Assembly: GCA_036170475.1 (NCBI GenBank)
Contig: JAVHPE010000126.1
Location: 3,999 to 67,998, forward strand
Source of the DNA: Bacteroidia bacterium
GTDB taxonomy: Bacteria > Bacteroidota > Bacteroidia > 2-12-FULL-35-15
Direction of reading: 5' to 3'
Length of the DNA stretch: 64,000 nucleotides
The position numbers were made by a program, and so were the translations under genes. How positions within the stretch are numbered: the first letter of the stretch is position 1; each line of letters starts with the position of its first letter. The notes beneath the pieces are model-generated. The model was not told where the DNA came from. It did not search any database and saw nothing but the letters and a program-made list of their open reading frames with translations. Below, piece by piece: positions 1 to 64,000 of this stretch.

Positions 1-226
1 TGAAATATACGGACACACGGATAATGTTGGTAATGATAATTCTAACCTCGCCCTCTCAACCGACAGGGCATTCACTGTTCTCGATTTACTACAAAATAAA
101 GGGATAGACAAGAATCGGTTGATCGCCTTTAAAGGTTTTGGAGCGACGCAACCTATTGCAGATAATAATACTGATGCAGGCAGGGCAAAAAACAGGAGAA
201 CGGAATTTGCAATTGTTGGCAAATAA
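1..226 (+). CDS. OmpA-family peptidoglycan-binding domain protein, C-terminal fragment (5' end outside window)
   Basis: Frame-2 translation reads ...GHTDNVGNDNSNLALSTDRAFTVLDLLQNKGIDKNRLIAFKGFGATQPIADNNTDAGRAKNRRTEFAIVGK*. This matches the OmpA C-terminal domain pattern (TD..G....N..LS..RA..V ... NRR.E). Not in the ORF table because the 5' end is missing. Confidence 0.8.
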   Translation, partial: EIYGHTDNVGNDNSNLALSTDRAFTVLDLLQNKGIDKNRLIAFKGFGATQPIADNNTDAGRAKNRRTEFAIVGK

Positions 227-261
227 AATTACTGATCATTTACGGAAATATTGCAAAAATG

Positions 262-771
262 TTATCTGTTACCAGTTCTTGTTTTATAATACTCCTTATC
301 CGCTATATAGATGGTTTTAATTACTTCGGCATAAATTATTCCATTTTCATCCTGAAAGTTTGTTATCAGATCCAGAGAATATTTTTTGTCGGATTTTACT
401 TTTGTTATAATATCCTCTAAAATCTCATCGGTTATTAAAAATCTTGCAAATACATTTTTTTTAATTGGTTTTAAAAATTTTATGGTAGCCGATTTGTCCC
501 AAACCACATAATTCTTCCCAAGAATGTTAATTAGCTGAACCATAAACATAGGGTCTAATGCGCCATAAATGCTACCTCCGAATACGGAACCCACATAGTT
601 CTTTGTTTTCCATGTAAGTCCGAGAGTGATGTGAATATCCCGCCAATCCTCAGATAAAAAATAAACACGTGCTCCAGTACGCCTATATGCCGGAAAAAAA
701 TTAAATGCTATACGCATTAATTTTGATTTGATATTTTCTTTTTTATCTGTTTTGAAAATTGTTCTTCTCAT
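262..771 (-). CDS. hotdog-fold (DUF4442/YiiD_C-like) putative thioesterase
   Basis: 169-aa ORF, and the length and GGSIYGALDPMFMVQL region are reminiscent of DUF4442-type hotdog proteins. Family assignment is from memory only. Confidence 0.35.
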   Translation of the reverse strand: MRRTIFKTDKKENIKSKLMRIAFNFFPAYRRTGARVYFLSEDWRDIHITLGLTWKTKNYVGSVFGGSIYGALDPMFMVQLINILGKNYVVWDKSATIKFLKPIKKNVFARFLITDEILEDIITKVKSDKKYSLDLITNFQDENGIIYAEVIKTIYIADKEYYKTRTGNR

Positions 772-1160
772 TTTTTTTCGCTTTATTTAATACTAAATTA
801 TTGCCACTCTGCATGATTTATTCATTTAAAATAAAGGATTAGCGAGCCTTAGCACCTGTACAAATTAATTTCAACAAAGATAATTAAAAGAACAAAATCT
901 AAAATCTTCTGCAAATCTAAAGTTTGTAGCCAATTATAATAGGTAGATTACTTGTTTTTATTTATATTTCACAACTGATTTAGAAAAAAACAATAGTCCA
1001 AATTATAGGCAATACTTTTGTTCATAAAAGATGATTAATATATTTTTGTTTTTGCACTATAAAAAATATTTTTGACCTTTACATGCTAAATTTAGCCTAA
1101 AAACTGATAGAAAAAATCTTCGTACAAAAAACTGAATATTATAAAAAAAAAACGACAATA

Positions 1161-3635
1161 ATGTTAAATCAAAATAAACACCAACAGTATTTTTCAACGG
1201 AAAAGGTTACTATCAGTAACAAAAAAAGGCTCAGAAAAAATGCCCTTATTTTATTTATCGCATTTTCATCTTTGACGACTTTCGCGCAAAAAAAAGCGAC
1301 AACTGAATCAGAACCTCAAACAGAGACCGATGTGGATATTACCGCCAAACTGATACTTGATGGAATAAATAAAATACGGACAGAAAATTATACTGATTCG
1401 CTTGAATTTAATGAAATGCTTGCAAAAGCCAGTACCATTCAGTCGGAGAATATGGCGGAAAAAGGAAAGGCTATTTTGGAGAACAGTAAAGGGAAATATA
1501 AAACTACAGCAAAACGTGTGATTGCTATGGGTGGGACTAAAAATGCGGAAGAGTTGGTTTTGTGTTTAGCAACTGTAAAAGATAAGAAACAATTATCGCC
1601 GGAAGAACTTGCTGAAGCGGCGATTTTAAAATGGAAAACGGGAAAAAAGGAGCAAATTATTATTAAAAATGGAAATTATGTGTATGCAAGTCCTACTGTT
1701 AAGCTTGATGAAACAGGTAAAAAAATGTATATCTCAGTAGTTTTTGGAAGTTTCAACACATTCAATCCTGGAGTTAAAAAAAGGAAAGAGTTGAAAGTTC
1801 GGTTCACTAAAAAAAATAAAAAAATAAAAACCTCGGAGGATAAGGAATGTAAAAATTGTGAAAAATTCAAAGATTATGAAGGTTTGATGAATGGATTGTA
1901 TTTAGAAAATGGAAAAATATTTTTTAAATATGATAACCTTAAAGCATTAACACAATTGATTTCAAAATCCGGAGATGGACTAGCTGTCGACATTATACAA
2001 CGTGCACAATATGAAAAACCTGATTATAATATCCTTAACAATAATTTATTGAGCAAAGGGGTGCTGACGAAAACTGTTACCCTGTCAAAAATGTTAAGTA
2101 AAAACCGAATCCAACCAGAAAAAAAAGGCGGAAAAGTTGCTAAGGTAGATGTACAAATAGGCAAACTCCCTAAAGGGCTTTTAACAGATAGTACTTATGA
2201 AATAAATTTACTTGTTGTTCAGAATGGGAAATTATGTAAAACATTGATACGATCCTACATCGAGCAAGGCGACCAAAACTCAACCACTACACTTAAAATG
2301 CTTTTGATGCCCGATAGCGTAGCGTATTTAAAACCCTTATTCTCGCCTAAATCAGATGATGCCTTATTGAATTTTACCCTTCCCTTTGAAAAAAATAAAT
2401 TTGAGTATAAAGAAGCGGATATCTTACCCTTCTTAAATGCCTTACAAGAACCAGACTTTATTATTAGCGGGCTTTATATTACCGCCTATTCATCCATTGA
2501 AGGAGATGCAGAATCGAATATAAAACTTCAAAAAAAACGTTCAGAAAGCATCATTAAAGCGTTGGCAAATCTTCAAAAGGATAGCGTTGTAACCACAATA
2601 AAAACAAACGATTCATGGTCGCTTTTTCAAATGAGTATGGAAGGCGGAAAATATGATACATTGACTAAAATGACTAAGGAACAAGCAATTCATGAAATTA
2701 ATACGAAACCCGGACTGTCCGATTCGCTAGAACCATATTTGGCGAAACAACGTTTTGGTGAAATAATTATGGATGTAACCTATGATATCAGTGGACCCAA
2801 GGAAAAAAAATTTTCAGTTAGTAAATTTAATCAGGCTGCAAAAAAAGGAGATATCAAACTAGCGTATAAAATTCAATACTATATTGGTAAACAAATTCGT
2901 GGAAAAAAATACACTCCTGATGCATTCACTAAAATGGAAATTCCTAATGATGCGAAATATTCAGGAGTACTGAATAATCAAGTGGTATTGCGTTATATGA
3001 ACAATAATTATGCGATTGAAGCTGAAGATAATAAAGAAATGAAAAAACTTTCCGCCCTTGACCCTGCAAACAATTACATAGCTTTTAATTCCATTTTATG
3101 TGCTATAAAGTTAGATTCTGCCATTGGTAATAAAAAAGAAATAGCAGCTATGCAAAATCGAATTGATGCGCTTTACAAAAGTGAATTACAAAAAAAATAT
3201 ATTGATGCATTAAATATAGAATGGCAGTTTAAAATTATTGACGCTATGGATACAGTAGTAGGTGCAGAGCCTATAATCCAAGCCTGCACAGAAAAAGTAA
3301 AATCGTTTTATAATTTGAAAGAAGCAACCTGGCAAAACAACTTAAAACTTTCCTACATATTTGCCCGCTTCAAAGATTATAAATTTGCATCCAACTTATT
3401 AGCCGACTTTATTAAACAGGATAAAACAAATGAACAAGTATTATTTGCATACATCTCCTATTGTGCCCAAATGCCTGAATTAATTAAGTCACGCATATTT
3501 GTAACTGCACTTGAAAAAGCGGAGAAAACTAACCACGAACGCTATTGTAAATTATTTGGAGAACCTTATTTATCTTTCCAGGTTTTTGATAATCCTTTTG
3601 TTAAAGAAGATTATATTAAATTGAAGTGCAACTAA
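1161..3635 (+). CDS. hypothetical Lys-rich secreted protein (824 aa) with an internal OmpA-like segment
   Basis: Long ORF with an N-terminal hydrophobic signal-like segment (ALILFIAFSSLTTFAQKK). An internal stretch, ITAYSSIEGDAESNIKLQKKRSESIIKAL, resembles the OmpA-domain core (GhTD..G....N..LS..RA..V). The C-terminal third is helical and repeat-like. Confidence 0.45.
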   Translation: MLNQNKHQQYFSTEKVTISNKKRLRKNALILFIAFSSLTTFAQKKATTESEPQTETDVDITAKLILDGINKIRTENYTDSLEFNEMLAKASTIQSENMAEKGKAILENSKGKYKTTAKRVIAMGGTKNAEELVLCLATVKDKKQLSPEELAEAAILKWKTGKKEQIIIKNGNYVYASPTVKLDETGKKMYISVVFGSFNTFNPGVKKRKELKVRFTKKNKKIKTSEDKECKNCEKFKDYEGLMNGLYLENGKIFFKYDNLKALTQLISKSGDGLAVDIIQRAQYEKPDYNILNNNLLSKGVLTKTVTLSKMLSKNRIQPEKKGGKVAKVDVQIGKLPKGLLTDSTYEINLLVVQNGKLCKTLIRSYIEQGDQNSTTTLKMLLMPDSVAYLKPLFSPKSDDALLNFTLPFEKNKFEYKEADILPFLNALQEPDFIISGLYITAYSSIEGDAESNIKLQKKRSESIIKALANLQKDSVVTTIKTNDSWSLFQMSMEGGKYDTLTKMTKEQAIHEINTKPGLSDSLEPYLAKQRFGEIIMDVTYDISGPKEKKFSVSKFNQAAKKGDIKLAYKIQYYIGKQIRGKKYTPDAFTKMEIPNDAKYSGVLNNQVVLRYMNNNYAIEAEDNKEMKKLSALDPANNYIAFNSILCAIKLDSAIGNKKEIAAMQNRIDALYKSELQKKYIDALNIEWQFKIIDAMDTVVGAEPIIQACTEKVKSFYNLKEATWQNNLKLSYIFARFKDYKFASNLLADFIKQDKTNEQVLFAYISYCAQMPELIKSRIFVTALEKAEKTNHERYCKLFGEPYLSFQVFDNPFVKEDYIKLKCN

Positions 3636-3637
3636 TA

Positions 3638-4102
3638 TTATTTTCTCTTCATCATCCAAAAAAGTATCAAACCAATAATCAATACGATTGGTAAAAGCAC
3701 AGCCCAGAATGAAAACACTATTACAGGATGATTATAACTGAATTCTTCTGTAAAAATAGTTAAGACATTATCCTCATTAAATTTTTTCTTAAAACTCGCT
3801 TCACCATGAATAAATGTTAGCTGTTTCTCCTCACCGTTGATGATAAAATTTATTTTATTTTTATTAAATAACAGGCGGGTATGCTCAGTATTTTTGAATT
3901 TTACTTTTATTTCAGTCTCTGTGAAGGAAAAAATTAACAAAGGAATAGAAACTTCAATATCATCATTATTGATACGAGCAATAATCAAAGAATTATCGAC
4001 ATTCGTATTATTTTCGCTACCACTATCATCAATTCTGGCGAAGGAACAAAATGATAAAAAACAAAACGTTAAAAATAGTAATGCAAAACGTAAATCTCTC
4101 AT
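3638..4102 (-). CDS. hypothetical membrane-anchored protein (signal peptide plus C-terminal TM helix)
   Basis: 154-aa ORF. N-terminus LRFALLFLTFCFLSFCSFA, C-terminus FSFWAVLLPIVLIIGLILFWMMKRK. Confidence 0.4.
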   Translation of the reverse strand: MRDLRFALLFLTFCFLSFCSFARIDDSGSENNTNVDNSLIIARINNDDIEVSIPLLIFSFTETEIKVKFKNTEHTRLLFNKNKINFIINGEEKQLTFIHGEASFKKKFNEDNVLTIFTEEFSYNHPVIVFSFWAVLLPIVLIIGLILFWMMKRK

Positions 4103-4634
4103 GGTTCAATAAAAATTTGTCGGCAAATATAATTGTTTTTAAAATGCTTCAGCAAATTTTTAATAAATACTAAAAAAGAAACGCAAACAACGGTTCACCC
4201 AATTTAACTAGTCATTCGTACTCGGCAATTAGTCGTTAATTTTTCTTTATTGGTCATCCTTTCTTAATTTATTACTCTCTAAAACAATGAAAAAAGTTCA
4301 GCATAATAATCAATTTAACAATCCTTTCTCTACCAATTTGGCGGTAAAAAATTATTAAAAAATTAAATTGAGTACACATTATGACATTTGTTAATCCATA
4401 ACTTTTGCTTCCGGATAACGCTCCTGCCAAGACTTTACCGCATACATACTACGAACTGTTACTGTAGTTTTGCTGTCTAACCGTATCTTTATTTTAGGAC
4501 GGTTATCTAAAATTATTTTTTTTGTTCTCATGATTTTTGTCTTTTCTATACATAAACACACTATTATAAATTATTATAGAAGGGTTAATTAATTTTTAAA
4601 TAGCCAGTTACGAAGCAGTAGCCAGACGATTAAT

Positions 4635-7268
4635 TTATTTTACTTTTTCCTTTTTAATTTTTTTATCCGATTCAATAGGATTTCGAAAAACAAATTCCTT
4701 GTTAAATAAATCCAAGACAATCTGCGAATTTTTCTGAACCTTGCCTGCTAAAATTTGTTTTGAAAGTTCATTCAATACACGCTTCTGCATAACCCGTTTG
4801 ATAGGTCTTGCGCCAAATTGAGGATCATAACCAAGTTGAGCTAACCAATCAATAGCGTCAGGTGTAGCAGTAATATAAATGTCATTTTCTTCCAGCATTT
4901 TAGCAACTCCATTGAATTGCAGTTCAACAATATGATGCACATCCTTCCTGTTAAGAGGAGTAAACATAATGGTTTCATCAATTCTATTTAAAAATTCAGG
5001 GCGCAAAGTTTTCTTCAATAGTTCGAATACTTCGATTTTTGTCCTGGCCATTATTTCATCTTTATTTTTTTCATTCATCTTTTCAAAATTTTCTTGAATA
5101 AGATGCGATCCCATATTAGATGTCATTATGATGATGGTGTTTTTAAAATTCACGATACGTCCTTTGTTATCGGTTAATCGTCCATCATCCAGCACTTGAA
5201 GCAATATATTAAATACATCAGGATGTGCTTTTTCTATTTCATCAAGCAGAACAACACTGTATGGTTTTCTGCGAACTGCTTCGGTTAACTGCCCGCCTTC
5301 TTCATAACCAACATACCCTGGAGGAGCTCCAACCAAGCGACTCACAGAGTGTCGCTCCTGATATTCACTCATATCAATGCGGGTCATACTATTTTCATTG
5401 TTAAATAAAAATTCAGCTAATGCCTTTGCTAACTCTGTTTTCCCAACACCTGTTGTACCAAGAAAAATGAATGAACCAATAGGTCGTTTTGTATCCTGTA
5501 ACCCGGCGCGACTTCTACGAACCGCATCACTGATAGCTTCTATGGCTTCATTTTGTCCTACCACACGTTTATGTAATTCATCTTCGAGATGCAGTAATTT
5601 TTCACGTTCACTTTGTAACATTCTGGAAACAGGAATACCAGTCCAGCTGGCAATAACACTGGCAATATCTTCACTATCCACTTCCTCCTTTATCATCTGT
5701 GAGCCGCTTTCTTTCATAAGGGCTAATTTATTTTCAAACACTTTCAATTCTTTTTCGGCTTCCTGCATTTTCCCATAACGTATCTCGGCAACTTTACCAT
5801 AATCCCCGCTACGTTCAGCTTGTTCAGCTTCAAATTTTAAATTTTCAATTTTTTCCTTCACTTTTTGAATGCCATCCACCACATCTTTTTCGCCCTGCCA
5901 TTTGGCCCGCAAATCGGTACGTTGATCAGCCAATTCAGCAATTTCTTTATTCAAATCTTCCAATTTTTTCTTATCATTCTCACGTTTTATTGCTTCACGT
6001 TCAATTTCCAGCTGCCGAATTTTACGTTCCAGGACATCCAATTCAATTGGCATAGAGTTGATTTGCATTCGTAATTTTGATGCTGCTTCATCCATTAAAT
6101 CAATGGCTTTATCCGGAAGGAAACGATCATTTATATAACGTTGCGAAAGTTCAACAGCAGAAATAATAGCTTCATCTTTAATACGTACTTTATGATGAGC
6201 TTCATATTTTTCTTTGATACCGCGCAAAATGGAAATAGCATCTTCGGCACTTGGTTCGTCAACCATCACCTTTTGAAAACGTCTTTCAAGTGCTTTATCC
6301 TTTTCAAAATACTTTTGAAACTCACTTAATGTTGTTGCACCAATGGCACGTAATTCGCCACGTGCCAAAGCTGGTTTAAGAATGTTTGCAGCATCCATGG
6401 CACCTTCACCTCCGCCAGCACCAACAAGCGTATGAATTTCATCAATGAATAAAATTATTTCTCCTTCTGCTCCAATTACCTCTTTAACTACTGATTTTAA
6501 ACGCTCTTCAAACTCTCCTTTATATTTTGCACCGGCAATTAATGCGCCCATATCCAATGAAAATATTTGTTTGGATTTTAAATTTTCAGGAACATCACCA
6601 TTAACGATGCGATGCGCCAACCCCTCAGCGATAGCGGTTTTACCAACACCCGGTTCACCAACTAAAATAGGGTTGTTTTTGGTTCTTCGAGATAATATTT
6701 GCAAAACTCTTCTTATCTCTTCATCCCTGCCAATGACAGGATCCAGCTTTCCTTTTTTTGCCTGCTCATTGAGATTAATGGCAAATTTGTTGAGAGAATT
6801 GTATGTATCTTCCGCGGTTTGACTGGTTACCTTAGCTCCTTTTCGGAGTTCAGTAATGGCAGTTTTCAGGTCTTTTTCATTAACACCATTATCTTTAAGC
6901 AATTGTGAGATAGTATCCTTTGTAGAAAGAATAGCAAGCAATAAATGTTCAATAGAAACATATTCATCACCAAATTCTTTCAAATAAGTAGATGCCTTTG
7001 AAATAGCCTGGTTGGCACTGTTAGATAAAAAAGGCTGGCCACCGGAAACTTTCGGATATCCTTCAACAATTTTATCTAAAGCCAAAGAAAACATCTGAGT
7101 GTTTACATTTAGTTTCTTAAGAATAAAGGGGGTTACGTTTTCATCTACCTCCAGAATACCTTTTAAAATATGCCCGTTTTCGATGTATTGTTGCCCGTTA
7201 ACTGTAGCAATCTGCATGGCATGCTGAACAGCTTCCTGCGATTTTATTGTAAAGTTATTTAGATTCAT
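4635..7268 (-). CDS. clpB: ATP-dependent chaperone ClpB
   Basis: MNLNNFTIKSQEAVQHAMQIATVNGQQYIENGHIL is the Clp N-domain. Two AAA+ modules are present (GEPGVGKTAIAEGLA and LGTTGVGKTELAKALA), separated by a long coiled-coil middle domain, with a sensor-2 GARPIKR motif. Start moved to the second in-frame ATG (MNLNN...), which matches ClpB N-termini. Confidence 0.95.
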   Translation of the reverse strand: MNLNNFTIKSQEAVQHAMQIATVNGQQYIENGHILKGILEVDENVTPFILKKLNVNTQMFSLALDKIVEGYPKVSGGQPFLSNSANQAISKASTYLKEFGDEYVSIEHLLLAILSTKDTISQLLKDNGVNEKDLKTAITELRKGAKVTSQTAEDTYNSLNKFAINLNEQAKKGKLDPVIGRDEEIRRVLQILSRRTKNNPILVGEPGVGKTAIAEGLAHRIVNGDVPENLKSKQIFSLDMGALIAGAKYKGEFEERLKSVVKEVIGAEGEIILFIDEIHTLVGAGGGEGAMDAANILKPALARGELRAIGATTLSEFQKYFEKDKALERRFQKVMVDEPSAEDAISILRGIKEKYEAHHKVRIKDEAIISAVELSQRYINDRFLPDKAIDLMDEAASKLRMQINSMPIELDVLERKIRQLEIEREAIKRENDKKKLEDLNKEIAELADQRTDLRAKWQGEKDVVDGIQKVKEKIENLKFEAEQAERSGDYGKVAEIRYGKMQEAEKELKVFENKLALMKESGSQMIKEEVDSEDIASVIASWTGIPVSRMLQSEREKLLHLEDELHKRVVGQNEAIEAISDAVRRSRAGLQDTKRPIGSFIFLGTTGVGKTELAKALAEFLFNNENSMTRIDMSEYQERHSVSRLVGAPPGYVGYEEGGQLTEAVRRKPYSVVLLDEIEKAHPDVFNILLQVLDDGRLTDNKGRIVNFKNTIIIMTSNMGSHLIQENFEKMNEKNKDEIMARTKIEVFELLKKTLRPEFLNRIDETIMFTPLNRKDVHHIVELQFNGVAKMLEENDIYITATPDAIDWLAQLGYDPQFGARPIKRVMQKRVLNELSKQILAGKVQKNSQIVLDLFNKEFVFRNPIESDKKIKKEKVK

Positions 7269-7289
7269 ATTTTTATTTGTTACCTCACC

Positions 7290-7322
7290 CTTAATCCCTC
7301 TCCCAAGCAAGGAGAGGGGCAA
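7290..7322 (-). promoter_or_regulatory. perfect GC-rich stem-loop in the clpB 5' leader, also downstream of the convergently read 142-aa gene
   Basis: CCCTCTCC-caagcaa-GGAGAGGG, an 8-bp perfect stem, lying 22-50 nt upstream of the clpB ATG in otherwise AT-rich DNA. Confidence 0.4.
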
Positions 7323-7358
7323 TTGGTGATATTGTTAAATTGCATATTGTAAAATTGC

Positions 7359-7787
7359 TTAATTGATTATTCCTTTGCTAAATTTTATTTTTTCAATTTT
7401 ATTTTTTCTTTCTAATGAAAATGTTTTTTCAGTTTGATCTATATAATTGAAAATTATTAATACTTTTTGATACAATTTTTTTGCTTTCTCAATTTCCTTT
7501 TTTTGTTCAAACAGTTCTGCTGTGGCATAAATTATATCCCCCACATAACTTAAATGGGCAGAACTTAGTTTTTTTTCCTTTACTAATGTTTCAATAAAAT
7601 TTTCCAACGGAAGAGAAAATATTTTTTCAATATCTAAATCAAATGAATTTTTAAGAGTTTCCTGCAACAATGTAATACCTTCATTTACCATTCCCCTTTC
7701 CTTCAATTTCAGCATATCAGAAATCACTTTACCAATAGTGCGTCCCAATTCTTCCAGTTGGCGTTTTATAAAATCACGTTGTATCAT
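7359..7787 (-). CDS. hypothetical protein
   Basis: 142-aa ORF with a reasonable codon pattern and no family recognised. Confidence 0.4.
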   Translation of the reverse strand: MIQRDFIKRQLEELGRTIGKVISDMLKLKERGMVNEGITLLQETLKNSFDLDIEKIFSLPLENFIETLVKEKKLSSAHLSYVGDIIYATAELFEQKKEIEKAKKLYQKVLIIFNYIDQTEKTFSLERKNKIEKIKFSKGIIN

Positions 7788-8208
7788 TATTTTAATTTTA
7801 CCAATCTGTTGCCTTTAAATAAGAATATTTTTAAAATACATTAACCACGCCCCTACTTTTTATTTTGCTTGAGTTGGTATCACACAATGTCATTCCCACA
7901 ATCAGATTATTAGGTCGGGCTGAATTGTGGATTAAGAAGAAATTAGAATCCAATACCAGACATTATATATTTATGCTCTGTAAGGTACAAATTTATTCCA
8001 AGACAAAAAATGATTTTTAACAGAGAAAAAAATGCTCTTAAGCAGACGAAATGGCGGGAATTCTTTTTAATAAATGACGCTTTGGCTATATCGGGTAATA
8101 GATCAGGAATAAAAAAATGATTGGTGAGCGTTTAACCAACCATGGCCAATATGTCTTCGGTCAGTTGATTTATGAAAACTGTTTTCATTTATTATCCTTC
8201 CTGATTCT

Positions 8209-8538
8209 TTAATTCATTATTAATTTTGGTAGTTCAGTTGAAACGCTATTTTGGAAAGCCAATTCGAAAAACTCAGGTTTCATATAATTTATCAATGGAA
8301 ACGAAGAAATGATCTCTCTGGCTTTTGTTTCTGATTTTGCGGAAACAGTAACCCACAATTTTGAACGATCTATTGCTAAAGCATATTGAAGTATCTTACA
8401 ATCCGCCATCAATTCTTCTATTTTCGCCCGTTGATTGGGAATTAATGAAATAAATCCTTTCGTTAATTCCTTTGGCAATTGAATCATTATCATGTATGTT
8501 TTCATTTTGTAGAAATTTAATTTCATAACTAATGTCAC
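8209..8538 (-). CDS. small protein, possibly muconolactone delta-isomerase-like
   Basis: The pattern ...RAKIEELMADCKILQYALAIDRSKLWVTV...FPLINYMKPEFFEL resembles MLI-family spacing (…LWRI…LPLFPYMDIEV). The true start is probably an internal Met (MKTYMIMIQ...). Confidence 0.3.
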   Translation of the reverse strand: MTLVMKLNFYKMKTYMIMIQLPKELTKGFISLIPNQRAKIEELMADCKILQYALAIDRSKLWVTVSAKSETKAREIISSFPLINYMKPEFFELAFQNSVSTELPKLIMN

Positions 8539-8582
8539 ATAATGCCCGGTGGAGCGTTGTGTAACATCAGTTATAAGGTAAT

Positions 8583-9134
8583 TTATTTGGGTGTAACAAT
8601 CTCAATTTCTGCCTGAAGTTTAACCACTTTTCCAACCATCGCATTACCTGCCTCAAGCAATGTATTCCAGTTTAGACCAAAATCAAACCGGTCAATTGAG
8701 CCTTCAATAGTAAATCCTGCACGAATATTCCCCCATGGATCAATAAGCTGTCCGCCATAATTCACTTTAAATTCAATAGATTTTGTGATTCCTTTAAGTG
8801 TAATATCCCCCTCAAGCTTATAATCTTCATCGTTTATTTTAGTCATTGATTTTGATACAAATTTGATGGTCGAATATTTTTCCACATCAAAAAAATCAGC
8901 ACTACGCAGATGATTATCTCTATCTATAGAGGATGTGTTAATACTTTTCACATCGATTTCGAGTTCAATTTTCGCAGCAGAAAATTCAGATCCATTTGTT
9001 TCAACCTTTACGGTGTAATTTGTAAACGATCCTTTTGCCTGAGAGATTACCATGTGCTTAACTGAAAATTGGATATTTGAGTGTGTTTGGTCCAGTGACC
9101 ATACTTTCACATCATTTTTTGTCATTGTTTCCAT
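8583..9134 (-). CDS. YceI-family polyisoprenoid-binding protein
   Basis: 183 aa. VWSLDQTHSNIQFSVKHMVISQAKGSFTNY...GDITLKGITKSIEF has the typical YceI layout. Confidence 0.7.
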   Translation of the reverse strand: METMTKNDVKVWSLDQTHSNIQFSVKHMVISQAKGSFTNYTVKVETNGSEFSAAKIELEIDVKSINTSSIDRDNHLRSADFFDVEKYSTIKFVSKSMTKINDEDYKLEGDITLKGITKSIEFKVNYGGQLIDPWGNIRAGFTIEGSIDRFDFGLNWNTLLEAGNAMVGKVVKLQAEIEIVTPK

Positions 9135-9213
9135 TTTTTTTATTTTTTTAAGTTTAATTATTATTTATCAGTCTATACAAATAATGTACCAACATACATT
9201 TATTAAAAAATTT

Positions 9214-9663
9214 TTAACTTCTTATTTTATCTAAAAGCAAATTGATTTGTTCCGCTTCTTTTTTTGACACTTTTTTTAGTTCATTAATAAAATTATCCTC
9301 CTGTGTATCTAATTCTGTTAACAAATCCAACCCTTTTTTTGTTATCACAACATTTACTGCCCTTCTATCATCGGAGCTAACTGCACGGTCAACTAACTTT
9401 TTCACTCTTAATTTTTCAACCAAACGTGAAGCATTAGAGTTTTTATCAAGCATACGGTCAATTAATAAATTAACTGTTGCCGGTTTTGGGTGTTGCCCGC
9501 GAAGAATCCTCAAAATATTAAATTGCTGTGTGGATATGCCAAAAGGCTTTAACTTGCCAGCATGTTTTGAACTTAACCAACCACATGTAAATAATATATT
9601 CACGAGCATTTTTTGATGCTCATTTTTAAATTTTGCTTGTTTTATTTCCTGCCCGATTTTCAT
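9214..9663 (-). CDS. MarR-family transcriptional regulator
   Basis: Winged-helix core ISTQQFNILRILRGQHPKPATVNLLIDRMLDKNSNASRLVEKLRVKKLVDRAVSSDDRRAVNVVITKKG. Start set at MKIGQEIK. Confidence 0.8.
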   Translation of the reverse strand: MKIGQEIKQAKFKNEHQKMLVNILFTCGWLSSKHAGKLKPFGISTQQFNILRILRGQHPKPATVNLLIDRMLDKNSNASRLVEKLRVKKLVDRAVSSDDRRAVNVVITKKGLDLLTELDTQEDNFINELKKVSKKEAEQINLLLDKIRS

Positions 9664-9780
9664 TTCATTTATATTAATAGTACAAAGATATAAAATTTTA
9701 AATACAAACACACTATATGTATATACATTTATTTTAATTATTCGGGTAACCCAATTCCATCCTGTATTATTTCACACAAA

Positions 9781-11049
9781 TTAATGATCATTTAATGGCA
9801 AACCTCTTTTCTGGTATTCAATCCAATTAAGATATTCATCCCCTTTCCGGTGTTCCACCATGGTAATACAATCATTTACCGGACAAACGATCTTACATAA
9901 ATTACAACCAACACATTCTTCTTCTTTAATTGTATAGGTGTTGTATGGAATTGCTCTTTCCACGGTAATTGCCTGATGAGATGTGTCTTCGCAGGAAATA
10001 TAACATAATCCGCAATGAATACATTTTTCCTGATCGATATTAGCTTCGATATGAAAATTGATGTCCAGCTCTTCCCATCTGGTAATTTTCGGAACGGATA
10101 AACCTATAAAATCATCGATACTTTTATAACCTCTTTCATCCATCCAGTTACTCATTCCATCACATAAGTCGGTAATAATTTTAAATCCATAAATCATTGC
10201 AGCGGTACAAACCTGCACATTACTTGAACCCAGGAGCATAAACTCTACCGCATCTTTCCAGGTGGTTATGCCACCAATACCGGAAATAGGGATATTCCGT
10301 AATTTAGCTTCCTGAGCAAGTGTTGTTACCATTTTCAAAGCAATTGGTTTTACAGCAGGACCACAATATCCACCAAAAACAGACTGTCCACCTACATTTG
10401 GATTTGGAACAAGTGTACCTAAATCAATTCCGGTAACGGATTGTATTGTATTAATTAGTGAAAGTCCATTTGTGCCACCTTCAAAAGCAGCAATTGCACC
10501 GGGAACGGCAGAATGAACATTGGGGGTAAGTTTTGTAATTACAGGAATTGATGCAACTTCCATTACCCATTCAACAACCATTTTTGCAATTTCAGGATCT
10601 TGTCCAACAGCAGCACCCATCCCTCTTTCAACCATTCCATGCGGACATCCGAAATTTAATTCTAATCCGTGAGCACCGGTATCCTGGGCTTTCTTAACCA
10701 GTTCATGCCAGCTTTTTCTGTCGTTATCAGCCATCAACGAAACAATCATAGCACGGTCTGGAAACAGTTTTATCACTTCTTTAATTTCTTTCAGATTTAT
10801 TGCAAGTGGCCGATCCGAAATAAGTTCTATATTATTAAAACCTACTGCTTTTCTTCCGTTATAGCTAAGTGCAGAATATCTTGATGACACATTTTTAACC
10901 TGGGAGCCAAGTGTTTTCCATACTACTCCGCCCCACCCTGCCTCAAATGCACGTAGAACATTTGTTTTTTTATCAGTTGGAGGAGCTGACGCTAACCAAA
11001 AAGGATTGGGCGATTTTATGCCTAGAAAGTTTGATTGTAAATTTGCCAT
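9781..11049 (-). CDS. preA: NAD-dependent dihydropyrimidine dehydrogenase subunit PreA (DHOD-like TIM barrel plus 2x[4Fe-4S] ferredoxin)
   Basis: FLGIKSPNPFWLASAPPT...GWGGVVWKTLG...NFGCPHGM is the DHPD/DHOD fold. The C-terminus CIHCGLCYISCEDTSHQ...CVGCNLCKIVCP has two 4Fe-4S motifs. Confidence 0.85.
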   Translation of the reverse strand: MANLQSNFLGIKSPNPFWLASAPPTDKKTNVLRAFEAGWGGVVWKTLGSQVKNVSSRYSALSYNGRKAVGFNNIELISDRPLAINLKEIKEVIKLFPDRAMIVSLMADNDRKSWHELVKKAQDTGAHGLELNFGCPHGMVERGMGAAVGQDPEIAKMVVEWVMEVASIPVITKLTPNVHSAVPGAIAAFEGGTNGLSLINTIQSVTGIDLGTLVPNPNVGGQSVFGGYCGPAVKPIALKMVTTLAQEAKLRNIPISGIGGITTWKDAVEFMLLGSSNVQVCTAAMIYGFKIITDLCDGMSNWMDERGYKSIDDFIGLSVPKITRWEELDINFHIEANIDQEKCIHCGLCYISCEDTSHQAITVERAIPYNTYTIKEEECVGCNLCKIVCPVNDCITMVEHRKGDEYLNWIEYQKRGLPLNDH

Positions 11050-11141
11050 GTTTTTATTATTTGAAAATTTGTTAATGTGCTAATTTAAAAATTAATATAA
11101 ATCTGATTAAATTCGTGTCGGAAGACAAGCCGAACAGCAAA

Positions 11142-13688
11142 TTATTTCTTAATAAATTTTCTTGATACTATTCCTTTTGAAGTAGCAATTCTTATCATAT
11201 ATATTCCGGGCTTAATATTTCTGATGTCAATACTATTTTTTGCAATCTGTGAATCCAATATCTTTTCACCCATCACATTAAAAATTTCTATCTTATTTTT
11301 TTCAAAATTTGCAAATTGTAAACCTGAAATGGTTAATTGATCATCTGCAGGATTTGGATAGATAAAAACAGCATTATTTTTGCCTGGTTCATTAATACTG
11401 GTAATTGAACTCAGATCCGATTCCCAGATCCCTCTTCCATAAGTGGCTGCCCTTAATTTACCTGCGGAGTATTGAATTTCCAGTTCATTAATAATTACAT
11501 TTGGCAAACCTGTGTTATAATAGGACCAATCACTCATAGAACTGTTTTTGTAATAAACGCCAAAATCCGTTCCAATGTAGAGTCCATCAATACTTCCGTT
11601 TTGGTAAACAATACAATTTACAGGAATATTTGGAAGCGTACCTGAAACATTTATCCATGTTAATCCACCGTCAATTGAATTATAAACCTTGTCACCGTTT
11701 GAGTATCCGGATAACGTTATCCAAACATTATCAGGGTCTGCAGAATTAATTGCAATGCCAGTAATTGCAGCATTATTAACGGGTAGATTTTGAGTAATCG
11801 TATTCCAACTTGTTCCTCCATTGATAGTTCTGAAAATATTTCCAAAGCTGGCAACGTATATATAATCCGTATTGGAAGGAGCAATGGCAACAGAATTCAA
11901 AGTAGCGCCACCATCAATATTGTTTGAAATTGCATTCCATGAATCTCCACCATCATCAGATTTGTAAACATCCTGGTATCCTGCAAAAAGGATTTGAGGG
12001 TTTGTCGGATGCATTACCATAGGAGTAACCCATGCACCAGTAACTCCTGGAGGAGTAATGTCTAAGGAGAAGGTAGTTCCACCATCTGTGGATTTTATAA
12101 AATCTCCTTCGTAAACAGAGGCATAAACAATATAACTGTCAGTATAATCAATAAAACATTCCATTCCGTCACCTTTAAACACATTATCAGAATAAATTCC
12201 ATAGATACGGTCGGTACCATTATCCTGTGCCCCTCCATAAATAAGATTCGGATCAAGTGCTGAACAACCAATGCGATAATATTGTTTTATATCCAATCCA
12301 TTACTTAAATCATACCAGCTAGTTCCCCCGTCCATAGTTTTAAAAATCCCACCATCATTACATGAAAATATAGTAGAACCATCCCCACCTGGCAAAAAAG
12401 TAATAAAATGGTTATCGGCATGTACATAATCTGTTGCATTCCAAGGATACCATTCTGATGTAGTATTCCAAGTGCTTCCACCATCCGCGCTTTTAGCAAG
12501 AATCACTCCCCCTAAATAAATCACATTTTCATCCAGAGGAGAAACTGCAAACGCCCTACCATAATAATCCAAATCAGTCACTAAAGCACTCGGAGAACTG
12601 CCAATATTCCAGGACGCTCCACAGTCTGTTGATTTGTAAAAATCTCCTCCGGTGCACCATAAATAAATAACATTTGAATTGGCGGGAGTAACTTCAATAG
12701 AAGCTCTTCCACCAGCGCAAAAGGTTGCGGAAAGAAGAAACCATGTGACTCCACCATCATTTGATCGATAAAGTCCTCCGTAACTGGATGCAAAAACAAT
12801 ATTTGGATTTGCTGTATTAAATTCAAGATCGTAAAAATCTCCGACCTGCACATTCGTCAATGTTATGGCTGCGTCACTTGATCTGTAAATACCTGTATTT
12901 GTTGCAACAATTAGTATATTTGGATTTACAGGATTAATAATTACTCTTTGAATCAAGTTACTCTGGGCTTGTGTATAATTTAAAGTGGTAGGACTCCAGG
13001 ATGTTCCCCCATCAATTGACTTCATAAGTCCAGCCCTATAATTACCACCAAAGAAACCCGGTATTCCACCCCAAAAACCATATTTATCTCCAGTAGCAAT
13101 GTACATAATATTAGTATTAAGGGGATTAATTATAATTTCAGAAATACTCAAAGCGGGAAGCAGATCCGTATTGGAAGACCATGTGTTACCACCATCAGTA
13201 GATTTCCAAAGTCCTCCGCATACTGAACCAATAAATAATGTGCTGGAATTATTTGGATCGAAGGCCATACAATTAATTCGTCCGGCACCACCACCTCCAC
13301 CGGGAACAATTTGCGGACCTAAAAATGTCCAGTTTGCAGACCTTTCTCCCAAAGATTTTTCAGTTGAATGTTCCGCTTTATATTTGAAATATTCTTTAAC
13401 AAGAATTTCGGGATCAGAAAAATTTCCTGAAGGATAAACACGTTGTTCTGTAAACCACTCCCAACGCTTAAATTGCTGCCATTCACCATCTTTATCCTTT
13501 CCTTTTTTATCTATTACGTTAGCAGATTTTTTTTTCCAATATTCATTGAATATTTTTTGAATATCATAAAAATTTGGTTTGGTGTTGATAATGGAATCGG
13601 TTCCGGCCTTCTTTAGCCATGATTGTGCATTTATTGAAGAAACTGAAACAATAAATGAAAAAAGGATACAAAATAAAGATTTTTTCAT
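11142..13688 (-). CDS. BNR/Asp-box repeat beta-propeller protein (GH74/sialidase-like) with T9SS C-terminal sorting domain
   Basis: Signal peptide present. At least eight S-x-D-G-G-x-T/S-W repeats (STDGGNTW, SIDGGTSW, SNDGGVTW, STDCGASW, SADGGSTW, TMDGGTSW, STDGGTTF, SDDGGDSW, TINGGTSW, SIDGGLTW). The C-terminus FIYPNPADDQLTI...GIYMIRIATSKGIVSRKFIKK is a Por/T9SS CTD. Confidence 0.75.
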   Translation of the reverse strand: MKKSLFCILFSFIVSVSSINAQSWLKKAGTDSIINTKPNFYDIQKIFNEYWKKKSANVIDKKGKDKDGEWQQFKRWEWFTEQRVYPSGNFSDPEILVKEYFKYKAEHSTEKSLGERSANWTFLGPQIVPGGGGGAGRINCMAFDPNNSSTLFIGSVCGGLWKSTDGGNTWSSNTDLLPALSISEIIINPLNTNIMYIATGDKYGFWGGIPGFFGGNYRAGLMKSIDGGTSWSPTTLNYTQAQSNLIQRVIINPVNPNILIVATNTGIYRSSDAAITLTNVQVGDFYDLEFNTANPNIVFASSYGGLYRSNDGGVTWFLLSATFCAGGRASIEVTPANSNVIYLWCTGGDFYKSTDCGASWNIGSSPSALVTDLDYYGRAFAVSPLDENVIYLGGVILAKSADGGSTWNTTSEWYPWNATDYVHADNHFITFLPGGDGSTIFSCNDGGIFKTMDGGTSWYDLSNGLDIKQYYRIGCSALDPNLIYGGAQDNGTDRIYGIYSDNVFKGDGMECFIDYTDSYIVYASVYEGDFIKSTDGGTTFSLDITPPGVTGAWVTPMVMHPTNPQILFAGYQDVYKSDDGGDSWNAISNNIDGGATLNSVAIAPSNTDYIYVASFGNIFRTINGGTSWNTITQNLPVNNAAITGIAINSADPDNVWITLSGYSNGDKVYNSIDGGLTWINVSGTLPNIPVNCIVYQNGSIDGLYIGTDFGVYYKNSSMSDWSYYNTGLPNVIINELEIQYSAGKLRAATYGRGIWESDLSSITSINEPGKNNAVFIYPNPADDQLTISGLQFANFEKNKIEIFNVMGEKILDSQIAKNSIDIRNIKPGIYMIRIATSKGIVSRKFIKK

Positions 13689-13719
13689 GTTTAAGAATGC
13701 TATACATTACTAAAAAATA

Positions 13720-14209
13720 TTTCCCGCAGATTTCGCAAATTTTCGCAGATTTTTTTCTTGGTTAACCCGTTCTATCTATTTGAGATATTTGTAAATTATT
13801 TACTTTCCTATAAATTGAATTTGAAATATTATCGGTATTGAAATTTACTAGTATTCCTAGCTTTTTACCAGACAATTTCAAGTAAGTTAATACTTGTTTG
13901 TGATGTACATCTGCAATTTGTTCTACAGATTTTATTTCAATAATAACTAAATCATTTACTATAATATCTATTCTAAAACCAATATCTAATTTTTCACTTT
14001 CATAAATTACAGGTAAGGCAACTTGTGATCTGACCTCCAGTCCTTTCTTTTTCAATTCGAACATTAAGACCGCTTCATAAACTGATTCCAACAGGCCTGG
14101 CCCAAGTGAATTGTAAACTTTAAAAATAGCACCTCTTATAATGTAAGAAATTTCATTTTCTATCATTTTCTTAATTTTTTCCGCGTAAATCCGTGAAATC
14201 TGCGGGAAA
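13720..14209. mobile_element. inverted-repeat-bounded GxxExxY gene cassette
   Basis: TTTCCCGCAGATTTC at 13720-13734 and its exact reverse complement at 14195-14209 flank the GxxExxY ORF. Confidence 0.5.
13762..14166 (-). CDS. GxxExxY protein (PD-(D/E)XK nuclease-like)
   Basis: 134 aa. GPGLLESVYEAVLMFELKKKGLEV...IDIIVNDLVIIEIKSVE is the canonical GxxExxY family signature. Confidence 0.85.
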   Translation of the reverse strand: MIENEISYIIRGAIFKVYNSLGPGLLESVYEAVLMFELKKKGLEVRSQVALPVIYESEKLDIGFRIDIIVNDLVIIEIKSVEQIADVHHKQVLTYLKLSGKKLGILVNFNTDNISNSIYRKVNNLQISQIDRTG

Positions 14210-15541
14210 CAAATATTCTAAAATCCCTTTTGCTCCATCTTTTCCAGCCTGAACAGCATCCACAACTTCTTTGCCTCCATTTACGGAATCTCCACCGGCA
14301 AAAACTCCTTTCAAATTGGTTTCAGATTTTTCATTGATAGAAATTTTTCCATTTTTATTTTGTACGGACGATTTATTCAGAAGTTCTTCGAATGGCATCT
14401 GTCCTGCAGCTTTAATCACCATATCTACATCAATAGTAAATGTTTCACCCGTATCAACAGGAGCTCTTCTGCCCGAAGCATCAGGATCACCAAGCTTCAT
14501 TTTGTTGCAAACCAATTTTTTTACGTTGCCATTTTCACCAATAATTTCTTTAGGACTAGCTAACCAAATAAATGAACAACCATCAAGTTTCGCTAAATCA
14601 AGTTCCACATCGGTACATGGTTTTTCATTTTCTGTTCTACGGTAAATCATCGTTACTTCTCTTGATCCAAGGCGTTTTGATTGTGTTGCGGCATCAATGG
14701 CAGTCATTCCCATGCCTATAACAGCCACCTTATCTCCAACGGCTGTTGAAGAATAATCATTCGTACGAAGGTCATAAACAAATGAAATAGCATCTACAAC
14801 ACCTTCTAATTTTTCACCCGGAATATCTAATGAACGTGCAATTCCAACGCCTATTCCTAAAAATACCGCGTCATATTTTTTTTGAAGATCCGCAAGTATA
14901 ATGTCCTTCCCTAACTCTTTATTATATTGAACATTAATGCCTCCAATAGAAAGAATATAATCCACTTCATTTTTACAAAACTCAGGAGTAACCTTGTAAG
15001 CTGCCACTCCATAGGTCATTAAGCCACCGCCCTTTTTTTCTTTTTCAAAAATTGTAACATCCACACCTTGCAGAGAAAGTGCGTGTGCACAAGCTAATCC
15101 GGCAGGACCGGCGCCAACAACCGCTGCTTTTTTTCCATTAGAATGATTACGTTCAAAAAGTTTCCATTTTTCCTGAATCGCTTTTTCAGTAACATATCGT
15201 TGAAGTTTAGAGATGGCTATTGGTTTTTCTTCGAGCAAATTAAATACACAAATTCCTTCACACAACTTTTCTACAGGGCAAACTTTTGAGCATCCTCCAC
15301 CCATAATATTGGAAGTAAAAATGGTTTTTGCTGAACCTTTAATATTCCCGGAAGAAATTTGTTTTATGAATAATGGAACGTCAATACTTGTAGGACATAA
15401 TTTAGTGCATGGTGCATCATAACAATTAATACACCTGTCGGCTTCAATCATAGCACCTTCAGCATGTTCAAAAGGGGGATGAACGTCAGAAAAATTTTCT
15501 ATTAAAACTTCTTTTGATAAACGATTGTTTTTGATTGACAT
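14171..15541 (-). CDS. preT: NAD-dependent dihydropyrimidine dehydrogenase subunit PreT (GltD-like)
   Basis: N-terminal Cys cluster CINCYDAPCTKLCP, then Rossmann motifs AAVVGAGPAGLACA and KVAVIGMGMTAIDAA. This is the glutamate-synthase small-subunit-like fold, with preA nearby. Confidence 0.85.
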   Translation of the reverse strand: MSIKNNRLSKEVLIENFSDVHPPFEHAEGAMIEADRCINCYDAPCTKLCPTSIDVPLFIKQISSGNIKGSAKTIFTSNIMGGGCSKVCPVEKLCEGICVFNLLEEKPIAISKLQRYVTEKAIQEKWKLFERNHSNGKKAAVVGAGPAGLACAHALSLQGVDVTIFEKEKKGGGLMTYGVAAYKVTPEFCKNEVDYILSIGGINVQYNKELGKDIILADLQKKYDAVFLGIGVGIARSLDIPGEKLEGVVDAISFVYDLRTNDYSSTAVGDKVAVIGMGMTAIDAATQSKRLGSREVTMIYRRTENEKPCTDVELDLAKLDGCSFIWLASPKEIIGENGNVKKLVCNKMKLGDPDASGRRAPVDTGETFTIDVDMVIKAAGQMPFEELLNKSSVQNKNGKISINEKSETNLKGVFAGGDSVNGGKEVVDAVQAGKDGAKGILEYLFPADFTDLRGKN

Positions 15542-15617
15542 ATTTGAAATTGTATTATTATGAAATTTTTTAATGAATTAAGACAATGCCGTTAAGTTAT
15601 TGAACAATATTTACCCA

Positions 15618-15692
15618 ACGCACAGTCTTCGACAAGTTCTGACTGATCATTGTGCGATGTCACACTGAGCTTGTCGAAGTGTGCGAAGGCAT
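15618..15692. repeat. REP-like palindromic intergenic repeat, family 1, copy 1
   Basis: CACAGTCTTCGACAAGTTCTGACTGA...TCACACTGAGCTTGTCGAAGTGTGCG, an imperfect palindrome with about 26-nt arms. Related copies at 21166-21242 and 58188-58232. Confidence 0.7.
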
Positions 15693-15735
15693 TATAAAAT
15701 TTGTTATTGATATTTTATAAATCTTTATAAAAAAA

Positions 15736-16188
15736 CTACAGCGTTTCTGAAACGGTAGCATCCTTTTTAACTAAAACAGTTTCTTTTGGAGCAATGACTA
15801 AGGCTGTCCCATCAATAACTACTTTTTGATCTTGATTCTTACAAATTGTGCTCAATAAAACCTGATTTCCCTTAGGAAAATCAACTACTTCAATATACGC
15901 AGTAATAATTTCGCCCATCAATACCGGAGCCAAAAATTTCATATTCTGGTTTAAATAAATTGTGCCATTGCCCGGCAAATTTTTACCTATTGCAGCTGAG
16001 ATAAGACTTCCAACTAAAAATCCATGAACAATTTTTTGTTTAAAAATGCTATTTTTCGCATACTCTTCATTAAGATGAATAGGATTATCATCTCCCGAAA
16101 TTTTAGCGAAAACTATGACTTCTTCTTCTGTAATAGATTTAGTAATTTGGGTTTTATCTCCAATTTTCAAATATTTGGTATTTTCCAT
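15736..16188 (-). CDS. MaoC-family dehydratase (hotdog fold)
   Basis: 150 aa. FAKISGDDNPIHLNEEYAKNSIFKQKIVHGFLVGSLISAAIG is the MaoC signature. Confidence 0.8.
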   Translation of the reverse strand: MENTKYLKIGDKTQITKSITEEEVIVFAKISGDDNPIHLNEEYAKNSIFKQKIVHGFLVGSLISAAIGKNLPGNGTIYLNQNMKFLAPVLMGEIITAYIEVVDFPKGNQVLLSTICKNQDQKVVIDGTALVIAPKETVLVKKDATVSETL

Positions 16189-16346
16189 TGTACGTTATTT
16201 TAATTTTCCATTGCGTATTGTTACTGGATTTGCGTAAATATTGGTCATTCGTTTAATCCCCCTAACCCCTCCTTCGGCAAGCTCAGGACAGGCTTTTTCA
16301 AGGGGGAATTGTTCCGTATCCTTAGGGTAGTAGGATGGACATATTA

Positions 16347-17213
16347 TTACAGTTCCGTTAATCTACCGTAGGTTTCAGGTCTTCTGTCTCTGTAAAATTG
16401 CCAGGTACCTCTCACTTCTTCAATCATATCAAGATCAAAGTCAGCAATTAATAATTCGTCTTTATCTTCTGAGGCACAGGCAAATATTTGTCCGCGTGGA
16501 TCAACAAAATAAGAGCTTCCATAAAACTTACCTAAGTTCCAAGGTTTTTCCATTCCAACTCTGTTAATGCAACCCATAAAATAGCCATTTGCAGCTGCAT
16601 GGGCAGGTTGTTCCAATTTCCATAAATATTGCGATAATCCAGCGACCGTTGCAGACGGATTATAAACTATTTCAGCTCCATTTAATCCAAGGCATCTTGC
16701 ACCATCAGGAAAATGTCTGTCATAACAAATGTACACACCTATTTTCGCATATTTAGTTTGAAATACCGGATAACCAAGGTTTCCAGGCTTAAAGAAAAAC
16801 TTTTCCCAAAAGCCTGATGTTTGAGGAATATGATTTTTCCTGTATTTACCAAGATAGGTGCCATCTGCATCAATCACTGCAGCGGTATTATACAAAACTC
16901 CTTCCTGCTCCTTCTCATAGATCGGAACGATAATTACCATGTTGTATTTTTTCGCATACGTTGCCATCAAATCAGTAGTTGGTCCCGGAACAGCTTCTGC
17001 CGAAGCATACCATTTGTTATCTTGTCCCGGGCAGAAATAAGGAGTATTAAATATTTCCTGCAGACATAATATCTGAACTCCCTTTTTTCCGGCTTCCTCG
17101 ATATACGGAATGTGTTTTTGCACCATTGCATTGCAAATTTCTTTAATTGTTCCTTCTCCTTCAGTCATTGGAAGGCTCATTTGAATAAGTCCTGATTTAA
17201 TAATTCTTGCCAT
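16347..17213 (-). CDS. carbon-nitrogen hydrolase (nitrilase superfamily), beta-ureidopropionase / N-carbamoyl-amino-acid amidohydrolase-like
   Basis: 288 aa. Catalytic-triad context: E in LCLQEIF, K in GKYRKNHIP, C in GVYICYDRHFPD. Lies between preT and dihydropyrimidinase. Confidence 0.7.
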   Translation of the reverse strand: MARIIKSGLIQMSLPMTEGEGTIKEICNAMVQKHIPYIEEAGKKGVQILCLQEIFNTPYFCPGQDNKWYASAEAVPGPTTDLMATYAKKYNMVIIVPIYEKEQEGVLYNTAAVIDADGTYLGKYRKNHIPQTSGFWEKFFFKPGNLGYPVFQTKYAKIGVYICYDRHFPDGARCLGLNGAEIVYNPSATVAGLSQYLWKLEQPAHAAANGYFMGCINRVGMEKPWNLGKFYGSSYFVDPRGQIFACASEDKDELLIADFDLDMIEEVRGTWQFYRDRRPETYGRLTEL

Positions 17214-17361
17214 GTGGTTTAGTTTAGAGTTAAAAGTTTAGAGTTAAGAGTTTTTGTTTTGTGTTAAAAAAGTTTTGAGCTATATAGTTTTGAGTTAAAA
17301 GTGTAAATAGTTTTGAGTTAAAAGTTTAGAGTTATGAGTTTTTGTAGTGTGTTAAAAAAGT
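17214..17361. repeat. tandem duplication (about 45-bp units) at the left end of the four-helix-bundle cassette
   Basis: AGTTTAGAGTTAAGAGTTTTTGTTTTGTGTTAAAAAAGTTTTGAGC, then AGTTTAGAGTTATGAGTTTTTGTAGTGTGTTAAAAAAGTTTAGAGTT, with extra GAGTTAAAAGT units. Confidence 0.6.
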
Positions 17362-17752
17362 TTAGAGTTGTTTTGTTAAATATTTTTCTTTTGTTGTAAG
17401 TATAATACTGCTCAGAATTTTCATAAGTTCATTGCAATTATTTATTAAATTAATGTATTCTTCTTTATCTATGAAACCACTATCCGAAAGTAAATTAAGC
17501 CAATATGCCGTTTCTCTTGCTTCTTTTAATGAGATACTCATTTTGTGAATAAAATCTCTTTTTGATTCCCCTGCTAAAGCTTCGTTAATATTGGCTCCTA
17601 TGGAAGTGCCAGAACGTAAAACTTGTTTTGATAAAATAAATTCTCTCTTTTCAGACGATAAATTTTTGTAAAGTTTAATTATTAATAACGCAAAAGCATA
17701 AGATTTCCTTCCAACAATACTATCATTCTGTTTTAATAAACTCATAACTCTA
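17327..17752. mobile_element. inverted-repeat-bounded four-helix-bundle gene cassette
   Basis: TAGAGTTATGAGTTT at 17327-17341 and its exact reverse complement AAACTCATAACTCTA at 17738-17752. The ORF start codon lies inside the right arm. Confidence 0.5.
17362..17745 (-). CDS. four-helix-bundle protein (TIGR02436 / 23S rRNA intervening-sequence protein family)
   Basis: 127 aa. LSKQVLRSGTSIGANINEALAGESKRDFIHKMSISLKEARETAYWL is the family signature. Confidence 0.8.
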   Translation of the reverse strand: MSLLKQNDSIVGRKSYAFALLIIKLYKNLSSEKREFILSKQVLRSGTSIGANINEALAGESKRDFIHKMSISLKEARETAYWLNLLSDSGFIDKEEYINLINNCNELMKILSSIILTTKEKYLTKQL

Positions 17753-17763
17753 CTCTCTTAATT

Positions 17764-19143
17764 TTAAACTAAAGTAAATTTATTTCTTCTGATAAATTTA
17801 CCATATCCTTTTTCGACAAGTAATTTATTATCATCCACAGCTACATTACCTCTCAGGATTATTGTTTTGCATTTACCTGTTAATTGCCATCCTTCATAAC
17901 CGGAATAATCACAATTCATATGATGAGTTTTTGCAGAAATGGTATGCTTTTCATTCGGATCTAAAATTACTATATCAGCATCAGAACCTACAGCAATAGT
18001 ACCTTTCTGAGGATACATTCCAAATATTTTGGCTGCATTTGTGGAACTTACCTCAACAAATTTGTTCAGACTGATTTTATTTTTAATTACTCCTTCGGAG
18101 AATAATAATTCCATCCTGTTTTCAATTCCCGGAGCCCCATTCGGGATTTTTGTGAAATCGGTTGAACCCGCTTTCTTTTGTTCCCATGTGAATGGGCAAT
18201 GATCTGTCGCAACCACTTGCACAGTTCCCTGATTGATTCCTGCCCATAGACTTGTCTGATCTTTTTTCTCCCGTATCGGTGGACTCATCACCCATTTTGC
18301 AGATTCAAACCCTTTGTCATAAACAGAAGCATCGAGGACCAAATATTGAATACAGGTTTCAACAAAAATTTTCTGATTTCTTTTAGCAGCATCTCGGATG
18401 TGATTAAGCGCATCCTCGCTGGTCAGGTGTACAACATAAGATGGGACTCCTGTATGATACGCCATATCAGAAAAACGGCTTGTGGCTTCGCTTTCAGTAA
18501 TTTCGGGCTGAGATAAATAATGAAACAGAGGAGAAAGTTTCCCTTCCGATTTATGCTTCGCTACTAAGTAATCAATCATATCGCCATTGGTAGCATGAGT
18601 AGTTAATAATCCACCCTGTTTTTTTACTTCATGCATCAAGCCAATCATTTGCTTATCGTCAATCATTAAAGCACCTTTATAAGCCATGAATGTTTTGAAA
18701 GAAGTAATACCCTCTTTTTCAATCATGTCTTTTATTTCAGATCTGATTTCTTCATTAAAATCTGTTACGGACATGTGAAAAGAATAATCTCCAACAGCAT
18801 TTCCATCAGCACGACCCTTCCATTCATTTAATGCTGCGTATAAGGATTTCCCTTGTTTTTGGATCACAAAATCTATTACCATGGTAGTTCCTCCAAAAAG
18901 GGCTGCACGTGTTCCCGTTTCGTAATTATCACTGGAATAAGTCCCCATGAAGGGCATATCCAGATGAACATGAGGATCGATACCACCGGGTATTACCAAT
19001 TTGTTTTTTGCATCTATAACTATGTCCGCATTAACTGAAAGGTTGAGACCGATAAGTTTTACTTTTTCCTTTTCAATATAAATATCTGCAACATAATCAT
19101 CAGCAGCAGTTATAACTCTCCCATTTTTTATTAGAATTGACAT
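17764..19143 (-). CDS. dihydropyrimidinase / D-hydantoinase (cyclic amidohydrolase)
   Basis: ILIKNGRVITA...VIPGGIDPHVHLDMPFMGT...FKTFMAYKGALM, with metal-binding H-x-H, a carbamylated-Lys region and VVATDHCPF. Start set at MSILIKNG. Confidence 0.85.
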   Translation of the reverse strand: MSILIKNGRVITAADDYVADIYIEKEKVKLIGLNLSVNADIVIDAKNKLVIPGGIDPHVHLDMPFMGTYSSDNYETGTRAALFGGTTMVIDFVIQKQGKSLYAALNEWKGRADGNAVGDYSFHMSVTDFNEEIRSEIKDMIEKEGITSFKTFMAYKGALMIDDKQMIGLMHEVKKQGGLLTTHATNGDMIDYLVAKHKSEGKLSPLFHYLSQPEITESEATSRFSDMAYHTGVPSYVVHLTSEDALNHIRDAAKRNQKIFVETCIQYLVLDASVYDKGFESAKWVMSPPIREKKDQTSLWAGINQGTVQVVATDHCPFTWEQKKAGSTDFTKIPNGAPGIENRMELLFSEGVIKNKISLNKFVEVSSTNAAKIFGMYPQKGTIAVGSDADIVILDPNEKHTISAKTHHMNCDYSGYEGWQLTGKCKTIILRGNVAVDDNKLLVEKGYGKFIRRNKFTLV

Positions 19144-19310
19144 GTATGTTTTTTTAATCAAAGAATTTAAAATTCAATAAAAGATACAAAAATCAAATTT
19201 AATGAAATTTTCCAGAGGCTCTATATCTCACTTCCAAAATTTTATATTTTTTTGAATAAATTTTGCTTATATTTAGCTTCCTTAATTTTATAGACTTTAA
19301 AAATACTTTC

Positions 19311-21035
19311 ATGTTTGAAATAGGTACAGGAATAAGCGATATCACTGCTTTTAAGAAAGGCGTTGGAATGATGGGTTATGGGATGTACTTCAACACCGTT
19401 GAAGAAGTTGAGACGCCACTTTCCGCAAGGGCTTTTGTAGTTAAAAATTCGGAAACACAGAAAAAAATAGTATTTGTGAATACTGAACTATGTTTCATTT
19501 CTATTTCGGTCAAATACGGTGTTGTTGAAACACTAAAAGAAAAATACCCTCAATTTGGTTACACATCAGATAATGTGATATTGACAGCACAACACACACA
19601 CAGTGCTCCAGGAGGATTTACGCATTATGCGTTTTATAATTTAACCATTCCGGGATTTGTACCGGAAGTTTATCAAACTATTATCAAGGGTATCGTAGAG
19701 GCTATCGTGCAAGCAGAATCAAGTATTCAGCAGGGGAATATTTATTTGAACACAGGTATTTTTGAATCTCAACATGAAGTTGCATTCAACCGATCGATAA
19801 AGGCTTATAACTGCAATCCTGAGGTTACAAAAATTGATGAAAACAAAACACATCTTGCTGTGGACAGAGAAATGACTTTATTACGGATGGAAGGGTTAAA
19901 TGGAAAAAAAATTGGAATGCTCAATTGGTTCGGAGTACATGCGACAAATATTCCAAGCAACAATCATAAAATCTGTAATGATAACAAGGGTTATGCCTCT
20001 ACTTATTTTGAAGAAGATGTTCGATCCTCCGGAGAGCAAAAAAATTTCTTAGCGATATTTGCGCAAGGTTCCTGCGGTGATGTAAGTCCGAATTTCGTGT
20101 GGGACAAGAGAAAAAAACGCACCCATGGAAAATTTGAAAATGCTTTTGAAAGTGCCAAATACAATGGAAAATTACAATACACCAAGGCAAAGGAAATTTA
20201 TGAAACAGCACTAAACAATCAACCTTTAAAGAGTGAGATTGATTATGCTTTGATGTATGCTGATTTTTCAAACATTAATCCTGACAAAGAATTTACTAAT
20301 GGGCAAGATGTGAAAACAGGGGCAGCTTGTCATGGAGTTGCCTTCTTTGAAGGGACAGCTGAAGGTCCTGGGATGAGTGATGCACTTGGATCAGTTTCAC
20401 GTTTTGTATCTCGTGCGGTTAAAAAATATGAATATACAAAAGCGATTTTTCTATCTGCCGAGGAACGAAAAAAAATTCATGATAAATATAAAATTCAAGG
20501 AAAAAAAGATATCTTTTTTGAAACAGGAGATCGAAAAGTGCTGGGGACATCCGATATAAAAAATATGATAATTCCTTCCTGGATTGATAAAGGGATAAGT
20601 ACTTTCAAAGAACAGCACAGGAACGGCTCCCTCAATAAACCATGGATTCCGGAAATTTTACCTCTGCAAATCATTGTCATTGGAGAATTGGCTATTGCAG
20701 CTTTCCCCGCAGAAATTACTACCGTTGCCGGATGGCGGCTGAGAGACACTATCCTCAATATTTTGAAAAAAAGAGGGATTACAAAAGTTATTGTTTCTCC
20801 TTATGCAAATGCCTACTGTGGTTATGTTACTACCTATGAAGAATACCAATGTCAATGTTATGAAGGCGGTCACACAGTTTTTGGCGAGTGGACATTAGCC
20901 GCATTTCAAACTAAGTATAAACAGTTAGCCTTGCAACTGCTTGAAAAACCCGAGAATCGTACGATAGATAAAAATATTGCACCTATTAAATTTACCAAGG
21001 AAGAGTTAGATAAGAGAAGTTTTTCGGAAGTGTAA
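19311..21035 (+). CDS. neutral/alkaline ceramidase family protein
   Basis: Contains the neutral-ceramidase hexapeptide GDVSPN (IFAQGSCGDVSPNF), together with VILTAQHTHSAPGG and a C-terminal tail domain. Start taken at MFEIGTG. My position count in this block differs by 1 nt from the ORF table, so the start is given to within 1 nt. Confidence 0.75.
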   Translation: MFEIGTGISDITAFKKGVGMMGYGMYFNTVEEVETPLSARAFVVKNSETQKKIVFVNTELCFISISVKYGVVETLKEKYPQFGYTSDNVILTAQHTHSAPGGFTHYAFYNLTIPGFVPEVYQTIIKGIVEAIVQAESSIQQGNIYLNTGIFESQHEVAFNRSIKAYNCNPEVTKIDENKTHLAVDREMTLLRMEGLNGKKIGMLNWFGVHATNIPSNNHKICNDNKGYASTYFEEDVRSSGEQKNFLAIFAQGSCGDVSPNFVWDKRKKRTHGKFENAFESAKYNGKLQYTKAKEIYETALNNQPLKSEIDYALMYADFSNINPDKEFTNGQDVKTGAACHGVAFFEGTAEGPGMSDALGSVSRFVSRAVKKYEYTKAIFLSAEERKKIHDKYKIQGKKDIFFETGDRKVLGTSDIKNMIIPSWIDKGISTFKEQHRNGSLNKPWIPEILPLQIIVIGELAIAAFPAEITTVAGWRLRDTILNILKKRGITKVIVSPYANAYCGYVTTYEEYQCQCYEGGHTVFGEWTLAAFQTKYKQLALQLLEKPENRTIDKNIAPIKFTKEELDKRSFSEV

Positions 21036-21042
21036 GTATCCT

Positions 21043-21130
21043 CTGACAGGGTTTCAAACCCTGTTAGAGGTATTTAACGAGTTACGAAATCCGAACAAAA
21101 CCCCTAACAGGGTTTGGAACCCTGTCAGGG
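21043..21130. repeat. REP-like palindromic repeat, family 2, copy 1
   Basis: CTGACAGGGTTTCAAACCCTGTTAG ... CTAACAGGGTTTGGAACCCTGTCAG: two inverted hairpins (CAGGG-tttcaaa-CCCTG) separated by about 45 nt. Second copy at 56003-56090. Confidence 0.7.
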
Positions 21131-21165
21131 AGCGCACAATGTCGTTTAGTTAAGGAAAAACATCA

Positions 21166-21242
21166 GCCCACAGTCTTCGACAAGCTCTGACTGACCGCGC
21201 GCTGGTCATATTGAGCCTGTCGAAATATGTGCGATAGCATCT
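21166..21242. repeat. REP-like palindromic repeat, family 1, copy 2
   Basis: CACAGTCTTCGACAAGCTCTGACTGA...TGAGCCTGTCGAAATATGTGCGATAGCATC. Confidence 0.7.
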
Positions 21243-21269
21243 TAACTAAACAGCATTGAGGGAGCGCAA

Positions 21270-22502
21270 TTGTTTGGTTTGATAAAAATATTAAGTTTAA
21301 TTCGCATGACAGATTTTTCAAGAAATTACAATTATTACAAAAAAGTTTTTAAAGGCGTTCAAATGCCCTTTGCTTTTGTTGATATGGATATGTTCAATAA
21401 AAACAAGGAAGATATACTAAAAAGAGCTGGCAATAAAAAAATCCGGATTGCTTCAAAATCTATACGTTGCCTGAGTTTGATAAAAAATATTCTCTCCTCA
21501 AATTCTATTTTTCAAGGAGTAATGTGTTATCATCCTTTGGAAGCAGTCTACCTTAGTGAAAATGGGTTAGATGATTTGTTGATTGCTTATCCGATTTTCC
21601 ACGAACAACATATTTCAGCCATTTGTAAAGAGATAAAAAAAAGAAAATCAATAATTGCAATGGTTGATTTGACGGAACATGCGGTACAGCTTAACCATAT
21701 CGCTGAGCAAGAAAATTGCATACTCCCGGTTTGTATGGATATAGATATGTCAAGTGATTTCGGACTTTTACATTTTGGAGTCAGACGCTCAAAAGTAACA
21801 ACAACAGAACAGGCAATGGAATTATTCCATCAAATAAAAAAATTAAAAAACTTACGATTAGAAGGAATAATGGGCTACGAGGCACAAATAGCAGGAGTTG
21901 GTGATTTTACTGATAGTGCCCTTAAAAATAGTATCCTACCTATTTTGAAAAAAAAATCCGTGAAAGAAATTGCAAAACGAAGATCAGAAATTGTTAATAG
22001 AATTCAGTCAGAAGGTCATCAATTAAAATTCGTAAATGGTGGTGGAACAGGAAGTTTAGAGACTACCATAAAAGAATCCTGCATTACGGAAATTACGGTT
22101 GGTTCAGGATTTTATTCGCCTACATTGTTTGATAATTACAAAAATTTCCATCACCTACCTGCTGCAGCATATTCCATTGAAATTACCCGAAATCCAAAAC
22201 CTTCCGTTTTTACTTGTTACGGAGGAGGATATACTGCTTCTGGCTCGATGGAGAAAAATAAGTTACCAAAACCATACCTGCCAACAGGCGCAAAACTAAT
22301 CGAAACAGAAGGTGCAGGCGAAGTTCAAACACCCATTGTATATAATGGGGAAGAAAAGCTGAAATTAGGCGATCCTATTTTTATGCGTCATGCAAAGGCA
22401 GGAGAATTGTGCGAAAGGTTTAATTCATTATTGTTAATTGCTAATGGAAAAATTATTGATGAAGTAAAAACCTATCGTGGTGATGGGAAATGTTTTTTAT
22501 AA
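21270..22502 (+). CDS. PLP-dependent enzyme with alanine-racemase-like N-terminal domain (DSD1 / D-serine dehydratase / D-threonine aldolase-like)
   Basis: 410 aa. KIRIASKSIRC... (candidate PLP lysine), TIM-barrel-like alternation, and a C-terminal beta domain. Family call from memory; the true start is probably an internal Met (MTDFSR or MPFAFV). Confidence 0.45.
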   Translation: MFGLIKILSLIRMTDFSRNYNYYKKVFKGVQMPFAFVDMDMFNKNKEDILKRAGNKKIRIASKSIRCLSLIKNILSSNSIFQGVMCYHPLEAVYLSENGLDDLLIAYPIFHEQHISAICKEIKKRKSIIAMVDLTEHAVQLNHIAEQENCILPVCMDIDMSSDFGLLHFGVRRSKVTTTEQAMELFHQIKKLKNLRLEGIMGYEAQIAGVGDFTDSALKNSILPILKKKSVKEIAKRRSEIVNRIQSEGHQLKFVNGGGTGSLETTIKESCITEITVGSGFYSPTLFDNYKNFHHLPAAAYSIEITRNPKPSVFTCYGGGYTASGSMEKNKLPKPYLPTGAKLIETEGAGEVQTPIVYNGEEKLKLGDPIFMRHAKAGELCERFNSLLLIANGKIIDEVKTYRGDGKCFL

Positions 22503-22517
22503 AAAATCAATTTATTT

Positions 22518-22916
22518 TTGAATCAGAAAATGATGGATAAAGACTTATTACGTCCTTTCGTGGAAGAATGGCTTTCTTCATGGGCAGGAAACCATCCTGA
22601 AACTCTTATAAACTTTTATACACAGGATGCATTTTATCTCGACCCAGCAAATTCAAAGGGTTTAAAAGGGGAAGTACAACTTTTTGCATATTTCAAAAAA
22701 CTTTTACGAAAAAATCCAAATTGGAAATGGACAGCAGAAGAAATTTTCAAAACAGAAAAAGGCTTCACTCTTAAATGGATGGCTGAAATCCCGATTGGAC
22801 AAGAAAATTTAATTATTTATGGTTTAGATATTGTTGAATTGACTGATGATAAAATATCCAGAAATGAAGTTTATTTCGACAGACATGATTGGATAATGAG
22901 GATGACAAATAAATGA
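22518..22916 (+). CDS. SnoaL-like / NTF2-like domain protein
   Basis: 132 aa. Compact alpha+beta cone pattern PFVEEWLSSWAGNHPETLINFYTQDAFYLDP. Confidence 0.55.
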   Translation: MNQKMMDKDLLRPFVEEWLSSWAGNHPETLINFYTQDAFYLDPANSKGLKGEVQLFAYFKKLLRKNPNWKWTAEEIFKTEKGFTLKWMAEIPIGQENLIIYGLDIVELTDDKISRNEVYFDRHDWIMRMTNK

Positions 22917-22927
22917 CAGGCAATCAG

Positions 22928-23632
22928 TTACTTTTTGAAAATTTTATAAATCTGAACAACACTCATCTTATATTTTAATGCTACCTTCTGTATTGAGGTT
23001 CCATTCTCAATATCACGAATTATTTTCTCATTACGTATTTGGCGTATTTTGCTATAAGAAATACCTGCAGCCCCGGTTATTTGATTGATTCTTTTAATGC
23101 CAATTGAGTATTTATCGGAGATTTCGGAAGCTTTTTTTCCATTTTTAATATCAGAAATTATCTCTTTGTTTCTATCAGCGGTTTTTTCTTTGGAGATCCT
23201 ATAATATAATCCCTGTTTATGCAATTTTAGCAAAATAGTCGCACGCCCCTGGTTAAAAACATCGGCTATTTTCCTGGATGAAAAACCATGATGAAATAAG
23301 TCTTTAATCTTTTTATTTATAAGTTTTGTTCTTAATTGAAATTCAGAAGACTGTCCACCGGCTGTGAGAATATTTTGGAGACACGAATCACAAAGCTTAT
23401 ATTTTAAGGATAATTCTTTTACTGTTCTTCCTTTTTTGAAATCTTCAATTACATTTATATTTCGTATTTTCTTTTGAGCACGAAAACTTAATAATCCCCC
23501 TTTCAAACCAATTAACCGGACAGACTCCCTTGTAATTGCAAATTTTTCAGCAACCTCTTTGTTTGTTTTTCCGCTTTTAATAGCAGCAACAATTTTGGCA
23601 TTTCGTTGTATATTTTCTTTTCTGGTCGGCAT
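22928..23632 (-). CDS. protein made of five tandem HTH-like repeats (novel DNA-binding architecture)
   Basis: Five repeats of about 45 aa, each with a [RN]xxI(V/I)xxIxxGx(T/S)xxE(V/I)(A/S)xK(F/Y)xI and a small-basic-hydrophobic second helix: IVAAIKSGKTNKEVAEKFAI, IEDFKKGRTVKELSLKYKL, IKDLFHHGFSSRKIADVFN, IISDIKNGKKASEISDKYSI, IIRDIENGTSIQKVALKYKM. Confidence 0.5.
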   Translation of the reverse strand: MPTRKENIQRNAKIVAAIKSGKTNKEVAEKFAITRESVRLIGLKGGLLSFRAQKKIRNINVIEDFKKGRTVKELSLKYKLCDSCLQNILTAGGQSSEFQLRTKLINKKIKDLFHHGFSSRKIADVFNQGRATILLKLHKQGLYYRISKEKTADRNKEIISDIKNGKKASEISDKYSIGIKRINQITGAAGISYSKIRQIRNEKIIRDIENGTSIQKVALKYKMSVVQIYKIFKK

Positions 23633-23661
23633 ATTAAATTGTGATTTTTTAAAAAAAAATT

Positions 23662-25338
23662 TTAAACTGTTAACTTTTTATATCTTACCCGTTTGGGTTC
23701 TACATTGCCTAAACGTTTTTTCTTATTCTCTTCGTACTCAGAATATCCTCCTTCAAAATAATAAACCTGTGAGTTACCCTCAAATGCAAGTATGTGAGTA
23801 CATACCCTATCCAGAAACCAACGGTCGTGAGAAATAATAACAGCACAACCGGCATAGTTTTCTAATCCTTCTTCCAATGCACGAAGTGTATTTACATCCA
23901 AATCATTGGTGGGCTCATCCAATAATAAAACATTCGCTTCTTTTTTTAACGTTATTGCTAAATGCAAACGATTACGTTCGCCGCCTGAAAGAATTCCGCA
24001 TTTTTTTCCCTGATCGGAGCCGTTGAAATTAAATTTAGACACATAAGCCCTGGAATTCAATGTTTGTCCGCCTATTACAATATTTTCACTGCCACCAGTC
24101 AATACCTCATAAACGGTTTTGTTAGGATCTATTTCAGTATGTGATTGATCGACATAAGCAATTTTAACTGTTGAACCTACTTTAAATTCACCTGTATCAG
24201 AAGTTTCTTCTTTCATGATCATACGAAACAAGGTTGTTTTACCGGCACCATTCGGACCTATTATACCAACAATTCCGGCAGGAGGTAATTTAAAATTTAA
24301 GTGTTCATATAATAATTTATCACCAAATGCTTTTAAAACATCAATGGCTTCTATTACTTCATTTCCAAGTCGGGGACCATTCGGAATAAATAATTCTAAT
24401 TTTTCTTCTGTAGCTTTGGCATCGGCACCAAGCATTTTTTCGTAGTTCTGTAAACGCGCTTTTGATTTAGACTGACGACCTTTTGCTCCTTGTCTTACCC
24501 AATCTAATTCCCGTAATAAAGTTTTTTGTCGTTTGCTTTCTGTTTTTTCTTCCTGTGCCAAACGTTTTTGTTTTTGTTCCAGCCAATCAGAATAATTTCC
24601 TTTCCAGGGAATCCCTTCACCACGGTCTAATTCCAAAATCCAACCAGCCACATTGTCCAGAAAATAACGATCGTGAGTTACCGCGATAACAGTTCCTTTA
24701 TAATTTTTTAAATGTTGTTCCAACCAATCCACGGACTCTGCATCCAAATGGTTGGTAGGTTCATCCAATAATAAAATTTCAGGCTCCTGAATTAACAAAC
24801 GACACAAAGCAACACGTCTGCGTTCACCACCTGATAAATTTACTACCAGTGCATCACTCTCTGGACAACGTAATGCTTCCATAGCTTGTTCCAAACGATT
24901 ATCTAAATTCCATAGATCCAACTGATCAATCTGATCTTGTAATTTTGCCTGACGATTAATGAGTTTGTCCATTTCCTCTGGCGTCATTTCCTCTGCAAAT
25001 TTGTTATTTACCTCCTCATACTCTTTCAAAATATTCGTATGTTCCTGAGCACCTTCACGAACAATTTCAATAACAGTTTTTGTATTATCCAGTTGTGGTT
25101 CCTGCTCCAGCATTCCGATTTTATAGCCGGGAGAAAAATGTATTTTACCCTGGTAATTTTTTTCAACACCTGCAATAATTTTCAGGAGCGTAGATTTACC
25201 AGAACCATTTAAACCTAAAATACCAATTTTAGCCCCATAATAAAATGATAAATAAATATCTTTCAAGATAGTTTTACCTGCGGGTAACGTGCGACTGACG
25301 TTAACCATTGAAAAAATAATTTGTCTGCCTTCTGACAT
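23662..25338 (-). CDS. ettA: ABC-F family energy-dependent translational throttle protein EttA
   Basis: 558 aa. Two ABC cassettes (GLNGSGKST...LSGGERRRVAL...LLLDEPTNHLD and GPNGAGKTT...LSGGERNRLHL...LLLDEPTNDLD) with the EttA-type arm and linker. Confidence 0.9.
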   Translation of the reverse strand: MSEGRQIIFSMVNVSRTLPAGKTILKDIYLSFYYGAKIGILGLNGSGKSTLLKIIAGVEKNYQGKIHFSPGYKIGMLEQEPQLDNTKTVIEIVREGAQEHTNILKEYEEVNNKFAEEMTPEEMDKLINRQAKLQDQIDQLDLWNLDNRLEQAMEALRCPESDALVVNLSGGERRRVALCRLLIQEPEILLLDEPTNHLDAESVDWLEQHLKNYKGTVIAVTHDRYFLDNVAGWILELDRGEGIPWKGNYSDWLEQKQKRLAQEEKTESKRQKTLLRELDWVRQGAKGRQSKSKARLQNYEKMLGADAKATEEKLELFIPNGPRLGNEVIEAIDVLKAFGDKLLYEHLNFKLPPAGIVGIIGPNGAGKTTLFRMIMKEETSDTGEFKVGSTVKIAYVDQSHTEIDPNKTVYEVLTGGSENIVIGGQTLNSRAYVSKFNFNGSDQGKKCGILSGGERNRLHLAITLKKEANVLLLDEPTNDLDVNTLRALEEGLENYAGCAVIISHDRWFLDRVCTHILAFEGNSQVYYFEGGYSEYEENKKKRLGNVEPKRVRYKKLTV

Positions 25339-25508
25339 TTTTATAGTTTTTTATTTATAGAATTATTTATTTGTAGAATTTGCCTAAAAAATTAGGGACT
25401 GTAAATATCGTGAAATTATTGGAAAAAATAAAGCAGAGTTTTGAAGGGTAATGTTTTTCATAGAGCAATACAATTATGTACTTTCGTACTTAGAAAAAAA
25501 TTGAAATA

Positions 25509-26150
25509 ATGGAATTTATAGACGAAAGAATTGAAGCTTATGCATTAGCGCATTCACAGGCTGAGACAGACATTTTAAAAAAACTAAACAGGGAAACATA
25601 CGCTAATGTGCTTATGCCTCGTATGCTTTCAGGACACATGCAAGGCAATTTGTTGAGCATGATGAGTAAAATGATTCAACCCAAACAAATTTTGGAAATT
25701 GGCACTTATACAGGTTATTCAGGTATTTGCCTTGCACAAGGGTTACAGGAAAACGGGAAATTACACACCATCGACATCAATGAAGAATTAGAATTGATGG
25801 TTCGTTCGTTCTTTAACGAAGCAGGATTGAGCAATAAAATCAATTATTATATCGGTAATGCTCTAACTATTATTCCAACGATTAAAGAAACATTCGATTT
25901 GGTTTTTATTGATGCGGACAAAAAAAATTATTCTGCTTACTACGATTTAGTTTTTAATCAGGTACGAAGTGGTGGGTACATTATTGCTGACAATGTGCTT
26001 TGGAGCGGGAAAGTATTAGACGTTCCGGAAAAGATGGATTCGGACACAAAAGCAATTGATGCTTTTAATAAAAAGATTCATAACGATGCCCGTGTGGAAC
26101 ACATGATATTACCTGTAAGGGACGGGTTAATGATAGTTAGAAAAAAATAA
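25509..26150 (+). CDS. class I SAM-dependent O-methyltransferase (caffeoyl-CoA OMT-like, family 3)
   Basis: 213 aa. ILEIGTYTGYSGICLAQGL...LVFIDADKKNYSAYYD. Confidence 0.8.
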   Translation: MEFIDERIEAYALAHSQAETDILKKLNRETYANVLMPRMLSGHMQGNLLSMMSKMIQPKQILEIGTYTGYSGICLAQGLQENGKLHTIDINEELELMVRSFFNEAGLSNKINYYIGNALTIIPTIKETFDLVFIDADKKNYSAYYDLVFNQVRSGGYIIADNVLWSGKVLDVPEKMDSDTKAIDAFNKKIHNDARVEHMILPVRDGLMIVRKK

Positions 26151-26161
26151 TTTAAGAATTT

Positions 26162-27178
26162 ATGACAATAGATTTAAGAAGCGATACCGTTACCAAGCCA
26201 TCGAAAGGCATGTTGGATGCTATGTTCAAAGCAGAAGTAGGCGATGATGTTTTTGGTGAAGAACCAACAGTAAATGCTCTGGAAGAAAAAGCAGCCAAAC
26301 TATTTGGCAAAGAAGCAGCTTTGTTCTGTCCATCTGGAACAATGACAAATCAAATTGCAATTAAAGTACATACACAGCCCGGGGATGAAGTGTTATGTGA
26401 TGTTACTGCACATATTTATAATTATGAAGGAGGTGGAATTTCTTTTAATTCAGGTGCACAGGCAAAATTATTGCAAGGTGAAAGAGGACGAATTTCTGCG
26501 CAACAGGTTATAGAAAATATAAATCAAAATTTTGATTGGTTGACACGAACAAGTCTTGTATGTATTGAGAATACAGCCAACAGAGCAGGCGGAAGTTTTT
26601 ATTCATTACAGCAAATGCGGGAACTTGCCACTGTATGTAAACAAAATAATTTAAAATATCATTTGGATGGAGCACGAATTTTTAATGCTATCATTGAAAA
26701 CAATTATAGTCCAGCTGATTTAGGAAAATTATTTGATTCGATTTCTGTTTGTTTATCGAAAGGTTTAGGAGCACCTGTTGGTTCCCTCCTATTAGGCAAT
26801 AAAGAATTTATATGTAAAGCCCGCAGGATTCGTAAAGTTTTCGGTGGAGGAATGAGACAAGCCGGTTACCTTGCTGCTGCCGGAATTTACGCATTGGATA
26901 ATAATTTTCTTCGTTTAAAAGAAGACCATAAACGGGCAAAACAATTGAGTTCTGTAATTAGCGAATTAAGTTATGTTGATACTCTTTTGCCTGTGGATAC
27001 CAATATCATTATTTTTAATCTCAACGAAAAAATGAAACCGGAAATTTTTGTACAAAAGTTAGCAGCACATAGTATAAAAGCCAATGGATTTGGTAAACAA
27101 GCGATACGTTTTGTAACACATTTGGATTTTACAGATGAGATGCTGGAGAAAGTGGAGAAAGTTTTGAAAAATCTATAA
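26162..27178 (+). CDS. ltaE: low-specificity L-threonine aldolase
   Basis: [67 protein letters not shown] lysine in [11 protein letters not shown]. Confidence 0.85.
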
Positions 27179-27229
27179 TATTCTATTAAAAAATTGTTTT
27201 GGAAAACCATTCATGCATCAAATAAAACG

Positions 27230-27433
27230 ATGGAATTAAAATCAACAATTACCTGTCCAAATTGCGGACATAAAAAAGAAGAAATAATGCCAACTGATTC
27301 TTGTCAATTTTTTTATGAATGCGAAAATTGTAAACAAGTTTTAAGGCCCAGAGAAGGTGATTGTTGCGTATTTTGTAGTTACGGAACCATACCCTGTCCG
27401 CCTATTCAAAACAATCAATCTTGTTGCTCCTGA
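27230..27433 (+). CDS. GDCCVxC-domain small cysteine-rich protein
   Basis: MELKSTITCPNCGHKKEE...CQFFYECENCKQVLRPREGDCCVFCSYGTIPCPP has 12 Cys including the GDCCVFC signature. Confidence 0.7.
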   Translation: MELKSTITCPNCGHKKEEIMPTDSCQFFYECENCKQVLRPREGDCCVFCSYGTIPCPPIQNNQSCCS

Positions 27434-27708
27434 ATATAATTGAAATAAAGTATTGTAATTATTCTGCAAAAAAACCACGGAGACACGGAGAACACAAAGA
27501 AACACGGAGATAATTACCTGTAAATCTAAATTCCCACTATATTAAATTTTTTCGATAAAAATCAACCTATTAATAAACCCAAAATAGTATCTCTGCTCCT
27601 TTTTACAAAAATTAACGTTTGAAAATTTGATTGAAATTGTAAAAATCAATTTTAAACTTTACATTGTCGACTGTTTTTAATTGAAAATACATTTTTTGTT
27701 TTGTTCAA

Positions 27709-30700
27709 ATGAAAAAAATTCAAAATTTACTGATCCTTTCTTTTATTTACATCACTTCTATTTCTTATGCACAACTTGGAAAAGACGGCAATGGAAATAT
27801 TAATACGGCAAACCACATTGTAAATGAATATACTGATTTAACTTCAGATGCTACAATCGGTACTACTTCTATAAGTGTTTCAGCAAGCGGATTAAATGTG
27901 AATAATCGTTTTTCAGCTAACCTGGCTCCGGGCGATTTGATTATGATTATTCAGATGCAAGGCGCTACAATACTCGGACAGGCTGATTCAGCAAACCCTG
28001 TTACCAGCAACCCAAATGATGCTTCTTGGGGAAGTATAACCAATTATGGTAATTGTGGCAATTATGAATTATGCCAGGTAGCAGGCGTTCCTGATGGTTC
28101 TACCATTTCAATTGATTGCGGGTTAATAAACGGTTATACAGCCTCCGGGAAAGTACAAATAGTGCGTGTTCCACGATATAATACTTTAACAATAACATTG
28201 TCGGGTGTTTTAACATGCCAGCCTTGGAACGGAACAACAGGAGGTATTTTAGCTGTTGAAGTTCATGGCAGCACAACAATAAATGCCGGTGGAAAAATAA
28301 GCGCAGTTGGCAAAGGTTTTAGAGGTGCTTCATTATTTACTCCCACCCCTCCCCGCTCCCAAACTCTTTGGTACTCATCTACAAGCCTTGAAGTATCTGC
28401 CAACAAAGGAGAAGGTATTGCCGGATTCGACAATGATTATACAATTTATGGAGGGAAATACTGCAGAGGGGCGGCTGCTAATGCAGGTGGTGCAGGTAAT
28501 GTATGGAACGCAGGAGGTGGGGGGGGCGCTAATGCAGGATCAGTTGCTTCATGGACAGGTCAAGGAAATCCTGACACAAGTATAGCAGGATGGAGCACTG
28601 CTTGGAACCTTGAATCGCCCGGTTTTGCATATACTTCATCATCAGGCGGAGGCAGAGGAGGATATTCGTTTTCAGGTTCCAATCAAAACGCACTTGTTGA
28701 TCCTCCCAGCGATCTTATCTGGGGAGGCTATGCACGTGAAATTAACGGAGGCTTAGGAGGACGACCATTAGATTATTCAACCGGCAAAATTTTTATGGGT
28801 GGTGGTGGTGGCGGTGGTGAACAAGATAATAACCAAGGAGGAGTTGGAGGTGCAGGCGGGGGAATTATTTTCTTTACTTCTTATGGAACCATTACAGGCA
28901 GCGGCAATGACTCCATTATTGCTGACGGCAGCCATGGCGGAGATTCTCATACAACACCTCCTTTATCCAGCTATAGCGGAAAAGATGGATCCGGAGGAGC
29001 AGGAGGTGGAGGAACAATACTACTCAATGAATCTGGCATTAATGGACTTATATTATCTGCTCAGGGGGGCATAGGTGGTAATCAGGTTCTTACAAGAGGT
29101 TCATTGTATTTTGGAGCTATGAATGAAGCTGAAGGACCAGGAGGAGGAGGAGGAGGAGGATATATTGCCCTTTCTTCAGGTTCTGTAACACAAATAACTG
29201 ACGGTGGTTTCAGCGGAATTACTAATTCTGACGCGTTAACCGAATTCCTCCCGAATGGAGCAACCAAAGGTGCCGCAGGAATAATCAATCAAACAATTCC
29301 AAGAATTGATACAATTTCTGCTGCCAGTATGACTATTTGTGCAGGGGATTCTGCTACCCTTACTGCTACAATTGATGGAACAATTCCTGCCACACTTACT
29401 TGGTATAATGCACAAACAGGAGGCTCCATAGTTGGAACAGGTACATTTAATACATCTGCTTTATCAATTACTACTACCTATTATGTCGGGTTATGCCCGG
29501 GAACTTACAGAATTCCTGTAGTTGTAACAGTAGATCCGAGTATTGCATCAGTAAATATTTCACAAAACCCAACCGGTTCCATTTGTCCAGGAACACCCAT
29601 TACATATACTGCCGTCCCAACTACAGGAGGAACCTTACCTGTTTATCAATGGCTTGTAAATGGGTTATCTGTTGGAACTAATGCCGTTTCATTCACCAGT
29701 TCGACATTAATCAACAATGACACAGTAATTTGCATCATGACACCAAATTCCGTTTGTGCTTCAGGCATTCCTGTAGTATCTAATACAATAGTACTATCAG
29801 TAACCCCAAATGTAACGGCATCAGTAAATATTACATCCATACCTTCAGGACCAATATGTGCAGGCACTTCAGTAACTTTTACTGCAACGGCTGTTAATGG
29901 TGGAACAATCCCTGTATTTCAGTGGCAGCGGAATGGAATAAATATCGGAGGTAATTCTAATATTTATAGTAGTTCCTCCTTATCAAATGGTGATGTCGTA
30001 GTTTGTATACTTACTTCAAATGCTGATTGTGTTTTGAATTCCCCTGCAACATCCAATTCAATTACAATGGTAATATACCCTTTACCAATACCAGGCATTA
30101 CCTCAAATACAAACAGTGGATGTTATCCTATGTGTATTCAGTTTAACGAAACCAGCGGAGCTACATATAACTCCGTAATTTATACCTTCGGAGATGGCGA
30201 TTCGTCCACAACAATGGCTCCTCAACATTGTTATACGCAAATTGGAACTTATTCTGTAACCATTACCTGCACTGATGCAAACGGGTGCATAGGTACAACT
30301 CTGAACTCAAATATGATAACGATAGGCTCTAATCCTATCGCAGATTTTTCTTCTTCTCCCACAAATGTTATTACAGCAAACACTATTGTTTCTTTTACAG
30401 ATATATCAACAAATAGCGTTGTATCGATGTGGAATTTTGGGGATCCTGGCTCAGGTATAGATAACAGTTCATATTTATCATCACCTTATCATACTTATTC
30501 ATCCGCCGGAACATATTGCATAGAACTGACTGTACAAAATCAGTTTGGTTGTATGGATTCTACCAATGAATGCCTAACGGTTACTAATGATGCAGCCATA
30601 ACTATTCCTAATGTATTTTCTCCAAATGGCGATGGCATTAACGATAAGTTTTTTATCACGCTTACTGCAATAAAAGAGTTGAGCTGCAGTATTTTTGACA

Positions 30701-30867
30701 GATGGGGTGTAAAGGTTTCGGAATGGAATACCTTAGATGGAGATTGGGATGGCAAGACAGAAAGTGGGAAAATGGCCAACGACGGAGTCTATTTCTTTAT
30801 TATTAAAGCAACTGGATTGAATGAAAAAATAATTAATGAACATGGTTTCCTGACTTTGTCGAAATAG
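27709..30867 (+). CDS. large surface protein: Gly-rich N-terminal region, Ig-like/PKD-like repeats, gliding-motility-type (T9SS type B) C-terminal domain
   Basis: 1052 aa with a signal peptide. Repeats such as SIPSGPICAGTSVTFTATAVNGGTIPVFQWQRNG. The C-terminus IPNVFSPNGDGINDKFFI...DRWGVKVSEWN...NDGVYFFIIKA matches the type B CTD. Confidence 0.8.
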   Translation: MKKIQNLLILSFIYITSISYAQLGKDGNGNINTANHIVNEYTDLTSDATIGTTSISVSASGLNVNNRFSANLAPGDLIMIIQMQGATILGQADSANPVTSNPNDASWGSITNYGNCGNYELCQVAGVPDGSTISIDCGLINGYTASGKVQIVRVPRYNTLTITLSGVLTCQPWNGTTGGILAVEVHGSTTINAGGKISAVGKGFRGASLFTPTPPRSQTLWYSSTSLEVSANKGEGIAGFDNDYTIYGGKYCRGAAANAGGAGNVWNAGGGGGANAGSVASWTGQGNPDTSIAGWSTAWNLESPGFAYTSSSGGGRGGYSFSGSNQNALVDPPSDLIWGGYAREINGGLGGRPLDYSTGKIFMGGGGGGGEQDNNQGGVGGAGGGIIFFTSYGTITGSGNDSIIADGSHGGDSHTTPPLSSYSGKDGSGGAGGGGTILLNESGINGLILSAQGGIGGNQVLTRGSLYFGAMNEAEGPGGGGGGGYIALSSGSVTQITDGGFSGITNSDALTEFLPNGATKGAAGIINQTIPRIDTISAASMTICAGDSATLTATIDGTIPATLTWYNAQTGGSIVGTGTFNTSALSITTTYYVGLCPGTYRIPVVVTVDPSIASVNISQNPTGSICPGTPITYTAVPTTGGTLPVYQWLVNGLSVGTNAVSFTSSTLINNDTVICIMTPNSVCASGIPVVSNTIVLSVTPNVTASVNITSIPSGPICAGTSVTFTATAVNGGTIPVFQWQRNGINIGGNSNIYSSSSLSNGDVVVCILTSNADCVLNSPATSNSITMVIYPLPIPGITSNTNSGCYPMCIQFNETSGATYNSVIYTFGDGDSSTTMAPQHCYTQIGTYSVTITCTDANGCIGTTLNSNMITIGSNPIADFSSSPTNVITANTIVSFTDISTNSVVSMWNFGDPGSGIDNSSYLSSPYHTYSSAGTYCIELTVQNQFGCMDSTNECLTVTNDAAITIPNVFSPNGDGINDKFFITLTAIKELSCSIFDRWGVKVSEWNTLDGDWDGKTESGKMANDGVYFFIIKATGLNEKIINEHGFLTLSK

Positions 30868-30903
30868 TAACTGAAAGTTTGTTAGTGATAAATATACCAT
30901 CAA

Positions 30904-31371
30904 TTGTCTAAGATCTACCACTTACAATATTTGAAGAAAAACAAGCTTCTGACTTTCCTTTCAGTTGCTGATCGAATTCTTCCAGCCGAAGAAAATTCCC
31001 CTGGTGGCGGGAGTATGGAAACTGCAGCAGTAGTTGATTGGTATATGAATAAAGTCCCTGCAGACATCCGAAAAAAAATATTACTTTTTATTGACGTTAT
31101 TCAATTCACAGGGGTTTTCTTTGGAGGAAAAAAATTCTCGGATAACAGTATTCAAGCGCAGGAAAGGCAATTAAAATGGATGGAGAATAATAAAGTCAGA
31201 CTTTTTCGGATGGGATTTTTTGGAATAAAAACCTTTGTTGAGATGGGGTATTATACAAGGGAGGATATATGGACAACCATAAGTTATGATGGACCTATTT
31301 TACCTGACAGGGCATATTCAGATATAACAATTCGTGAATTATGTCAAAATAAACTTGAGATTTCAGAATAA
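30904..31371 (+). CDS. gluconate 2-dehydrogenase subunit 3-like protein (small partner of GMC oxidoreductase)
   Basis: 155 aa. ADRILPAEENSPGGGSMETAAVVDWYMNKVPADIRKK, and sits immediately upstream of a GMC oxidoreductase. Confidence 0.7.
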   Translation: MSKIYHLQYLKKNKLLTFLSVADRILPAEENSPGGGSMETAAVVDWYMNKVPADIRKKILLFIDVIQFTGVFFGGKKFSDNSIQAQERQLKWMENNKVRLFRMGFFGIKTFVEMGYYTREDIWTTISYDGPILPDRAYSDITIRELCQNKLEISE

Positions 31372-31390
31372 ATTTTTGCCTTAAATATTT

Positions 31391-32893
31391 ATGACACATC
31401 TAATTTACGATGTAATAATAATAGGTTCAGGTGCCGGTGGCGGTACTGTTGCCAGCCGGCTTTCTGCATTAGCGGCTGAAGGTTTGAAAATAGCTGTATT
31501 GGAATCAGGTCCGCATTTTCCAAAAGAATATTTTACCCAGCGTGAAATAGAGATGTTTGATTTGTTTGAAAGTGGAGGAGCATTTCCAAGTGCCGACGGA
31601 ACTATCACTGCAAGTTTTGGCAAAGCGATGGGTGGCAGTACTTTGATGTATACAGGTGTAACATTCAGATTACCAGATTCTGTAGTGGAAGATTGGGCAA
31701 TAGATGGTCTTTCCAGTTCCGATCTTAAAACCCGTTTTGAAAAATTAGAAAAAGAATTACATGTAATTGAACCTTGCCAGGAAATGGAAAACGATAATAA
31801 TCGTTTATTCAAAAAGGGTTGCGAAGAAATTGGAATATCGGTAAAAAAAATTTCCCTGAATTTAAAAAATTGCGAACAGATGGGGTTTTGCAACCTGGGA
31901 TGTGCCAATGGAAATAAACAGGGAACGTTGTCCGTTCAATTACCTGCAGCTTCTAAGGCAGGTATTGAATTGATACCCAACTGCAAGGTAACAAACATTT
32001 CTGAAAAAAAAGTTCGTGCAACCATAAAAAAAGCTCCTGCCGGTTCTTTGCAAGGAACATTAAATGAAGGAATATATGAATTTCAGGCTAAAATAATTGT
32101 CCTTGCCGGAGGTACAATAGGGTCTTCCGCTTTGCTATTAAAATCGGGTTTTAAAAAAGAATTTCCGGCACTTGGCGCTTATATTACACTTCATCCGGCG
32201 ATGACTGTTTATGGCATTCATCCAAAAAAAATAAAAAGCTATAAAGGATTTCCTAAAATATATTATTCACCTGATTACAGCGACAGTCCGGGGTATTATC
32301 TTGAAACCGCTTTTTATTATCCTTTCATCACTTCAAAAAATCTTTCTTTATGGGGAAAGGATTTGAAACATGCGATGAATAATTATAATAACCTGATGGC
32401 AATTATTATTCTTGTACACGACGAGGCTATAGCTGACAATAAGATAAAATTAAACTGGAAAAAGGAACCAGTGCTGGATTATAAGCTTTCTGACAATTCA
32501 ATAAAAGCATTCTGTGATGCACAGGCAAAAGCCTCCAGAATATTTTTTGCCGCAGGTTGTAATGAAGCAGTGATGCCCGCTGCAGAGAAGCCATTATTTT
32601 CAAAAGAGGATTTGAAGGGAAGAGAACCTGAATTATTTATTACTCCAAAAACATTTATTCCCAATAAGGTGCCTGTGGCTACAGCTCATTTGCAGGGAGG
32701 CTGCAGAATGGGCAAAGACAAGAATGATTCTGTTACAGACAGTTGGGGTAAAGTGCATGGAAAAGAATGGCTGTACATTGCAGATGGTAGTCTTTTCCCA
32801 AAAAGCTCACATGTAAATCCGTATCTTACTATTATGGCTTTGGCGGATAGGGTAAGTGAACGGATAATAGCAACTAAAGACCAATGGTTATAA
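31391..32893 (+). CDS. GMC-family FAD-dependent oxidoreductase
   Basis: YDVIIIGSGAGGGTVASRLS (FAD Rossmann) and a C-terminal GGCRMG...ADGSLFP motif. Confidence 0.85.
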   Translation: MTHLIYDVIIIGSGAGGGTVASRLSALAAEGLKIAVLESGPHFPKEYFTQREIEMFDLFESGGAFPSADGTITASFGKAMGGSTLMYTGVTFRLPDSVVEDWAIDGLSSSDLKTRFEKLEKELHVIEPCQEMENDNNRLFKKGCEEIGISVKKISLNLKNCEQMGFCNLGCANGNKQGTLSVQLPAASKAGIELIPNCKVTNISEKKVRATIKKAPAGSLQGTLNEGIYEFQAKIIVLAGGTIGSSALLLKSGFKKEFPALGAYITLHPAMTVYGIHPKKIKSYKGFPKIYYSPDYSDSPGYYLETAFYYPFITSKNLSLWGKDLKHAMNNYNNLMAIIILVHDEAIADNKIKLNWKKEPVLDYKLSDNSIKAFCDAQAKASRIFFAAGCNEAVMPAAEKPLFSKEDLKGREPELFITPKTFIPNKVPVATAHLQGGCRMGKDKNDSVTDSWGKVHGKEWLYIADGSLFPKSSHVNPYLTIMALADRVSERIIATKDQWL

Positions 32894-32924
32894 TGATCAT
32901 TGATTTCATTTCATAATTTTTTAA

Positions 32925-33887
32925 TTATTTCCACCGTTTTATTCTCCAGGCTTTTTGTTGCTCCTCATTTAAAAAAGTCCATGCAACAATACGACTTACC
33001 TTTTGCCCTTGAGCCATATCAATGGTTTTTATATCTATGGCATTTACCTTTTTGAGTGCTTTGTAAACACCGGCAAGGTTTTCTCTCTTGGAGATGAGTG
33101 TAGAGTACCAAAAACACTTTGTTGGCAGCTGAGCACTCTGTTCAATCATTTTTTTTACAAATCCGGACTCACCTCCTGTACACCACAGTTCAGTATTTTG
33201 CCCGCCAAAATTTAAAGCAGCCTTTTTATTCTTGATGCCTAAATTCCTCCACTTTCGTTCAGTACCTTCATTGGCTTCTGCTAAGGATGAATGGAAAGGA
33301 GGATTACAAATTGTAATGTCAAAAACTTCACCCGGCTTCATAATGTTCCTGAATATAGCGGATGAGGATGTTTGTAACCGGCACTCAATAGCAGATTTTA
33401 AATGATCATTTGAAACTATAATTGTATTTGCCGATTTAATCGCAAAAGGATCAATATCTGTTCCAACAAAGCGCCAGCCATATTCACTATTTCCTATAAT
33501 TGGATAAACACAATTGGCACCAACACCGATATCCAGAACCGAAATAGAATTGCCTTTTGGAAGAACATTATTGTTACTGCTCTTCAACAGATCGGCAATA
33601 TAATGGATATAATCAGCCCTTCCGGGAATTGGAGGGCAAAGGTAATTCACCGGTATGTCCCAATTTGAAATACCATAGAACTGCTTTAACAATGCCTTGT
33701 TCAAGGTTTTCACAGCCTCAGGATTACTGAAATCGATGGATTCATTATTATATTTATTGATTGATACAAATGCGGCAAGTTTAGGACAGACAAGGATAAG
33801 CTGTTCAAAATCATAACGAAGCCGATGCTTATTCCGGGGATGCAAGCCGCTCTTCTCTAATGGAAATATTTTTGAATTTTCTGACAA
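32925..33887 (-). CDS. rlmF: 23S rRNA (adenine1618-N6)-methyltransferase RlmF
   Basis: [17 protein letters not shown]...[14 protein letters not shown]...ICNPPFHSS, with the NPPF catalytic motif. Confidence 0.85.
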
Positions 33888-34021
33888 TTCAGACAGCGTA
33901 TAATTGTTTTAGTATTTCCCTTTATGCAACTAAAGTATTCATTAATTCGTCGCAAAATTATTGCTATCTGCCGCAAAAATTATTTTTCTGTCCAACAGCG
34001 ATATCTTTAGGTTTTTGGGGA

Positions 34022-35851
34022 TTAAACAACCGGGATAAATTTCAATTTCGTTTTAAGTTCTATAATCTCCAACTTAATTTTTTCTACTTTATCCTGATAG
34101 TCAGCGATAAGAGGATTTGTACTTTTTGCTTTCCCAAAAAAACTCAGATTATTTTCCAATTGATCCACCTCCGTCTGTTGCTTTTTTATTTTATCCTGCA
34201 ATAGCAAACGTTCTTTTTTTATTTGCTCCTTTCCTTGTGGAGATTTTAGCATTTGTTCGTATTTAAGGCGATAGAAAACTTTATCATCCACCTTCGAATT
34301 AATTTTAATTCGTTCGAGCAACTTTTCCATAGCTCTGCCGAAAGCATTGTTAAGCCGATCATTTTCTTTCAACGGAGGCTCTCCGGAAAGAGCCCATTCC
34401 TCTTGCATTTTTTTTAATTCTTCCAGGCATTGAGCAATATCATCCGAAGGTTGAAATAAATCTATTTTTGCTATGAGTGCCTCTTTAACTTCAAGGATTG
34501 CTTTGAGGGCATTTTCTTTTACAAGTACCTGATTATTTTTGCATTCAAAAAAATGATCACAAGCCTTTCGAAAACGCATCCAAACAACATCTGAATCTTT
34601 TGTCGCCACCTGTCCGATAGTTTTCCATTCCACTTGCAATTTTTTTAAAGCTTCCGCTGTAGTCTGCCATTCTGAGCTTTCCTGAAGCGTTTCGGCTTTT
34701 ACACAGAGTGCCGTTTTCTTTTCTAAATTGCTGGCGAACTCTCCCCTTTGTTTAGCGTAGTATAAATCCAGCAGTTGATGAAAATGCAAACGGGCTTTCT
34801 TAAATCGTTTCCAACAATTTCCATTATCACTTTTGGGCACAAAACTTATTTTCTGCCAGGCATCCCATATCGCACTTTCTTTTTCTGCCACTTCCCGACA
34901 GGCTTTATGAGAAACTAACTCGGTTTGGCAAAGTTGTTCTATTTGTTCACATAAAACAATTTTGGCTGCCAGGTTGTTTTGCTGCTGTTGTTTTACCTGA
35001 AGATCGTGTTCTTTTTTTCGTTCGATAATTTTATCTCCTACAGCATTGAAACGTAGCCATAAATTATCTTTCAATTCCCTGCTGGTATTTCTGATTTCAC
35101 TCCACTCTTCCTGTAAATGATGCAACCCCTCTAACGCTTTTTTCAAGGAAGGCTCTTCATTCAGTAGCTCTGCCTTTTCGCAGAGTTGAACTTTATGTTC
35201 ATTGTTTTTTTTCTTGTCAAGGATATTCAGTTCATTATTGATCTTTACCATATCATAGAACTTGCCTGTCAGGAAAAAATAATTTTCCCTAAGGGTATGA
35301 TTATCCGCGATGGGAACATTTCCAGTTGTACGCCATTTGGTCTGAAGCGCCTGAAACTTATTATAGGAGGACGAAAAATTATCATTGCCTTTTAACAATT
35401 CTTTTAATTCATCAATGATCATCTTTTTTGTAGAAAGATTTTCCATTGCCGATTTCTCCTTCTGCTTACGCTCTGAAACTTTTTTTGCATTTAAACTTTT
35501 CCAGATTTGGGCAATTTTTTCATCCAAAGGATCCGCTTTAGGTTCAAAATCTTCCGCAGGACTACCATCCTCGGTAAACACAGCCAGTTTGTGCTCAAAA
35601 TCTTCCTTTACCAGTTCATCTAATTTATTTTTGATGAGTTGGGCAGCAGGTAAAATAGAATGAATTTCCTCCTGTGCAAGAAATTCCGCAAGTTTATCTA
35701 CTAACTGGATTTTATTTAACCCATCTATTTCATCTTCAGAAATTATAGCTTCAGGATTTTCTGTTTCTAATTCATCAGTAAGATCAACCGATATAGCCTC
35801 CTGTGAAAGGTTTTTGTTTTGTATCGGTTCGGGATTTTCATTATTTTGCAT
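34022..35851 (-). CDS. DUF349 domain-containing protein
   Basis: 609 aa with repeated about 75-aa helical units, each containing L(Q/K)xEWxxIG...W.RF..AC.HFF. Confidence 0.7.
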   Translation of the reverse strand: MQNNENPEPIQNKNLSQEAISVDLTDELETENPEAIISEDEIDGLNKIQLVDKLAEFLAQEEIHSILPAAQLIKNKLDELVKEDFEHKLAVFTEDGSPAEDFEPKADPLDEKIAQIWKSLNAKKVSERKQKEKSAMENLSTKKMIIDELKELLKGNDNFSSSYNKFQALQTKWRTTGNVPIADNHTLRENYFFLTGKFYDMVKINNELNILDKKKNNEHKVQLCEKAELLNEEPSLKKALEGLHHLQEEWSEIRNTSRELKDNLWLRFNAVGDKIIERKKEHDLQVKQQQQNNLAAKIVLCEQIEQLCQTELVSHKACREVAEKESAIWDAWQKISFVPKSDNGNCWKRFKKARLHFHQLLDLYYAKQRGEFASNLEKKTALCVKAETLQESSEWQTTAEALKKLQVEWKTIGQVATKDSDVVWMRFRKACDHFFECKNNQVLVKENALKAILEVKEALIAKIDLFQPSDDIAQCLEELKKMQEEWALSGEPPLKENDRLNNAFGRAMEKLLERIKINSKVDDKVFYRLKYEQMLKSPQGKEQIKKERLLLQDKIKKQQTEVDQLENNLSFFGKAKSTNPLIADYQDKVEKIKLEIIELKTKLKFIPVV

Positions 35852-36143
35852 AGTGCGAATTTTACTAAAAATTATATATTACTCCTTCTTAACAAGATCA
35901 ATGGAATATTATCAAATAAAATTGTAATCAAAATTAATTTCTTAAACATCTAATTTACAATAAATTTTAAAAGCAACATTTAAAATAAAAAAATAATTGT
36001 CGTGAATCAATTTCGATTTTTTTATTATTCGCTTCAACTTACACAAAATTAATTTATGAATACATTCGTACATTTAGCTTAAAAGAACGGGAGAGAGAAC
36101 TATTTTGAAGGATTGGGATAAAAAATAAATGTAGCCGGTTTGA

Positions 36144-36932
36144 TTATAAACCTTCTATTCTGCCACCATCCACCGGGATATTAATACCACAGATATAAGC
36201 GGCAGCAGGGGAAGCCAAAAAAGCGATAGCATTAGCAATTTCATTTGGCTCAGCAAAGCGATTCGCAGGTATTTCAAGCAACATCTCTTGTTTTATTTTA
36301 TCAATTGATTTTCCTGTTTTTACAGCTTTATTTTCCATTAATGATTGCAAACGAAATGTATTGGTAGCGCCCGGCAATACATTATTTACAGTTATTCCAA
36401 AGGATGCGACTTCATTAGCCAGTGTTTTCGACCAACTTGCAACAGCGCCCCGAATGGTATTGGAAATGCCTAATCCGGGTATTGGTTGCTTTACAGATGT
36501 AGAAATAACATTAATGATTCTCCCATATTTTTCTGTTTTCATTCCGGGGATAACAGCTTGCGCTAAAATATGGTTACAGATAATATGGTTGGAAAATGCT
36601 GTTAAAAAATCCGCCGGTTTCGCTAAAGTAACCGTTCCTGCGGGTGGTCCACCGGTATTATTAACTAAAATATGTATGAATGGGTTGCTTTTTAAATAAT
36701 ATTCAATTTTTGATTTTAAATCTTCCGGATCAGAAAAATCAGCGCAGATCAATGTATGGTGTTGTTTTGAGTTAGTCGCTAACTCAAGTAATGTTTCTTT
36801 TAATTTAACCTCATTTCGGGCAAGTAAAATAACATTAGCACCCAACATAGCCAGTTCTATTGCAGCCGCTTTTCCAATGCCTTGGGTACTTCCGCAGACC
36901 AGAGCATTTTTCCCTTCTAAACTTAAATTCAT
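36144..36932 (-). CDS. SDR-family oxidoreductase
   Basis: NALVCGSTQGIGKAAAIELAMLGANVILLAR (TGxxxGxG-type motif) and NVLPGATNT. Confidence 0.8.
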   Translation of the reverse strand: MNLSLEGKNALVCGSTQGIGKAAAIELAMLGANVILLARNEVKLKETLLELATNSKQHHTLICADFSDPEDLKSKIEYYLKSNPFIHILVNNTGGPPAGTVTLAKPADFLTAFSNHIICNHILAQAVIPGMKTEKYGRIINVISTSVKQPIPGLGISNTIRGAVASWSKTLANEVASFGITVNNVLPGATNTFRLQSLMENKAVKTGKSIDKIKQEMLLEIPANRFAEPNEIANAIAFLASPAAAYICGINIPVDGGRIEGL

Positions 36933-37418
36933 GTGATTTAGAATAATTTATTTACAAATGAACGAAAAAAAATGTGAAATGAAATATAAACTTGGAATTT
37001 GCCAGATTTCAAAACATTGCCCTTTCTTCTTTTACTTTAGCGAATTATACAAACCTGATTGTTTGTTGAAAAGATAGTCGGGCAAATAACCAGAGCGATA
37101 TAAGCTGAAACAGCAAACACACCAACATAATCCAAACTCATACATTTACCAATCAGAATGGTATCAGAATGTTTTAAACTTATGGAGGAAAAACTTGACA
37201 GAGTAAAAACAAACCAAATTTTATAATTTTAGCCTCTCCTATTATTTTAAATAACCTACATCCATTTTCAAGGAAGAAAGTAGAAACAAATAGTTTTAAA
37301 ACATTTAATTAACTTTGTCCCGAAACGTTTCCTTATGCTGGAAAATTGTGTAAATCGTAAATTTATACGGTTTCCATTTTTATCAATATTCTTATAGCGA
37401 TATAGTATTATCTGTTTT

Positions 37419-38564
37419 ATGCAAACAAAAAGAATAACCATTGTAAACAGGCATTATCCTCCTAATATTAATATTACCGGAGAAAATGCCTGGGATTTAG
37501 CAAATTATTTAATTGAAAAACATAAAATTGAAGTCTCCATTGTACACATCGATCGTAAATATGAAGGAGGTGGAAATAAAAGAGAATCTGTCGGAATTAT
37601 TTACCCTCTGAAAACAATTTATGAAGGCAAAAATAAATTTTTGCGATACATAAGTGGAATGATGGATGGTTACAACTTGATAAAAAAAGCGGCAAAGTTG
37701 AATAATGGCCCCATCATTGTAATGACAAGCCCGCCGCTTCTTCCAATGTGGGCTTCAAAAATTCTGGGTAAAAGAAAAAAAGAATGGATCTTATGGAGCA
37801 TGGATTTATTCCCCGAAGGTTTTGCCGCATCCAACGAAATAAGCCCGACAAATTTTCTTTACAAATATGCTCTGAGGCAAACCTATAAATATGCTCCCGA
37901 AAAAATCATTGCACTTGGACCTCAACAGAAGAAGGTATTAGAACAGAAATATAAAAAGGAAATTGAGAATGTGATTCTGCCTTGTGGTGTTTTTTTAGAT
38001 CAAAATAAAATTGAAAACACTCCCTCCTGGAAAATTCATACTAATAAGATTTACCTTGGGTACTGTGGCAATTGCGGCATTCCACACTCCGTAGATTTTA
38101 TTAAAGAAGTTATTGACGCAATTAACCCTGATACACAACAGTTGGTTTTAGCTGTTTATGGTACTAAAGCGGAACAAGTGATTACTTATGCGAAAGGTAA
38201 ACCTGGAATTACCATACTTACAAACGTTCCAAGAAATGAATTGCATCATATTGATGTTCATTTGGTAACATTGGTAAACTCCTGGACACATGTGGCGGTA
38301 CCATCAAAGGCGGTAAGTAGTGTCTGTTCAGGTGCTACTATCTTATTCTGTGGCAATAAAGAGAGTGATAATTGGTGTTTACTTAAGGATGCCGGTTGGC
38401 TGGTGGAAGATGATTTGAATTTAAAACAAAATGTCCAAAAAGCCCTTGCTTCATTAAATTGGGTGGAAATCAAAATAAAAAAAAATAATGCATCCCGAAT
38501 ATCCGCCGAACTCAATAGCCTGATACTTCAAAGCTATGCCACAATTGCCACCTGGGCTAACTGA
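37419..38564 (+). CDS. glycosyltransferase (GT-B, group 1/GT4-like, WcaI-type)
   Basis: 381 aa. N-terminal [26 protein letters not shown], typical of GT4 N-domains. Followed by an epimerase and a second glycosyltransferase. Confidence 0.6.
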
Positions 38565-38634
38565 ATTAACTGAATTAACCGATTTTATTAATTTTAATAA
38601 TTATATTTGCATTTTAAAATCTATTCAAATTCAA

Positions 38635-39702
38635 ATGAAAATAGCCATCATAACAGGTTCAGGAGGACTCATCGGGAGTGAATCAGTATCGTTTTTCTCA
38701 AAACATTTTGATAAAATAATCGGCATTGACAATGATATGCGGAGCTATTTTTTTGGTAAAGAAGCTTCTACCAGTTGGAATGTGAACAGGATCAAAGAAA
38801 ACGTTCCAAACTATGAACATCATGCTATTGATATTCGTGATTTAGCGAGCCTTGAAAAATTATTTAACCAGTATAACAACGATATTAAATTAATAGTTCA
38901 TACTGCCGCGCAACCCAGTCATGATTGGGCTGCAAAAGAACCGATTACTGATTTCGGAGTAAATGCAACAGGTACGCTTCACATGCTTGAACTAACACGT
39001 AAATACTGTAGTAAAGCTGTTTTTCTATTTACTTCTACCAACAAAGTATATGGCGACAATCCAAATTATTTGCCTTTGGTTGAAAAAGAAACACGCTGGG
39101 AAATTGCGGAAAACCACGCTTATTTTAAAAATGGTATTGATGAACAAATGAGTATTGACCATACAAAACACTCTGTGTTTGGTGTATCAAAACTAGCTGC
39201 GGATGTGATGGCTCAGGAATACGGAAAATATTTTGATATGAGTGTCGGCATTTTTCGCGGTGGTTGTCTTACAGGGCCTAATCACAGTGGAGCCCAGCTT
39301 CATGGTTTTTTATCCTACCTGATGAAATGCACACTAACCGGAAACCATTACACCATCTTTGGTTATAAAGGAAAGCAGGTTCGTGATAATATTCATAGTT
39401 CTGATTTGGTGAATATGTTCTGGCATTTTTATCAACAGCCAAAAATGGGGGAGGCTTACAATGCCGGTGGCGGACGGTTTGCAAACTGTTCCATGATTGA
39501 AGCGATTAAAATGTGTGAAATTATCAGCGGTAAAAAATTAAACCATACCTATAGTGAACAGGCACGTAGTGGCGACCATATCTGGTATATCAGCGATGTA
39601 TCTAAATTCAAAAAAGATTATCCGGGTTGGGAATACAAATGGAATTTGCAGGATACCCTTATTGATATTTATAATACGATGAGTAAAAAAATTAGTTGGT
39701 AA
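38635..39702 (+). CDS. NAD-dependent epimerase/dehydratase (CDP-paratose 2-epimerase-like)
   Basis: [16 protein letters not shown] (Rossmann) and [16 protein letters not shown] (YxxxK). Start set at the internal ATG. Confidence 0.75.
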
Positions 39703-40915
39703 CAGAATTTTTATTTAACTGATCACTATACAAGTTGATTACTTGCTTTAAAAATTTTTCTTCTGAAAATTTCTCTTCAATGATAGCTCTGCCATATTCT
39801 GAAAAAGAGGTATAATCATCCATATCAATAAAGGTCTCAATATTTTGAATAAATTCTTTTTCATTATTCAGGTCCGCTAACAGTCCTGATTTATTATTTA
39901 TTACCATATCCGGTATTCCTCCGATATTAAAACCAAGAACCGGAGTTCCGCAAGCGAGGGATTCTACAATAGTATTCGGTAAATTATCTTCAATGGAAGG
40001 GATCACAAAAAAATCAGCCGCATTATAACAATTTACAATATCAATATCCTTATTTATAAAACCCAACTGAATTACTTGGAAATCAAAATCAATATGTTCT
40101 ACCTTCTTGCCTATCATTAAAACACAGATTTTTGATTTGTTTTTAATCTGATTCAAAGCAGAAAAAAGCAGATGCATCCCTTTCCTTTTATCATTCGGAT
40201 TTTCTGCGACAAACAAAATAAATTTTTTATCTATATGGTCAAGACTAAGTTTAATACGCGCTTCGGCTTTATTTACTGGCTTAAATAGTGTTGTGTTAAT
40301 ACAGTTAGGAATTACCTTCACTTCGAAATCTTTAAATACTTCACTTTCCTTTGCCAGCTTCCCAAGCCATACGGAAGGTGTAATAACAATCAAATTAACA
40401 TCTCTTAAATACTTTTTTTTAATGTCTATATTTCGCTGAAGCAAATTTTTATAGGGCTGGTAATCTAAATCTGCAGTGTAATGGTTTCCTCCGGTAAATG
40501 GATTCATGTCATGTAGTGTCCAAAAAAAAATTTTCTGCTTGTCAGTAAAAATGTGTTTATATGAAATAATTTTGGGTACCCAATGAAAATGGATAATATC
40601 AGCCTCTTTGTAGATGTTAAGTTTATCAATACGAAAAAGAGAAAAAGGACCATTTATGTAGGCTTTTTTATTAAATAAAGTGGGCAGTTTATTTAACAAT
40701 TGATTGATGAATTTTAATGAAAGGTAATAAAAAAAACCATACTTTTTTGAAAGCAATTCCTGAATAGAATAAACATTTTTCTCAACAGGACAATTTATTT
40801 TATTCAACACCAATAAACTGGAATCGTATCCATTAGCCAATAATGCCTGATGCTGCCTTCTACAAGCTATAGCCGCACCTCCTCCATAATTAGTAGTAAT
40901 CAATAAAATTTTCAT
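39692..40915 (-). CDS. glycosyltransferase family 4
   Basis: [25 protein letters not shown], and a C-terminal E-x7-E region ([32 protein letters not shown]). Confidence 0.8.
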
Positions 40916-41094
40916 CCAGGTAAACCTAAAAAACTTTGCATTATAACGGTAAAATTAAGAGAAAAACGATTGAACAGCGGAAAATTATCTTTCTAATTAA
41001 AATAGTGGTAATGACATAAAAAACCCAAACTCCTGATTTTCTAATTTTTATATTACTTTTAACATCTGTATAAGTTAAATTTAAAAATTCGTCT

Positions 41095-41493
41095 ATGAAA
41101 AAAATAATATCAATCTTATTACTTGCGATAGCCGTAACAAGTACCTCATGTAAAAAACCTGCCGGTGAAGGTGGTAATTCTTCTATTAAAGGAAATATAT
41201 GGGCACAAAAATGGAACAGTACATTTACAACGTTAACAAGTGAAGGTGCCGGAGAGAATATTGATGTTTTTATAATTTATGGATCCGAAACCAGTTATGG
41301 ACATAAAATTTCTACCAGTCCGGATGGGACATTTGAGTTTAATTATCTCCGTCCCGGTTCATATAAAGTATATGTATATTCAAAAACAACAACTACCGCT
41401 AATGCAAACGGTAAAGTTGCTGTTTCTGTTGATGTAGAAATTACTAAGAAAAAACAAGCCGTTGATGCCGGGAAAATTACGGTTAATATTTAA
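41095..41493 (+). CDS. lipoprotein with carboxypeptidase-regulatory-like beta-sandwich
   Basis: Lipobox VTSTSC, and PDGTFEFNYLRPGSYKVYVY. Confidence 0.45.
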   Translation: MKKIISILLLAIAVTSTSCKKPAGEGGNSSIKGNIWAQKWNSTFTTLTSEGAGENIDVFIIYGSETSYGHKISTSPDGTFEFNYLRPGSYKVYVYSKTTTTANANGKVAVSVDVEITKKKQAVDAGKITVNI

Positions 41494-41618
41494 AATTCAT
41501 ACAAATCAAGAATGATTACTAATTTACTAAACTGTATATATAAAGTAGCAATTTCTGTTTCGTAGATTCGTTTTTTATTTGTTATTCGTAACCCCCATCA
41601 CTATCCAAAGAATATACT

Positions 41619-42188
41619 ATGAAAACAAAAGCAGTTGTATTTATTATTGTGATGATTAGTTTTAGTTTAGCTATTCATTCCCAAGGCAAAAAAACAGTTA
41701 AAAAATTTAAAATTAAATCAACCAGTGTTTCGATTATGGAAATGGTTGATGGTAAAAGCAAAACACGTACAGACTCTTACCAAAAATACGATAATTCAGC
41801 TCATGTGATTGAAGATGTTGAATATAATAAAGACGGGACTTTCAAGAAAAAAGAAACAAAAAAATTCAACAAAAATGAAGATCCTATTGAGGAAGTTATA
41901 TATGATGAAAAAGGAAATTTTAAAAAGAAAACTACTACTGAATACAATACTAACAAGGATAAAACATCGGAAAATGTTTTTGACAGTAATGACAAATTAA
42001 TAGAAAAAACAGTTTTTGGTTATAACACAAAGGGAGAAAAAACCTTTGAGCTGACTACTGATGATAAAGGAAAAGTAATAAAAAATTCAATTTATTCGTA
42101 TGATAAAAATGGTCTTAAAATTGAGAAAAAAACAACGGATGCAAATGGTAATTTTCTTTCAACAAAAAAATATACTTACGAATATTAA
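41619..42188 (+). CDS. secreted Lys/Thr-rich repeat protein
   Basis: Signal peptide present. About five repeats of Yxx(D/N)xxGxxxxKxTxxYNxxxDKTxE... Confidence 0.45.
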   Translation: MKTKAVVFIIVMISFSLAIHSQGKKTVKKFKIKSTSVSIMEMVDGKSKTRTDSYQKYDNSAHVIEDVEYNKDGTFKKKETKKFNKNEDPIEEVIYDEKGNFKKKTTTEYNTNKDKTSENVFDSNDKLIEKTVFGYNTKGEKTFELTTDDKGKVIKNSIYSYDKNGLKIEKKTTDANGNFLSTKKYTYEY

Positions 42189-42244
42189 AATTGGAATATC
42201 TTAAAAATAGTTTGGGCAGCTTTACCCCCATTTCATTAGAAAAA

Positions 42245-42946
42245 ATGGACAAAGTAAAACTGATGGACAGAACAGATACAAAGTATGTTTTTACATTAGC
42301 TCAACTACCAATTCTTCTTGCTGAACTTAAACTGGATTACCATATTGTTGATATAAACGGCAACAGAATCAGCAGGTACGAATCGCTTTATTTTGATACA
42401 AAAAAGTTTGATTTATATCATTGCCATCATAGAGGTAAGCCAAACCGTTTTAAGATACGTTTTAGAAAATATGTTGAGTCTGAAATCTGTTTTTTCGAAG
42501 TAAAATTTAAAAACAATAAAGGAAGAACCATCAAAGATCGTGTAAAACAAAAACAAATTAATAACACAATAAATGGTAAAGCGGAAATTTTATTGAAAGA
42601 AAAAACACCTTTGCTTCCAATTCATTTAGAACCAAAGTTGTGGGTAAATTATTCACGAATTACATTAGTAAATAAAAATTCTCCCGAACGTGTTACTATT
42701 GATATCGACTTAAATTTTAAAAATAATGAGCAGACTATATCTATTAAAAATCTGGTAATTGCTGAAGTAAAACAAAATAAAGCGTTTAGTTCGGCATTTA
42801 CCAAACTAATGAAAAAATACCATATAAGGGAAGGTTCTATCAGTAAATATTGTTTTGGAGTAATAAGTCTGTTTAAAAAAATAAAACATAATAATTTTAA
42901 GCCCGATTTAAATTTACTAAAGAAAATACTTTATACTAAAATCTAA
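42245..42946 (+). CDS. VTC-domain (polyphosphate polymerase domain) protein
   Basis: KVKLMDRTDTKYVF...YESLYFDT...FKIRFRKY is the VTC/CYTH-like signature. The listed ORF begins at a TTG, so the start was moved to the first ATG (MDKVKL). Confidence 0.75.
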   Translation: MDKVKLMDRTDTKYVFTLAQLPILLAELKLDYHIVDINGNRISRYESLYFDTKKFDLYHCHHRGKPNRFKIRFRKYVESEICFFEVKFKNNKGRTIKDRVKQKQINNTINGKAEILLKEKTPLLPIHLEPKLWVNYSRITLVNKNSPERVTIDIDLNFKNNEQTISIKNLVIAEVKQNKAFSSAFTKLMKKYHIREGSISKYCFGVISLFKKIKHNNFKPDLNLLKKILYTKI

Positions 42947-42951
42947 TCATT

Positions 42952-43578
42952 ATGATTCTACTACAGGAAATTAGCGAAGAAGCCGTTAAATCGGGATTTG
43001 AGTTGTTTGACAAGTTAGGACCTAAATTTTTCATCCGCATAGGAATAAATTTTGCCTCTGTATTTATCCTTATCCGGTTTATATATTTTCGAAGATATAA
43101 AAGCAGTGAAAACTTTTTTACATTTTTTATTTTTAACCTCATTATTTTTCTGATTACGTTTATTCTAAATAAATCAGATATGAGTATGGGTGCCGCATTT
43201 GGGTTGTTCGCTGTTTTTTCTATGTTACGATACCGAACAGAAGGAATTAGCACAAAAGATATGACCTACCTGTTTTTGGTTATTGCAATGGGATTAATTA
43301 CAGCCTTAAGCAAAGGCACTTGGTTTGAATTAATATTTCTTAATATTCTTATTATTCTATCCACGTATTTGCTTGAAAGCAGCATGCTGATGAAAAAAGA
43401 AGAAACCAAAATAATACAATATGAAAATATTGAAATGATTCAACCCGAATTTCATACTGAACTAATTGCAGATTTAGAAAAACGAATGGGAATTAAAATC
43501 AATCGCATCTCTATTGGTAAAGTTGATTTTTTAAAAGACACCGCTTTAATAAAAATTTATTATTATGAGTCGAAATAA
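42952..43578 (+). CDS. DUF4956 domain-containing membrane protein (usual VTC partner)
   Basis: GAAFGLFAVFSMLRYRTEGISTKDMTYLFLVIAMGLITAL, immediately downstream of the VTC gene. Confidence 0.75.
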   Translation: MILLQEISEEAVKSGFELFDKLGPKFFIRIGINFASVFILIRFIYFRRYKSSENFFTFFIFNLIIFLITFILNKSDMSMGAAFGLFAVFSMLRYRTEGISTKDMTYLFLVIAMGLITALSKGTWFELIFLNILIILSTYLLESSMLMKKEETKIIQYENIEMIQPEFHTELIADLEKRMGIKINRISIGKVDFLKDTALIKIYYYESK

Positions 43579-43588
43579 GCAAAAGTGC

Positions 43589-44287
43589 ATGTCTTCATTG
43601 AAGGGAAAAGGTATATTGTCGCTGTTTTTCATCACTTTTAGCGTTAGTATAAATAGTTTTTCACAGCCAGTAAATGATGCTGGTATGTGGACAACATTTA
43701 ATGTGGATAAAAAAATTAAAAATGATGTTTCCATCTTCTTAACCGAAGAATACCGGTTGAAAGAGAATTTCACACAAACTAATTTGTTTTATTCTGAATT
43801 AGGACTTGAGATTCGTCCATTGAATTTTCTGAAAGTATCCTTGGCATACCGGATGATTGAAAAAAATTTAATTGATAACACCTTTAGCTTTCGCCACCGC
43901 ATGATGCTAAATATCACATTTAAAAAAAAATTGAAAAAAATTTCCTTGTCTTATCGTCAACGAATTCAAGCCGAAGAAAGAAATATATATTCCAGTGCGA
44001 ACGGAAGGATGCCCGAATGGTATTCAAGAAATAAATTTGAACTGAAATATGATTTAAATAAACCTGTTACACCCTATATCGCGGCTGAATTTCGCTATCA
44101 GATTAACGATCCAAGGAATACTGAATCCAACGGATTATGGCATCGTAGCCGTTATATTATTGGCATAGATTATAAAAGAAACGATAAAAATACATTTGGC
44201 TTGTATTACTTAATTCAAAATGAATACAATGTTTCTTCCCCTGAAAATTTATACATTGTCGGTTTGGAATATTCGTTGTCTTTATAA
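43589..44287 (+). CDS. putative outer-membrane beta-barrel protein (DUF2490-like)
   Basis: Signal peptide ILSLFFITFSVSINSFSQP, alternating amphipathic beta-strand pattern, C-terminal aromatic (LEYSLSL). Family call tentative. Confidence 0.4.
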   Translation: MSSLKGKGILSLFFITFSVSINSFSQPVNDAGMWTTFNVDKKIKNDVSIFLTEEYRLKENFTQTNLFYSELGLEIRPLNFLKVSLAYRMIEKNLIDNTFSFRHRMMLNITFKKKLKKISLSYRQRIQAEERNIYSSANGRMPEWYSRNKFELKYDLNKPVTPYIAAEFRYQINDPRNTESNGLWHRSRYIIGIDYKRNDKNTFGLYYLIQNEYNVSSPENLYIVGLEYSLSL

Positions 44288-44290
44288 AAA

Positions 44291-45487
44291 TTACCTCCTT
44301 TTTCCACCACCACTTCCCCTATTACCAGATTTTGACCCCGAGCTGGGAGTAGAATGTGAAGCAGGACTTGCATGATGCTCTGAACGATTTTGTTTAACTG
44401 ACGGCGACGACTTTTTATTTTCCTTCATTCTGTTACCTTTATTGTTGCTATTATTGTTACTCTTATTATCATTCCCAACTGAAACATTCTTTTCATTTCT
44501 TGTATCCTTATGAAACCCATCTTTAGTAGACTTGTTGTTGTCAACAGATGAATTTGTTCCTTTATCTTTACCTGACGAACGTCCTTCTTTAATTTGATCT
44601 GAACTCGCCCTGTCATACGTATTTTTATATTCTCCCTTTTCTCTTCTTTGATTTACAGTTGCTGACGTTGTTCTTCTCTGCCCGTAGTAATCATGAGCAT
44701 TCGAATTACGATAATGATCTGATCGGTGGTAATAACCATAATAATCATTATAATGATGGTAATGGTAGCCATAATAATAGGAATGCCAGTACAACGGTGC
44801 CCAAGGATTCCAATATCCGGGGTAATAACCCCAACTCCATGGAGAAACATATACTACATACGATGGGAAAAACAGGTAATGAATAATGCTCCAGCTTCCT
44901 ACCGGGTGCCAATAATCATTTATAGTGTTTGTAGAATTGTAATAATTATTAGTTATAGTAGTCGTTTTTTTATCGCCGGATCCTGAGTTAGCAGAGTTGG
45001 CAGATTTAGCACCCGTATATCCCGGATTCGGTGTTCCTCCTGTTGTGGTTTTTTCCACTTCATCTTTTGGTTCAATTATATAATTTTTCCCGTATAGCTG
45101 CTCATCGCCTATAATCTGAATCTGAACTTTTTCATTCTTATCTTTTTCAACTTCAATTACGGCAACATCCTGAGTTTCTTTTTCATTTACCGCTACCTGA
45201 AGAACAATAGCATGTGCAGTTCCTTTCACATTATCTTTTACACTAATATAGTCAATCTTACCATTGCCATTCAAATCAAGATTATTGACTTTAGAATCTT
45301 CAGCATTTAGTTTTTTCTCAAATTCTTCTAATGTTTCAGATTTTTGAAAAAGATCCAGAACACCGTAAAGATTTAGGTTATCTCCCGGCAAACCCAATGA
45401 GTCAGGGGTTATTTTTTCCTGAGAGAAAACAGGAGAGCATAAAAGACTACCTCCTATTATTGTTGCGAAAAACAGCGCTTTTTTCAT
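44291..45487 (-). CDS. secreted protein with Ca-binding-like N-domain and extreme Tyr/His/Trp-rich, then Ser/Asn/Lys-rich, low-complexity tail
   Basis: Signal peptide present. DLNGNGKIDYISV loop. WHPVGSWSIIHYLFFPSYVVYVSPWSWGYYPGYWNPWAPLYWHSYYYGYHYHHYNDYYGYYHRSDHY, followed by a basic polar tail. Confidence 0.5.
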   Translation of the reverse strand: MKKALFFATIIGGSLLCSPVFSQEKITPDSLGLPGDNLNLYGVLDLFQKSETLEEFEKKLNAEDSKVNNLDLNGNGKIDYISVKDNVKGTAHAIVLQVAVNEKETQDVAVIEVEKDKNEKVQIQIIGDEQLYGKNYIIEPKDEVEKTTTGGTPNPGYTGAKSANSANSGSGDKKTTTITNNYYNSTNTINDYWHPVGSWSIIHYLFFPSYVVYVSPWSWGYYPGYWNPWAPLYWHSYYYGYHYHHYNDYYGYYHRSDHYRNSNAHDYYGQRRTTSATVNQRREKGEYKNTYDRASSDQIKEGRSSGKDKGTNSSVDNNKSTKDGFHKDTRNEKNVSVGNDNKSNNNSNNKGNRMKENKKSSPSVKQNRSEHHASPASHSTPSSGSKSGNRGSGGGKRR

Positions 45488-45639
45488 TTTGATAAGTTTT
45501 TATATTAAAGATAAAACAAATACACATTACATTTACGCATAATCATAAACCATTCCAATTTTTATTTATAAATTTACGAGCACCCAAAAATACAAAATAC
45601 CAGCCAATATGATATACTAAAAAATATCGTAGCACTTAA

Positions 45640-46119
45640 GTCCCCCTTGTGAGTTGGACTGTGGGATTGCGAAGGGGGCAGGGGGATGAAAATCTGTTAT
45701 TCATGAACAACCATTACAATAAAAAGTTAAAATCCTTCGCTCAAAGCAATAGAAATTTTTCAACTAAAGCGGAAATAAGAATTTGGTGTGAATTATTGAG
45801 AAATAAAAAAATGTTAGGGTTCCCGTTTTTACGTCAACGACCAATTGAGAATTATATAGCTGATTTTATGTGTAAAGAACTAAATTTGATAATTGAAATT
45901 GATGGCTATTCTCATCAATTCAAATATGAGGAAGATATTGAAAGAGATGACAGACTAAAACAATTGGGATTTCATGTTCTGCGTTTTACAGATGACGAAA
46001 TAACAAAACATATTACAAATGTTGAACGTGCTATTATTCAATGGATAGATAATAAAGAAAAACAATTTCATCCCCCTGCCCCCTTCACTGACGCACATTC
46101 AATCACACAAGGGGGACAA
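45640..46119. mobile_element. DUF559 endonuclease gene bounded by about 49-bp imperfect terminal inverted repeats
   Basis: Left GTCCCCCTTGTGAG-n17-GAAGGGGGCAGGGGGATG at 45640-45688. Right (reverse complement) GTCCCCCTTGTGTG-n17-GAAGGGGGCAGGGGGATG at 46069-46119. Confidence 0.55.
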
Positions 46120-46131
46120 AAAAACAGATAA
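45703..46131 (+). CDS. DUF559 (Vsr-like) endonuclease domain protein
   Basis: NRNFSTKAEIRIWCELLRNKKMLGFPFLRQRPIENYIADFMCKELNLIIEIDGYSH...RDDRLKQLGFHVLRF is the DUF559 signature. Start set at MNNHY. Confidence 0.8.
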   Translation: MNNHYNKKLKSFAQSNRNFSTKAEIRIWCELLRNKKMLGFPFLRQRPIENYIADFMCKELNLIIEIDGYSHQFKYEEDIERDDRLKQLGFHVLRFTDDEITKHITNVERAIIQWIDNKEKQFHPPAPFTDAHSITQGGQKNR

Positions 46132-46377
46132 ATGCTAACCAATAACGATATACTAAAAAAAATACGTGTAGCTCTTGAGCTCAAAGATGAAGATGTGGTA
46201 AAAATCCTTAAGCTGGCTGACTTTGAAATTTCAAAAAGTGAATTAAATGCCCTCTACCGCAAGCCCGATCATGCCAACTATAAAGAGTGTGGAGATCAGT
46301 TATTACGTAATTTCCTGAATGGATTAATTATTTTTAAACGAGGTCCAATGCCGCCAAAAAAGCAAGAAGCAATTTGA
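46132..46377 (+). CDS. DUF1456 (YehS-like) domain protein, single-repeat form
   Basis: MLTNNDILKKIRVALELKDEDVVKILKLADFEISKSELNALYRK. Confidence 0.6.
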   Translation: MLTNNDILKKIRVALELKDEDVVKILKLADFEISKSELNALYRKPDHANYKECGDQLLRNFLNGLIIFKRGPMPPKKQEAI

Positions 46378-46407
46378 CAATTCGGCAGTAGGAAATTATT
46401 AAGCAAT

Positions 46408-48765
46408 ATGGAGGAATTTATACCAACAACAACTGATCAGGCTTTAGTTGCTTCCCGATTTATTAATTCTACTAATAAAAATGTATTCCTTACGGGTAAA
46501 GCGGGAACAGGTAAAACCACGTTCCTGCGGCAAATTGTAATTCACACCTACAAAAAATGTTTAATTGTTGCTCCCACCGGAATTGCGGCTATTAATGCGG
46601 GAGGCGTTACAATTCACTCTTTGTTTCAATTACCCTTTGGATCGTTCGTCCCTGTTAACCAATCCCCGCACAATTTTCAGGTAAATGTAAAAATAAATGA
46701 TCCACTTTCTGTTATCAAAAACCTTCAGATGTATGACTCTAAACGTAAACTTTTACGTGAATTAGAGTTATTAATTATCGATGAAGTAAGTATGCTGCGT
46801 GCCGATTTACTCGATGCCATTGATCTAGTTCTACGCCATGTAAGAAGAAGAAATAATCAGCCTTTTGGCGGAGTTCAGGTATTATTTATCGGCGACTTAT
46901 TGCAGCTTCCGCCCGTTGTAAAAAACGAAGAATGGGAACAGTTAAAACCTTTTTACAATAGCATTTATTTTTTTGACGCACAGGTATTAAAAAACAATAC
47001 ACCGGCATATATTGAATTAGACAAAATATACCGGCAGACAGATCAACGCTTTGTTGACTTATTAAATCATCTTAGAAATAACGAGATATCAGCCGAAGAT
47101 ACTACCTTATTAAACACCTATTATAAACCAAATTTTAAAGCAAGTCCATCGGATAAATACATTACTCTCACTACTCACAATTATAAAGCAAACGAATTAA
47201 ATAAAAATTTACTGAGCAGATTGCACGGTAAATCATTTTTCTTTGAAGCCAAAATAGAAGATGATTTCAACGAACATGCCTACCCTATTGAAAAAACGCT
47301 AGAATTAAAAATAGGTGCACAAATTATGTTTATAAAAAATGACCCTACCGGTGCTCAACGTTTTTTTAATGGTAAAATCGGTCTTGTTTCCGCTATCAAT
47401 AATGCTATTATTGAAATAAAGTTTGATGACACTTCAGATCCAATTAAGGTGGAACATTATATATGGCAAAATTTAAAATATAAATTGAATGAAACAAACA
47501 ACGAAATTGAAGAAGTGATAACAGGTACTTTTACACAGTACCCAATTAAATTAGCCTGGGCGATAACTGTTCATAAAAGTCAGGGACTTACCTTCGATAA
47601 AGCTATAATTGACGCTAGTGACGCCTTTGCTCCCGGACAAGTATATGTCGCTTTATCGCGTTTGAGATCATTGGATGGCTTGGTGCTGACTTCAGCAATA
47701 AATTTTAATTCAATTAATCAGGATAGTAAAATTAACGCCTATTCTAAAACGCAAATAGAACAACAAAATCTGAATGAGCTTTTAACAAGTGAAACCTACC
47801 AATTTTTAAAGGAGTATGTATTAAAAAGTTTTGACTTTAATTCCCTTACCAAACAGTGCGAGGAGCATACCGATAGTTATGTAAAAGATGAAAAAAAATC
47901 TACAAAACAAAGGCATCACAAATGGGCGCGGGAATTGGAAAAAGAAGTAAAAGAAATCAAGCCTCATGCTGATAATTTCAGACATCAAATACTTTCAATC
48001 ATTGATAAAAAAGAAACAGGACACCTTGATTTTCTTCATAAAAGAGTGCTTGCGGCTTCCGCTTATTTTTCTCCGATTTTTAAAAACCTGACCAACAAAA
48101 TATTCCGACACATATTAATTCTGAAATCAGAAAAAAAAATAAAAACCTACCTGAATGAGTTATTATCACTGGAACTTATTGTTAATGAACAATACAAACT
48201 CATAAATAAAGCCGCACTTTTAATACAAGCAAGCATTACCAACAAGGAGATTACTAAAGCGGAGGTTGCAAAACTAAGTCTGGATTCACATCGGCTGGAG
48301 CAACTGAATATGATCTTCAATGCTGCGGTAAAAAGTAAAGCTACTAAAGAAAAAAAGAAAAAAATTACTGCCCTTAATCCCATATCTTCAGCCACTGCCG
48401 GAACAAATACCGATGAAGGGCTGAAATACGAAGCAAAAAAAGATACGAAAGCGGAAACATTTAAACTTTACAAACAGGGTAATACCATTGAATCTATCGC
48501 TAAATTACGGTCTATGGCAACAGCCACAATAGAAGGTCATTTAGCTTATTTTATTACCAAAGGAGAGCTGAATGCCTGTGATTTTTTATCCGCTGAAAAA
48601 ATAAAAAATGTGATAAGCGTTTCAAAAAAATTAGATACATTTCAATTCGGTTCGATAAAACAAGCATTAGGAGATGAATATAGCTATGGAGATATTAAAA
48701 TAGCCATCGCTTCTTATCTTTCAATTTCCCAGAAAAAAAAAGAAAGAACTTCAGAAAAGGAATAA
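46408..48765 (+). CDS. PIF1/RecD-like SF1 DNA helicase with long C-terminal helical/HTH extension
   Basis: Walker A FLTGKAGTGKTT, LLIIDEVSML, FIGDLLQLPPV, and C-terminal VHKSQGLTFD...VALSRLRS motifs. Confidence 0.8.
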   Translation: MEEFIPTTTDQALVASRFINSTNKNVFLTGKAGTGKTTFLRQIVIHTYKKCLIVAPTGIAAINAGGVTIHSLFQLPFGSFVPVNQSPHNFQVNVKINDPLSVIKNLQMYDSKRKLLRELELLIIDEVSMLRADLLDAIDLVLRHVRRRNNQPFGGVQVLFIGDLLQLPPVVKNEEWEQLKPFYNSIYFFDAQVLKNNTPAYIELDKIYRQTDQRFVDLLNHLRNNEISAEDTTLLNTYYKPNFKASPSDKYITLTTHNYKANELNKNLLSRLHGKSFFFEAKIEDDFNEHAYPIEKTLELKIGAQIMFIKNDPTGAQRFFNGKIGLVSAINNAIIEIKFDDTSDPIKVEHYIWQNLKYKLNETNNEIEEVITGTFTQYPIKLAWAITVHKSQGLTFDKAIIDASDAFAPGQVYVALSRLRSLDGLVLTSAINFNSINQDSKINAYSKTQIEQQNLNELLTSETYQFLKEYVLKSFDFNSLTKQCEEHTDSYVKDEKKSTKQRHHKWARELEKEVKEIKPHADNFRHQILSIIDKKETGHLDFLHKRVLAASAYFSPIFKNLTNKIFRHILILKSEKKIKTYLNELLSLELIVNEQYKLINKAALLIQASITNKEITKAEVAKLSLDSHRLEQLNMIFNAAVKSKATKEKKKKITALNPISSATAGTNTDEGLKYEAKKDTKAETFKLYKQGNTIESIAKLRSMATATIEGHLAYFITKGELNACDFLSAEKIKNVISVSKKLDTFQFGSIKQALGDEYSYGDIKIAIASYLSISQKKKERTSEKE

Positions 48766-49052
48766 TACCAATACTTATCATAAAAACATCCAATGTTTAA
48801 CAACATAGAAACATAGGATTTAAGATTTGATAGAAAAATATTTTTTTCACATAGTCTATGTTTAAAGTTCAGCCTATGTTTTGTACTCCGAAATATTTTT
48901 TTCTATCAATCTATGTAGTTAATTTTTACCACACCTTCGGGTGGTTACCCGCAGGGTGACAATTAAATTATTGGACTATATGTTAAAGAGTAATGGTATA
49001 AAAGGAAGAATAGCAGGATTGAACAGCAGCAAAAAACAGAAGAAAAATTGGG

Positions 49053-49088
49053 CAAAAAAAAAGGAGTACCGCATTGGTGCTCCTTTTT
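49053..49088. terminator. bidirectional rho-independent terminator
   Basis: A-run, GGAGTACC-gcat-TGGTGCTCC, T-run. Lies just 3' of the minus-strand Ala-rich lipoprotein gene. Confidence 0.6.
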
Positions 49089-49105
49089 AAGTTTGCAAAA
49101 AGAAA

Positions 49106-49381
49106 TTATTTTTTCTTTTTACCACCTTTTTTTGCGGCAGCTTCAGCTTCAGCAGCTTTTGCAGCTTCTTCAGCAGCGGTAGCATCAGCAGCAGCTTTAG
49201 CAGCAGCTTCAGCAGCGGCAGCCTCTTCAGCAGCTTTAGCGGCGGCAGCAGCAGCGGCTTCTACTTGTGCTATTGAATCTTTTGTAGCTTTTTCTTTAGC
49301 AGCTTTTTCTTCAGCGCTTGGTCCACAAGCAGCGAATGTAAACACACCTGCTAGGGCAACTAATGTAAATACTTTTTTCAT
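49106..49381 (-). CDS. Ala/Lys/Glu-rich small lipoprotein (paralog 1)
   Basis: MKKVFTLVALAGVFTFAACG lipobox, then an AEEKAAKEKA...AAAKAAEEAAAAEAAAKAA helical low-complexity stretch and a KKGGKKKK tail. Confidence 0.65.
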   Translation of the reverse strand: MKKVFTLVALAGVFTFAACGPSAEEKAAKEKATKDSIAQVEAAAAAAAKAAEEAAAAEAAAKAAADATAAEEAAKAAEAEAAAKKGGKKKK

Positions 49382-49473
49382 TTTGTTTTGTTTGTGATTT
49401 TAATTAAAATTTGCACAAAGCTACATTTATTTTTTTATTTCAAACAACTATTTTAAAAAAAATTCTTCAAGAC

Positions 49474-49511
49474 ATAAAAAAAAGTCCCGCAAAATTGCAG
49501 GACTTTTTTTA
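49474..49511. terminator. bidirectional rho-independent terminator
   Basis: A8-AGTCCCGC-aaaatt-GCAGGACT-T7. Lies 3' of the minus-strand Ala-rich lipoprotein paralog 2. Confidence 0.65.
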
Positions 49512-49526
49512 ACTCAGAATAAGGTA

Positions 49527-49847
49527 TTAACCTCTTCCTTGACCAGGTTTAACCGGTGCTGGCTCAGCCTTTTTAACGGGCTTAGCTTTTCCACCTTTTT
49601 TTGCAGCTTTTGCAGCTTCTTCAGCAGCAGCAGCATCAGCAGCAGCTTTAGCAGCAGCTTCAGCAGCAGCAACTTCGGCAGCTTTTGCAGCTTCAGCAGC
49701 AGCAGCAGCTTGAGCAGCAGCAGCTTCTACAACAGCAATTGAATCTTGTTTTGCTTTTTCTTTAGCGGCTATTTCTTCAGCGCTTGGTCCGCATGCATAG
49801 AATGAAAACATTCCTGCTACGGCAACTAATGTAAGTACTTTTTTCAT
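49527..49847 (-). CDS. Ala/Lys/Glu-rich small lipoprotein (paralog 2)
   Basis: MKKVLTLVAVAGMFSFYACGPSAEEIAAKEKAKQDSIAVVEAAAAQAAAAAEAAKAAE... About 70% identical to paralog 1 over the N-terminal 40 aa. Confidence 0.65.
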   Translation of the reverse strand: MKKVLTLVAVAGMFSFYACGPSAEEIAAKEKAKQDSIAVVEAAAAQAAAAAEAAKAAEVAAAEAAAKAAADAAAAEEAAKAAKKGGKAKPVKKAEPAPVKPGQGRG

Positions 49848-49991
49848 ATTGTTTTAATTGTTTATTTGGTTAACCGGAGACAAAAGTAATATTTTTATTT
49901 AACAAAAAACAAATTTATTTTGATAAAAAAAAACAGTACATTTGTATCCGAAAAAATTAATCATTCCAACTAACAAATAAAAATTAAACAA

Positions 49992-50630
49992 ATGAAAAAA
50001 AACATTTTAAATTTATCCGCAATTGCAATGATTGCATTAGCATCAGTATTTACAGGATGTAAAAAAGATGATATTACTCCCCCTGTTGTTACATTAACCG
50101 GTGATGCAAGTATTACTATTCCACTTAAAGGAGCTTATACTGAATTTGGTGCTACTGCAACTGATGATAAAGATGGTACTATCACTCCTGTCGTTTCTGG
50201 AGATGTGAATACAAACCTTACTGGTACATATACTAAAACTTATACAGCAACTGATGCTGCAGGCAACGTTGGTACAGCTACAAGAACTATTATCGTAATT
50301 TATGATTTAGCTGCAATGCCAGGTACTTATACATGTACAATTTCAGGCACTCCGGATTATGTTTATACACAAACAATAACTGCTGGAACAAATAATAGAA
50401 TTATTTTTGGTAAATTTGGTGATTATGCAGGGAATACAAGTATCTACGCTGATCGCGTAGGTGAAACTATTACATTGCCTAGTCAAACAGCTGTTCAAGT
50501 TGGAACGAATCCTGCCGATAGAACTTTTTCCGGTACAGGGTCAACAACTCAAACAGGTTTTACCTTAACATATACAGAAACTACAAACGGAAATACCATA
50601 AATACTAGTGAAACCTTTGTAAAACAATAA
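49992..50630 (+). CDS. DUF5011 (Ig-like) domain lipoprotein, paralog A
   Basis: Lipobox FTGC. PVVTLTGDASITIPLKGAYTEFGATATDDKDGTITPVVSGDVNTNLTGTYTKTYTATDAAGNVGTATRTIIV is the DUF5011 signature. Confidence 0.75.
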   Translation: MKKNILNLSAIAMIALASVFTGCKKDDITPPVVTLTGDASITIPLKGAYTEFGATATDDKDGTITPVVSGDVNTNLTGTYTKTYTATDAAGNVGTATRTIIVIYDLAAMPGTYTCTISGTPDYVYTQTITAGTNNRIIFGKFGDYAGNTSIYADRVGETITLPSQTAVQVGTNPADRTFSGTGSTTQTGFTLTYTETTNGNTINTSETFVKQ

Positions 50631-50653
50631 TATTATTTTAATTTTCTAAAAAA

Positions 50654-50683
50654 GAGTCCCGAAAATTTCGGGACTCTTTTTTT
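50654..50683 (+). terminator. rho-independent terminator
   Basis: GAGTCCCG-aaaattt-CGGGACTC followed by T7. Confidence 0.75.
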
Positions 50684-50712
50684 GCACTTCAAATTCCTTC
50701 AAGCAATTTTAT

Positions 50713-50720
50713 TACCTTTG
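50713..50720 (+). promoter_or_regulatory. Bacteroidota sigma-A -7 box TAnnTTTG within a conserved motif GCAATTTTATTACCTTTGTAT
   Basis: TACCTTTG. The same extended motif recurs at 51662-51669 and 52837-52844, upstream of two other envelope genes. Confidence 0.4.
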
Positions 50721-50821
50721 TATTTGTTAAAACACATTGATTTTTCTTATTATCAATTTTTAAAAATTGATATCCCTTTTCCGGTTATTAAGAATCATTC
50801 TGACCTATTAAAATACAAAAA

Positions 50822-50995
50822 ATGAAAAAGAACATCTTTAATTTTATTGTAATAGCCTTAATTTCAACCTCAATAGTGCTTACCGGGTGTAAAAAGCCTG
50901 ATAAAACAGCACCTGTTATAACCTTAAATGGTGATGCCAGCCTAACAATCTCTTTACAAGGCACTTATACAGGTTTTAAAACCTTGAAAGTATAA
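50822..50995 (+). pseudogene. truncated DUF5011 lipoprotein paralog (58 codons), interrupted at the toxin-antitoxin insertion
   Basis: MKKNIFNFIVIALISTSIVLTGCKKPDKTAPVITLNGDASLTISLQGTYTGF then KTLKV*. The N-terminus is collinear with paralogs A and C and stops within 5 nt of the RelE/ParE gene end. Confidence 0.6.
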
Positions 50996-50999
50996 ATAG

Positions 51000-51323
51000 T
51001 TAACGCTTATTTCTTTTAATAATTTCCATAGGGTATTGTTTGGTGTGGAATACGTCTGTTATAATTACTTGATTGTTCCTGTGTTGATAAATGATCTTAT
51101 AATTGCCTTCTACTATATATCTGCTGTTTTGTTTTAAGTGTTTAAGCAGTTGTTCTTCCGATCCGGAGTCAGGAAAGTTTTGTAATTGCTCCGCCCGAGC
51201 GATTAATTTGTTAATGTATTTAATAGCGATCGTTTCCGATCGCGTTTCATGTTCAATGTAATCTTTGATCTCATCTAAACTTTTTAAAGCAAAGGGTGTC
51301 CAAGCTAGTTTTACGTTATTCAT
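51000..51323 (-). CDS. type II toxin-antitoxin toxin, RelE/ParE family
   Basis: 107 aa. WTPFALKSLDEIKDYI...RYIVEGNYKIIYQHRNNQVIITDVFHTKQ. Confidence 0.75.
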   Translation of the reverse strand: MNNVKLAWTPFALKSLDEIKDYIEHETRSETIAIKYINKLIARAEQLQNFPDSGSEEQLLKHLKQNSRYIVEGNYKIIYQHRNNQVIITDVFHTKQYPMEIIKRNKR

Positions 51324-51559
51324 TATTTGCTACCGTATTTTATTTTTACGCTTTTATGCGGTATGAGTTTTCCTTGTTTGATTTCTTTTTGCGATTGATC
51401 ATTACGGTCATAAAACTCCTCCAGTGTAAAGGGCTTTATCACTTCCTTTTTGTTTTTTATCTCTTCGTTTAAAAGCATATAAATAGCTTTTAATAGTTGA
51501 TCGCTGTCAACTATATCAACGGCTTTGTGTATTTGTTTTTTTATGGCAGTCTTTGTCAT
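51323..51559 (-). CDS. putative antitoxin / addiction-module component
   Basis: 78-aa ORF whose stop overlaps the toxin start (shared ATGA-type junction). Small helical protein. Confidence 0.5.
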   Translation of the reverse strand: MTKTAIKKQIHKAVDIVDSDQLLKAIYMLLNEEIKNKKEVIKPFTLEEFYDRNDQSQKEIKQGKLIPHKSVKIKYGSK

Positions 51560-51661
51560 TTGTCTAATATTTTAAAACAAATTTACTAATTAATCGGACA
51601 TGTGTATTCCCCGGTGGCAAAGATGTCTTGCACTCTTTTTTTTTCTCTCCTGCAATTTCAT

Positions 51662-51669
51662 TACTTTTG
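51662..51669 (+). promoter_or_regulatory. -7 box TACTTTTG in conserved motif GCAATTTCATTACTTTTGTAT, 29 nt upstream of the DUF5011 paralog C start
   Basis: Matches the TAnnTTTG Bacteroidota consensus. Confidence 0.5.
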
Positions 51670-51697
51670 TATCTTTAGCAAGTCAAAATAAATCTAC

Positions 51698-52333
51698 ATG
51701 AAAAAAAACATTTCAAATTTAATTGCTATTGCCTTTATTTTAGGCTCATTAGTCTTTGCCGGTTGTAAAAAGCCTGATAAAACAGGTCCTGTTATTACCT
51801 TAAATGGTGCAGCCAGTCAAACAATTTCTTTACAAGACACCTATACTGAATTGAATGCCACAGCAACTGACGATAAAGATGGTTCTATTACCCCAACATT
51901 TTCCGGGACTGTAAATGTAAATCATACAGGTGCTTATATTATTACATACAGAGCCACGGATGCAGCCGGCAATATTAGTACTGCAATAAGAACTATTACT
52001 GTTGTGAATGATGTTGCGGCTATGACAGGATACTATATTTGTTCAGGTTCGACTAATTATAATGACACAATAACATTTTCTCCAATAAAGAACAATAGAA
52101 TTCATTTCGGTAAATTCGGGAATTACCAGGGAAATACAAATATCTATGTAGATATTACAGGTACGGATGTTATTCTGGATAGCGTATTTGCTGTCCAGGT
52201 TGGGAGCCCTGCTCTTGACAGATCCTTTAAAGGAACCGGTGTAATAACCTCTCCAACTGTTTTTAATCTGGATTATACCGAAACTATTAATGGAGTAGCT
52301 ACAAATAAAAGTGAACTTTTTACAAAACAATAA
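51698..52333 (+). CDS. DUF5011 (Ig-like) domain lipoprotein, paralog C
   Basis: Lipobox FAGC. PVITLNGAASQTISLQDTYTELNATATDDKDGSITPTFSGTVNVNHTGAYIITYRATDAAGN. Confidence 0.75.
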   Translation: MKKNISNLIAIAFILGSLVFAGCKKPDKTGPVITLNGAASQTISLQDTYTELNATATDDKDGSITPTFSGTVNVNHTGAYIITYRATDAAGNISTAIRTITVVNDVAAMTGYYICSGSTNYNDTITFSPIKNNRIHFGKFGNYQGNTNIYVDITGTDVILDSVFAVQVGSPALDRSFKGTGVITSPTVFNLDYTETINGVATNKSELFTKQ

Positions 52334-52375
52334 TAACCTGCGTTCGATTAATAAATTCACAAAAACTGTGTGTTT

Positions 52376-52808
52376 TTCTTTTTTCTTGAAAAAAAAGAAA
52401 CAGGGCAAATGTGTAGTACACATTTGAGCCAGCATGTGTATGGCTTTCAAGAACAAACGATTCCTCCCCACAAGCAACACAACATCGCGTTTGTTCAGTC
52501 CTCACGCGCATTTCCATAAATTTATTTTTGCACAAAATGAAATTATTAACGGTGCGGCTGATGTCCACGAAAAGTGCGAACCGCAAGTTTCGTGGCGATG
52601 TTGCGTAAGGCATTTGCGGGTAAAACGAAGGCTTGTGGTTGGTTTTCGTGGTCTCCTTTTCTTTGTTTCTTTCTTTTGGAGAAACAAAAGAAAGAAAAAT
52701 CCTTTCACGAAGCTGCATTGCAAGTCAATTGGCGATATTTCTATAATCGAACTCAGGTTAAGGGTAGTGAATTTATAAAAGCCCTTCATTAATGGAAGGG
52801 CTTTTTTG
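52376..52808 (+). ncRNA. candidate structured non-coding element A (paralog of 57886-58110): sRNA or MITE-like unit
   Basis: GC-rich island with conserved blocks GGTGCGGCTGATGTC (52551), GGTTGGTTTTCGTGGTCTC (52640) and the hairpin CTTTCTTTTG-gagaaa-CAAAAGAAAG (52669-52694). A similar hairpin TTCTTTTTTC-ttg-AAAAAAAAGAA lies at 52376-52402. Mutually exclusive pairings are possible: CCACGAAAAG with CAAGTTTCGTGG or with GGTTTTCGTGG. A rho-independent terminator follows at 52779-52808. Overlapping ORFs on both strands are non-protein-like. Confidence 0.3.
52779..52808 (+). terminator. rho-independent terminator
   Basis: GCCCTTC-attaatg-GAAGGGC followed by T6. Confidence 0.65.
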
Positions 52809-52836
52809 TGTTATCTAATCCATTAAGCAATTTTAT

Positions 52837-52844
52837 TACTTTTG
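52837..52844 (+). promoter_or_regulatory. -7 box TACTTTTG in conserved motif AAGCAATTTTATTACTTTTGTGT, 34 nt upstream of the LTA-synthase-family gene
   Basis: TAnnTTTG consensus, in a motif shared with 50701-50725 and 51650-51672. Confidence 0.5.
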
Positions 52845-52877
52845 TGTGGTTGACTACAATTTTATAATTTAATCTGC

Positions 52878-54779
52878 ATGCAAAAAAACTTCGGCAACCT
52901 TTTTGGATTATTAAAACATCTTTTTCCCTTACTCATTATTTATGCCGCTTACAGACTACTTTTCTACTTTTTTTACTATTCATATTTTTCAGATTTAAGT
53001 CTCTGGAAACTTTCATCGATACTATTTTTTGGTCTTCGGTTCGATTTATCGGTTATCATACTATCTAATTTTCTTTTTGTTTTATTATACCTTTTGCCTT
53101 TTGCATTCAGGGAGAAAAATTGGTATCGAATATTGCTAAAATGGCTATTTTGGAGCGTTAATAGCTTAGCTATGTTAGCTAATTGTGTTGATTTAGTCTA
53201 TTTCCAATTTACATTAAAGCGTACGAATGCTACTGTGTTTCATTTTTTCGGAGGGAAAATCGGTAATGATTTAGGACATTTGCTTCCCTTGTTTTTAAAA
53301 GAGTATTGGTATATTTTAGCTATCTGGATGGTTTTATCATACTTTATCTATTATCTGTATAAAAAAACCGAAAAAATTTTTCCACAACAATGGACAACAA
53401 AGCAATATAGCCTGCAAACAGCTATTCTAATAGGATTCAGTCCGCTTTGTATTATTACCTATCGCGGGGGATTCCAATTAAAACCAATTAGTATTGTAAG
53501 TGCCGGAGAATATGCTCCCGCAAAATATGTTCCTTTAGTAGTGAACACACCTTTTGCTATTCTGAAAACATTGGATGTGCCGGCAATTGAACCCTCTGTT
53601 TACTGGCCGCATGAAAATGAAATAACGATTAAAGAATTATTCAATCCTAACCATAAAGCTAAAAATGGAACTTTTAAAAAATTAAATGTATTTGTAATTA
53701 CGCTAGAAAGTTTTTCAAAAGAATACATTGGCGCACTCAATGGTAAATCTAACGGCTACACCCCTTTTTTAGATTCGCTTATTTCTGAAAGTCTGATTTT
53801 TACCAATGCATTTTCAAATGGAAAGACTTCCATTGAAGGCATTCCTGCTATCGTTTCAAGCATCCCAACATGGATGAATGAACCTTTCATTACGTCACCT
53901 TATGGAAGTAATCAAATGAACAGCTTAGCTAATTTACTAAAAAAGCAAGGTTATTATTCCGCATTTTTTCATGGTGGGACCAATGGAACTATGGGTTTTG
54001 ATGCATTTGCCAATCTTGCCGGGTATGATGATTATTTCGGACGCACTGAATATAACAACGAAAAAGATTATGATGGAAACTGGGGAATCTGGGATGAAGA
54101 ATTTTTGCAATATACCGCCAATACTATTAATAAAAAGCAACAACCCTTCTTTGCAACTGTATTTACTTTAACATCACACCACCCTTTTCCTATACCTGCT
54201 AAATACAAAAATCAATTTAAAGAAGGTGCTCTTCCTATCGAAAAAAGTATTGCTTACACCGATTACGCATTAAAAATTTTTTTTGAATCCGCTAAAAAAA
54301 TGCCCTGGTTCAATAATACACTTTTTGTATTATCTGCTGATCATACAGGTATTTCAACTGATCCTTACTATACAAATAATATAGGCAACTATTCGATACC
54401 CATTATATTCTATATGCCAAACAGTAAATTGAAAGGATGTGATTCTACGATCACTCAGCAAATAGATATTATGCCTTCGGTACTTGATTTCTTAAATTAC
54501 CCATTACCTTATTTTGCTTTTGGAACAAGTGTTTTCGATACTGCCCAACAACACTTTGCATTTGTTTTCAGGTATGATTTATTTCAATTGATTGAAAATA
54601 ATTATTTACTTCAATTTAATGGTGATAAAGCAACCGATTTATTTCATTTTACTACTGATAGTTTGCTTAAAGATAATTTGATTCTGAAAGATTCAGTTCT
54701 TGCAAAAAAAATGGAAAACCATACTAAAGCTATTATTCAAACGTATCAGCAAAGTTTGATAAATAATAAAATGCACTAA
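52878..54779 (+). CDS. LTA-synthase-family protein (polytopic N-terminus plus sulfatase/alkaline-phosphatase-superfamily domain; phosphoglycerol/phosphoethanolamine transferase-like)
   Basis: Five predicted TM helices, then VFVITLESFSKEYIGALNG...TPFLDSLISESLIFTNAFSNGKTSIEGIP... and SADHTG. Confidence 0.7.
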   Translation: MQKNFGNLFGLLKHLFPLLIIYAAYRLLFYFFYYSYFSDLSLWKLSSILFFGLRFDLSVIILSNFLFVLLYLLPFAFREKNWYRILLKWLFWSVNSLAMLANCVDLVYFQFTLKRTNATVFHFFGGKIGNDLGHLLPLFLKEYWYILAIWMVLSYFIYYLYKKTEKIFPQQWTTKQYSLQTAILIGFSPLCIITYRGGFQLKPISIVSAGEYAPAKYVPLVVNTPFAILKTLDVPAIEPSVYWPHENEITIKELFNPNHKAKNGTFKKLNVFVITLESFSKEYIGALNGKSNGYTPFLDSLISESLIFTNAFSNGKTSIEGIPAIVSSIPTWMNEPFITSPYGSNQMNSLANLLKKQGYYSAFFHGGTNGTMGFDAFANLAGYDDYFGRTEYNNEKDYDGNWGIWDEEFLQYTANTINKKQQPFFATVFTLTSHHPFPIPAKYKNQFKEGALPIEKSIAYTDYALKIFFESAKKMPWFNNTLFVLSADHTGISTDPYYTNNIGNYSIPIIFYMPNSKLKGCDSTITQQIDIMPSVLDFLNYPLPYFAFGTSVFDTAQQHFAFVFRYDLFQLIENNYLLQFNGDKATDLFHFTTDSLLKDNLILKDSVLAKKMENHTKAIIQTYQQSLINNKMH

Positions 54780-54854
54780 AACAATTTTGCTATTGAGCAA
54801 TTGGCAATTGGCAATTATGCAATTTTAATTGAGCAATTGGCAATTTAGAACATA

Positions 54855-54900
54855 GTCCCCCTTGTGAGAAAGCAAGTGTGGAGGAGAAGGGGGGTGCGAA
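54855..54900. repeat. solo copy of the DUF559-cassette terminal repeat
   Basis: GTCCCCCTTGTGAG-n18-GAAGGGGGGTGCGAAG has the same architecture as the 45640-45688 repeat, with no endonuclease ORF nearby. Confidence 0.5.
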
Positions 54901-54972
54901 GATTTTGTGTGTTGTTGGGGGATGTTTTTTTTGATTCGTAAATTCGTTATAATACCATTTATTAATATATAT

Positions 54973-55066
54973 TAGTCCAATCTAAAAAAACAACCCGCTT
55001 TCTCGACTTCGCTCGAAATGGCCCGTGCGAAGTCGAGAAAGCGGGTGGCATAACTGAATTGGACTA
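54973..55066. repeat. large nested palindrome
   Basis: Outer arms TAGTCCAAT / ATTGGACTA. Inner perfect 19-bp arms CCCGCTTTCTCGACTTCGC / GCGAAGTCGAGAAAGCGGG around a 14-nt loop. Confidence 0.7.
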
Positions 55067-55114
55067 TTTTATAAGTATAATTGGTATAATTCATTATCCA
55101 AAACCAAAAATATT

Positions 55115-55987
55115 TTGAAAAAAAAAATTTGTTTTATCGTTAATCCTATTTCAGGTATTGGCAGACAAAAGGTCATTGAAAAACTGATTGACCAGCATCT
55201 TAACCGCTCACTTTTTGATTATGAAATAGCCTATACCAAAGCGGCTAAACATGCTACAGAACTTGCAAAAAAAGCTGTCGCGGATAATTTCAATATTGTG
55301 GTTGCTGTGGGAGGAGATGGATCTATTAATGAAATAGGAAAAGGACTGATTGGTTCTACTGCCGCATTGGCAATTATTCCGGCCGGTTCCGGCAATGGCT
55401 TGGCAAGACATTTGAAAATTCCATTAGATTCAAAAAAAGCGATGGACATAATTAACAATGCCAAAGAAATGATGATTGATACAATGCAATTCAATAATGA
55501 GACCTTTATTAATATAGCCGGACTTGGCTTTGATGCTCATATCGGTTGGGAGTTTGCTAAGTTCGGTAAACGCGGACTTTCCTCGTACCTCAAACTAATA
55601 GCTCGTGAATATCCAAAATACAAAGCTGCCGATTATGAATTGATTATTAATGGAAAATCTTTTCATAAAAAAGCATTTGTAATAAGTTTCGCGAACGGTG
55701 CGCAATGGGGAAATGACGCACACATAGCGCCTCTTGCAGATATTGCCGATGGCTTTATTGATATCGCTATTTTAAAAGATTTTTCATTTTTAAATGCAAT
55801 TTCGATAGGGTATCGATTATTCAGTAAAACACTACACAAATCGCCCTATTTGGAAATAATAAAAACTAAAGAAGTAATTGTAAAACATGCTAATACCATT
55901 GCACATATTGATGGCGAGCCTATTGAAATTGGCGATACCATTTCGATAAAAGTGAATCCATTATCTTTAAAAATAATAGTTCCTTAA
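55115..55987 (+). CDS. diacylglycerol/lipid kinase catalytic-domain protein (YegS/BmrU family)
   Basis: ICFIVNPISGIGRQ...VVAVGGDGSINEIG...IPAGSGNGLARHL. The ORF as listed starts at TTG, so start-codon identity is uncertain. Confidence 0.75.
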   Translation: MKKKICFIVNPISGIGRQKVIEKLIDQHLNRSLFDYEIAYTKAAKHATELAKKAVADNFNIVVAVGGDGSINEIGKGLIGSTAALAIIPAGSGNGLARHLKIPLDSKKAMDIINNAKEMMIDTMQFNNETFINIAGLGFDAHIGWEFAKFGKRGLSSYLKLIAREYPKYKAADYELIINGKSFHKKAFVISFANGAQWGNDAHIAPLADIADGFIDIAILKDFSFLNAISIGYRLFSKTLHKSPYLEIIKTKEVIVKHANTIAHIDGEPIEIGDTISIKVNPLSLKIIVP

Positions 55988-56002
55988 AAATTATTGACTT
56001 AC

Positions 56003-56090
56003 CCTGCCAGGGTTTCAAACCCTGTTAGGGTTAGAGTTAGGGTTAGGGTTTAAAAGTTCTGTTTCAATCTGACAGGGTGTTTGAAAGTTT
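56003..56090. repeat. REP-like palindromic repeat, family 2, copy 2, with embedded TTAGGG-like triplet
   Basis: CCAGGGTTTCAAACCCTGTTAGGGTTAGAGTTAGGGTTAGGGTTT...CTGACAGGGTGTTTGAAAG. The second hairpin is degenerate. Confidence 0.65.
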
Positions 56091-56130
56091 GAAAGCGAGT
56101 ATCGTAAAAAATATCAATGGGATGTTGTAT

Positions 56131-56706
56131 TTATTTGAATTTGCGCTTTAAAAATTTAGAAACAATTTTTTCGGCTTCCGCAAAAGCATTTTCTAATTTA
56201 TCATTCAATATTATTTTATCAAATAAATTCGCTGTTTTTAATTCGTTTTCAGCTTTCTCAATTCTATGGGCAAGACTTTCTGCCGTTTCTGAATCTCTTG
56301 ATTTTAATCGAGTTTCGAGGTGCTGAATGGAGGGAGGCATTACAAAAACAGCCAATGCCCTATCTCCAAACTGATTTTTTAAATGCAAGCCTCCTACCAC
56401 ATCTACATCAAAAATTACATGCTTTCCTTTTTTCCAGATTCGTTCTATTTCAACTTTTAAGGTTCCATAAAAATGATCTTTATAAACCTCTTCCCATTCT
56501 ACAAATTCATTGTCTTCTATTTTTTCTTTGAACTCCTTTATTGACAAAAAATAATAATCCACTCCATGTGTTTCGCCGTTACGCATTTGACGGCTACAAG
56601 CTGAAACTGAAAACTCTACCTGTGGAAGCACTTTCAATAAATGCTGCACAATAGTAGTTTTACCTGCTCCTGATGGCGCTGAAAATATGATAAGTTTACC
56701 CTGCAC
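56131..56706 (-). CDS. gmk: guanylate kinase
   Basis: LIIFSAPSGAGKTTIV (P-loop) and the typical Gmk length and layout. Confidence 0.9.
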   Translation of the reverse strand: MQGKLIIFSAPSGAGKTTIVQHLLKVLPQVEFSVSACSRQMRNGETHGVDYYFLSIKEFKEKIEDNEFVEWEEVYKDHFYGTLKVEIERIWKKGKHVIFDVDVVGGLHLKNQFGDRALAVFVMPPSIQHLETRLKSRDSETAESLAHRIEKAENELKTANLFDKIILNDKLENAFAEAEKIVSKFLKRKFK

Positions 56707-56734
56707 TTATAAATGAATTATGAATTTTAATATC

Positions 56735-57610
56735 CTACAAAACATTCAATAACTGTTCTTTAATTTTTTCCAATTCATCTTTCATTTGTACCACTAATTT
56801 TTGAATTCCCGCATCATTCGCTTTTGAACCAATTGTATTTATTTCGCGACCAATCTCCTGAGAAATAAAACCAAGTTTACGACCGCTGGCAGGCTCTTGT
56901 AAAGTATTCATAAAATAATCGAGATGGGTTTTTAATCGTAATTTTTCTTCCGTAATATCGAGCTTTTCAATATAATAAATCAATTCTTGCTCAAAACGGT
57001 TTTCATCTATTTTTTCTTTTTCAACGAGTTCGGCAATATTGTTTTTTATACGGGCTCTCACACTTTCAACTCTTGCGCTATCCATCCTTAAAACGTCAGC
57101 TAATAATCCGTAAATTATCCCAATGCGGGTTTGAAATTCCTTATCAAGTATTTTACCTTCATCTGAACGGAACTTTTGAAATGCATCTATTGCCTTATCA
57201 ATCGCTATTTTTACTTGCTCCCATTCTGCTTCATCTAATTCCACCACTTCTCTTTCGGCTTTCATTACATCCGGCATCTTTAACGCTAATGCCAATAAAT
57301 TTGAATTGCTCTCATTCATTTCATCAGCTAAAGCTTTCAACTCCTTATAATATGTTTTTATCAATGTTTTATTAATGGCAATCGGCAATGTTTCCTGAGT
57401 TGATTCGGTGTAAACCGATAAATCTATTTTACCACGTTCTATTTGTTTGGAAATATCGCTACGAAGTCCAAGTTCCTTTTCCTTGTATAAATAGGGTAAT
57501 CGCAAATTCAAATCCAAAGCCTTGCTGTTAAGTGAACGCACTTCAACTGTCACTTTTTTCCCTGGAATTTCAGTTACGGATTTTCCAAAACCGGTCATTG
57601 ATTTTATCAT
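56735..57610 (-). CDS. yicC: YicC/YloC-family stress-induced protein
   Basis: MIKSMTGFGKSVTEIPGKKVTVEVRSLNSKALDLNLRLP is the YicC N-domain, and the DUF1732 C-terminus ...FISQEIGREINTIGSKAND is present. Confidence 0.8.
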   Translation of the reverse strand: MIKSMTGFGKSVTEIPGKKVTVEVRSLNSKALDLNLRLPYLYKEKELGLRSDISKQIERGKIDLSVYTESTQETLPIAINKTLIKTYYKELKALADEMNESNSNLLALALKMPDVMKAEREVVELDEAEWEQVKIAIDKAIDAFQKFRSDEGKILDKEFQTRIGIIYGLLADVLRMDSARVESVRARIKNNIAELVEKEKIDENRFEQELIYYIEKLDITEEKLRLKTHLDYFMNTLQEPASGRKLGFISQEIGREINTIGSKANDAGIQKLVVQMKDELEKIKEQLLNVL

Positions 57611-57885
57611 ATATTTCTTTATTTGAAACAAATGTATGATTTTTTTATTTTACCATGCAGGTAACAAGCCTTGGGTGTACGACAAATATCCCTAACTATT
57701 TTTATTCCAAACCATACGGCAATGTCATTGAGTTATGGAACTTTCAAACATAAATGTCTCCCCAAGGTCTTCTACAGGCTTTGACTGAGTGCGCTAGGTC
57801 AGTCTGATTAAACAATTAAAAAAATTTAAAGCTCTTTGAAAATGACACAAAAAATTTTAAAATTACAGCAAACAAAAAGCATTTT

Positions 57886-58110
57886 TTCTTTTTGCTTGAT
57901 CAAAAAGAAACAAAAATTCAGTGGGGTGCGGCTGATGTCTCCCGCATAATGCGGGACGAACTGCAATTTTTTCAAGCCAAGTTTTGGCTGGTTTTGTGTG
58001 AAAGAAAAAATTGGTTTGGTTTTCGTGGTCTCTTTTTATTGCTGGCACACAATCTCGCTCATCCCGCCACAGGCGGGCTGCCGCTTTCTTTTGGAGAAGC
58101 AAAAGAAAGT
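57886..58110 (+). ncRNA. candidate structured non-coding element B (paralog of element A)
   Basis: 5' hairpin TTCTTTTTG-cttgat-CAAAAAGAA (57886-57910). Conserved blocks GGTGCGGCTGATGTC (57925), GGTTTGGTTTTCGTGGTCTC (58013), and 3' hairpin CTTTCTTTTG-gagaag-CAAAAGAAAG (58084-58109). Internal hairpins TCCCGCATAATGCGGGA and CCCGCCACAGGCGGG. Confidence 0.3.
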
Positions 58111-58187
58111 AAAATGTCCAATGAGTAAAAAAGTTATGTTTCATAAAAAAGTAATATTGTAAGTAATTGAAAAAAAATTAGCTACAT

Positions 58188-58232
58188 AGTGTGTCATTGG
58201 AAGCCTGTCGAAATATGTGCGATGGCTTCTTA
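58188..58232. repeat. REP-like repeat, family 1, half copy
   Basis: TCATTGGAAGCCTGTCGAAATATGTGCGATGGCTTCTTAA versus 21209-21247 TCATATTGAGCCTGTCGAAATATGTGCGATAGCATCTTAA. Confidence 0.6.
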
Positions 58233-58677
58233 AATTATGAGATTAGGGAAATTTGTCGTACACCCCAAGCCTTTGAACAGAAAATCTTAACGATAAGCCG
58301 GCATTTTAAAATAAAATTCATCTCAAATTTAATGAAACATTAAAACTTATTTTTCGTAGAATGTGTTCTAAAAAATTAACATCATTTAACAAAAAATGAT
58401 TGTATATGTTAAAATAAATGGTATATTGCGTAACGGTATTACATATTATCTTAAACAATCCCACAATAGTGGAGGATCAACTATAATATCCCATCAAAAT
58501 AAAAAAGTTTTTGCGAATTTTTTACTGATTAACAACAATAAGTGAGACAAAGAGATTGGAAATAATCTTTGATGATTGTCTATTATTCTTCTTTTTTAAT
58601 TTATTATTTTTTTACTAATCTGAATATAAACTGTGGGCTCATCTATAAAGCATACCGACTCTTAACTCAACCATATT

Positions 58678-61600
58678 ATGAAAAAAAAACTACCTTCACT
58701 TTTCGCAAAGAAACTGCTTTTTCTGGGTTTTTTATGTGTTGTTTCATTTAGTTCATTTTCCCAAAGTGGTAGTGTAATTATTTCACAAACTGTCCCACCT
58801 TCAGTTAATGTTTGTGATAGCGCACAGTTTATTATTAAAATTCAAAACATTACCGGCAACCCGCTTAATGGAATATTATTAAACGTGTCTATGCCCGGAG
58901 GCGTAAATTATAAAGGCTCCTTAAGTAGTTTACCTGTTGGCGTTGCGGTATCAGATATTTCCAACCTGCAAAATCCTGTTTTTGCAATACCTACAATTCC
59001 AGCGTTTAACTCTATTTTCGTACTCTTTTATGCCAATGTTGATTGTAGCATCATTGCATACCAGCAGCAGGGTAACCCTATATTAAATACCGCTACTGTT
59101 ACCTATACAAATTCAACCACCGATCAAAATATTTCAACCACTTACAATGTAAATGCGCCTACTTTAGTAATCACTACTTTTACTAATCAGTCCTATACTG
59201 GTGCTGTTGGAACATCCTTTACCAGATGCATAACTGTCAAAAATAGTGGAATCGGCTCCTTAACTTCTTTTACATTTACAGATGCGCATGGTCCTGAGAT
59301 TAGTATTTTAAGTGTGACTAATGGCATTCTTAGCGGAAACACAACCAACGATACTGTTTCTGTTTCAGGAACAGATTTTACCACTATTGGAGACGGGGAT
59401 AATTTATTTGAAAGTGGAGAATCCATTATCATTTGCGAGACTGTTAAAATAGTTGCTTGCATCCAACCGGGTGTTGCATCAAGTATAAAGGCATATTGGG
59501 GTTGTGATAATCAAACGGCTTGCCAGACTGCATCTACCACAGCTAATGTGACGGAAGTCCCTGTAGGAACCCCTGATTTAGTGATTACTCCAACTGAATC
59601 ATTTGAAACTTGTCTGGATCCCTTAATTGCCCGTAAACAGTTTTTACAAATTGTAAATATTGGTGCCGGTTCTGCCAATAATATTGCGATGGATATCTAC
59701 CAAGGTTCTTTTACAGTTCCCAACAGCAATTACCAAAATAGAATTGATGAAACCAGTTTTACTGTTCAAACAGGTATAAATGGAAGTCCTATTGTAGTTG
59801 TAGTTGACAGTGCATTAAATAATGCTACCTATTCTTGTCTTGGACCAAATCCCAAATACCGTGTTTTTCTGAGAATTCCTCTTGTTATTAATCCTATAAC
59901 TGATACTGTATATCTGAAATGGGATTCGTATGCCTGTTGCCAGATAAACAGTTGTGACAGCTCTTACCTCACTGCGGTTGCTCCCTGGGAATTTAAAGGA
60001 AAATACACCGATGCCTGCGACAGTACTGTGACGTATGACATATTCCCTACAAGCGGTGGTTCAATATATGGCAGGTATCTTAATACTTCTATGACACCGG
60101 AAGATATGCCAACTGACATAATAGGAGCAACAACTACTACCTTTGAACATTCTGCAACTAATTGGCAAAATGAACTTGATTCCGCCCCTGGAGCCTATTA
60201 CCAGGTGGAGATTACAGTTCCTCCCTGTTTTGTGCTTGCATCTAATTCTAACCCGGTAAGATTCATCTATAATCCGAATGGTACTTTCTGGTATCCCAAT
60301 TCCCCACCAACAATTTCAGGGAATGTAGTAACAGCTATTTTTACAACACCCGATCCTTTTGGGGTAAACGGACTTAGCTCATCTTCCCTTCTTTTCGATT
60401 TAACCTCTGATTGTACCAGTTGCCCGGATTCATTAAAGTGGGGGCAGAACATTTCTGTAGATATTAAATATAATGCCGATCCAAGTTGTGTAAAACCATG
60501 CCTTTTAAAGGTATACTGCAATACAAGTGCGGTAAATCTTCACTGTGGAAGTTGTGGTCCGGGATGGGGAGGAATGCAGTTTTTAAGCTATAAAATGGAA
60601 CGTACCAGTTACGGAAAACCGGATAATAACAATGATGGATTGCCTGAAGGAGGAAGCGTGAATCTGAGTGTTATTAAAAACCGAAGAGCCATGTTTGGCG
60701 ATACACTTACGGGATATTTTAAAGGAGTTATTGATACATCTCTGGCTAATCTTTCATTTCCTTATGCGTATGCCACTGCTTCAATAAATAATCTGGGTAA
60801 CTATCTTTCATTTATTGATGCCAGTGTTACTATCTTTGATAAAAGTACAGCAACAACATATACCTGCAATAATGTGCCGCCATTATCTGCTGCACCAAGC
60901 GGAAGCAACTTTAATTCAGATTTTGATATCAGCCCTTTGTATTTGAATACCAATGGCTGTACCATACCCGGAGGCTTTGTTTTTGAAGATGGTGATTCGG
61001 TATCATTGAATCACAGGTACAAAGTAATTGCAAATACCGGGGGTCCTGTTATCTCCAGCAACACTACCACTGATTTTTACGCGAGTAATATTCCTAATCC
61101 TCCACCTACTCCTAATCCGGCAAATAAATTTTCATGCGATAACTATTCCGGGAACTATGTTTCGCTTTATGGATATTATTTTAAAAGTGATACTACAGAA
61201 ACGTATGTAACTAAATCCTGTAATGCACCTATAATAAGAAACTCCAACTATATGAGCATAGGACCATGTTGCCAAAATTATGGCAGCAATAAATTCCCTT
61301 TTGAATATCGCCCTTGGGCAAATATTGATACAATTAAGGTGACAATACCTTTTGGATATGATTACGTTTCAGCCACAGTAGATGGTATCGGGCAGGTTTC
61401 TACTCCTATCAGCCCTATTAATCCATTATCTGACACATTGTTGTTTGATATGGGAGCTTTATACAGCAGCGGAACATGGTCCGATTATAGTTTTGACGGA
61501 TATGAAAATGCCATCCATGTTACAATAATACCCACCTGCAATGTAGCTAATAGCGCATTAAACCAAATTTTATATGAAGATACTCATAAAAAAGTGCCCT

Positions 61601-64000
61601 TTATCGGCGGCGGAAATTCTACTGTTAACTTTACTGATTTTATAGCTTATACATCTCCACAAATTACGTTGGCATCAACATTGCAAACGGTAAATGGTAT
61701 TAACAACATTGAATCCTGGGAAATAACACTCTGCAACACATCAAATAATTCAACTGCCAATAATTCATGGGTAAGTTTCGTATCTCCTAATGGAGATATC
61801 ACTCCATTGGATGTAATAAATGTTGCCACTTTAGATACAATAACTCCGCTTGGGGGCATTTATCCGCTGGGTACACGAACATTCAATACTTGCGAAACAT
61901 ACCGTATTATGTTTACTTATACAGCATGCTCTTTGGATAGTTTAATTGTAAATGCAGGTTTTAATTGTGCCGGTTACCCCGATTCGCTTTCAAAATATAC
62001 TTGTACACCTATAACACTTCCACTATATGTTGATCCAAAGCCTGCCGCTCTTCAAATGCAGATATCTGGTCCAATAAGAGATACAGTAGCTTTGTGTGAT
62101 ACTACAGGTTATGAAGTGGTATTAAATAGCGTACTGTTATCCTCAGTATATAACATGGTACTCACGGCAACGCTTCCTGCAGGAATGTCGGTAGCACCGG
62201 GGACATCAGAAATTTTATATCCGGAAACGCCGGTAGTCTGGTCACCAATTTCCGATCCTGTTGCTAATCAATGGTATTTATCTGATTCAATTTTGCAGTT
62301 GTCCAGTGGCCTACTCGGAGTGAATTCACCTAATGACGATCAGATACGGATACGATTCAAAATTCGTCCCGATTGTAATTTCACATCAGGAAGTACAGTT
62401 CCTTTTTCTACCACCTCTACAAATATTTGTGGGCAGAGCCTTCCAACACAAAATGCTACTTCAGGTCCGCTTTACATTCAGGGGATTGAGCAGTTAAATG
62501 TAACTTCGATGGCTGTGACTATTGATACAATACGTCCTTGTGGTATTCCTTCGTTAGTAACTGTTAAAGTATTGAATGTTGGACCTAATGCCACTACCGG
62601 AAATGAACATTTTGATTTTCCAAGCTCAAATGGAAGTACTTATGTATCCGGATCTTTCATAGGAATTTTAAACGCTCCTAACATTGGAACCCCTTCTACC
62701 ATTACGTTAAACGGAGACAGCTATATGGACTGGCAATTTCCGGTGGGTGTACTCCCAATGGACACTGTTATCTTTACCTTCTTAATAAATTTCAACCCTG
62801 ATTCAATTGATTGTTCAAATATTGTTTTCCCGGTAAAAACAACAGGATCTTTCAGTGCGGTATGTATTGCTGATAACAGTGTTTGTATTATGACTGCCAT
62901 AACAAGCGCAGCTGATATCAGTGTTCCTGTAAGTAAGCCATGTTTATCAGTAACTACTTTAGTTGCCAGTTCAACACCTGCCAGTAATGGAGAAAATATT
63001 TCAGTAGATTATACTATTTTTAATTCCTGCGCTGATAAAGCTACCGGTCTGCCAGTTGTTGTTTATTTTTATTTTGATAATGACAATAATGGTGTGCATT
63101 CCATCGGTGATACACTAATCGGAAGTAATACCACAACCGATTCAATACTCTCAAATACAGGAAATACCTATAACAATATCAGCTTTTTTTCAACATCAGC
63201 TCAGGCATGTTCAATTCTGGCAGTACTTGATACTTCTGCCAATGCTTGTACCTGTTCTAATAGTTTAATCACTTCAACACTTCCACTTTTAAATGCTGGA
63301 GTTGATACAGCTTTCTGTTCAGGGGATAGCTTAGTTATAGGGTTGATAAGCACTACAGGATACACCTATTTGTGGGCACCGGTTACAGGATTGAGTAATT
63401 CTACCGCTTCATCAACTACTATTACACTTACAAATAATACCCTGGCTCCGATAACACAGGCATATACTCTCACAACCAACAGGATAGGATGTACAAGTAC
63501 GGATACAGTTCAGATCACTGTTAATCCGATACCGACTGTAACAGCAACACCTGTAGCACAAACGTTTTGTTCCGGAGATAGTACATTAATAGCTTTATCA
63601 AGTACTGTGGCGGGAACTACTTTTTCATGGACAATCAACCAATCGGGTGTTACAGGAGCAACAGCAGATACAGGAGCTACAATTATACAAACATTAACAA
63701 CGCTGGGATCTATTGCAGGTACTGTAGTTTATACGATTACTCCATCTTCAAACGGATGTCCGGGAAATGCAGTTACTGTTACAATTACCGTAAATCCAGT
63801 GGATAACAGTGCGGCTTTTAACTATACATCAGGCACCTATTGCCAGTCAGGACCTAATCAAACTCCTACAATCACTGGGTTACCGGGAGGTGTTTTTTCA
63901 TTCACTCCTGCCGGCTTATCAATTAATCCATCCACAGGGACAATTGATTTATCTGCGAGTGCTTTGGGTATTTATGTTGTTACGTATACAACTTCGGGTA
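58678..64000 (+). CDS. giant repeat-rich surface protein / adhesin, N-terminal part (over 1774 codons, 3' end outside window)
   Basis: Uninterrupted frame-1 ORF from ATG at 58678 to the window end. Signal peptide MKKKLPSLFAKKLLFLGFLCVVSFSSFSQSG. The distal part carries about 90-aa Ig/PKD-like repeats (TVNPIPTVTATPVAQTFCSGDSTLIALSSTVAGTTFSWTI...). Not in the ORF table because no stop falls within the window. Confidence 0.75.
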   Translation, partial: MKKKLPSLFAKKLLFLGFLCVVSFSSFSQSGSVIISQTVPPSVNVCDSAQFIIKIQNITGNPLNGILLNVSMPGGVNYKGSLSSLPVGVAVSDISNLQNPVFAIPTIPAFNSIFVLFYANVDCSIIAYQQQGNPILNTATVTYTNSTTDQNISTTYNVNAPTLVITTFTNQSYTGAVGTSFTRCITVKNSGIGSLTSFTFTDAHGPEISILSVTNGILSGNTTNDTVSVSGTDFTTIGDGDNLFESGESIIICETVKIVACIQPGVASSIKAYWGCDNQTACQTASTTANVTEVPVGTPDLVITPTESFETCLDPLIARKQFLQIVNIGAGSANNIAMDIYQGSFTVPNSNYQNRIDETSFTVQTGINGSPIVVVVDSALNNATYSCLGPNPKYRVFLRIPLVINPITDTVYLKWDSYACCQINSCDSSYLTAVAPWEFKGKYTDACDSTVTYDIFPTSGGSIYGRYLNTSMTPEDMPTDIIGATTTTFEHSATNWQNELDSAPGAYYQVEITVPPCFVLASNSNPVRFIYNPNGTFWYPNSPPTISGNVVTAIFTTPDPFGVNGLSSSSLLFDLTSDCTSCPDSLKWGQNISVDIKYNADPSCVKPCLLKVYCNTSAVNLHCGSCGPGWGGMQFLSYKMERTSYGKPDNNNDGLPEGGSVNLSVIKNRRAMFGDTLTGYFKGVIDTSLANLSFPYAYATASINNLGNYLSFIDASVTIFDKSTATTYTCNNVPPLSAAPSGSNFNSDFDISPLYLNTNGCTIPGGFVFEDGDSVSLNHRYKVIANTGGPVISSNTTTDFYASNIPNPPPTPNPANKFSCDNYSGNYVSLYGYYFKSDTTETYVTKSCNAPIIRNSNYMSIGPCCQNYGSNKFPFEYRPWANIDTIKVTIPFGYDYVSATVDGIGQVSTPISPINPLSDTLLFDMGALYSSGTWSDYSFDGYENAIHVTIIPTCNVANSALNQILYEDTHKKVPFIGGGNSTVNFTDFIAYTSPQITLASTLQTVNGINNIESWEITLCNTSNNSTANNSWVSFVSPNGDITPLDVINVATLDTITPLGGIYPLGTRTFNTCETYRIMFTYTACSLDSLIVNAGFNCAGYPDSLSKYTCTPITLPLYVDPKPAALQMQISGPIRDTVALCDTTGYEVVLNSVLLSSVYNMVLTATLPAGMSVAPGTSEILYPETPVVWSPISDPVANQWYLSDSILQLSSGLLGVNSPNDDQIRIRFKIRPDCNFTSGSTVPFSTTSTNICGQSLPTQNATSGPLYIQGIEQLNVTSMAVTIDTIRPCGIPSLVTVKVLNVGPNATTGNEHFDFPSSNGSTYVSGSFIGILNAPNIGTPSTITLNGDSYMDWQFPVGVLPMDTVIFTFLINFNPDSIDCSNIVFPVKTTGSFSAVCIADNSVCIMTAITSAADISVPVSKPCLSVTTLVASSTPASNGENISVDYTIFNSCADKATGLPVVVYFYFDNDNNGVHSIGDTLIGSNTTTDSILSNTGNTYNNISFFSTSAQACSILAVLDTSANACTCSNSLITSTLPLLNAGVDTAFCSGDSLVIGLISTTGYTYLWAPVTGLSNSTASSTTITLTNNTLAPITQAYTLTTNRIGCTSTDTVQITVNPIPTVTATPVAQTFCSGDSTLIALSSTVAGTTFSWTINQSGVTGATADTGATIIQTLTTLGSIAGTVVYTITPSSNGCPGNAVTVTITVNPVDNSAAFNYTSGTYCQSGPNQTPTITGLPGGVFSFTPAGLSINPSTGTIDLSASALGIYVVTYTTSG

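Follow-up and report, generated by a model that had tools for sequence, protein, structure and literature searches.

A probable uracil/thymine catabolic operon in Bacteroidota with hairpin-bounded cassettes and other co-oriented genes at its junctions

Introduction

Genes for reductive pyrimidine catabolism lie close together in a 64,000-nt stretch of DNA from a Bacteroidia bacterium (hereafter the window), and other genes stand between them. How did these genes come to lie there, and can the pathway still be expressed as one operon? An original prediction held that four unrelated insertions had fragmented the gene set and that selfish cassettes had colonised the operon without obviously destroying it. 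Functional orthologues of preTA are reported to be widespread among gut Firmicutes and Proteobacteria (bioRxiv 10.1101/820084). We believe, with a probability of about 0.78, that the locus is a live, single-orientation uracil/thymine operon derived from a compact ancestor, with its junctions filled by co-oriented extra genes and hairpin-bounded cassettes.

Results

Eight co-oriented ORFs were found on the minus strand between positions 9781 and 19161, each where the original prediction had placed it (Table 1). Four encode dihydropyrimidinase (DHP), a beta-ureidopropionase-like CN-hydrolase (CNH), PreT and PreA; the remaining four are extras, encoding a four-helix-bundle protein (4HB, S23p), a PhaJ-like MaoC protein, a GxxExxY nuclease-fold protein and a T9SS BNR protein. 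All three internal junctions (DHP/CNH, CNH/PreT and PreT/PreA) are occupied by extras, each in the orientation of the operon. The coordinates and family assignments of all eight ORFs confirm a pyrimidine-catabolism gene set interrupted by four extras. The further claim that all four steps lie within 9.4 kb is correct for the four minus-strand genes; the enzymatic steps, however, number three. Among four independent Logan assemblies, L001 and L002 show the order PreT-GxxExxY-BNR-PreA, while the third extends to the start of the BNR gene and the fourth ends before it. Since independent assemblies and one more sample (L101) repeat the gene order, it cannot be put down to faulty assembly.

Table 1. 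Coordinates of genes, repeats and other features of the operon within the window
Feature	Position	Strand	Evidence or remark
PreA dihydropyrimidine dehydrogenase subunit	9781..11049	-	NF006183 equivalog, 651 bits vs cut-off 335
Older PreT/PreA spacer, 3' part retained (AAATTAGCACATTAACAAATT...)	11050..11100	.	directly 5' of preA
T9SS-secreted BNR/Sortilin-repeat protein gene	11142..13688	-	PF15902, TIGR04183 (T9SS tail)
GxxExxY cassette, right inverted-repeat arm	13720..13749	.	9-10-nt CGCAGATTT units
GxxExxY gene (PD-(D/E)XK fold, PDDEXK_3)	13762..14166	-	TIGR04256, 142 bits vs 35; PF13366
PreT-like dihydropyrimidine dehydrogenase subunit	14171..15541	-	Fer4_20 + Pyr_redox_2; step 1 with PreA
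GxxExxY cassette, left inverted-repeat arm (TTTCCCGCAGATTTCACGGATTTACGCGGA)	14180..14209	.	I3: 30 nt, 83% complementary
REP-like hairpin, MaoC/PreT spacer	15619..15685	.	I7; fold z = -4.8
MaoC-domain protein, PhaJ-like (R)-specific enoyl-CoA hydratase	15736..16188	-	PF01575
G+C-rich hairpin with half REP motif (CTGAGCTTGCCGAAG), CNH/MaoC spacer	16257..16307	.	I12
CN-hydrolase, putative beta-ureidopropionase	16347..17213	-	PF00795
4HB cassette, right-arm region	17214..17361	.	ends at CN-hydrolase ATG
Four-helix-bundle gene (S23p / 23S_rRNA_IVP)	17362..17745	-	PF05635; TIGR02436, 114 bits vs 24
4HB cassette, left inverted-repeat arm	17738..17773	.	inverted repeats I1, I2: 34-36 nt, 82-83% complementary
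Dihydropyrimidinase	17764..19143	-	TIGR02033 equivalog, 585 bits vs cut-off 393
Candidate Bacteroidetes-type -7 promoter box (TAAATTTG)	19194..19201	-	TAnnTTTG consensus match alone; 51 nt 5' of DHP ATG

The assignment of the pathway was upheld by the scores of PreA and DHP above their equivalog cut-offs, by the resemblance of PreT and PreA to the E. coli subunits, by the relatives of the CN-hydrolase and by the conserved adjacency of the genes. PreA, which combines an FMN/DHODH-like domain with two 4Fe-4S clusters, is 40% identical to E. coli PreA over its full length, and PreT aligns with its E. coli counterpart over the full length too (430 residues, 32% identity; E = 1e-60). DHP catalyses step 2, in which dihydrouracil or dihydrothymine is opened to give the N-carbamoyl-beta-amino acid; its start is likely the ATG at 19143 rather than the TTG at 19161 (ORF 17764-19161), since the family alignment covers the longer ORF from residue 9 onward. 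A search of the ORFs against NCBIfam profiles gave no equivalog naming the CN-hydrolase or PreT. The closest solved structures for the CN-hydrolase are the insect and human beta-ureidopropionases 2vhh (2e-61) and 6ftq/8pt4 (6e-58), with which its Glu, Lys and Cys motifs align; N-carbamoylputrescine amidases follow slightly behind (1e-55) and D-carbamoylases far behind (2e-26). These matches suggest that the enzyme is the beta-ureidopropionase of step 3, which releases beta-alanine, CO2 and NH3 from N-carbamoyl-beta-alanine. On every contig that includes both DHP and PreT, its gene stands between them.

All four enzyme ORFs are full length in the window and under strong purifying selection, with dN/dS of 0.007-0.074 within the insertion-bearing clade; these and all dN/dS values given here are rough, because dS was near or above saturation. 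The estimates were likewise approximate for the individual enzymes, at about 0.06 for DHP (83-85% identical to its orthologues in L008, L009, L011 and L049), 0.007-0.04 for the CN-hydrolase (83-97% identical over all 80 loci) and 0.03-0.05 for PreA. Measured as roughly against the window's copies, the cassette ORFs gave 0.05-0.09, purifying selection as strong as that on the enzymes (4HB, 0.05 against the L011 copy; GxxExxY, 0.08-0.09), and MaoC gave 0.06-0.10.

The operon was compared with the loci of 80 other Bacteroidota species. The genes DHP-CNH-PreT-PreA were adjacent and co-oriented in every locus that extended far enough. Among the 50 complete loci with all four enzyme genes, every junction was shorter than 200 nt in 20, with median gaps of 77-93 nt; since the operon is compact in these loci, the extras are insertions. 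At least 43 loci have an NCS1 nucleobase permease gene 5' of DHP, 11 have a CDA-fold (cytosine-deaminase-like) deaminase gene upstream of DHP (28-133 nt away in 8 of them), and a class-III aminotransferase (Aminotran_3) gene is found farther upstream in relatives. The operon in the window has neither the permease nor the aminotransferase seen in relatives; the permease, which most relatives possess, was lost or never present. PreT is apparently fragmented in another lineage (L090/L091).

At the DHP/CNH junction, the 4HB protein matches PDB 2RLD (E = 1e-32). The left arm of its cassette covers the DHP stop codon and includes the 4HB start codon, and the right arm exists in two copies (17308-17341 and 17218-17253) made of 7/14-nt tandem units that are AACTCTAAAC-like. 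The stem is predicted in the MFE and centroid folds alike, and its pairing is kept in 11 orthologous cassettes, where 85.7% of cells are paired compared with 33-50% when the partner is slid; covariation in this lineage is modest, the observed score being reached by 35 of 500 shuffles. Every 4HB homologue of 64-87% identity lies in the DHP/CNH junction of another genome. The 4HB lineage is thus old and bound to one junction, not a recent coloniser. As it looks vertically inherited there, its mobility is historical at best. 4HB genes occupy DHP/CNH in 7 of 51 loci and PreT/PreA in 9 of 62. A series of decay at one junction comprises a pseudogene (L008), an internal deletion (L009) and a bare hairpin (L013), and ORF-less DHP/CNH junctions of relatives retain one AACTCTAAAC-like unit directly 5' of the CN-hydrolase gene.

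The cassette at the PreT/PreA junction encodes a protein with GLLESVY and D...ExK motifs. Its fold (z = -4.9) is closed by the stem of the terminal arms, and its conserved termini are TTTCCCGCAGAT...ATCTGCGGGAAA. PreT of relatives stops near residue 447 (...EYLGIK*), whereas that of the window and L005 continues into the cassette arm (FPADFTDLRGKN*), which supplies the last 12 codons (about 14174-14209). The left arm has taken the place of the end of preT, altering the C-terminal tail of the protein. Homologues of 85-86% identity occupy the same junction, while homologues of 75-77% identity with the same termini lie between A2M and PBP1c genes in Fulvivirgaceae and between rpoD and rpe in Bacteroidales. 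No target-site duplication was seen when the termini were compared at these unrelated loci. The retained spacer segment 5' of preA is common to the L007 and L008 spacers, both of which lack an ORF.

MaoC, with best structural matches to PDB 5cpg (1e-32) and 1iq6 (2e-23), is found at CNH/PreT only in a close clade (the window, L005-L009, L011 and L049; 74-88% identity). The gene was stably acquired in the common ancestor of this small clade and itself carries no signature of a mobile element. The predicted REP element flanking MaoC is indeed present (I7 in Table 1). It has a second copy in the window at about 21170-21230, and L005 carries it in the corresponding position; different ORF-less hairpins fill this spacer in other relatives. 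The hairpin on the other side of MaoC is missing from the 40-nt CNH/MaoC spacer of L008, L009 and L049. The REP hairpins were added after MaoC was acquired. The BNR gene, an ordinary secreted-protein gene, was not found at the PreT/PreA junction in any of the 80 species loci, but it lies there on two metagenomic contigs, with 82% and 71% identity.

Both small cassettes consist of an ORF between 30-36-nt inverted repeats made of short tandem units. The type of arm tracks the ORF family: 4HB genes occur with AT-rich GAGTTATGA- or TGTTGAATG-type units, and GxxExxY genes with CGCAGATTT-, CGCAAAGG- or CACGGAT-type units. In related Bacteroidota the operon holds far more hairpin-bounded cassettes than the surrounding DNA. 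Of the 37 cassette ORFs in the 1.17 Mb searched, every one was co-oriented with the operon and 35 lay within it or next to it. When 150 small ORFs of the flanks were screened independently with Pfam, the only PDDEXK_3 members were the four already counted, and 23S_rRNA_IVP fell below the three-member listing minimum. On the core-gene tree junction occupancy is patchy and takes a minimum of 22 gains or losses to explain, and relatives have ORF-less hairpins with cassette-type arms at the same junctions. The stems gave no sign of RNA-level selection on the sense strand, G:U oppositions not being commoner than A:C (8 versus 23 for 4HB, 13 versus 11 for GxxExxY).

The minus strand was scanned for TAnnTTTG, which we take to be the -7 motif of Bacteroides and Flavobacterium promoters. 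The box upstream of DHP is the sole intergenic match between 9700 and 19330, in a consensus scan that off-consensus internal promoters would escape. No terminator-like sites were found in the junctions, nor any overall excess of them.

Discussion

The ancestral form was a compact operon of a kind common across Bacteroidota, with the order (aminotransferase)-NCS1 permease-(deaminase)-DHP-CNH-PreT-PreA; PreT and PreA reduce uracil or thymine, dihydropyrimidinase opens the ring and the CN-hydrolase frees beta-alanine. In the lineage of the window, the 4HB gene has filled DHP/CNH between its 34-36-nt inverted repeats; the PhaJ-like MaoC gene filled CNH/PreT in the ancestor of the clade, with REP-like hairpins arising later on both sides; and PreT/PreA has received the GxxExxY gene with its inverted repeats of ~30 nt and, next to it, the T9SS BNR gene. 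One promoter upstream of DHP probably still reads the whole array, the inserted genes riding on a transcript that would span 9.4 kb and include the 2.5-kb BNR gene. By analogy with 23S rRNA, the cassette stems may fold in this RNA and be cut by RNase III; such cuts would divide the message into segments with hairpin ends and not abolish expression. The units of inverted repeat, ORF and inverted repeat presumably are, or were, mobile as a whole. The notion of selfish cassettes colonising the operon without destroying it stands as far as extras inserted into a compact operon with intact enzymes are concerned. The cassettes may be selfish, although their ORFs, with a rough dN/dS of 0.05-0.09, are as constrained as the enzymes. 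Of the extras, 4HB is an old resident, MaoC a stable acquisition of the clade and the BNR gene an ordinary secreted-protein gene.

The small genes could instead be accessory members of the operon, kept because the pathway benefits from the protein or the hairpin, which might, for example, tune how stable the transcript segments are relative to one another or act on the enzymes. Fidelity to a junction (4HB homologues of 64-87% identity and GxxExxY homologues of 85-86%), approximate dN/dS values as low as those of the enzymes, common orientation and the strong enrichment of the operon all fit this explanation. We nevertheless consider it unlikely, if a serious possibility: most operons are compact and without cassettes (see the 4HB occupancies above), pseudogenes and deletion derivatives exist, close relatives have different families in one junction, and the GxxExxY unit also lies between unrelated genes elsewhere. 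Moreover, the other known setting of the 4HB family is the rRNA intervening sequence, and no connection with pyrimidine chemistry is known for either fold. It is very doubtful that the inverted repeats are host intercistronic REP-like hairpins into whose loops the small ORFs alone move, as intervening sequences (IVSs) do at rRNA helix tips. ORF-less hairpins with similar arms at the same junctions of relatives, and arm sequences that vary from junction to junction, would suit such a history; arms that follow the ORF family, GxxExxY termini that stay with their ORF even at unrelated sites in other orders and a 4HB start codon inside the arm would not.

The full length of the four enzyme ORFs, their low, if rough, dN/dS across the insertion-bearing clade, junctions free of terminator-like sites and the persistence of the BNR arrangement across lineages despite divergence of the BNR protein to 71-82% identity make it improbable that the insertions have split the operon, with PreA, and perhaps CNH and PreT, in separate units or poorly expressed and the pathway impaired or being lost. 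Such a split is nonetheless suggested by the parting of preT and preA by a cassette and a 2.5-kb gene, by the missing 5' permease and aminotransferase and by the apparent fragmentation of PreT in the L090/L091 lineage. Hydantoins are also substrates of NCS1 permeases and dihydropyrimidinases, and the cluster might degrade these or other cyclic amides, or make beta-alanine for coenzyme A, rather than serve pyrimidine nitrogen. The version in the window, without permease and aminotransferase, would be compatible with this, and there is a precedent in Rhizobium, where according to one report (PMC7142369) the beta-alanine synthase of the uracil pathway feeds pantothenate synthesis. We regard such a role as quite unlikely: the reductive chemistry is the same either way, the CN-hydrolase matches beta-ureidopropionases far better than D-carbamoylases, PreA exceeds the PreA cut-off and the cytosine-deaminase-like gene is part of the operon in 11 relatives.

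For the uracil/thymine operon that we favour, the closest known systems are the split dihydropyrimidine dehydrogenase PreT-PreA of E. coli and the animal route through dihydropyrimidine dehydrogenase, dihydropyrimidinase and beta-ureidopropionase; the shared features are the split dehydrogenase, a TIGR02033 dihydropyrimidinase and a CN-hydrolase nearest to insect and human beta-ureidopropionases. Here, in an uncultured Bacteroidota lineage, a single operon encodes the three steps together, whereas the E. coli locus is preTA only, and the putative beta-ureidopropionase is a CN-hydrolase of eukaryote-like type without the N-terminal extension of ~70 residues. The 4HB cassette resembles the IVSs of 23S rRNA in Coxiella and Leptospira in size (about 430-500 nt), terminal stem (~28-36 bp), the same four-helix-bundle ORF in the loop and tandem repeats by the start codon. 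The Coxiella IVS is 428-444 nt long and closed by a 28-bp terminal stem; its loop carries an S23p ORF whose ATG is preceded by tandem heptamers, and RNase III excises it (PMC4990558). However, the cassette lies between protein genes of an mRNA operon and not in helix 45 of 23S rRNA, and its ORF is under strong purifying selection while that of Coxiella is decaying.

As with REP/BIME elements and MITEs, intergenic hairpins occur here in co-oriented operons, ORF-less beside ORF-bearing forms, and the window has two copies of the REP-like hairpin; unlike those elements, the cassettes have a conserved ORF between their arms and no target-site duplication was seen. Like integron cassettes, they are apparently promoterless, co-oriented small genes gathered at one place and dependent on upstream transcription, with folded imperfect inverted repeats as part of the unit. 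An integron cassette, however, has a single attC at its 3' end and joins an array beside an integrase, whereas here the repeats bracket the ORF and insertion is between genes of a metabolic operon. The GxxExxY cassette further recalls free-standing PD-(D/E)XK homing-endonuclease genes, being a small nuclease-fold ORF of patchy distribution between conserved genes, although terminal inverted repeats are foreign to the latter. Multiple transfers of the PDDEXK_3 family were described in a 2012 survey of the superfamily (PMC3424549).

Gene content of the locus and assignment of the enzymes

The interval 9781-19161 holds eight consecutive ORFs, all on the minus strand, and no credible ORF on the plus strand. 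Searches against Pfam and NCBIfam recovered all eight together with the families named in the original prediction, so that its gene inventory is correct. The gene order was covered wholly or partly in four independent Logan assemblies, which rules out an assembly chimera as the origin of the BNR insertion. The nearest species-level relatives of the window are Bacteroidia and Bacteroidota MAGs, and the source organism is an uncultured member of the Bacteroidota. Neither Rfam nor a tRNA scan detected RNA genes in the window, rRNA included.

Features of the window and of related loci (positions are those of the window unless prefixed by a locus; L numbers denote operon loci of relatives)
Feature	Position	Strand	Family match or remark
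PreA	9781-11049	-	NF006183, 651 bits vs cut-off 335
BNR/Sortilin-repeat protein with T9SS sorting domain	11142-13688	-	PF15902, TIGR04183
GxxExxY arm	13720-13749		pairs with 14180-14209
GxxExxY protein (PDDEXK_3)	13762-14166	-	TIGR04256 / PF13366, 142 bits vs cut-off 35
PreT-like protein	14171-15541	-	Fer4_20 (PF14691) + Pyr_redox_2 (PF07992)
GxxExxY arm	14180-14209		pairs with 13720-13749
REP-like hairpin downstream of MaoC	15619-15685		z = -4.8
MaoC-domain protein	15736-16188	-	PF01575
CN-hydrolase (CNH)	16347-17213	-	PF00795, 226 bits
4HB arm	17218-17253		pairs with 17738-17773
4HB arm	17308-17341		pairs with 17738-17773
Four-helix-bundle protein (4HB; 23S_rRNA_IVP)	17362-17745	-	TIGR02436 / PF05635, 114 bits vs cut-off 24
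4HB arm	17738-17773		pairs with 17308-17341 and 17218-17253
Dihydropyrimidinase (DHP)	17764-19143/19161	-	TIGR02033, 585 bits vs cut-off 393
Ceramidase-like gene	19263-21035	+	PF04734, 402 bits; 590 aa
Second REP-like hairpin copy	21170-21230		z = -4.7
Ala_racemase_N-like gene	21270-22502
ORF over GCAGC-rich array	49074-49397	+	~107 aa
ORF over GCAGC-rich array	49527-49847	-	~107 aa
ORF over GCAGC-rich array	51000-51323	-	~107 aa
NCS1 permease	L086:94-1578
CDA-fold deaminase	L010:7209-7640
CDA-fold deaminase	L015:1103-1534
CDA-fold deaminase	L033:5848-6285
Third insert type	L054:3315-3767		at PreT/PreA
Third insert type	L068:11546-12007		at PreT/PreA
PreT called as pieces	L090:4405-6343
PreT called as pieces	L091:4291-6049

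Both PreA and DHP exceeded curated equivalog cut-offs. The NF006183 match of PreA spans residues 1-415 of 422; the protein combines a DHODH-like FMN domain (PF01180) with a C-terminal 2x[4Fe-4S] ferredoxin domain (PF14697) and is 40% identical to E. coli PreA over its full length. DHP scored 262 bits with the allantoinase model and at most 233 with dihydroorotase models, compared with 585 for TIGR02033. PreT has an N-terminal 2x[4Fe-4S] domain (domain II of dihydropyrimidine dehydrogenase) followed by FAD and NAD(P)H domains, and is 32% identical to E. coli PreT over 430 residues (E = 1e-60). No NCBIfam model reached its cut-off with this protein, the top scores being sub-cut-off matches to GltD/NfnB-type models, and its top PDB matches are NfnB-type chains. 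Since no curated model separates PreT from GltD- or NfnB-type paralogues, the protein was assigned from its PreA partner and from synteny.

The best solved relatives of CNH are the beta-ureidopropionases of Drosophila (2e-61) and human (6e-58), with N-carbamoylputrescine amidase following by a small margin (1e-55) and D-carbamoylase much further away (2e-26). The score with the aguB model was 241 against a cut-off of 410. The Glu-Lys-Cys catalytic motifs (cLQE, RKnHIP, ICYdRH) align with 2vhh and 8pt4, and the N-terminal extension of eukaryotic beta-ureidopropionases is absent. The choice between the two closest types falls to genomic context, and CNH is predicted to be a beta-ureidopropionase that hydrolyzes N-carbamoyl-beta-alanine. 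Four genes do encode the reductive pyrimidine pathway, as originally proposed; the enzymatic steps are three, not four.

The operon in relatives

Relatives were collected by a PreT scan with one genome per species, which gave 80 Bacteroidota loci (Chitinophagales, Flavobacteriales, Cytophagales and others), all on MAG contigs and with flanks of no more than 10 kb. The order DHP-CNH-PreT-PreA and the co-orientation of the genes were constant wherever the contig was long enough. PreA lay downstream of PreT on the same strand in 67 of the 67 loci with both genes, at a gap of <300 nt in 44. At least 43 of the 80 loci (L005-L084) carry an NCS1 nucleobase-type permease (Transp_cyt_pur) upstream of DHP on the same strand, as do L086, L088, L090 and L092; the entire 64-kb window has no NCS1 gene. 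A CDA-fold deaminase of 144 aa, with HAE...PCxxC motifs and TadA/FCY1-like but under every NCBIfam cut-off, lies upstream of DHP in 11 loci (the three tabulated and eight more), in eight cases at a distance of 28-133 nt. Its product probably supplies the pathway by deaminating cytosine or a related nucleobase; the window lacks this gene. In some relatives sampled through 4HB homologues a class-III aminotransferase (Aminotran_3) precedes the permease. The genes of the relatives therefore cover the whole route: the base is taken up, deaminated, reduced, ring-opened and decarbamoylated, and the beta-alanine is transaminated. It is this genomic context that settles the pathway assignment.

Pathway and enzymology are both known, and the operon adds a new member to them with good support. 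The pathway was not discussed for Bacteroidota in the literature searched. Although its chemistry is textbook material, the complete operon is now annotated, with good support, across many uncultured Bacteroidota, which bears on nucleobase turnover in soil and freshwater and on bacterial inactivation of fluoropyrimidines.

In the window and its clade (L008, L009, L011 and L049) a divergent ceramidase-like gene takes the place of the permease upstream of DHP. This homologue of neutral/alkaline ceramidases neighbors the operon only in the close clade, and the family is unusual for a Bacteroidota genome. In L090 and L091, from one lineage with the 4HB cassette, PreT was called as pieces, a 128-aa Fer4_20 or a 230-aa Pyr_redox_2 fragment, reflecting either a pseudogene or a further insertion.

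Genes inserted at the junctions

In 20 of the 50 loci that hold all four enzymes, every junction is <200 nt (median gaps 77-93 nt). The four extra genes of the window are thus insertions, as had been claimed. The 4HB and GxxExxY genes are distributed patchily. The 4HB gene occupies DHP/CNH in 7 of 51 loci and PreT/PreA in 9 of 62; the GxxExxY gene occupies PreT/PreA in 6 of 62 and each of the other two junctions once. Parsimony on a core-gene tree, a quick neighbor-joining tree, requires at least 22 gains or losses. Other genes found in junctions of relatives encode a TMEM175-like channel, an S9 peptidase, a Bro-N protein, a methyltransferase and a PKD/T9SS protein. A third type of small co-oriented insert at PreT/PreA encodes proteins of 150-153 aa (MANLFNDDYLDFLEA...GGYAVILHG...) in two loci (L054 and L068); these are ~85% identical, nucleotidyltransferase-like by eye and without an NCBIfam match.

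The MaoC gene is present at CNH/PreT solely in the close clade (window, L005-L009, L011, L049), at 74-88% identity. Its closest solved proteins are PhaJ-type (R)-enoyl-CoA hydratases (5cpg, 1e-32; 1iq6, 2e-23), which it resembles as a putative (R)-specific enoyl-CoA hydratase; given these nearest structures, a role as a downstream beta-alanine enzyme, such as beta-alanyl-CoA ammonia-lyase, is unsupported. The CNH-MaoC spacer is just 40 nt in L008, L009 and L049. The hairpins flanking MaoC, G+C-rich upstream and REP-like downstream, are common to the window and L005 alone and are later additions. The REP-like hairpin (CTTCGACAAGCTC...) recurs in the stretch that separates the ceramidase-like gene from the Ala_racemase_N-like gene, with one more strong G+C-rich hairpin immediately before it.

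The BNR protein carries a T9SS type A C-terminal sorting domain (TIGR04183, 50 bits vs cut-off 23; PF18962). Its gene is absent from PreT/PreA in all 80 species loci. It is nonetheless not unique to the species of the window, as two metagenomic contigs have homologues (82% and 71% identity) downstream of PreT. An ENA contig (ERZ27297709) has two tandem BNR/T9SS genes (1121 and 840 aa) downstream of PreT and no GxxExxY cassette; other lineages have therefore also acquired secreted BNR genes at this site. When 11142-14166 was compared with L101, a sister contig of the same gene order, the GxxExxY protein was 98% identical and the adjoining BNR protein only 82%, a difference that suggests rapid change in the secreted protein or recombination inside the junction.

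Structure of the cassettes

The three longest inverted repeats (IR) of the region exactly enclose the two small ORFs, 4HB and GxxExxY. The 4HB arms are 34-36 nt long, 82-83% complementary and built of 7/14-nt tandem units, and the 4HB start codon lies inside the left arm. The GxxExxY arms are 30 nt long and 83% complementary, with 9-10-nt CGCAGATTT units. In both cassettes the terminal stems close the predicted RNA folds, MFE as well as centroid; the fold of the GxxExxY cassette has z = -4.9. Arms are present in nearly every intact cassette of the relatives, and their sequence varies among cassette lineages while complementarity is kept and arm type tracks the ORF family. RNAalifold recovered the 4HB terminal stem from 11 orthologous cassettes, with 85.7% of positions paired compared with 33-50% with slid partners; covariation in these cassettes is modest. 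RNAduplex energies of whole flanks were dropped, as long flanks always pair weakly and the values did not cleanly split cassettes from ordinary genes, and arms were finally detected by ungapped matching. The sense strand of the stems had no excess of G:U over A:C oppositions (8 vs 23 for 4HB, 13 vs 11 for GxxExxY), so the sequence gives no sign that the stems act in sense RNA. As for the proteins, 4HB matches the solved family member 2RLD with E = 1e-32, and the motifs GLLESVY and RID...IEIK are visible in the GxxExxY translation.

Decay and probable mobility of the cassettes

Intact cassette ORFs gave dN/dS values, with dS near saturation, of 0.05-0.09 relative to the copies in the window and of 0.14 between L005 and L006, indicating enzyme-like purifying selection. 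Decayed forms occur as well. At DHP/CNH, the arms enclose a GxxExxY pseudogene in L008 and an internally deleted version of it in L009, and L013 keeps a bare hairpin. Hairpins with 4HB-type or GxxExxY-type arms and no ORF are found at other junctions of L007, L008, L011 and L049, and compact junctions (e.g. in L010) still contain one or two arm-like units.

The two cassettes differ in their attachment to this operon. All four sampled homologues of the window's 4HB protein (87, 71, 70 and 64% identity) lie in DHP/CNH of the same operon, and for these four the same bounded unit was not found at unrelated sites; the 4HB lineage is old and bound to a single position. GxxExxY homologues of 85-86% identity are likewise in PreT/PreA. 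Those of 77% and 75%, however, lie between A2M and PBP1c genes in a member of the Fulvivirgaceae and between rpoD and rpe in a Bacteroidales MAG, respectively, co-oriented with their neighbors and with the same termini as in the window, TTTCCCGCAGAT...ATCTGCGGGAAA. From these shared termini at unrelated sites we infer that the IR-ORF-IR unit is, or formerly was, mobile as a whole. The ends of the GxxExxY arms show no target-site duplication, and the 64-kb window, with one copy of each cassette, contains no near-identical copies.

Enrichment in the pyrimidine operon

The 80 loci and the window, 1.17 Mb in total, contain 20 4HB and 17 GxxExxY ORFs, all 37 co-oriented with the operon. Thirty-five lie in or directly beside it and two in the remaining 0.78 Mb. 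Within the window, the sole copies of the two genes are those in the operon. The initial HMMs missed a second 4HB subtype (L035 and L049); both sequences were added as seeds, and the reseeded HMMs found no further members. As an independent check, 150 small ORFs from the flanks were screened with Pfam: the only PDDEXK_3 proteins were four that the count already included, and 23S_rRNA_IVP stayed below the three members that a family needed to be listed. The raw count is inflated by shared ancestry; there are nonetheless at least nine distinct combinations of arm type and junction, so that one operon received several independent insertions.

Comparison with rRNA intervening sequences

The origin and mobility of rRNA intervening sequences (IVSs) have been open questions since about 1990. 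The IVS of Coxiella 23S rRNA is 428-444 nt long and closed by a terminal stem of 28 bp; its loop holds an S23p ORF whose ATG is preceded by tandem heptamers, and RNase III excises the element (PMC4990558). The 4HB cassette likewise has a terminal IR stem enclosing an S23p ORF and short tandem repeats on the 5' side. Unlike a 23S rRNA IVS, it sits between the DHP and CNH genes and not in a 23S rRNA helix. Since this location defines the class, we did not file the cassettes as IVSs; they appear to work like them without being strict members, with RNase III excision putative here. REP/MITE systems and integron cassettes each resemble the operon cassettes in some respects and differ in others. In the literature searched, neither 4HB nor GxxExxY genes are described as IR-bounded cassettes, and a 2012 survey of the PD-(D/E)XK superfamily lists PDDEXK_3 as of unknown function (PMC3424549).

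A joint reading, tentative at a probability of about 0.3, is that both cassettes belong to one class of promoterless, intergenic, IR-bounded mobile element, the same class as the ORF-bearing IVSs of 23S rRNA. Such elements would insert co-directionally with transcription, be removed from the host RNA by processing at the terminal stem and decay to ORF-less hairpins; the arms of its own cassette would be the substrate of the GxxExxY nuclease, and the pyrimidine operon would be a preferred site of landing or retention, ~30- to 40-fold enriched. What is new here is the IVS-like anatomy, the operon-specific enrichment, and a position-bound 4HB lineage versus a mobile GxxExxY unit. At E <= 1e-10, 5882 four-helix-bundle proteins matched, as did at least 7999 GxxExxY proteins, the latter out of 8000 scored candidates; these two very large families of unknown function are seen here as discrete IR-bounded units with the anatomy of rRNA IVSs. 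In one conserved operon the same three junctions exist naturally in dozens of filled, decayed and ORF-less forms, a concrete system for studying the insertion of such elements, their possible processing from mRNA by RNase III and the function of their proteins.

Consequences for the operon and its expression

All four enzymes are full length, with dN/dS of 0.007-0.074 within the insertion-carrying clade, again at dS values near saturation. The left arm of the GxxExxY cassette lies inside the preT frame: in relatives PreT ends ...EYLGIK*, while in the window and L005 it continues through the arm (FPADFTDLRGKN*). The insertion thus did alter a pathway protein, though mildly. The earlier view that selfish cassettes colonized the operon without destroying it is largely right, with 'selfish' and 'without destroying it' as its inferred parts.

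No terminator-like sites were found in the junctions. Overall, terminator and sigma-70 promoter scans gave 7 sites (6.6 expected) and 38 sites (41 expected), respectively, and thus add little to the lack of terminators in the junctions. TAnnTTTG, the consensus of the Bacteroidetes -7 promoter box, occurs between genes only once on the operon strand, 51 nt upstream of the DHP ATG, and is a candidate by consensus match only. The whole array may still be transcribed from a DHP promoter; the inserted genes would then ride on this transcript, and the cassette stems could serve as processing or stability sites within it.

Elsewhere in the window, three ORFs of ~107 aa run over GCAGC-rich tandem arrays with periods of 3, 9, 15, 18 and 39 nt; these are probably low-complexity Ala/Lys-rich proteins.

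Follow-up and report, generated by a model that had tools for sequence, protein, structure and literature searches.

We analyzed a contiguous stretch of 64,000 nucleotides of DNA from a Bacteroidia bacterium (termed the window, at its full length), and we propose that the unit at positions 13720 to 14209 is a selfish cassette, which encodes a nuclease that recognizes the cassette's own arms and is expressed by read-through. We assign this reading a probability of roughly 55%. That the unit was inserted, and that it belongs to a conserved family of cassettes, is well supported, whereas the mechanism is inferred. Matching arms are found in unrelated bacteria, and arms exist without a gene as well, which suggests that this kind of selfish DNA is widespread.

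An inverted repeat encloses a small gene downstream of preT

A preliminary description of this DNA had reported a perfect 15 bp inverted repeat around a GxxExxY open reading frame of 134 codons. Both arms were located. The 15-mer TTTCCCGCAGATTTC occupies positions 13720-13734 of the forward strand, its exact reverse complement lies at 14195-14209, and the ORF (13762-14166, reverse strand) is situated between them. The repeat could be extended to 30 nt with 83% complementarity (13720-13749 and 14180-14209). The upstream, gene-proximal arm (14180-14209, reverse strand; TTTCCCGCAGATTTCACGGATTTACGCGGA on the gene strand) consists of three iterons, CCGCAGA, CACGGA, and CGCGGA, at a spacing of about 10 nt. 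The downstream arm (13720-13749, reverse strand) reads TTTCCCGCAGATTTCGCAAATTTTCGCAGA on the forward strand, its CCCGC end faces away from the gene, and 31 nt separate its end from the ATG of the following T9SS gene.

The preT-like gene (14171-15541, reverse strand), which encodes the small subunit of dihydropyrimidine dehydrogenase and whose product ends with ...GILEYLFPADFTDLRGKN, shares its last codons with the upstream arm. The last 12 codons (FPADFTDLRGKN) are derived from the arm and stand in place of the canonical end GIK or GL. The arm-encoded tail reads FPADFTDLR, and its FPADF portion comes from the upstream arm, as had been claimed before.

The preA gene (9781-11049, reverse strand; NF006183, E value 7e-196) is normally located directly downstream of preT. 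The cassette had been held responsible for the separation of the two genes. It does lie in the gap between them, but most of the distance is due to a gene for an 848 aa BNR/sortilin-type protein with a T9SS sorting tail (11142-13688, reverse strand). This gene is missing from all relatives examined and represents a separate, later, lineage-specific insertion between the cassette and preA. The spacer upstream of preA (11050-11141, reverse strand) contains the segment AAATTAGCACATTAaCAAATT, which also occurs in the gene-less gap of a relative (locus L172) and looks like the right arm of a four-helix-bundle cassette in degenerate form.

Throughout the window, perfect inverted repeats of at least 15 nt with a spacing of 100-800 nt were found at four loci, compared with an expectation of 0.26 (first-order Markov model, 200 resamplings). 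Three of the four loci enclose one small gene each, encoding a GxxExxY, a four-helix-bundle, and a DUF559 protein, and the earlier statement that two further single-gene cassettes are present was thus confirmed. The four-helix-bundle cassette (17308-17771, reverse strand; ORF 17362-17745) lies between a dihydropyrimidinase gene and a beta-ureidopropionase-like gene, and its product belongs to TIGR02436/PF05635, the "23S rRNA intervening sequence protein" family. Its arms are 34 nt long, 82% complementary, and made of AGAGTTA-type heptamers, with extra arm copies reaching to about position 17215. The DUF559 cassette (45640-46117, forward strand; ORF within 45649-46131) encodes a Vsr-like endonuclease and has G/C-rich arms of 59 nt with 80% complementarity, the right one of which encodes the C-terminal tail of the ORF.

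It could be argued that the 15 bp repeat is merely coincidental in DNA so rich in A and T, and the 15-mer with up to three mismatches is indeed not more common than in shuffled sequence. However, the excess of long perfect repeats, together with the presence of the same arm sequence beside homologous genes in about 70 other genomes, has already refuted this possibility, to which we attach practically no weight.

The rest of the 64 kb window contained no further copy of TTTCCCGCAGATTTC or of its reverse complement. Gene-less arm copies were also absent from these 64 kb, an observation that counts against our proposal. Rfam searches of the whole window at gathering thresholds gave no match to the arms or the cassette, and a search of positions 13500-14400 with E values up to 10 returned only noise. 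In a promoter and terminator scan of positions 13400-14500, nothing rose above background.

The cassette gene encodes a predicted PD-(D/E)XK protein

The cargo protein is a full-length member of the GxxExxY family. It matched TIGR04256 with an E value of 1e-41 (141.6 bits, cut-off 35, residues 5-120) and PF13366 (PDDEXK_3) with an E value of 4e-41 (140.6 bits, cut-off 22), in both cases above the curated cut-offs. Residues E27 (within the GxxExxY motif), D67, E77, K79, and Y95 were invariant in 33 homologues. An AF2 model (pLDDT 86.7) displayed a minimal PD-(D/E)XK core, and its top fold matches, with TM scores of 0.45-0.55, were Cas4 SSO0001 (4ic1, TM 0.55), lambda exonuclease, and CinB; I-Bth0305I was among the weak matches. 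The features of PD-(D/E)XK proteins, i.e. the alpha-beta-beta-beta-alpha-beta core, the E...D...ExK residues, and the QxxxY position with its invariant Y95, were all present. The protein belongs to the Cas4/RecB/lambda exonuclease branch of this superfamily, and its catalytic activity is inferred.

Because the 134 residues do not include a single cysteine and thus lack the C-terminal Fe-S cluster cysteines of Cas4, the protein is not a true Cas4. The neighboring genes function in pyrimidine catabolism and are not cas genes, and the similarity to a Cas4 HMM was weak (E value only about 3e-3; PADLOC), consistent with the fold matches. Nothing beyond this weak Cas4 similarity was found with the PADLOC defence-system models, and membership in a defence system was rejected. 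To our knowledge, a Cas4-like domain of 125 aa is without precedent as a transposase, which counts against our proposal. A sequence search of the PDB with the cargo protein gave no match.

The GxxExxY family comprises 17,383 clusters at 50% identity (E value at most 1e-3). It is rare in viruses (one locus in 2.9 million viral contigs) and on plasmids (8 of 72,556 records), and carriage by phages or plasmids was discarded on these grounds. PDDEXK_3 is listed as a domain of unknown function (PMC3424549). In the full-text literature, with subscription journals and database comments outside reach, we found no paper tying GxxExxY or PDDEXK_3 proteins to flanking repeats or mobility. Literature searches with the arm sequences yielded only unrelated primer matches, and no published description of this kind of cassette was found.

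Arms of a common sequence accompany GxxExxY genes

One genome per species was scanned, and 80 loci were obtained that encode relatives with 62-86% identity to the cargo protein, from Flavobacteriales, Cytophagales, Chitinophagales, Sphingobacteriales, Bacteroidales, and one Chlorobiaceae MAG. Nearly all of these loci carried the same arm sequence beside the ORF. In a set of 81 loci, the arm core CGCAGAT was counted 253 times in 18.5 kb of DNA no farther than 120 nt from a GxxExxY ORF and 95 times in 385 kb at distances above 400 nt, i.e. it was enriched 55-fold near the genes, and the genuine distant matches mostly lay no more than about 1.3 kb from the gene. The consensus arm is TTTCCCGCAGATnnCGCnGATnnnCGCAGA, again with three iterons about 10 nt apart. 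Of the conditions that would have undermined the preliminary description, namely a 15-mer confined to this locus, relatives with identical PreT end codons but no adjacent GxxExxY gene, and no flanking repeats in common with other GxxExxY copies, none holds. The arm sequence is present at GxxExxY genes in dozens of genomes, and a common consensus is shared across loci.

The arrangement of the arms was variable. In the most common layout (F/R), which is that of the window, the CCCGC end of either arm faces outward, but only 14 of the 81 loci had it. All arm orientations occurred, as did hairpin doublets and tandem arrays, including one in L070 in which 11.3 copies of a 113 nt unit immediately precede the gene. 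At some loci the arms were in direct orientation (R/R) or present on one side only. No target-site duplication was detected at 13 simple F/R cassettes, where only an A/T-rich context was seen outside the arms. The lack of such duplications and the low share of the F/R layout count against our proposal.

Arms were present at GxxExxY genes in about 70 loci, and more distant family members proved to have arms of their own. The window's cassette belongs to class A, with the iteron CGCAGA. Classes B, C, and D, with the iterons CGCAAAG, CACGAAT, and CACGGAT, accompany other GxxExxY clades, with proteins only 34-52% identical, in the pyrimidine-catabolism operons of relatives; their arms read TTTCACGCAAAGaCGCAAAG..., TTGCCACGAATGCACGAAT..., and CACACGGATGACACGG..., respectively. 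Protein identity was 68-78% within an arm class versus 30-48% between classes. A Sphingomonas copy between fabD and fabG has 25 nt arms (TTCACGCGAAGGCGCGAGGACGCGA) that are 92% complementary, and its protein, paired with CGCGAAGG, is closest to classes A and B. A Treponema copy has CACACGGAT arms and a protein closest to classes C and D. In Gemmatirosa, a perfect 32 nt inverted repeat of three CGCAGAGG iterons accompanies a protein closest to class A. These sequence comparisons show that each GxxExxY protein clade has its own iteron type and that the pairing is kept across phyla. The arms belong to the gene family and are conserved across orders and phyla despite saturated synonymous sites. 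The clade specificity of the arms could also reflect simple co-inheritance, which counts against our proposal.

The upstream ORF usually stops 3-12 nt before the arm core, and the neighboring genes had the same orientation as the cassette gene in 57 of 64 cases upstream and 63 of 72 downstream (80 genome loci). The occupied sites include the gaps between preT and preA, between the dihydropyrimidinase and beta-ureidopropionase genes, and between fabD and fabG, as well as M16 peptidase genes. Proteins with 70-86% identity were found at many unrelated sites, and the host contexts were functionally unrelated. These results showed that the cassettes occupy, in sense orientation, the gaps of co-transcribed conserved genes, with only a few nucleotides between them and a stop codon. 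Conserved rRNA motifs were not detected in any of the fetched loci, which is a weak test as the loci were not chosen for rRNA.

Occupancy of the preT-preA gap varies among relatives

A metagenome scan with the C-terminus of PreT yielded 80 operons with the gene order dihydropyrimidinase, beta-ureidopropionase, (MaoC), preT, preA. The gap between preT and preA is usually short, and the contiguity of the two genes elsewhere, on which the preliminary description had relied, was found in close relatives with preA directly after preT, separated by only 5 nt in L096 and L098. The predicted empty site was also present: in cassette-free relatives PreT ends with ...YLGIK, ...GL, or ...KLC, not with FPADF.

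One GxxExxY gene occupied the preT-preA gap in 14 loci and one four-helix-bundle gene in 10. Between the dihydropyrimidinase and beta-ureidopropionase genes, eight loci had a four-helix-bundle gene, which in one case was truncated by the end of the contig, and a single locus had a GxxExxY gene; two more cassettes were located directly upstream of preT. All 35 of the 35 operon cassettes had the sense orientation. Gene-less remnants were also present in the preT-preA gap, where L092 has a class A doublet in degenerate form, L091 a doublet of class D, L101 a minimal class C hairpin, and L094 an arm of the four-helix-bundle type. Eight PreT homologues end in a translated arm (FPADFAD, FPADSADNRRKN, SLADNADTRR, and similar).

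Different states were found even among the closest relatives, with PreT proteins 88-92% identical. The window, L011, and L012 have a class A cassette, L173 has a four-helix-bundle cassette, and L172 has an 83 nt scar. A class A cassette also occupies the gap in L182, for which the PreT identity was not measured. The layout had been interpreted as an insertion, and the finding that one and the same gap is empty, filled by a GxxExxY or a four-helix-bundle cassette, or marked by a scar among relatives bears this interpretation out. Occupancy of a given gap varies between close relatives.

PD-(D/E)XK and Vsr-like folds occur in homing endonucleases, and I-Bth0305I appeared among the weak fold matches of the cargo model. 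The unit might be a free-standing homing endonuclease gene, whose product cuts cassette-free alleles of the same gap in resident or incoming DNA and which is copied in by homologous recombination via the highly conserved flanks, with the arms serving only expression or insulation. L096 and L098 carry empty alleles that would be substrates of such an enzyme. The empty, occupied, decayed (a 72 aa fragment in L172), and scar states are those of a homing cycle, and cassettes lie between very conserved genes, e.g. at preT-preA, dihydropyrimidinase-beta-ureidopropionase, fabD-fabG, and M16 peptidase sites. However, the occurrence of proteins with 70-86% identity at many unrelated sites is unlike site-specific target recognition. 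Conserved terminal repeats and dispersed gene-less repeat copies are, as far as we know, not normal for homing genes, and such a gene would not usually show a dN/dS of about 0.06 in a copy that is fixed and passed on vertically. We regard this explanation as rather improbable.

Arms also occur without a gene

Gemmatirosa kalamazoonensis has two replicons of about 1 Mb on which the cassette sequence found matches, at least 33 on one and at least 31 on the other. Two 50 kb samples contained near-identical palindromes of about 85 nt, consisting of GAACCGCAGAGGACGCAGAGGGCCGCAGAGGA, a loop, and the reverse complement. The palindromes (FFFRRR) are found on both sides of the gene and also free-standing, and in two places the loop of one iteron family harbors a second, nested family. 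Together, these findings demonstrate that gene-less arm pairs exist as scars, as tandem arrays, and as dispersed near-identical palindromes. By analogy, the gene-bearing cassette can be seen as the same palindrome with a gene in its loop, and its relation to the palindromes may resemble that of transposons to MITEs or of RAYT genes to REPINs.

The arm sequence is conserved rather than the pairing

The arms may alternatively act at the RNA level. They would pair in the transcript, host RNase III would cut the stem, the cassette RNA would be freed and the flanking cistrons separated, and the protein would not read the arms at all. The window itself is compatible with this possibility. In its sense transcript the arms close a predicted terminal stem (minimum free energy -124.6 kcal/mol, z = -6.0), and the arm duplex is much better in sense than in antisense orientation (-67.1 versus -43.1). 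The strictly sense orientation of the operon cassettes fits as well, as does the neighboring four-helix-bundle cassette, as its family provides the ORF of 23S rRNA intervening sequences. In the latter elements, inverted repeats form stems that RNase III cleaves, and tandem heptamers precede the ATG (PMC4990558).

Selection for RNA pairing could nevertheless not be established as a general rule, although the window's arms pair well. Over 80 loci, the sense duplex was the better one in 38 cases versus 42 for the antisense duplex, and a G-U bias was not observed. The arms of one locus paired barely better than arms taken from different loci, and they were alike at 23.9 of 36 positions versus 22.6 for arms of different loci. 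Because the two arms of a locus are no more alike and no G-U bias exists, it is the motif that is conserved and not the pairing. At some loci the arms, being R/R or one-sided, cannot pair, and pairing alone would not keep the iteron sequence across phyla at saturated dS. We therefore consider the RNA-level explanation unlikely, though not negligible. From the sequences, we read the results as an indication that each arm is probably recognized sequence-specifically.

The window's copy is ancient and has been passed on vertically

L011-L015, the five best GxxExxY matches, have the gene in the preT-preA gap, as does L182, and preA is directly next to it in all six. From this shared position of the orthologues it follows that the cassette was present before these genomes diverged and has been inherited vertically. 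The window's copy is an ancient insertion at the preT stop codon. The positional orthologues have dN/dS values of 0.05-0.11 and dS values of at least 1.2, with the exception of one pair (0.69, L011/L012), and their arms still match the consensus. In L011 and L013, PreT retains the end ...YLGL, and the arm starts 7-12 nt past the stop codon. In the window and in L182, about 19 nt are missing after preT, which brings the arm into frame. The arm-encoded tail thus results from a secondary deletion.

Evidence for recent transposition was not obtained. The exact cargo protein was found in only one genomic context, and the same was true for two other family members; these single contexts of identical proteins give no indication that gene-bearing copies have moved recently. 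This counts against our proposal. Selfishness is also called into question by the strong purifying selection on the vertically inherited copy, which could mean a benefit for the host.

The same data might be explained by a domesticated, host-beneficial operon accessory, e.g. for nucleic acid processing or defence, with regulatory or insulating repeats and an immobile cassette. Strong purifying selection, long persistence at one locus, the single contexts of identical proteins, and the rarity of the family on plasmids and in viral contigs are in line with such a role. Conversely, the same gap is empty or filled by unrelated cassettes in close relatives, the host contexts are functionally unrelated, defence models gave no match beyond the weak Cas4 similarity, and dispersed and nested gene-less arm palindromes exist in Gemmatirosa. 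We give this explanation little credence.

A proposed mechanism

Our preferred reading remains that of a selfish cassette with a nuclease that recognizes its own arms. The element would consist of a promoter-less gene for a PD-(D/E)XK nuclease of about 125 aa in the loop of a palindrome with two 30 nt arms of three iterons each. The arms would be cis-acting sites recognized by their sequence, and the most likely reader would be the cassette's own nuclease as a multimer, in parallel to RAYT proteins and REP/REPIN repeats; this is an inference in the absence of binding data. Action of the nuclease at the arms, either directly or via break-induced recombination, may drive the gain, loss, and replacement of cassettes and gene-less pairs, which is likewise inferred, without cleavage data. 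Expression is presumed to occur by read-through from the host operon. At the window's locus, the later deletion of about 19 nt fused the arm to preT and created the FPADF... tail. In the transcript, the arms may in addition pair into a stem like that of rRNA intervening sequences.

Binding or cleavage of the arms by the protein has no direct evidence behind it, which counts against this mechanism. The four-helix-bundle cassettes have the same design without a nuclease, which also counts against it.

Implications and comparison with known systems

If these genes are repeat-bounded cargo, one explanation would account both for thousands of genes annotated as "hypothetical" and for the unusual protein tails that repeats encode (FPADF..., FHAKTQR..., ATNARI...). 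The pairing of protein clade and iteron type is a directly testable recognition code, and it offers a second protein-repeat partnership for study, unrelated to RAYT/REPIN. The cassettes also provide a concrete comparative framework for the origin of rRNA intervening sequences. For genome annotation, it is relevant that arms create false C- or N-terminal extensions of neighboring and cargo ORFs and split operons that are contiguous elsewhere.

Integron cassettes are similar in being promoter-less, co-oriented single-ORF units with imperfect inverted repeats and expression from an upstream promoter. However, the present cassettes have neither an attC-type single 3' site nor an integron platform, no integrase was noticed in the examined parts of the window (not scanned systematically), and they are scattered in ordinary operons instead of being arrayed at attI. 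Homing endonuclease genes (phage T4 seg/mob, I-Ssp6803I, I-Bth0305I) likewise place a small nuclease gene between conserved genes, vary in presence among related genomes, and leave decayed copies. I-Ssp6803I is a PD-(D/E)XK and I-Bth0305I a Vsr-like homing endonuclease. The cassettes differ in their terminal repeats, which are common to copies at unrelated sites, in their gene-less repeat derivatives, and in the long-term purifying selection on the protein.

MITEs and their parent transposons (Correia/NEMIS of Neisseria) share terminal inverted repeats, gene-bearing and short gene-less forms, co-transcription with neighboring genes, and nested insertions. In contrast to these and to classical transposons with terminal inverted repeats, the cassette encodes no DDE, HUH, serine, or tyrosine transposase, as its sole ORF is a PDDEXK_3 gene, and no target-site duplication was detected. 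Furthermore, near-identical gene-bearing copies at several sites were not seen in the fetched loci, in which identical proteins each had a single context; gene-less arm pairs are near-identical at several Gemmatirosa sites.

REPIN/RAYT systems and 23S rRNA intervening sequences come closest as precedents, and the cassette differs from both in protein, arm structure, and location. With REPIN/RAYT it shares a small gene between its associated repeats, a clade-specific repeat type, and long vertical inheritance with strong purifying selection on the protein. Gene-less palindromic doublets, as known from REPINs, were seen dispersed in Gemmatirosa and as arrays near genes in L070 and other loci, but not in the 64 kb of the window. 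However, the cassette protein is a Cas4-like PDDEXK_3 protein, whereas RAYT is an HUH/Y1 (IS200-like) transposase, and the arms are 30 nt long with three iterons, whereas REP is a short GTAG-tagged hairpin. In many genomes, including the window, the cassette repeats occur almost only beside the gene, and several cassette gene copies per genome appear to be common. REPs with a CGTC tag, for which a transposase is not known (PMC3733652), were also considered and were rejected, as their stems of 8-9 bp and loops of 4-5 nt are unlike the cassette arms (PMC3733652).

The 23S rRNA intervening sequences of about 430 nt carry a four-helix-bundle ORF in sense orientation and heptamer-bearing inverted repeats, and they are excised by RNase III (PMC4990558). 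Those of Leptospira, Coxiella, and Xanthomonas resemble the cassette in length (about 430-490 nt), in the one small sense ORF with terminal inverted repeats and a stem around it (predicted for the window's transcript with z = -6.0), in the construction of the repeats from short tandem repeats (GACAGAT three times in Coxiella), and in their very conserved transcribed sites and sporadic distribution; they are regarded as selfish. The second cassette of the window encodes exactly their protein family. The GxxExxY cassette differs in that it resides in gaps of protein-coding operons instead of a 23S rRNA helix, with no Rfam rRNA match in the window, that its cargo is a nuclease instead of a four-helix bundle, that RNase III processing has not been shown, and that its arm sequence is conserved and not the arm pairing.

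Based on these likenesses, we tentatively suggest, at somewhat less than even odds, that GxxExxY, DUF559, and four-helix-bundle genes are cargos of one overlooked class of mobile elements, of which the rRNA intervening sequences would be a special case. Its members would be iteron-armed palindromes with a single promoter-less gene in the loop and REPIN-like gene-less copies, and they would reside in sense orientation directly behind a stop codon in the gaps of conserved, co-transcribed genes, or else within rRNA. Within this class, the GxxExxY protein might be the PD-(D/E)XK counterpart of the RAYT transposases and recognize its own iterons.

Cassettes with other cargo genes

The window also contains a DUF559 (Vsr-like endonuclease) ORF that is bracketed by arms (45640-46117). 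These arms are 59 nt long, G/C-rich and 80% complementary (GTCCCCCTTGTG...GGGGGCAGGGGGATGAAA), and the right arm encodes the C-terminal tail of the DUF559 ORF. The next gene, encoding DUF1456, starts directly behind the stop codon.

The arm regions of the four-helix-bundle cassette were located at 17215-17360 and 17738-17771. Downstream of the gene, about 150 nt consist of repeated AACTCTAAAC / AACTCAAAAC arm units, which exceeds the upstream side with its single arm. The same cassette was found in the same gap, between the genes for dihydropyrimidinase and beta-ureidopropionase, in the close relative L173. In a second close relative, L172, this gap is occupied by a PDDEXK_3 fragment of 72 aa with a disrupted reading frame (L172 2056-2274), in contrast to the four-helix-bundle cassette of the window. 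The arms beside the fragment are CGCAGATTACGCTGAT and ATCAGCGTCATCAGCG, and the arrangement appears to be a cassette in decay. At locus L130, a four-helix-bundle gene lies in the preT-preA gap, and upstream of it a tandem array of four copies was detected (about 3166-3535), in which each unit of about 105 nt begins with the four-helix-bundle-type arm TTTTAAATTTTGAATTATATATTTTGAATTC.

Arrays, duplications and insertions at GxxExxY genes

Tandem repetition was also observed at GxxExxY genes. On a Bacteroidales chromosome (L070 1732-2991), an array of 11.3 copies is situated directly upstream of a GxxExxY gene, and its 113-nt unit is composed of an F arm, an R arm (the two arm orientations) and a 47-nt spacer. 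The iterons read CGCAGA in the F arms and TCAGCG in the R arms, so that pairing of the arms would leave an A-A mismatch in every iteron. In Algoriphagus halophilus (L084 3001-4045), three overlapping GxxExxY matches are spaced 329 nt apart, which suggests that most of the gene has been duplicated in tandem. In a Ferruginibacter MAG, a tandem duplication of about 75 nt (L014 about 90-240) takes in the 3' end of preT and the F arm, upstream of a cassette orthologous to the GxxExxY cassette of the window. On Gemmatirosa plasmid 1 (L187), two separate sites (5501-5641 and 18239-18398) each show a CGCAGAGG palindrome whose loop holds a nested palindrome of CACGGAGG iterons, and the GxxExxY copy at 23793-24184 has an apparent frameshift.

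In the window, a gene for an 848-aa T9SS-sorted BNR/sortilin-type protein (11142-13688) lies between the GxxExxY cassette and preA, an insertion that only this genome has at this position. Its insertion beside the cassette raises the question of whether the arms can serve as landing sites for other DNA.

Further inverted repeats and palindromes

A 28-nt inverted repeat with 89% complementarity and a perfect 15-mer as its core (57668-57695 / 58243-58270) encloses 547 nt that contain several G/C-rich local hairpins and no convincing ORF. The element had no match in Rfam (best E 0.7), and possible readings are a decayed cassette or a structured RNA of unknown type. Another palindrome, with 67-nt arms of 76% complementarity (54949-55090), comprises a strong G/C hairpin (AACCCGCTTTCTCGACTTCGC...GCGAAGTCGAGAAAGCGGGT) inside AT-rich inverted flanks.

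The small palindrome CAGGGTTTCAAACCCTG is present at three sites (21047-21063, 21108-21124 and 56008-56024), which, because the sequence is palindromic, yield six matches on both strands versus 0.01 expected. Two copies make up a 32-nt hairpin pair behind an ORF that ends at 21035. This palindrome seems to represent a REP-like repeat family of its own.

Follow-up and report, generated by a model that had tools for sequence, protein, structure and literature searches.

The origin, mobility and function of the intervening sequences (IVSs) of rRNA and of their ORFs have been unclear for more than 30 years (PMC4990558). The IVS of Coxiella is 428 nt long and consists of a 28-bp terminal stem around a sense ORF for a four-helix-bundle (4HB) protein, with tandem heptamers of variable copy number before the ATG, and it is excised by RNase III (PMC4990558). 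In REPIN-RAYT systems, REP doublet hairpins are accompanied by a REP-associated tyrosine transposase (PMC3116915). The 64,000-nt stretch of Bacteroidia bacterium contig JAVHPE010000126.1 analysed here (the window) contains three units (U1, U2 and U3) that resemble both systems. Each of them is a promoter-less ORF of ~120–140 codons in the loop of a 30–60-nt inverted repeat (IR), co-directional inside a host transcription unit. We give a probability of about 0.5 to the reading that places the three loci in a widespread Bacteroidota class of hairpin-bracketed cassettes, IVS-type in design and resident in mRNA operons.

ORF-bearing 23S rRNA IVSs (Coxiella, Leptospira, Brucella, Xanthomonas; S23p ORF) measure 428–444 nt, against 466–556 nt for the units here. 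Common to both are terminal IRs making a stem of ~28–36 bp around an ORF in the sense of the host transcript, the PF05635 4HB family, and variable tandem heptamers before the ATG, so that the link to rRNA intervening sequences drawn in an earlier, sequence-only reading of this DNA was an apt one. However, the IVSs are inserted in a helix of 23S rRNA (25 or 45), whereas the cassettes here lie in mRNA operons; their window neighbours are protein-coding, metabolic genes, and no Rfam families, rRNA included, were found in the window. There are also two more, unrelated cargo families here, as well as cargo-less hairpin derivatives, and RNase III excision, demonstrated for the IVS of Coxiella only, would extend to the cassettes by analogy. 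With REPIN-RAYT systems, the cassettes share the placing of one small gene between two inverted repeat copies, with the repeat found in cargo-less extragenic hairpins as well, a repeat type of its own for each gene lineage, and mostly vertical inheritance with selection on the gene (PMC3116915). As cargo-less copies, we found a solo U3-type arm at 54855 and hairpin-only 4HB derivatives in the same loci. Unlike RAYTs, the cassette proteins are of PD-(D/E)XK, Vsr-like or helical-bundle type and not Y1/HUH transposases (Pfam, NCBIfam); moreover, arms in two of the families are tandem-word arrays instead of GTAG/CGTC-tagged palindromes, and several diverged cargo copies per genome are possible.

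Three small genes in the loops of long inverted repeats

In the 13–47 kb part of the window, the top-ranked IR pairs at 360–490 nt spacing were those bracketing U1, U2 and U3, and the three longest long-range IRs enclosed exactly the PDDEXK_3, 4HB and DUF559 genes (Table 1). The sequence-only reading, which had placed three small genes each within IRs overlapping coding ends, was right at all three places. The overlap itself is real at U1, U2 and U3, but its standing as part of the design did not survive comparison with relatives, where the native PreT stop lies upstream of the arm (L002 and L007) or the DUF559 ORF ends before the arm (L190). This variability indicates that the overlap is an incidental by-product of compactness and no conserved design feature.

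Table 1. Positions of the three units, their arms and related repeats in the window
Feature	Positions	Strand	Remarks
U1 cargo, GxxExxY/PDDEXK_3 PD-(D/E)XK nuclease, 134 aa	13762–14166	-	PF13366 (E 4e-41), TIGR04256
U1 5′ arm, operon sense: TTTCCCGCAGATTTCACGGATTTACGCGGA	14180–14209	-	30 nt
U1 3′ arm, in sense: TCTGCGAAAATTTGCGAAATCTGCGGGAAA	13720–13749	-	30 nt
Solo G5/C5-type repeat between MaoC and amidase	16240–16330	.	
U2 cargo, 4HB protein (S23p/Avd-like), 127 aa	17362–17745	-	PF05635 (E 5e-30), TIGR02436
U2 5′ arm	17738–17773	-	holds dihydropyrimidinase stop (17764–17766) and 4HB ATG (17743–17745)
U2 proximal 3′ arm copy	17308–17341	-	period-7 array
U2 distal 3′ arm copy	17218–17253	-	ends 4 nt from amidase ATG (17211–17213)
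U3 cargo, DUF559 (Vsr-like endonuclease fold), 142 aa from ATG 45703	45703–46131	+	PF04480 (E 7e-29)
U3 5′ arm: GTCCCCCTTGTGAG..GAAGGGGGCAGGGGGATGAAAATCTGTT	45640–45698	+	small G5/C5 hairpin by itself
U3 3′ arm	46059–46117	+	within last ~24 codons of DUF559 ORF
Decayed upstream copy of DUF1456 leader and first ~16 codons	45586–45640	+	direct repeat of 46118–46179
Functional DUF1456 leader and 5′ coding end	46118–46179	+	downstream direct-repeat member flanking U3
Solo U3-type arm without cargo: GTCCCCCTTGTGAG...GAAGGGGGG	54855–54905	+	

The U1 cargo passes the curated cut-off of PF13366 and TIGR04256 and contains the GxxExxY motif and a D..ExK triad, with the catalytic residues D67, E77 and K79 and the GxGxxExxY motif conserved. 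Its arms are 83% complementary over 30 nt, and the 5′ arm encodes the last 12 residues (~445–456) of the upstream PreT-like gene, the stop codon of which is at 14171–14173. The U2 cargo belongs to PF05635 and TIGR02436, with 104.4 bits (cut-off 33.8) and 114 bits (cut-off 24), and matched PDB entry 2rld (E 1e-32), a homologue deposited with five chains. Its gene lies between those of dihydropyrimidinase and an amidase, where the arms, period-7 arrays of AGTTAAG, were the only repeats found. The U2 5′ arm pairs with both 3′ copies over 34–36 nt (82–83%), and the distal copy is the one closing the stem in the predicted fold. At neither U1 nor U2 was a target-site duplication or flanking direct repeat found. 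Each of the 8 Logan contigs from this population breaks at the solo G5/C5-type repeat between the MaoC and amidase genes.

The U3 cargo is a member of PF04480 (100.4 bits, curated cut-off 20.6) and matched PDB entry 3hrl, an 'endonuclease-like protein' (E 1e-15). The GTG listed as a start, at 45649, falls within the arm, and homologues do not begin there. The U3 arms extend over 59 nt (80%), and the unit is flanked by an unusual direct repeat of ~55–60 nt (score 44, shuffle maximum 32), which is present in L179 as well. A metagenome scan with the helicase yielded 80 loci, of which L098 alone had the DUF1456-helicase arrangement; this locus is without the U3 cassette, but its upstream gene differs and it does not fix the boundaries of U3.

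Several other classes were tried and rejected. An IS or MITE was set aside with U1 and U2 lacking a flanking direct repeat, the U3 repeat measuring ~55–60 nt and no transposase being adjacent. For an integron gene cassette, a single downstream attC palindrome would be expected, whereas the ORF here has an arm at either end and the neighbours are metabolic genes; by eye, no match to the R′ (GTTRRRY) or R″ (RYYYAAC) core sites was seen in the arms. A diversity-generating retroelement (with Avd as accessory) was rejected for U2, with no reverse transcriptase or TR/VR repeats adjacent, and defence-system models gave Cas4-like matches only, all of them insignificant.

Arm types and junction occupancy among relatives

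In a sample of 80 related loci plus the window, and at a flank-versus-flank IR score of at least 30, IRs flanked 11/17 PDDEXK_3 (65%) and 15/19 4HB genes (79%) versus 1% of 232 other small genes, a difference that is not due to chance. In a second, 0.8-Mb sample, 0/138 other small genes were IR-flanked. The design is recurrent and non-random, as the sequence-only reading had it. In an independent sample of viral contigs, tandem 7–8-mer IRs were present at 9/18 4HB genes and absent at the other 9/18, and a viral-contig scan for PDDEXK_3 gave two loci only, without clear IRs.

Most arms consist of short words repeated in tandem, and no arm sequence is common to the three families. PDDEXK_3 genes have tandem CRCRRAK words (1.54 per 80 nt upstream, versus 0.04–0.05 upstream of other genes and 4HB genes), 4HB genes have tandem 7–8-mers, and DUF559 genes have a conserved GTCCCCC..GAAGGGGGCAGGGGGATGA palindrome. 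This last motif is kept at three unrelated genomic sites, with proteins 56–86% identical to that of the window, and DUF559 homologues sit within arrays of the U3-type motif; three other DUF559 genes in related loci have no IRs. Arms are thus conserved and specific to the cargo family, a specificity that could simply reflect gene and arms being inherited together. In a profile search for distant-phylum GxxExxY relatives, in which at least >8000 candidates were scored, the best 120 matches all came from Bacteroidota. Our literature searches gave no account of GxxExxY, 4HB or DUF559 genes packaged in IRs other than in rRNA, and the protein-in-hairpin layout within operons, widespread and conserved in Bacteroidota, is apparently undescribed.

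Across 72 genomes, orthologous junctions of the pyrimidine-catabolism operon were patchy, being either empty, hairpin-only, or occupied by a 4HB or PDDEXK_3 cassette. The flank analysis and search for insertion polymorphism that the sequence-only reading had proposed as a check thus had a positive outcome. Whole spacers were replaced, and not simply interrupted. Exact-protein matches came from the same population only, where every locus was occupied, and arm copies were 10× enriched within their own locus. No excess of promoters or terminators was found at the cassettes in a sigma-70 scan, a type of scan unsuited to Bacteroidota promoters. The cargo-less hairpins derive from cassettes by internal deletion and are found in the same genomes at further junctions: the J3 hairpin of L048 matches both ends of the J1 cassette of L048 (33/36 and 30/37), including the ATGAATGA start, and the same comparison in L039 gave 34/36 and 33/37. 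Because they hold the first ORF codons, these hairpins are deletion derivatives rather than virgin targets.

Selection on cargo and arms, and the predicted stem

The cargo genes showed dN/dS values of 0.05–0.09 at a dS of 1.1–2.3, comparable to the dS of 1.27 of the host PreT gene. Such a low dN/dS together with synonymous divergence equal to that of the host indicates that the cargo is old, vertically inherited and selected. Strong purifying selection on the cargo and its co-divergence with the hosts make the 'minimal selfish cassettes' of the sequence-only reading too simple a description. Arms and hairpin-only elements were conserved even though synonymous sites were saturated; protein and arms are both under selection.

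A terminal long-range stem appeared in the MFE and centroid folds of U1, U2 and U3. The folds of U1 and U3 were more stable than those of shuffled sequences (z = –6.0 and –7.1, respectively), and that of U2 was not (z = –0.16). Orthologous hairpins show some compensatory pairs. No excess of G:U over A:C was found among the stem mismatches on the sense strand (27 vs 49), so that wobble pairing gives no indication of selection acting on the sense RNA. It is the folds and the IVS analogy that lead us to retain the idea of a putative RNA stem.

Proposed explanation and its rivals

We propose that in the host transcript the arms would pair as a long stem from which the cassette is looped out, and that RNase III would cut this stem as in rRNA IVSs, a mode of processing that seems probable by analogy. 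Such cutting would make the insertion tolerable, with the ORF carried along in the host transcript. A partnership between each protein and the hairpin family that belongs to it is probable, on the model of RAYTs and REPINs: PDDEXK_3 and DUF559 might act as nucleases on their respective hairpins, and 4HB as a nucleic-acid-binding oligomer on its own, in a REPIN-RAYT-like partnership that would take the place of one common transposition machinery. More tentatively, the cassettes may be general 'protein-in-hairpin' replicators of Bacteroidota and probably other phyla, in which the three proteins each maintain and disperse their own tandem-word hairpins as a convergent, non-Y1 analogue of REPIN-RAYT, with the 23S IVSs as members that landed in rRNA. 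If true, this class would explain the long-unexplained origin of ORF-bearing 23S rRNA IVSs.

Free-standing homing endonuclease genes, such as the seg and mob genes of phage T4, are likewise small nuclease genes between conserved genes, co-oriented and patchy among relatives. In a homing-type spread, the nuclease would cut a palindromic cargo-less hairpin and an occupied allele would serve as the template for copying the gene into the cut site, the half-sites then becoming the flanking IRs. The nuclease folds of PDDEXK_3 (with catalytic residues invariant in alignments) and DUF559, the presence/absence polymorphism of cassettes in conserved-operon spacers, and the location of the cargo at the centre of the palindrome are all compatible with this. 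However, we consider homing unlikely, because 4HB cassettes have the same design, long flanking IRs included, without a nuclease fold; the cargo-less hairpins, carrying ORF codons, are no virgin targets; two 4HB cassettes found together in a single genome share ~50% identity and differ in their arms, and so give no sign of recent intragenomic homing; and long vertical persistence and co-divergence under purifying selection do not match a homing-endonuclease life cycle. It is also improbable that the units are host-beneficial, domesticated and immobile regulatory modules, with hairpins as operon punctuation (mRNA processing, stability, translational coupling) and small proteins as trans-acting factors. 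The conservation of arms and hairpin-only elements at saturated synonymous sites, the several hairpins of one type at successive junctions of a single operon, and a strength of purifying selection that is equal for cargo and host genes would suit such modules, but one entire clade has short empty spacers at every junction and has kept the operon, so the elements are dispensable. Moreover, junction content changes between sister genomes (L004/L005, L068/L048), some cargo copies contain in-frame stops (L068 and L044 at J3), and the architecture is identical in rRNA and viral contigs.

The sequence-only reading had suggested a single shared mobilisation mechanism, which might consist of one trans-acting transposase or recombinase recognising the terminal IRs and mobilising all three types as MITE-like elements with passenger genes. 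This would account for the terminal IRs on all three, for the dispersal of cargo-less derivatives within genomes and for operon spacers as hot spots; as in MITEs and other non-autonomous TIR elements, hairpin-only copies keep both ends of the gene-bearing element. The 'autonomous' copy, however, has no transposase, and no transposase gene was found adjoining any cassette among the window neighbours and in the relatives' loci. Short target-site duplications are missing at U1 and U2, the long U3 repeat is unlike the usual transposase footprint, the arms are tandem-word arrays without defined termini, and the replacement of whole spacers goes beyond interruption. With a different arm type for each cargo family, one shared machinery is not indicated, and we regard it as decidedly doubtful. 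As IR-flanked segments of ~400 bp, the cassettes also resemble the invertons of Bacteroidota, in which case recombination at the IRs would switch the small gene between on and off states (phase variation). Compared with L001, L002 and L007, the window does have the two U1 arms in exchanged places, which points to past recombination or conversion between arms. Yet all 32 operon cassettes were co-oriented with the operon (0/32 reversed), the upstream neighbour was on the same strand for 24/24 PDDEXK_3 and 19/19 4HB genes (43/43 in total), cassette orientation was identical in all population contigs (8 + 10), and there is no adjacent invertase gene, all of which makes inversion highly improbable.

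The reading as IVS-type cassettes places a hairpin-plus-ORF unit, of the type seen in rRNA, in ordinary operons, and it concerns the GxxExxY, 4HB and DUF559 families, which are large. With their family-specific arm grammar and cargo-less derivatives, the cassettes provide a testable system in which concrete arm substrates can be offered to concrete proteins. There are consequences for annotation, too, since it is the arms that encode many of the odd C-terminal tails and N-terminal extensions of Bacteroidota proteins, and cassette repeats break short-read assemblies.

Inverted repeats around small genes in the window and beyond

An unbiased search of the 13–47 kb region for inverted repeats (IRs) spaced by up to 700 nt returned, as its top-ranked pairs, exactly those bracketing the three cargo ORFs of cassettes U1, U2 and U3 (59 nt at 80%, 34–36 nt at 82–83%, and 30 nt at 83%). 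The same packaging was scored in 80 orthologous loci, collected with the PreT-like protein as query, by locally aligning the 5′ flank of each gene with the 3′ flank in reverse-complement form. A score of at least 30 was reached by 11 of 17 PDDEXK_3 (GxxExxY) genes and 15 of 19 four-helix-bundle (4HB) genes, versus 1% of other small genes (n = 232), and by 0 of 138 other small genes in a second sample covering 0.8 Mb around helicase homologues. On viral contigs, an independent sample, strong IRs flanked 9 of 18 4HB genes and consisted of tandem 7–8-mers such as (TAATTCG)n, (GAAAGTT)n, (GACAATT)n and (GAGTAAT)n. The recurrent design of IR-packaged small genes put forward by the sequence-only reading was confirmed and generalised. 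A further recurrent junction is formed by the RecD-like helicase homologue, which in seven distant loci from metagenomes (L117, L119, L126, L144, L149, L150 and L161) has a PDDEXK_3 gene with CGCAAAG/CACAGAG-type arms directly 3′ of it.

The window region has a GC content of ~34% and a Bacteroidota-like composition, its closest relatives being uncultured Bacteroidota, Chitinophagaceae and Ferruginibacter MAGs. U1 and U2 have the orientation of the minus-strand pyrimidine-catabolism operon that harbours them (dihydropyrimidinase, U2, amidase, MaoC, PreT-like, U1), as had 32 of 32 cassettes in the operon, and U3 precedes a DUF1456–helicase pair in the same direction as that pair. A gene for a MaoC-like dehydratase separates amidase from PreT in the window's clade alone (window, L001–L005, L007 and L045); in all other orthologous operons amidase is followed by PreT, and no MaoC match intervenes. 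An 848-aa T9SS-tailed glycosyl-hydrolase-like gene separates U1 from PreA only in the window genome; in the relatives inspected PreA comes straight after the PreT–cassette spacer, and the native PreA leader is kept in the window at 11050–11100. Local GC is 0.435 at 28001–30000 (vs ~0.34 elsewhere), within a 1052-aa ORF (27709–30867).

Coordinates of cassettes, host genes and repeats in the window
Feature	Position	Strand	Remark
PreA	9781–11049	–	downstream of 848-aa gene
848-aa gene	11142–13688	–	
U1 arms	13720–13749, 14180–14209		
U1 cargo, PDDEXK_3 / GxxExxY	13762–14166	–	family match
PreT-like	14171–15541	–	operon, after MaoC, before U1
TTCGACAAGCTCTGACTGA hairpin family	15627–15679, 21176–21215, 57770–57788		
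MaoC-like dehydratase	15736–16188	–	
G5/C5-type related repeat	16240–16330		
Amidase	16347–17213	–	operon, after U2
U2 cargo, 4HB, PF05635 / TIGR02436	17362–17745	–	family match
Dihydropyrimidinase	17764–19161	–	pyrimidine-catabolism operon, precedes U2
Cargo-less hairpin	21043–21128		32-nt arms, 91%
U3 direct repeat	45586–45640, 46118–46179		
U3 cargo, DUF559	45703–46131	+	family match
Tandem GCAATTG heptamers	54790–54850		directly upstream of solo U3-type arm
Solo U3-type arm	54855–54905		
Cargo-less hairpin	54949–55090		67-nt arms, 76%

Arm grammar and traces of entry

The arm grammar is specific to the cargo family, and no sequence common to the three arm types of the window was found, which argues against the one shared mobilisation mechanism that had been proposed. 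In PDDEXK_3 cassettes, one arm comprises 2–5 words in tandem that fit the pattern C[GA]C[AG][AG]A[GT] (CGCAGAT, CGCAAAG, CACGGAT or CACGAAT) and the other arm their complement. This pattern is constant across cassettes whose proteins are only 33–50% identical, and the 80 nt upstream of a PDDEXK_3 gene contained 1.54 such words on average, versus 0.04–0.05 upstream of other small or 4HB genes. The 5′ arms of 4HB cassettes are made of C-poor 7–8-mers (GAGTTAT, GAATTAT, GAATGTT, AAGTTATT) that vary among three 4HB subclades, and those in the window form period-7 arrays. The ATG of 4HB cassettes lies within the 5′ arm (arm –27 to +6) and the stop where the 3′ arm begins; overlap with coding ends, also part of the earlier proposal, was not upheld as a design feature. 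DUF559 homologues 56–86% identical to the window protein were flanked by a common motif, GTCCCCCTT..GAAGGGGGCAGGGGGATGA, and its inverse at three unrelated sites (before DUF1456 in another species, in an alaS–ABC-F spacer, and in a racemase–M28 peptidase spacer). Upstream copies of this motif form tandem arrays whose copy number varies among strains encoding an identical protein: in L180–L189 the count of 33-nt GTCCCCCTTCATTGAAGGGGGTAGATTTTTTTT units upstream of DUF559 differed by sample, and the alaS-to-DUF559 spacer ranged from 124 to 451 nt.

No flanking direct repeats were found at U1 and U2. On either side of U3 lies one member of an imperfect direct repeat (~55–60 nt) that copies the DUF1456 leader and first ~16 codons (score 44; shuffle maximum 32), and such a repeat is also present in L179, the decayed upstream copy retaining the ATG. 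This duplication indicates that U3 inserted into the 5′ coding end of DUF1456 and that the gene was restored by the duplication, which would fit either illegitimate recombination of the one-sided, homology-facilitated kind or an element bringing a copy of its own target. Compared with L001, L002 and L007, the two arms of U1 have traded places in the window (Y-type 5′ arm, X-type 3′ arm) with gene orientation constant, suggesting recombination or gene conversion between arms. L001 and L002 carry a full hairpin before the gene and a third arm after it, and L007 carries two 3′ arms after the gene.

Occupancy and age of the operon junctions

Insertion polymorphism, as envisaged by the sequence-only reading, was borne out at the three operon junctions, which were empty, hairpin-only, or occupied by 4HB or PDDEXK_3 in a very patchy distribution on the host tree, with one clade empty throughout. 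The dihydropyrimidinase–amidase spacer measures 13–27 nt in some genomes, 54–200 nt elsewhere, where it holds a hairpin belonging to one of several arm types, and 430–730 nt with a cassette. At the PreT–PreA junction (J3), 8 genomes have PDDEXK_3 and 11 have 4HB. Sister genomes differ in content: J3 has 4HB in L068 versus a 70-nt hairpin in L048 and L073; between L004 and L005, J1 holds PDDEXK_3 in the former and a decayed remnant in the latter, and J3 a hairpin and 4HB, respectively.

Elements consisting of a hairpin alone derive from cassettes by internal deletion. The J3 hairpin of L048 matches both ends of the J1 4HB cassette of the same locus (33/36 and 30/37), including the first codons of the ORF, and hairpins matching cassette ends were likewise present in L073, L039 and L068. 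Arm sequences are ~10-fold enriched inside their own locus. The window has, besides a solo U3-type arm, a related repeat of G5/C5 type; all eight short-read contigs of the window population with identical amidase (L081–L088) end in it, exactly 67 nt past the amidase stop (window ~16280), indicating that the genome has multiple copies of it. Several intergenic spacers of the window are occupied by another family of hairpin repeats, TTCGACAAGCTCTGACTGA and its inverse, and related TTCGACAAGCTCAGG hairpins occur at the operon junctions of L075. In L057, L021/L038 and L065, the dihydropyrimidinase–amidase spacer holds unrelated small genes that look SRPBCC-like, DUF1211/TMEM175-like and methyltransferase-like from their N-terminal sequence only; scoring gave no strong hairpin there, and the junction is thus a hot spot for insertions in general.

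Orthologous cassettes at a shared junction (PDDEXK_3 of the window vs L001 and L007; 4HB of the window vs L007, and L073 vs L048) yielded dN/dS values of 0.05–0.09, and their dS of 1.1–2.3 was in the range of host genes from the same genome pair (PreT 1.27, amidase 2.7). These values indicate old cassettes that diverged in step with the operon and whose proteins are maintained by selection, so that the notion of purely selfish minimal cassettes could not be maintained. The catalytic residues of PDDEXK_3 are invariant, and DUF559 of the window and L179 differ with a dN/dS of 0.33 at a dS of 0.27. Arms are much better conserved than synonymous sites, as seen when the 5′ arm of window U1 is compared with the L007 proximal 3′ arm in reverse complement (29/30 positions identical). 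At J3, the 4HB ORFs of L068 and L044 are pseudogenes with in-frame stops and intact arms.

Predicted RNA structure and likeness to known elements

When the units were folded in host-transcript sense, the predicted MFE and centroid structures alike contained the terminal long-range stem in all three; z-scores were –6.0 (U1), –7.1 (U3) and –0.16 (U2, which is AU-rich). Compensatory pairs in orthologous hairpins were few (2/24 and 6/22), and a wobble test lent no support to sense RNA (G:U 27 vs A:C 49). These results support selection for pairing, which may act at the level of either RNA or DNA.

The closest known objects are ORF-bearing intervening sequences (IVSs) of 23S rRNA, and the IVS-like character of the elements was substantiated. 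The Coxiella IVS of 428 nt has a 28-bp terminal stem, a 4HB ORF in sense, and a strain-variable number of tandem GACAGAT heptamers before the ATG; RNase III cuts it out, and both where it came from and what it does are described as unclear (PMC4990558). U2 has these features in common except for the rRNA host, with the RNase III step presumed by analogy. The closest known logic is that of REPIN-RAYT systems, in which a persistent, vertically inherited gene sits between inverted copies of a repeat that is proper to each gene lineage and also dispersed as hairpins (PMC3116915). Unlike RAYTs, the cassette proteins are not Y1 transposases. We found no description in the literature of IR packaging of GxxExxY, 4HB or DUF559 genes outside rRNA.

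Building on the anatomy and evolution demonstrated at these loci, we favour a model, at a probability of about one half, whose putative biochemistry is that an IVS-like stem would be processed within host transcripts and that each protein would be partnered with its cognate hairpin. None of the cargo proteins significantly matched defence-system models. The 4HB cargo, a member of the family that comprises the rRNA IVS-encoded S23p protein and the DGR accessory protein Avd, matches PDB entry 2rld, and the DUF559 cargo matches 3hrl.
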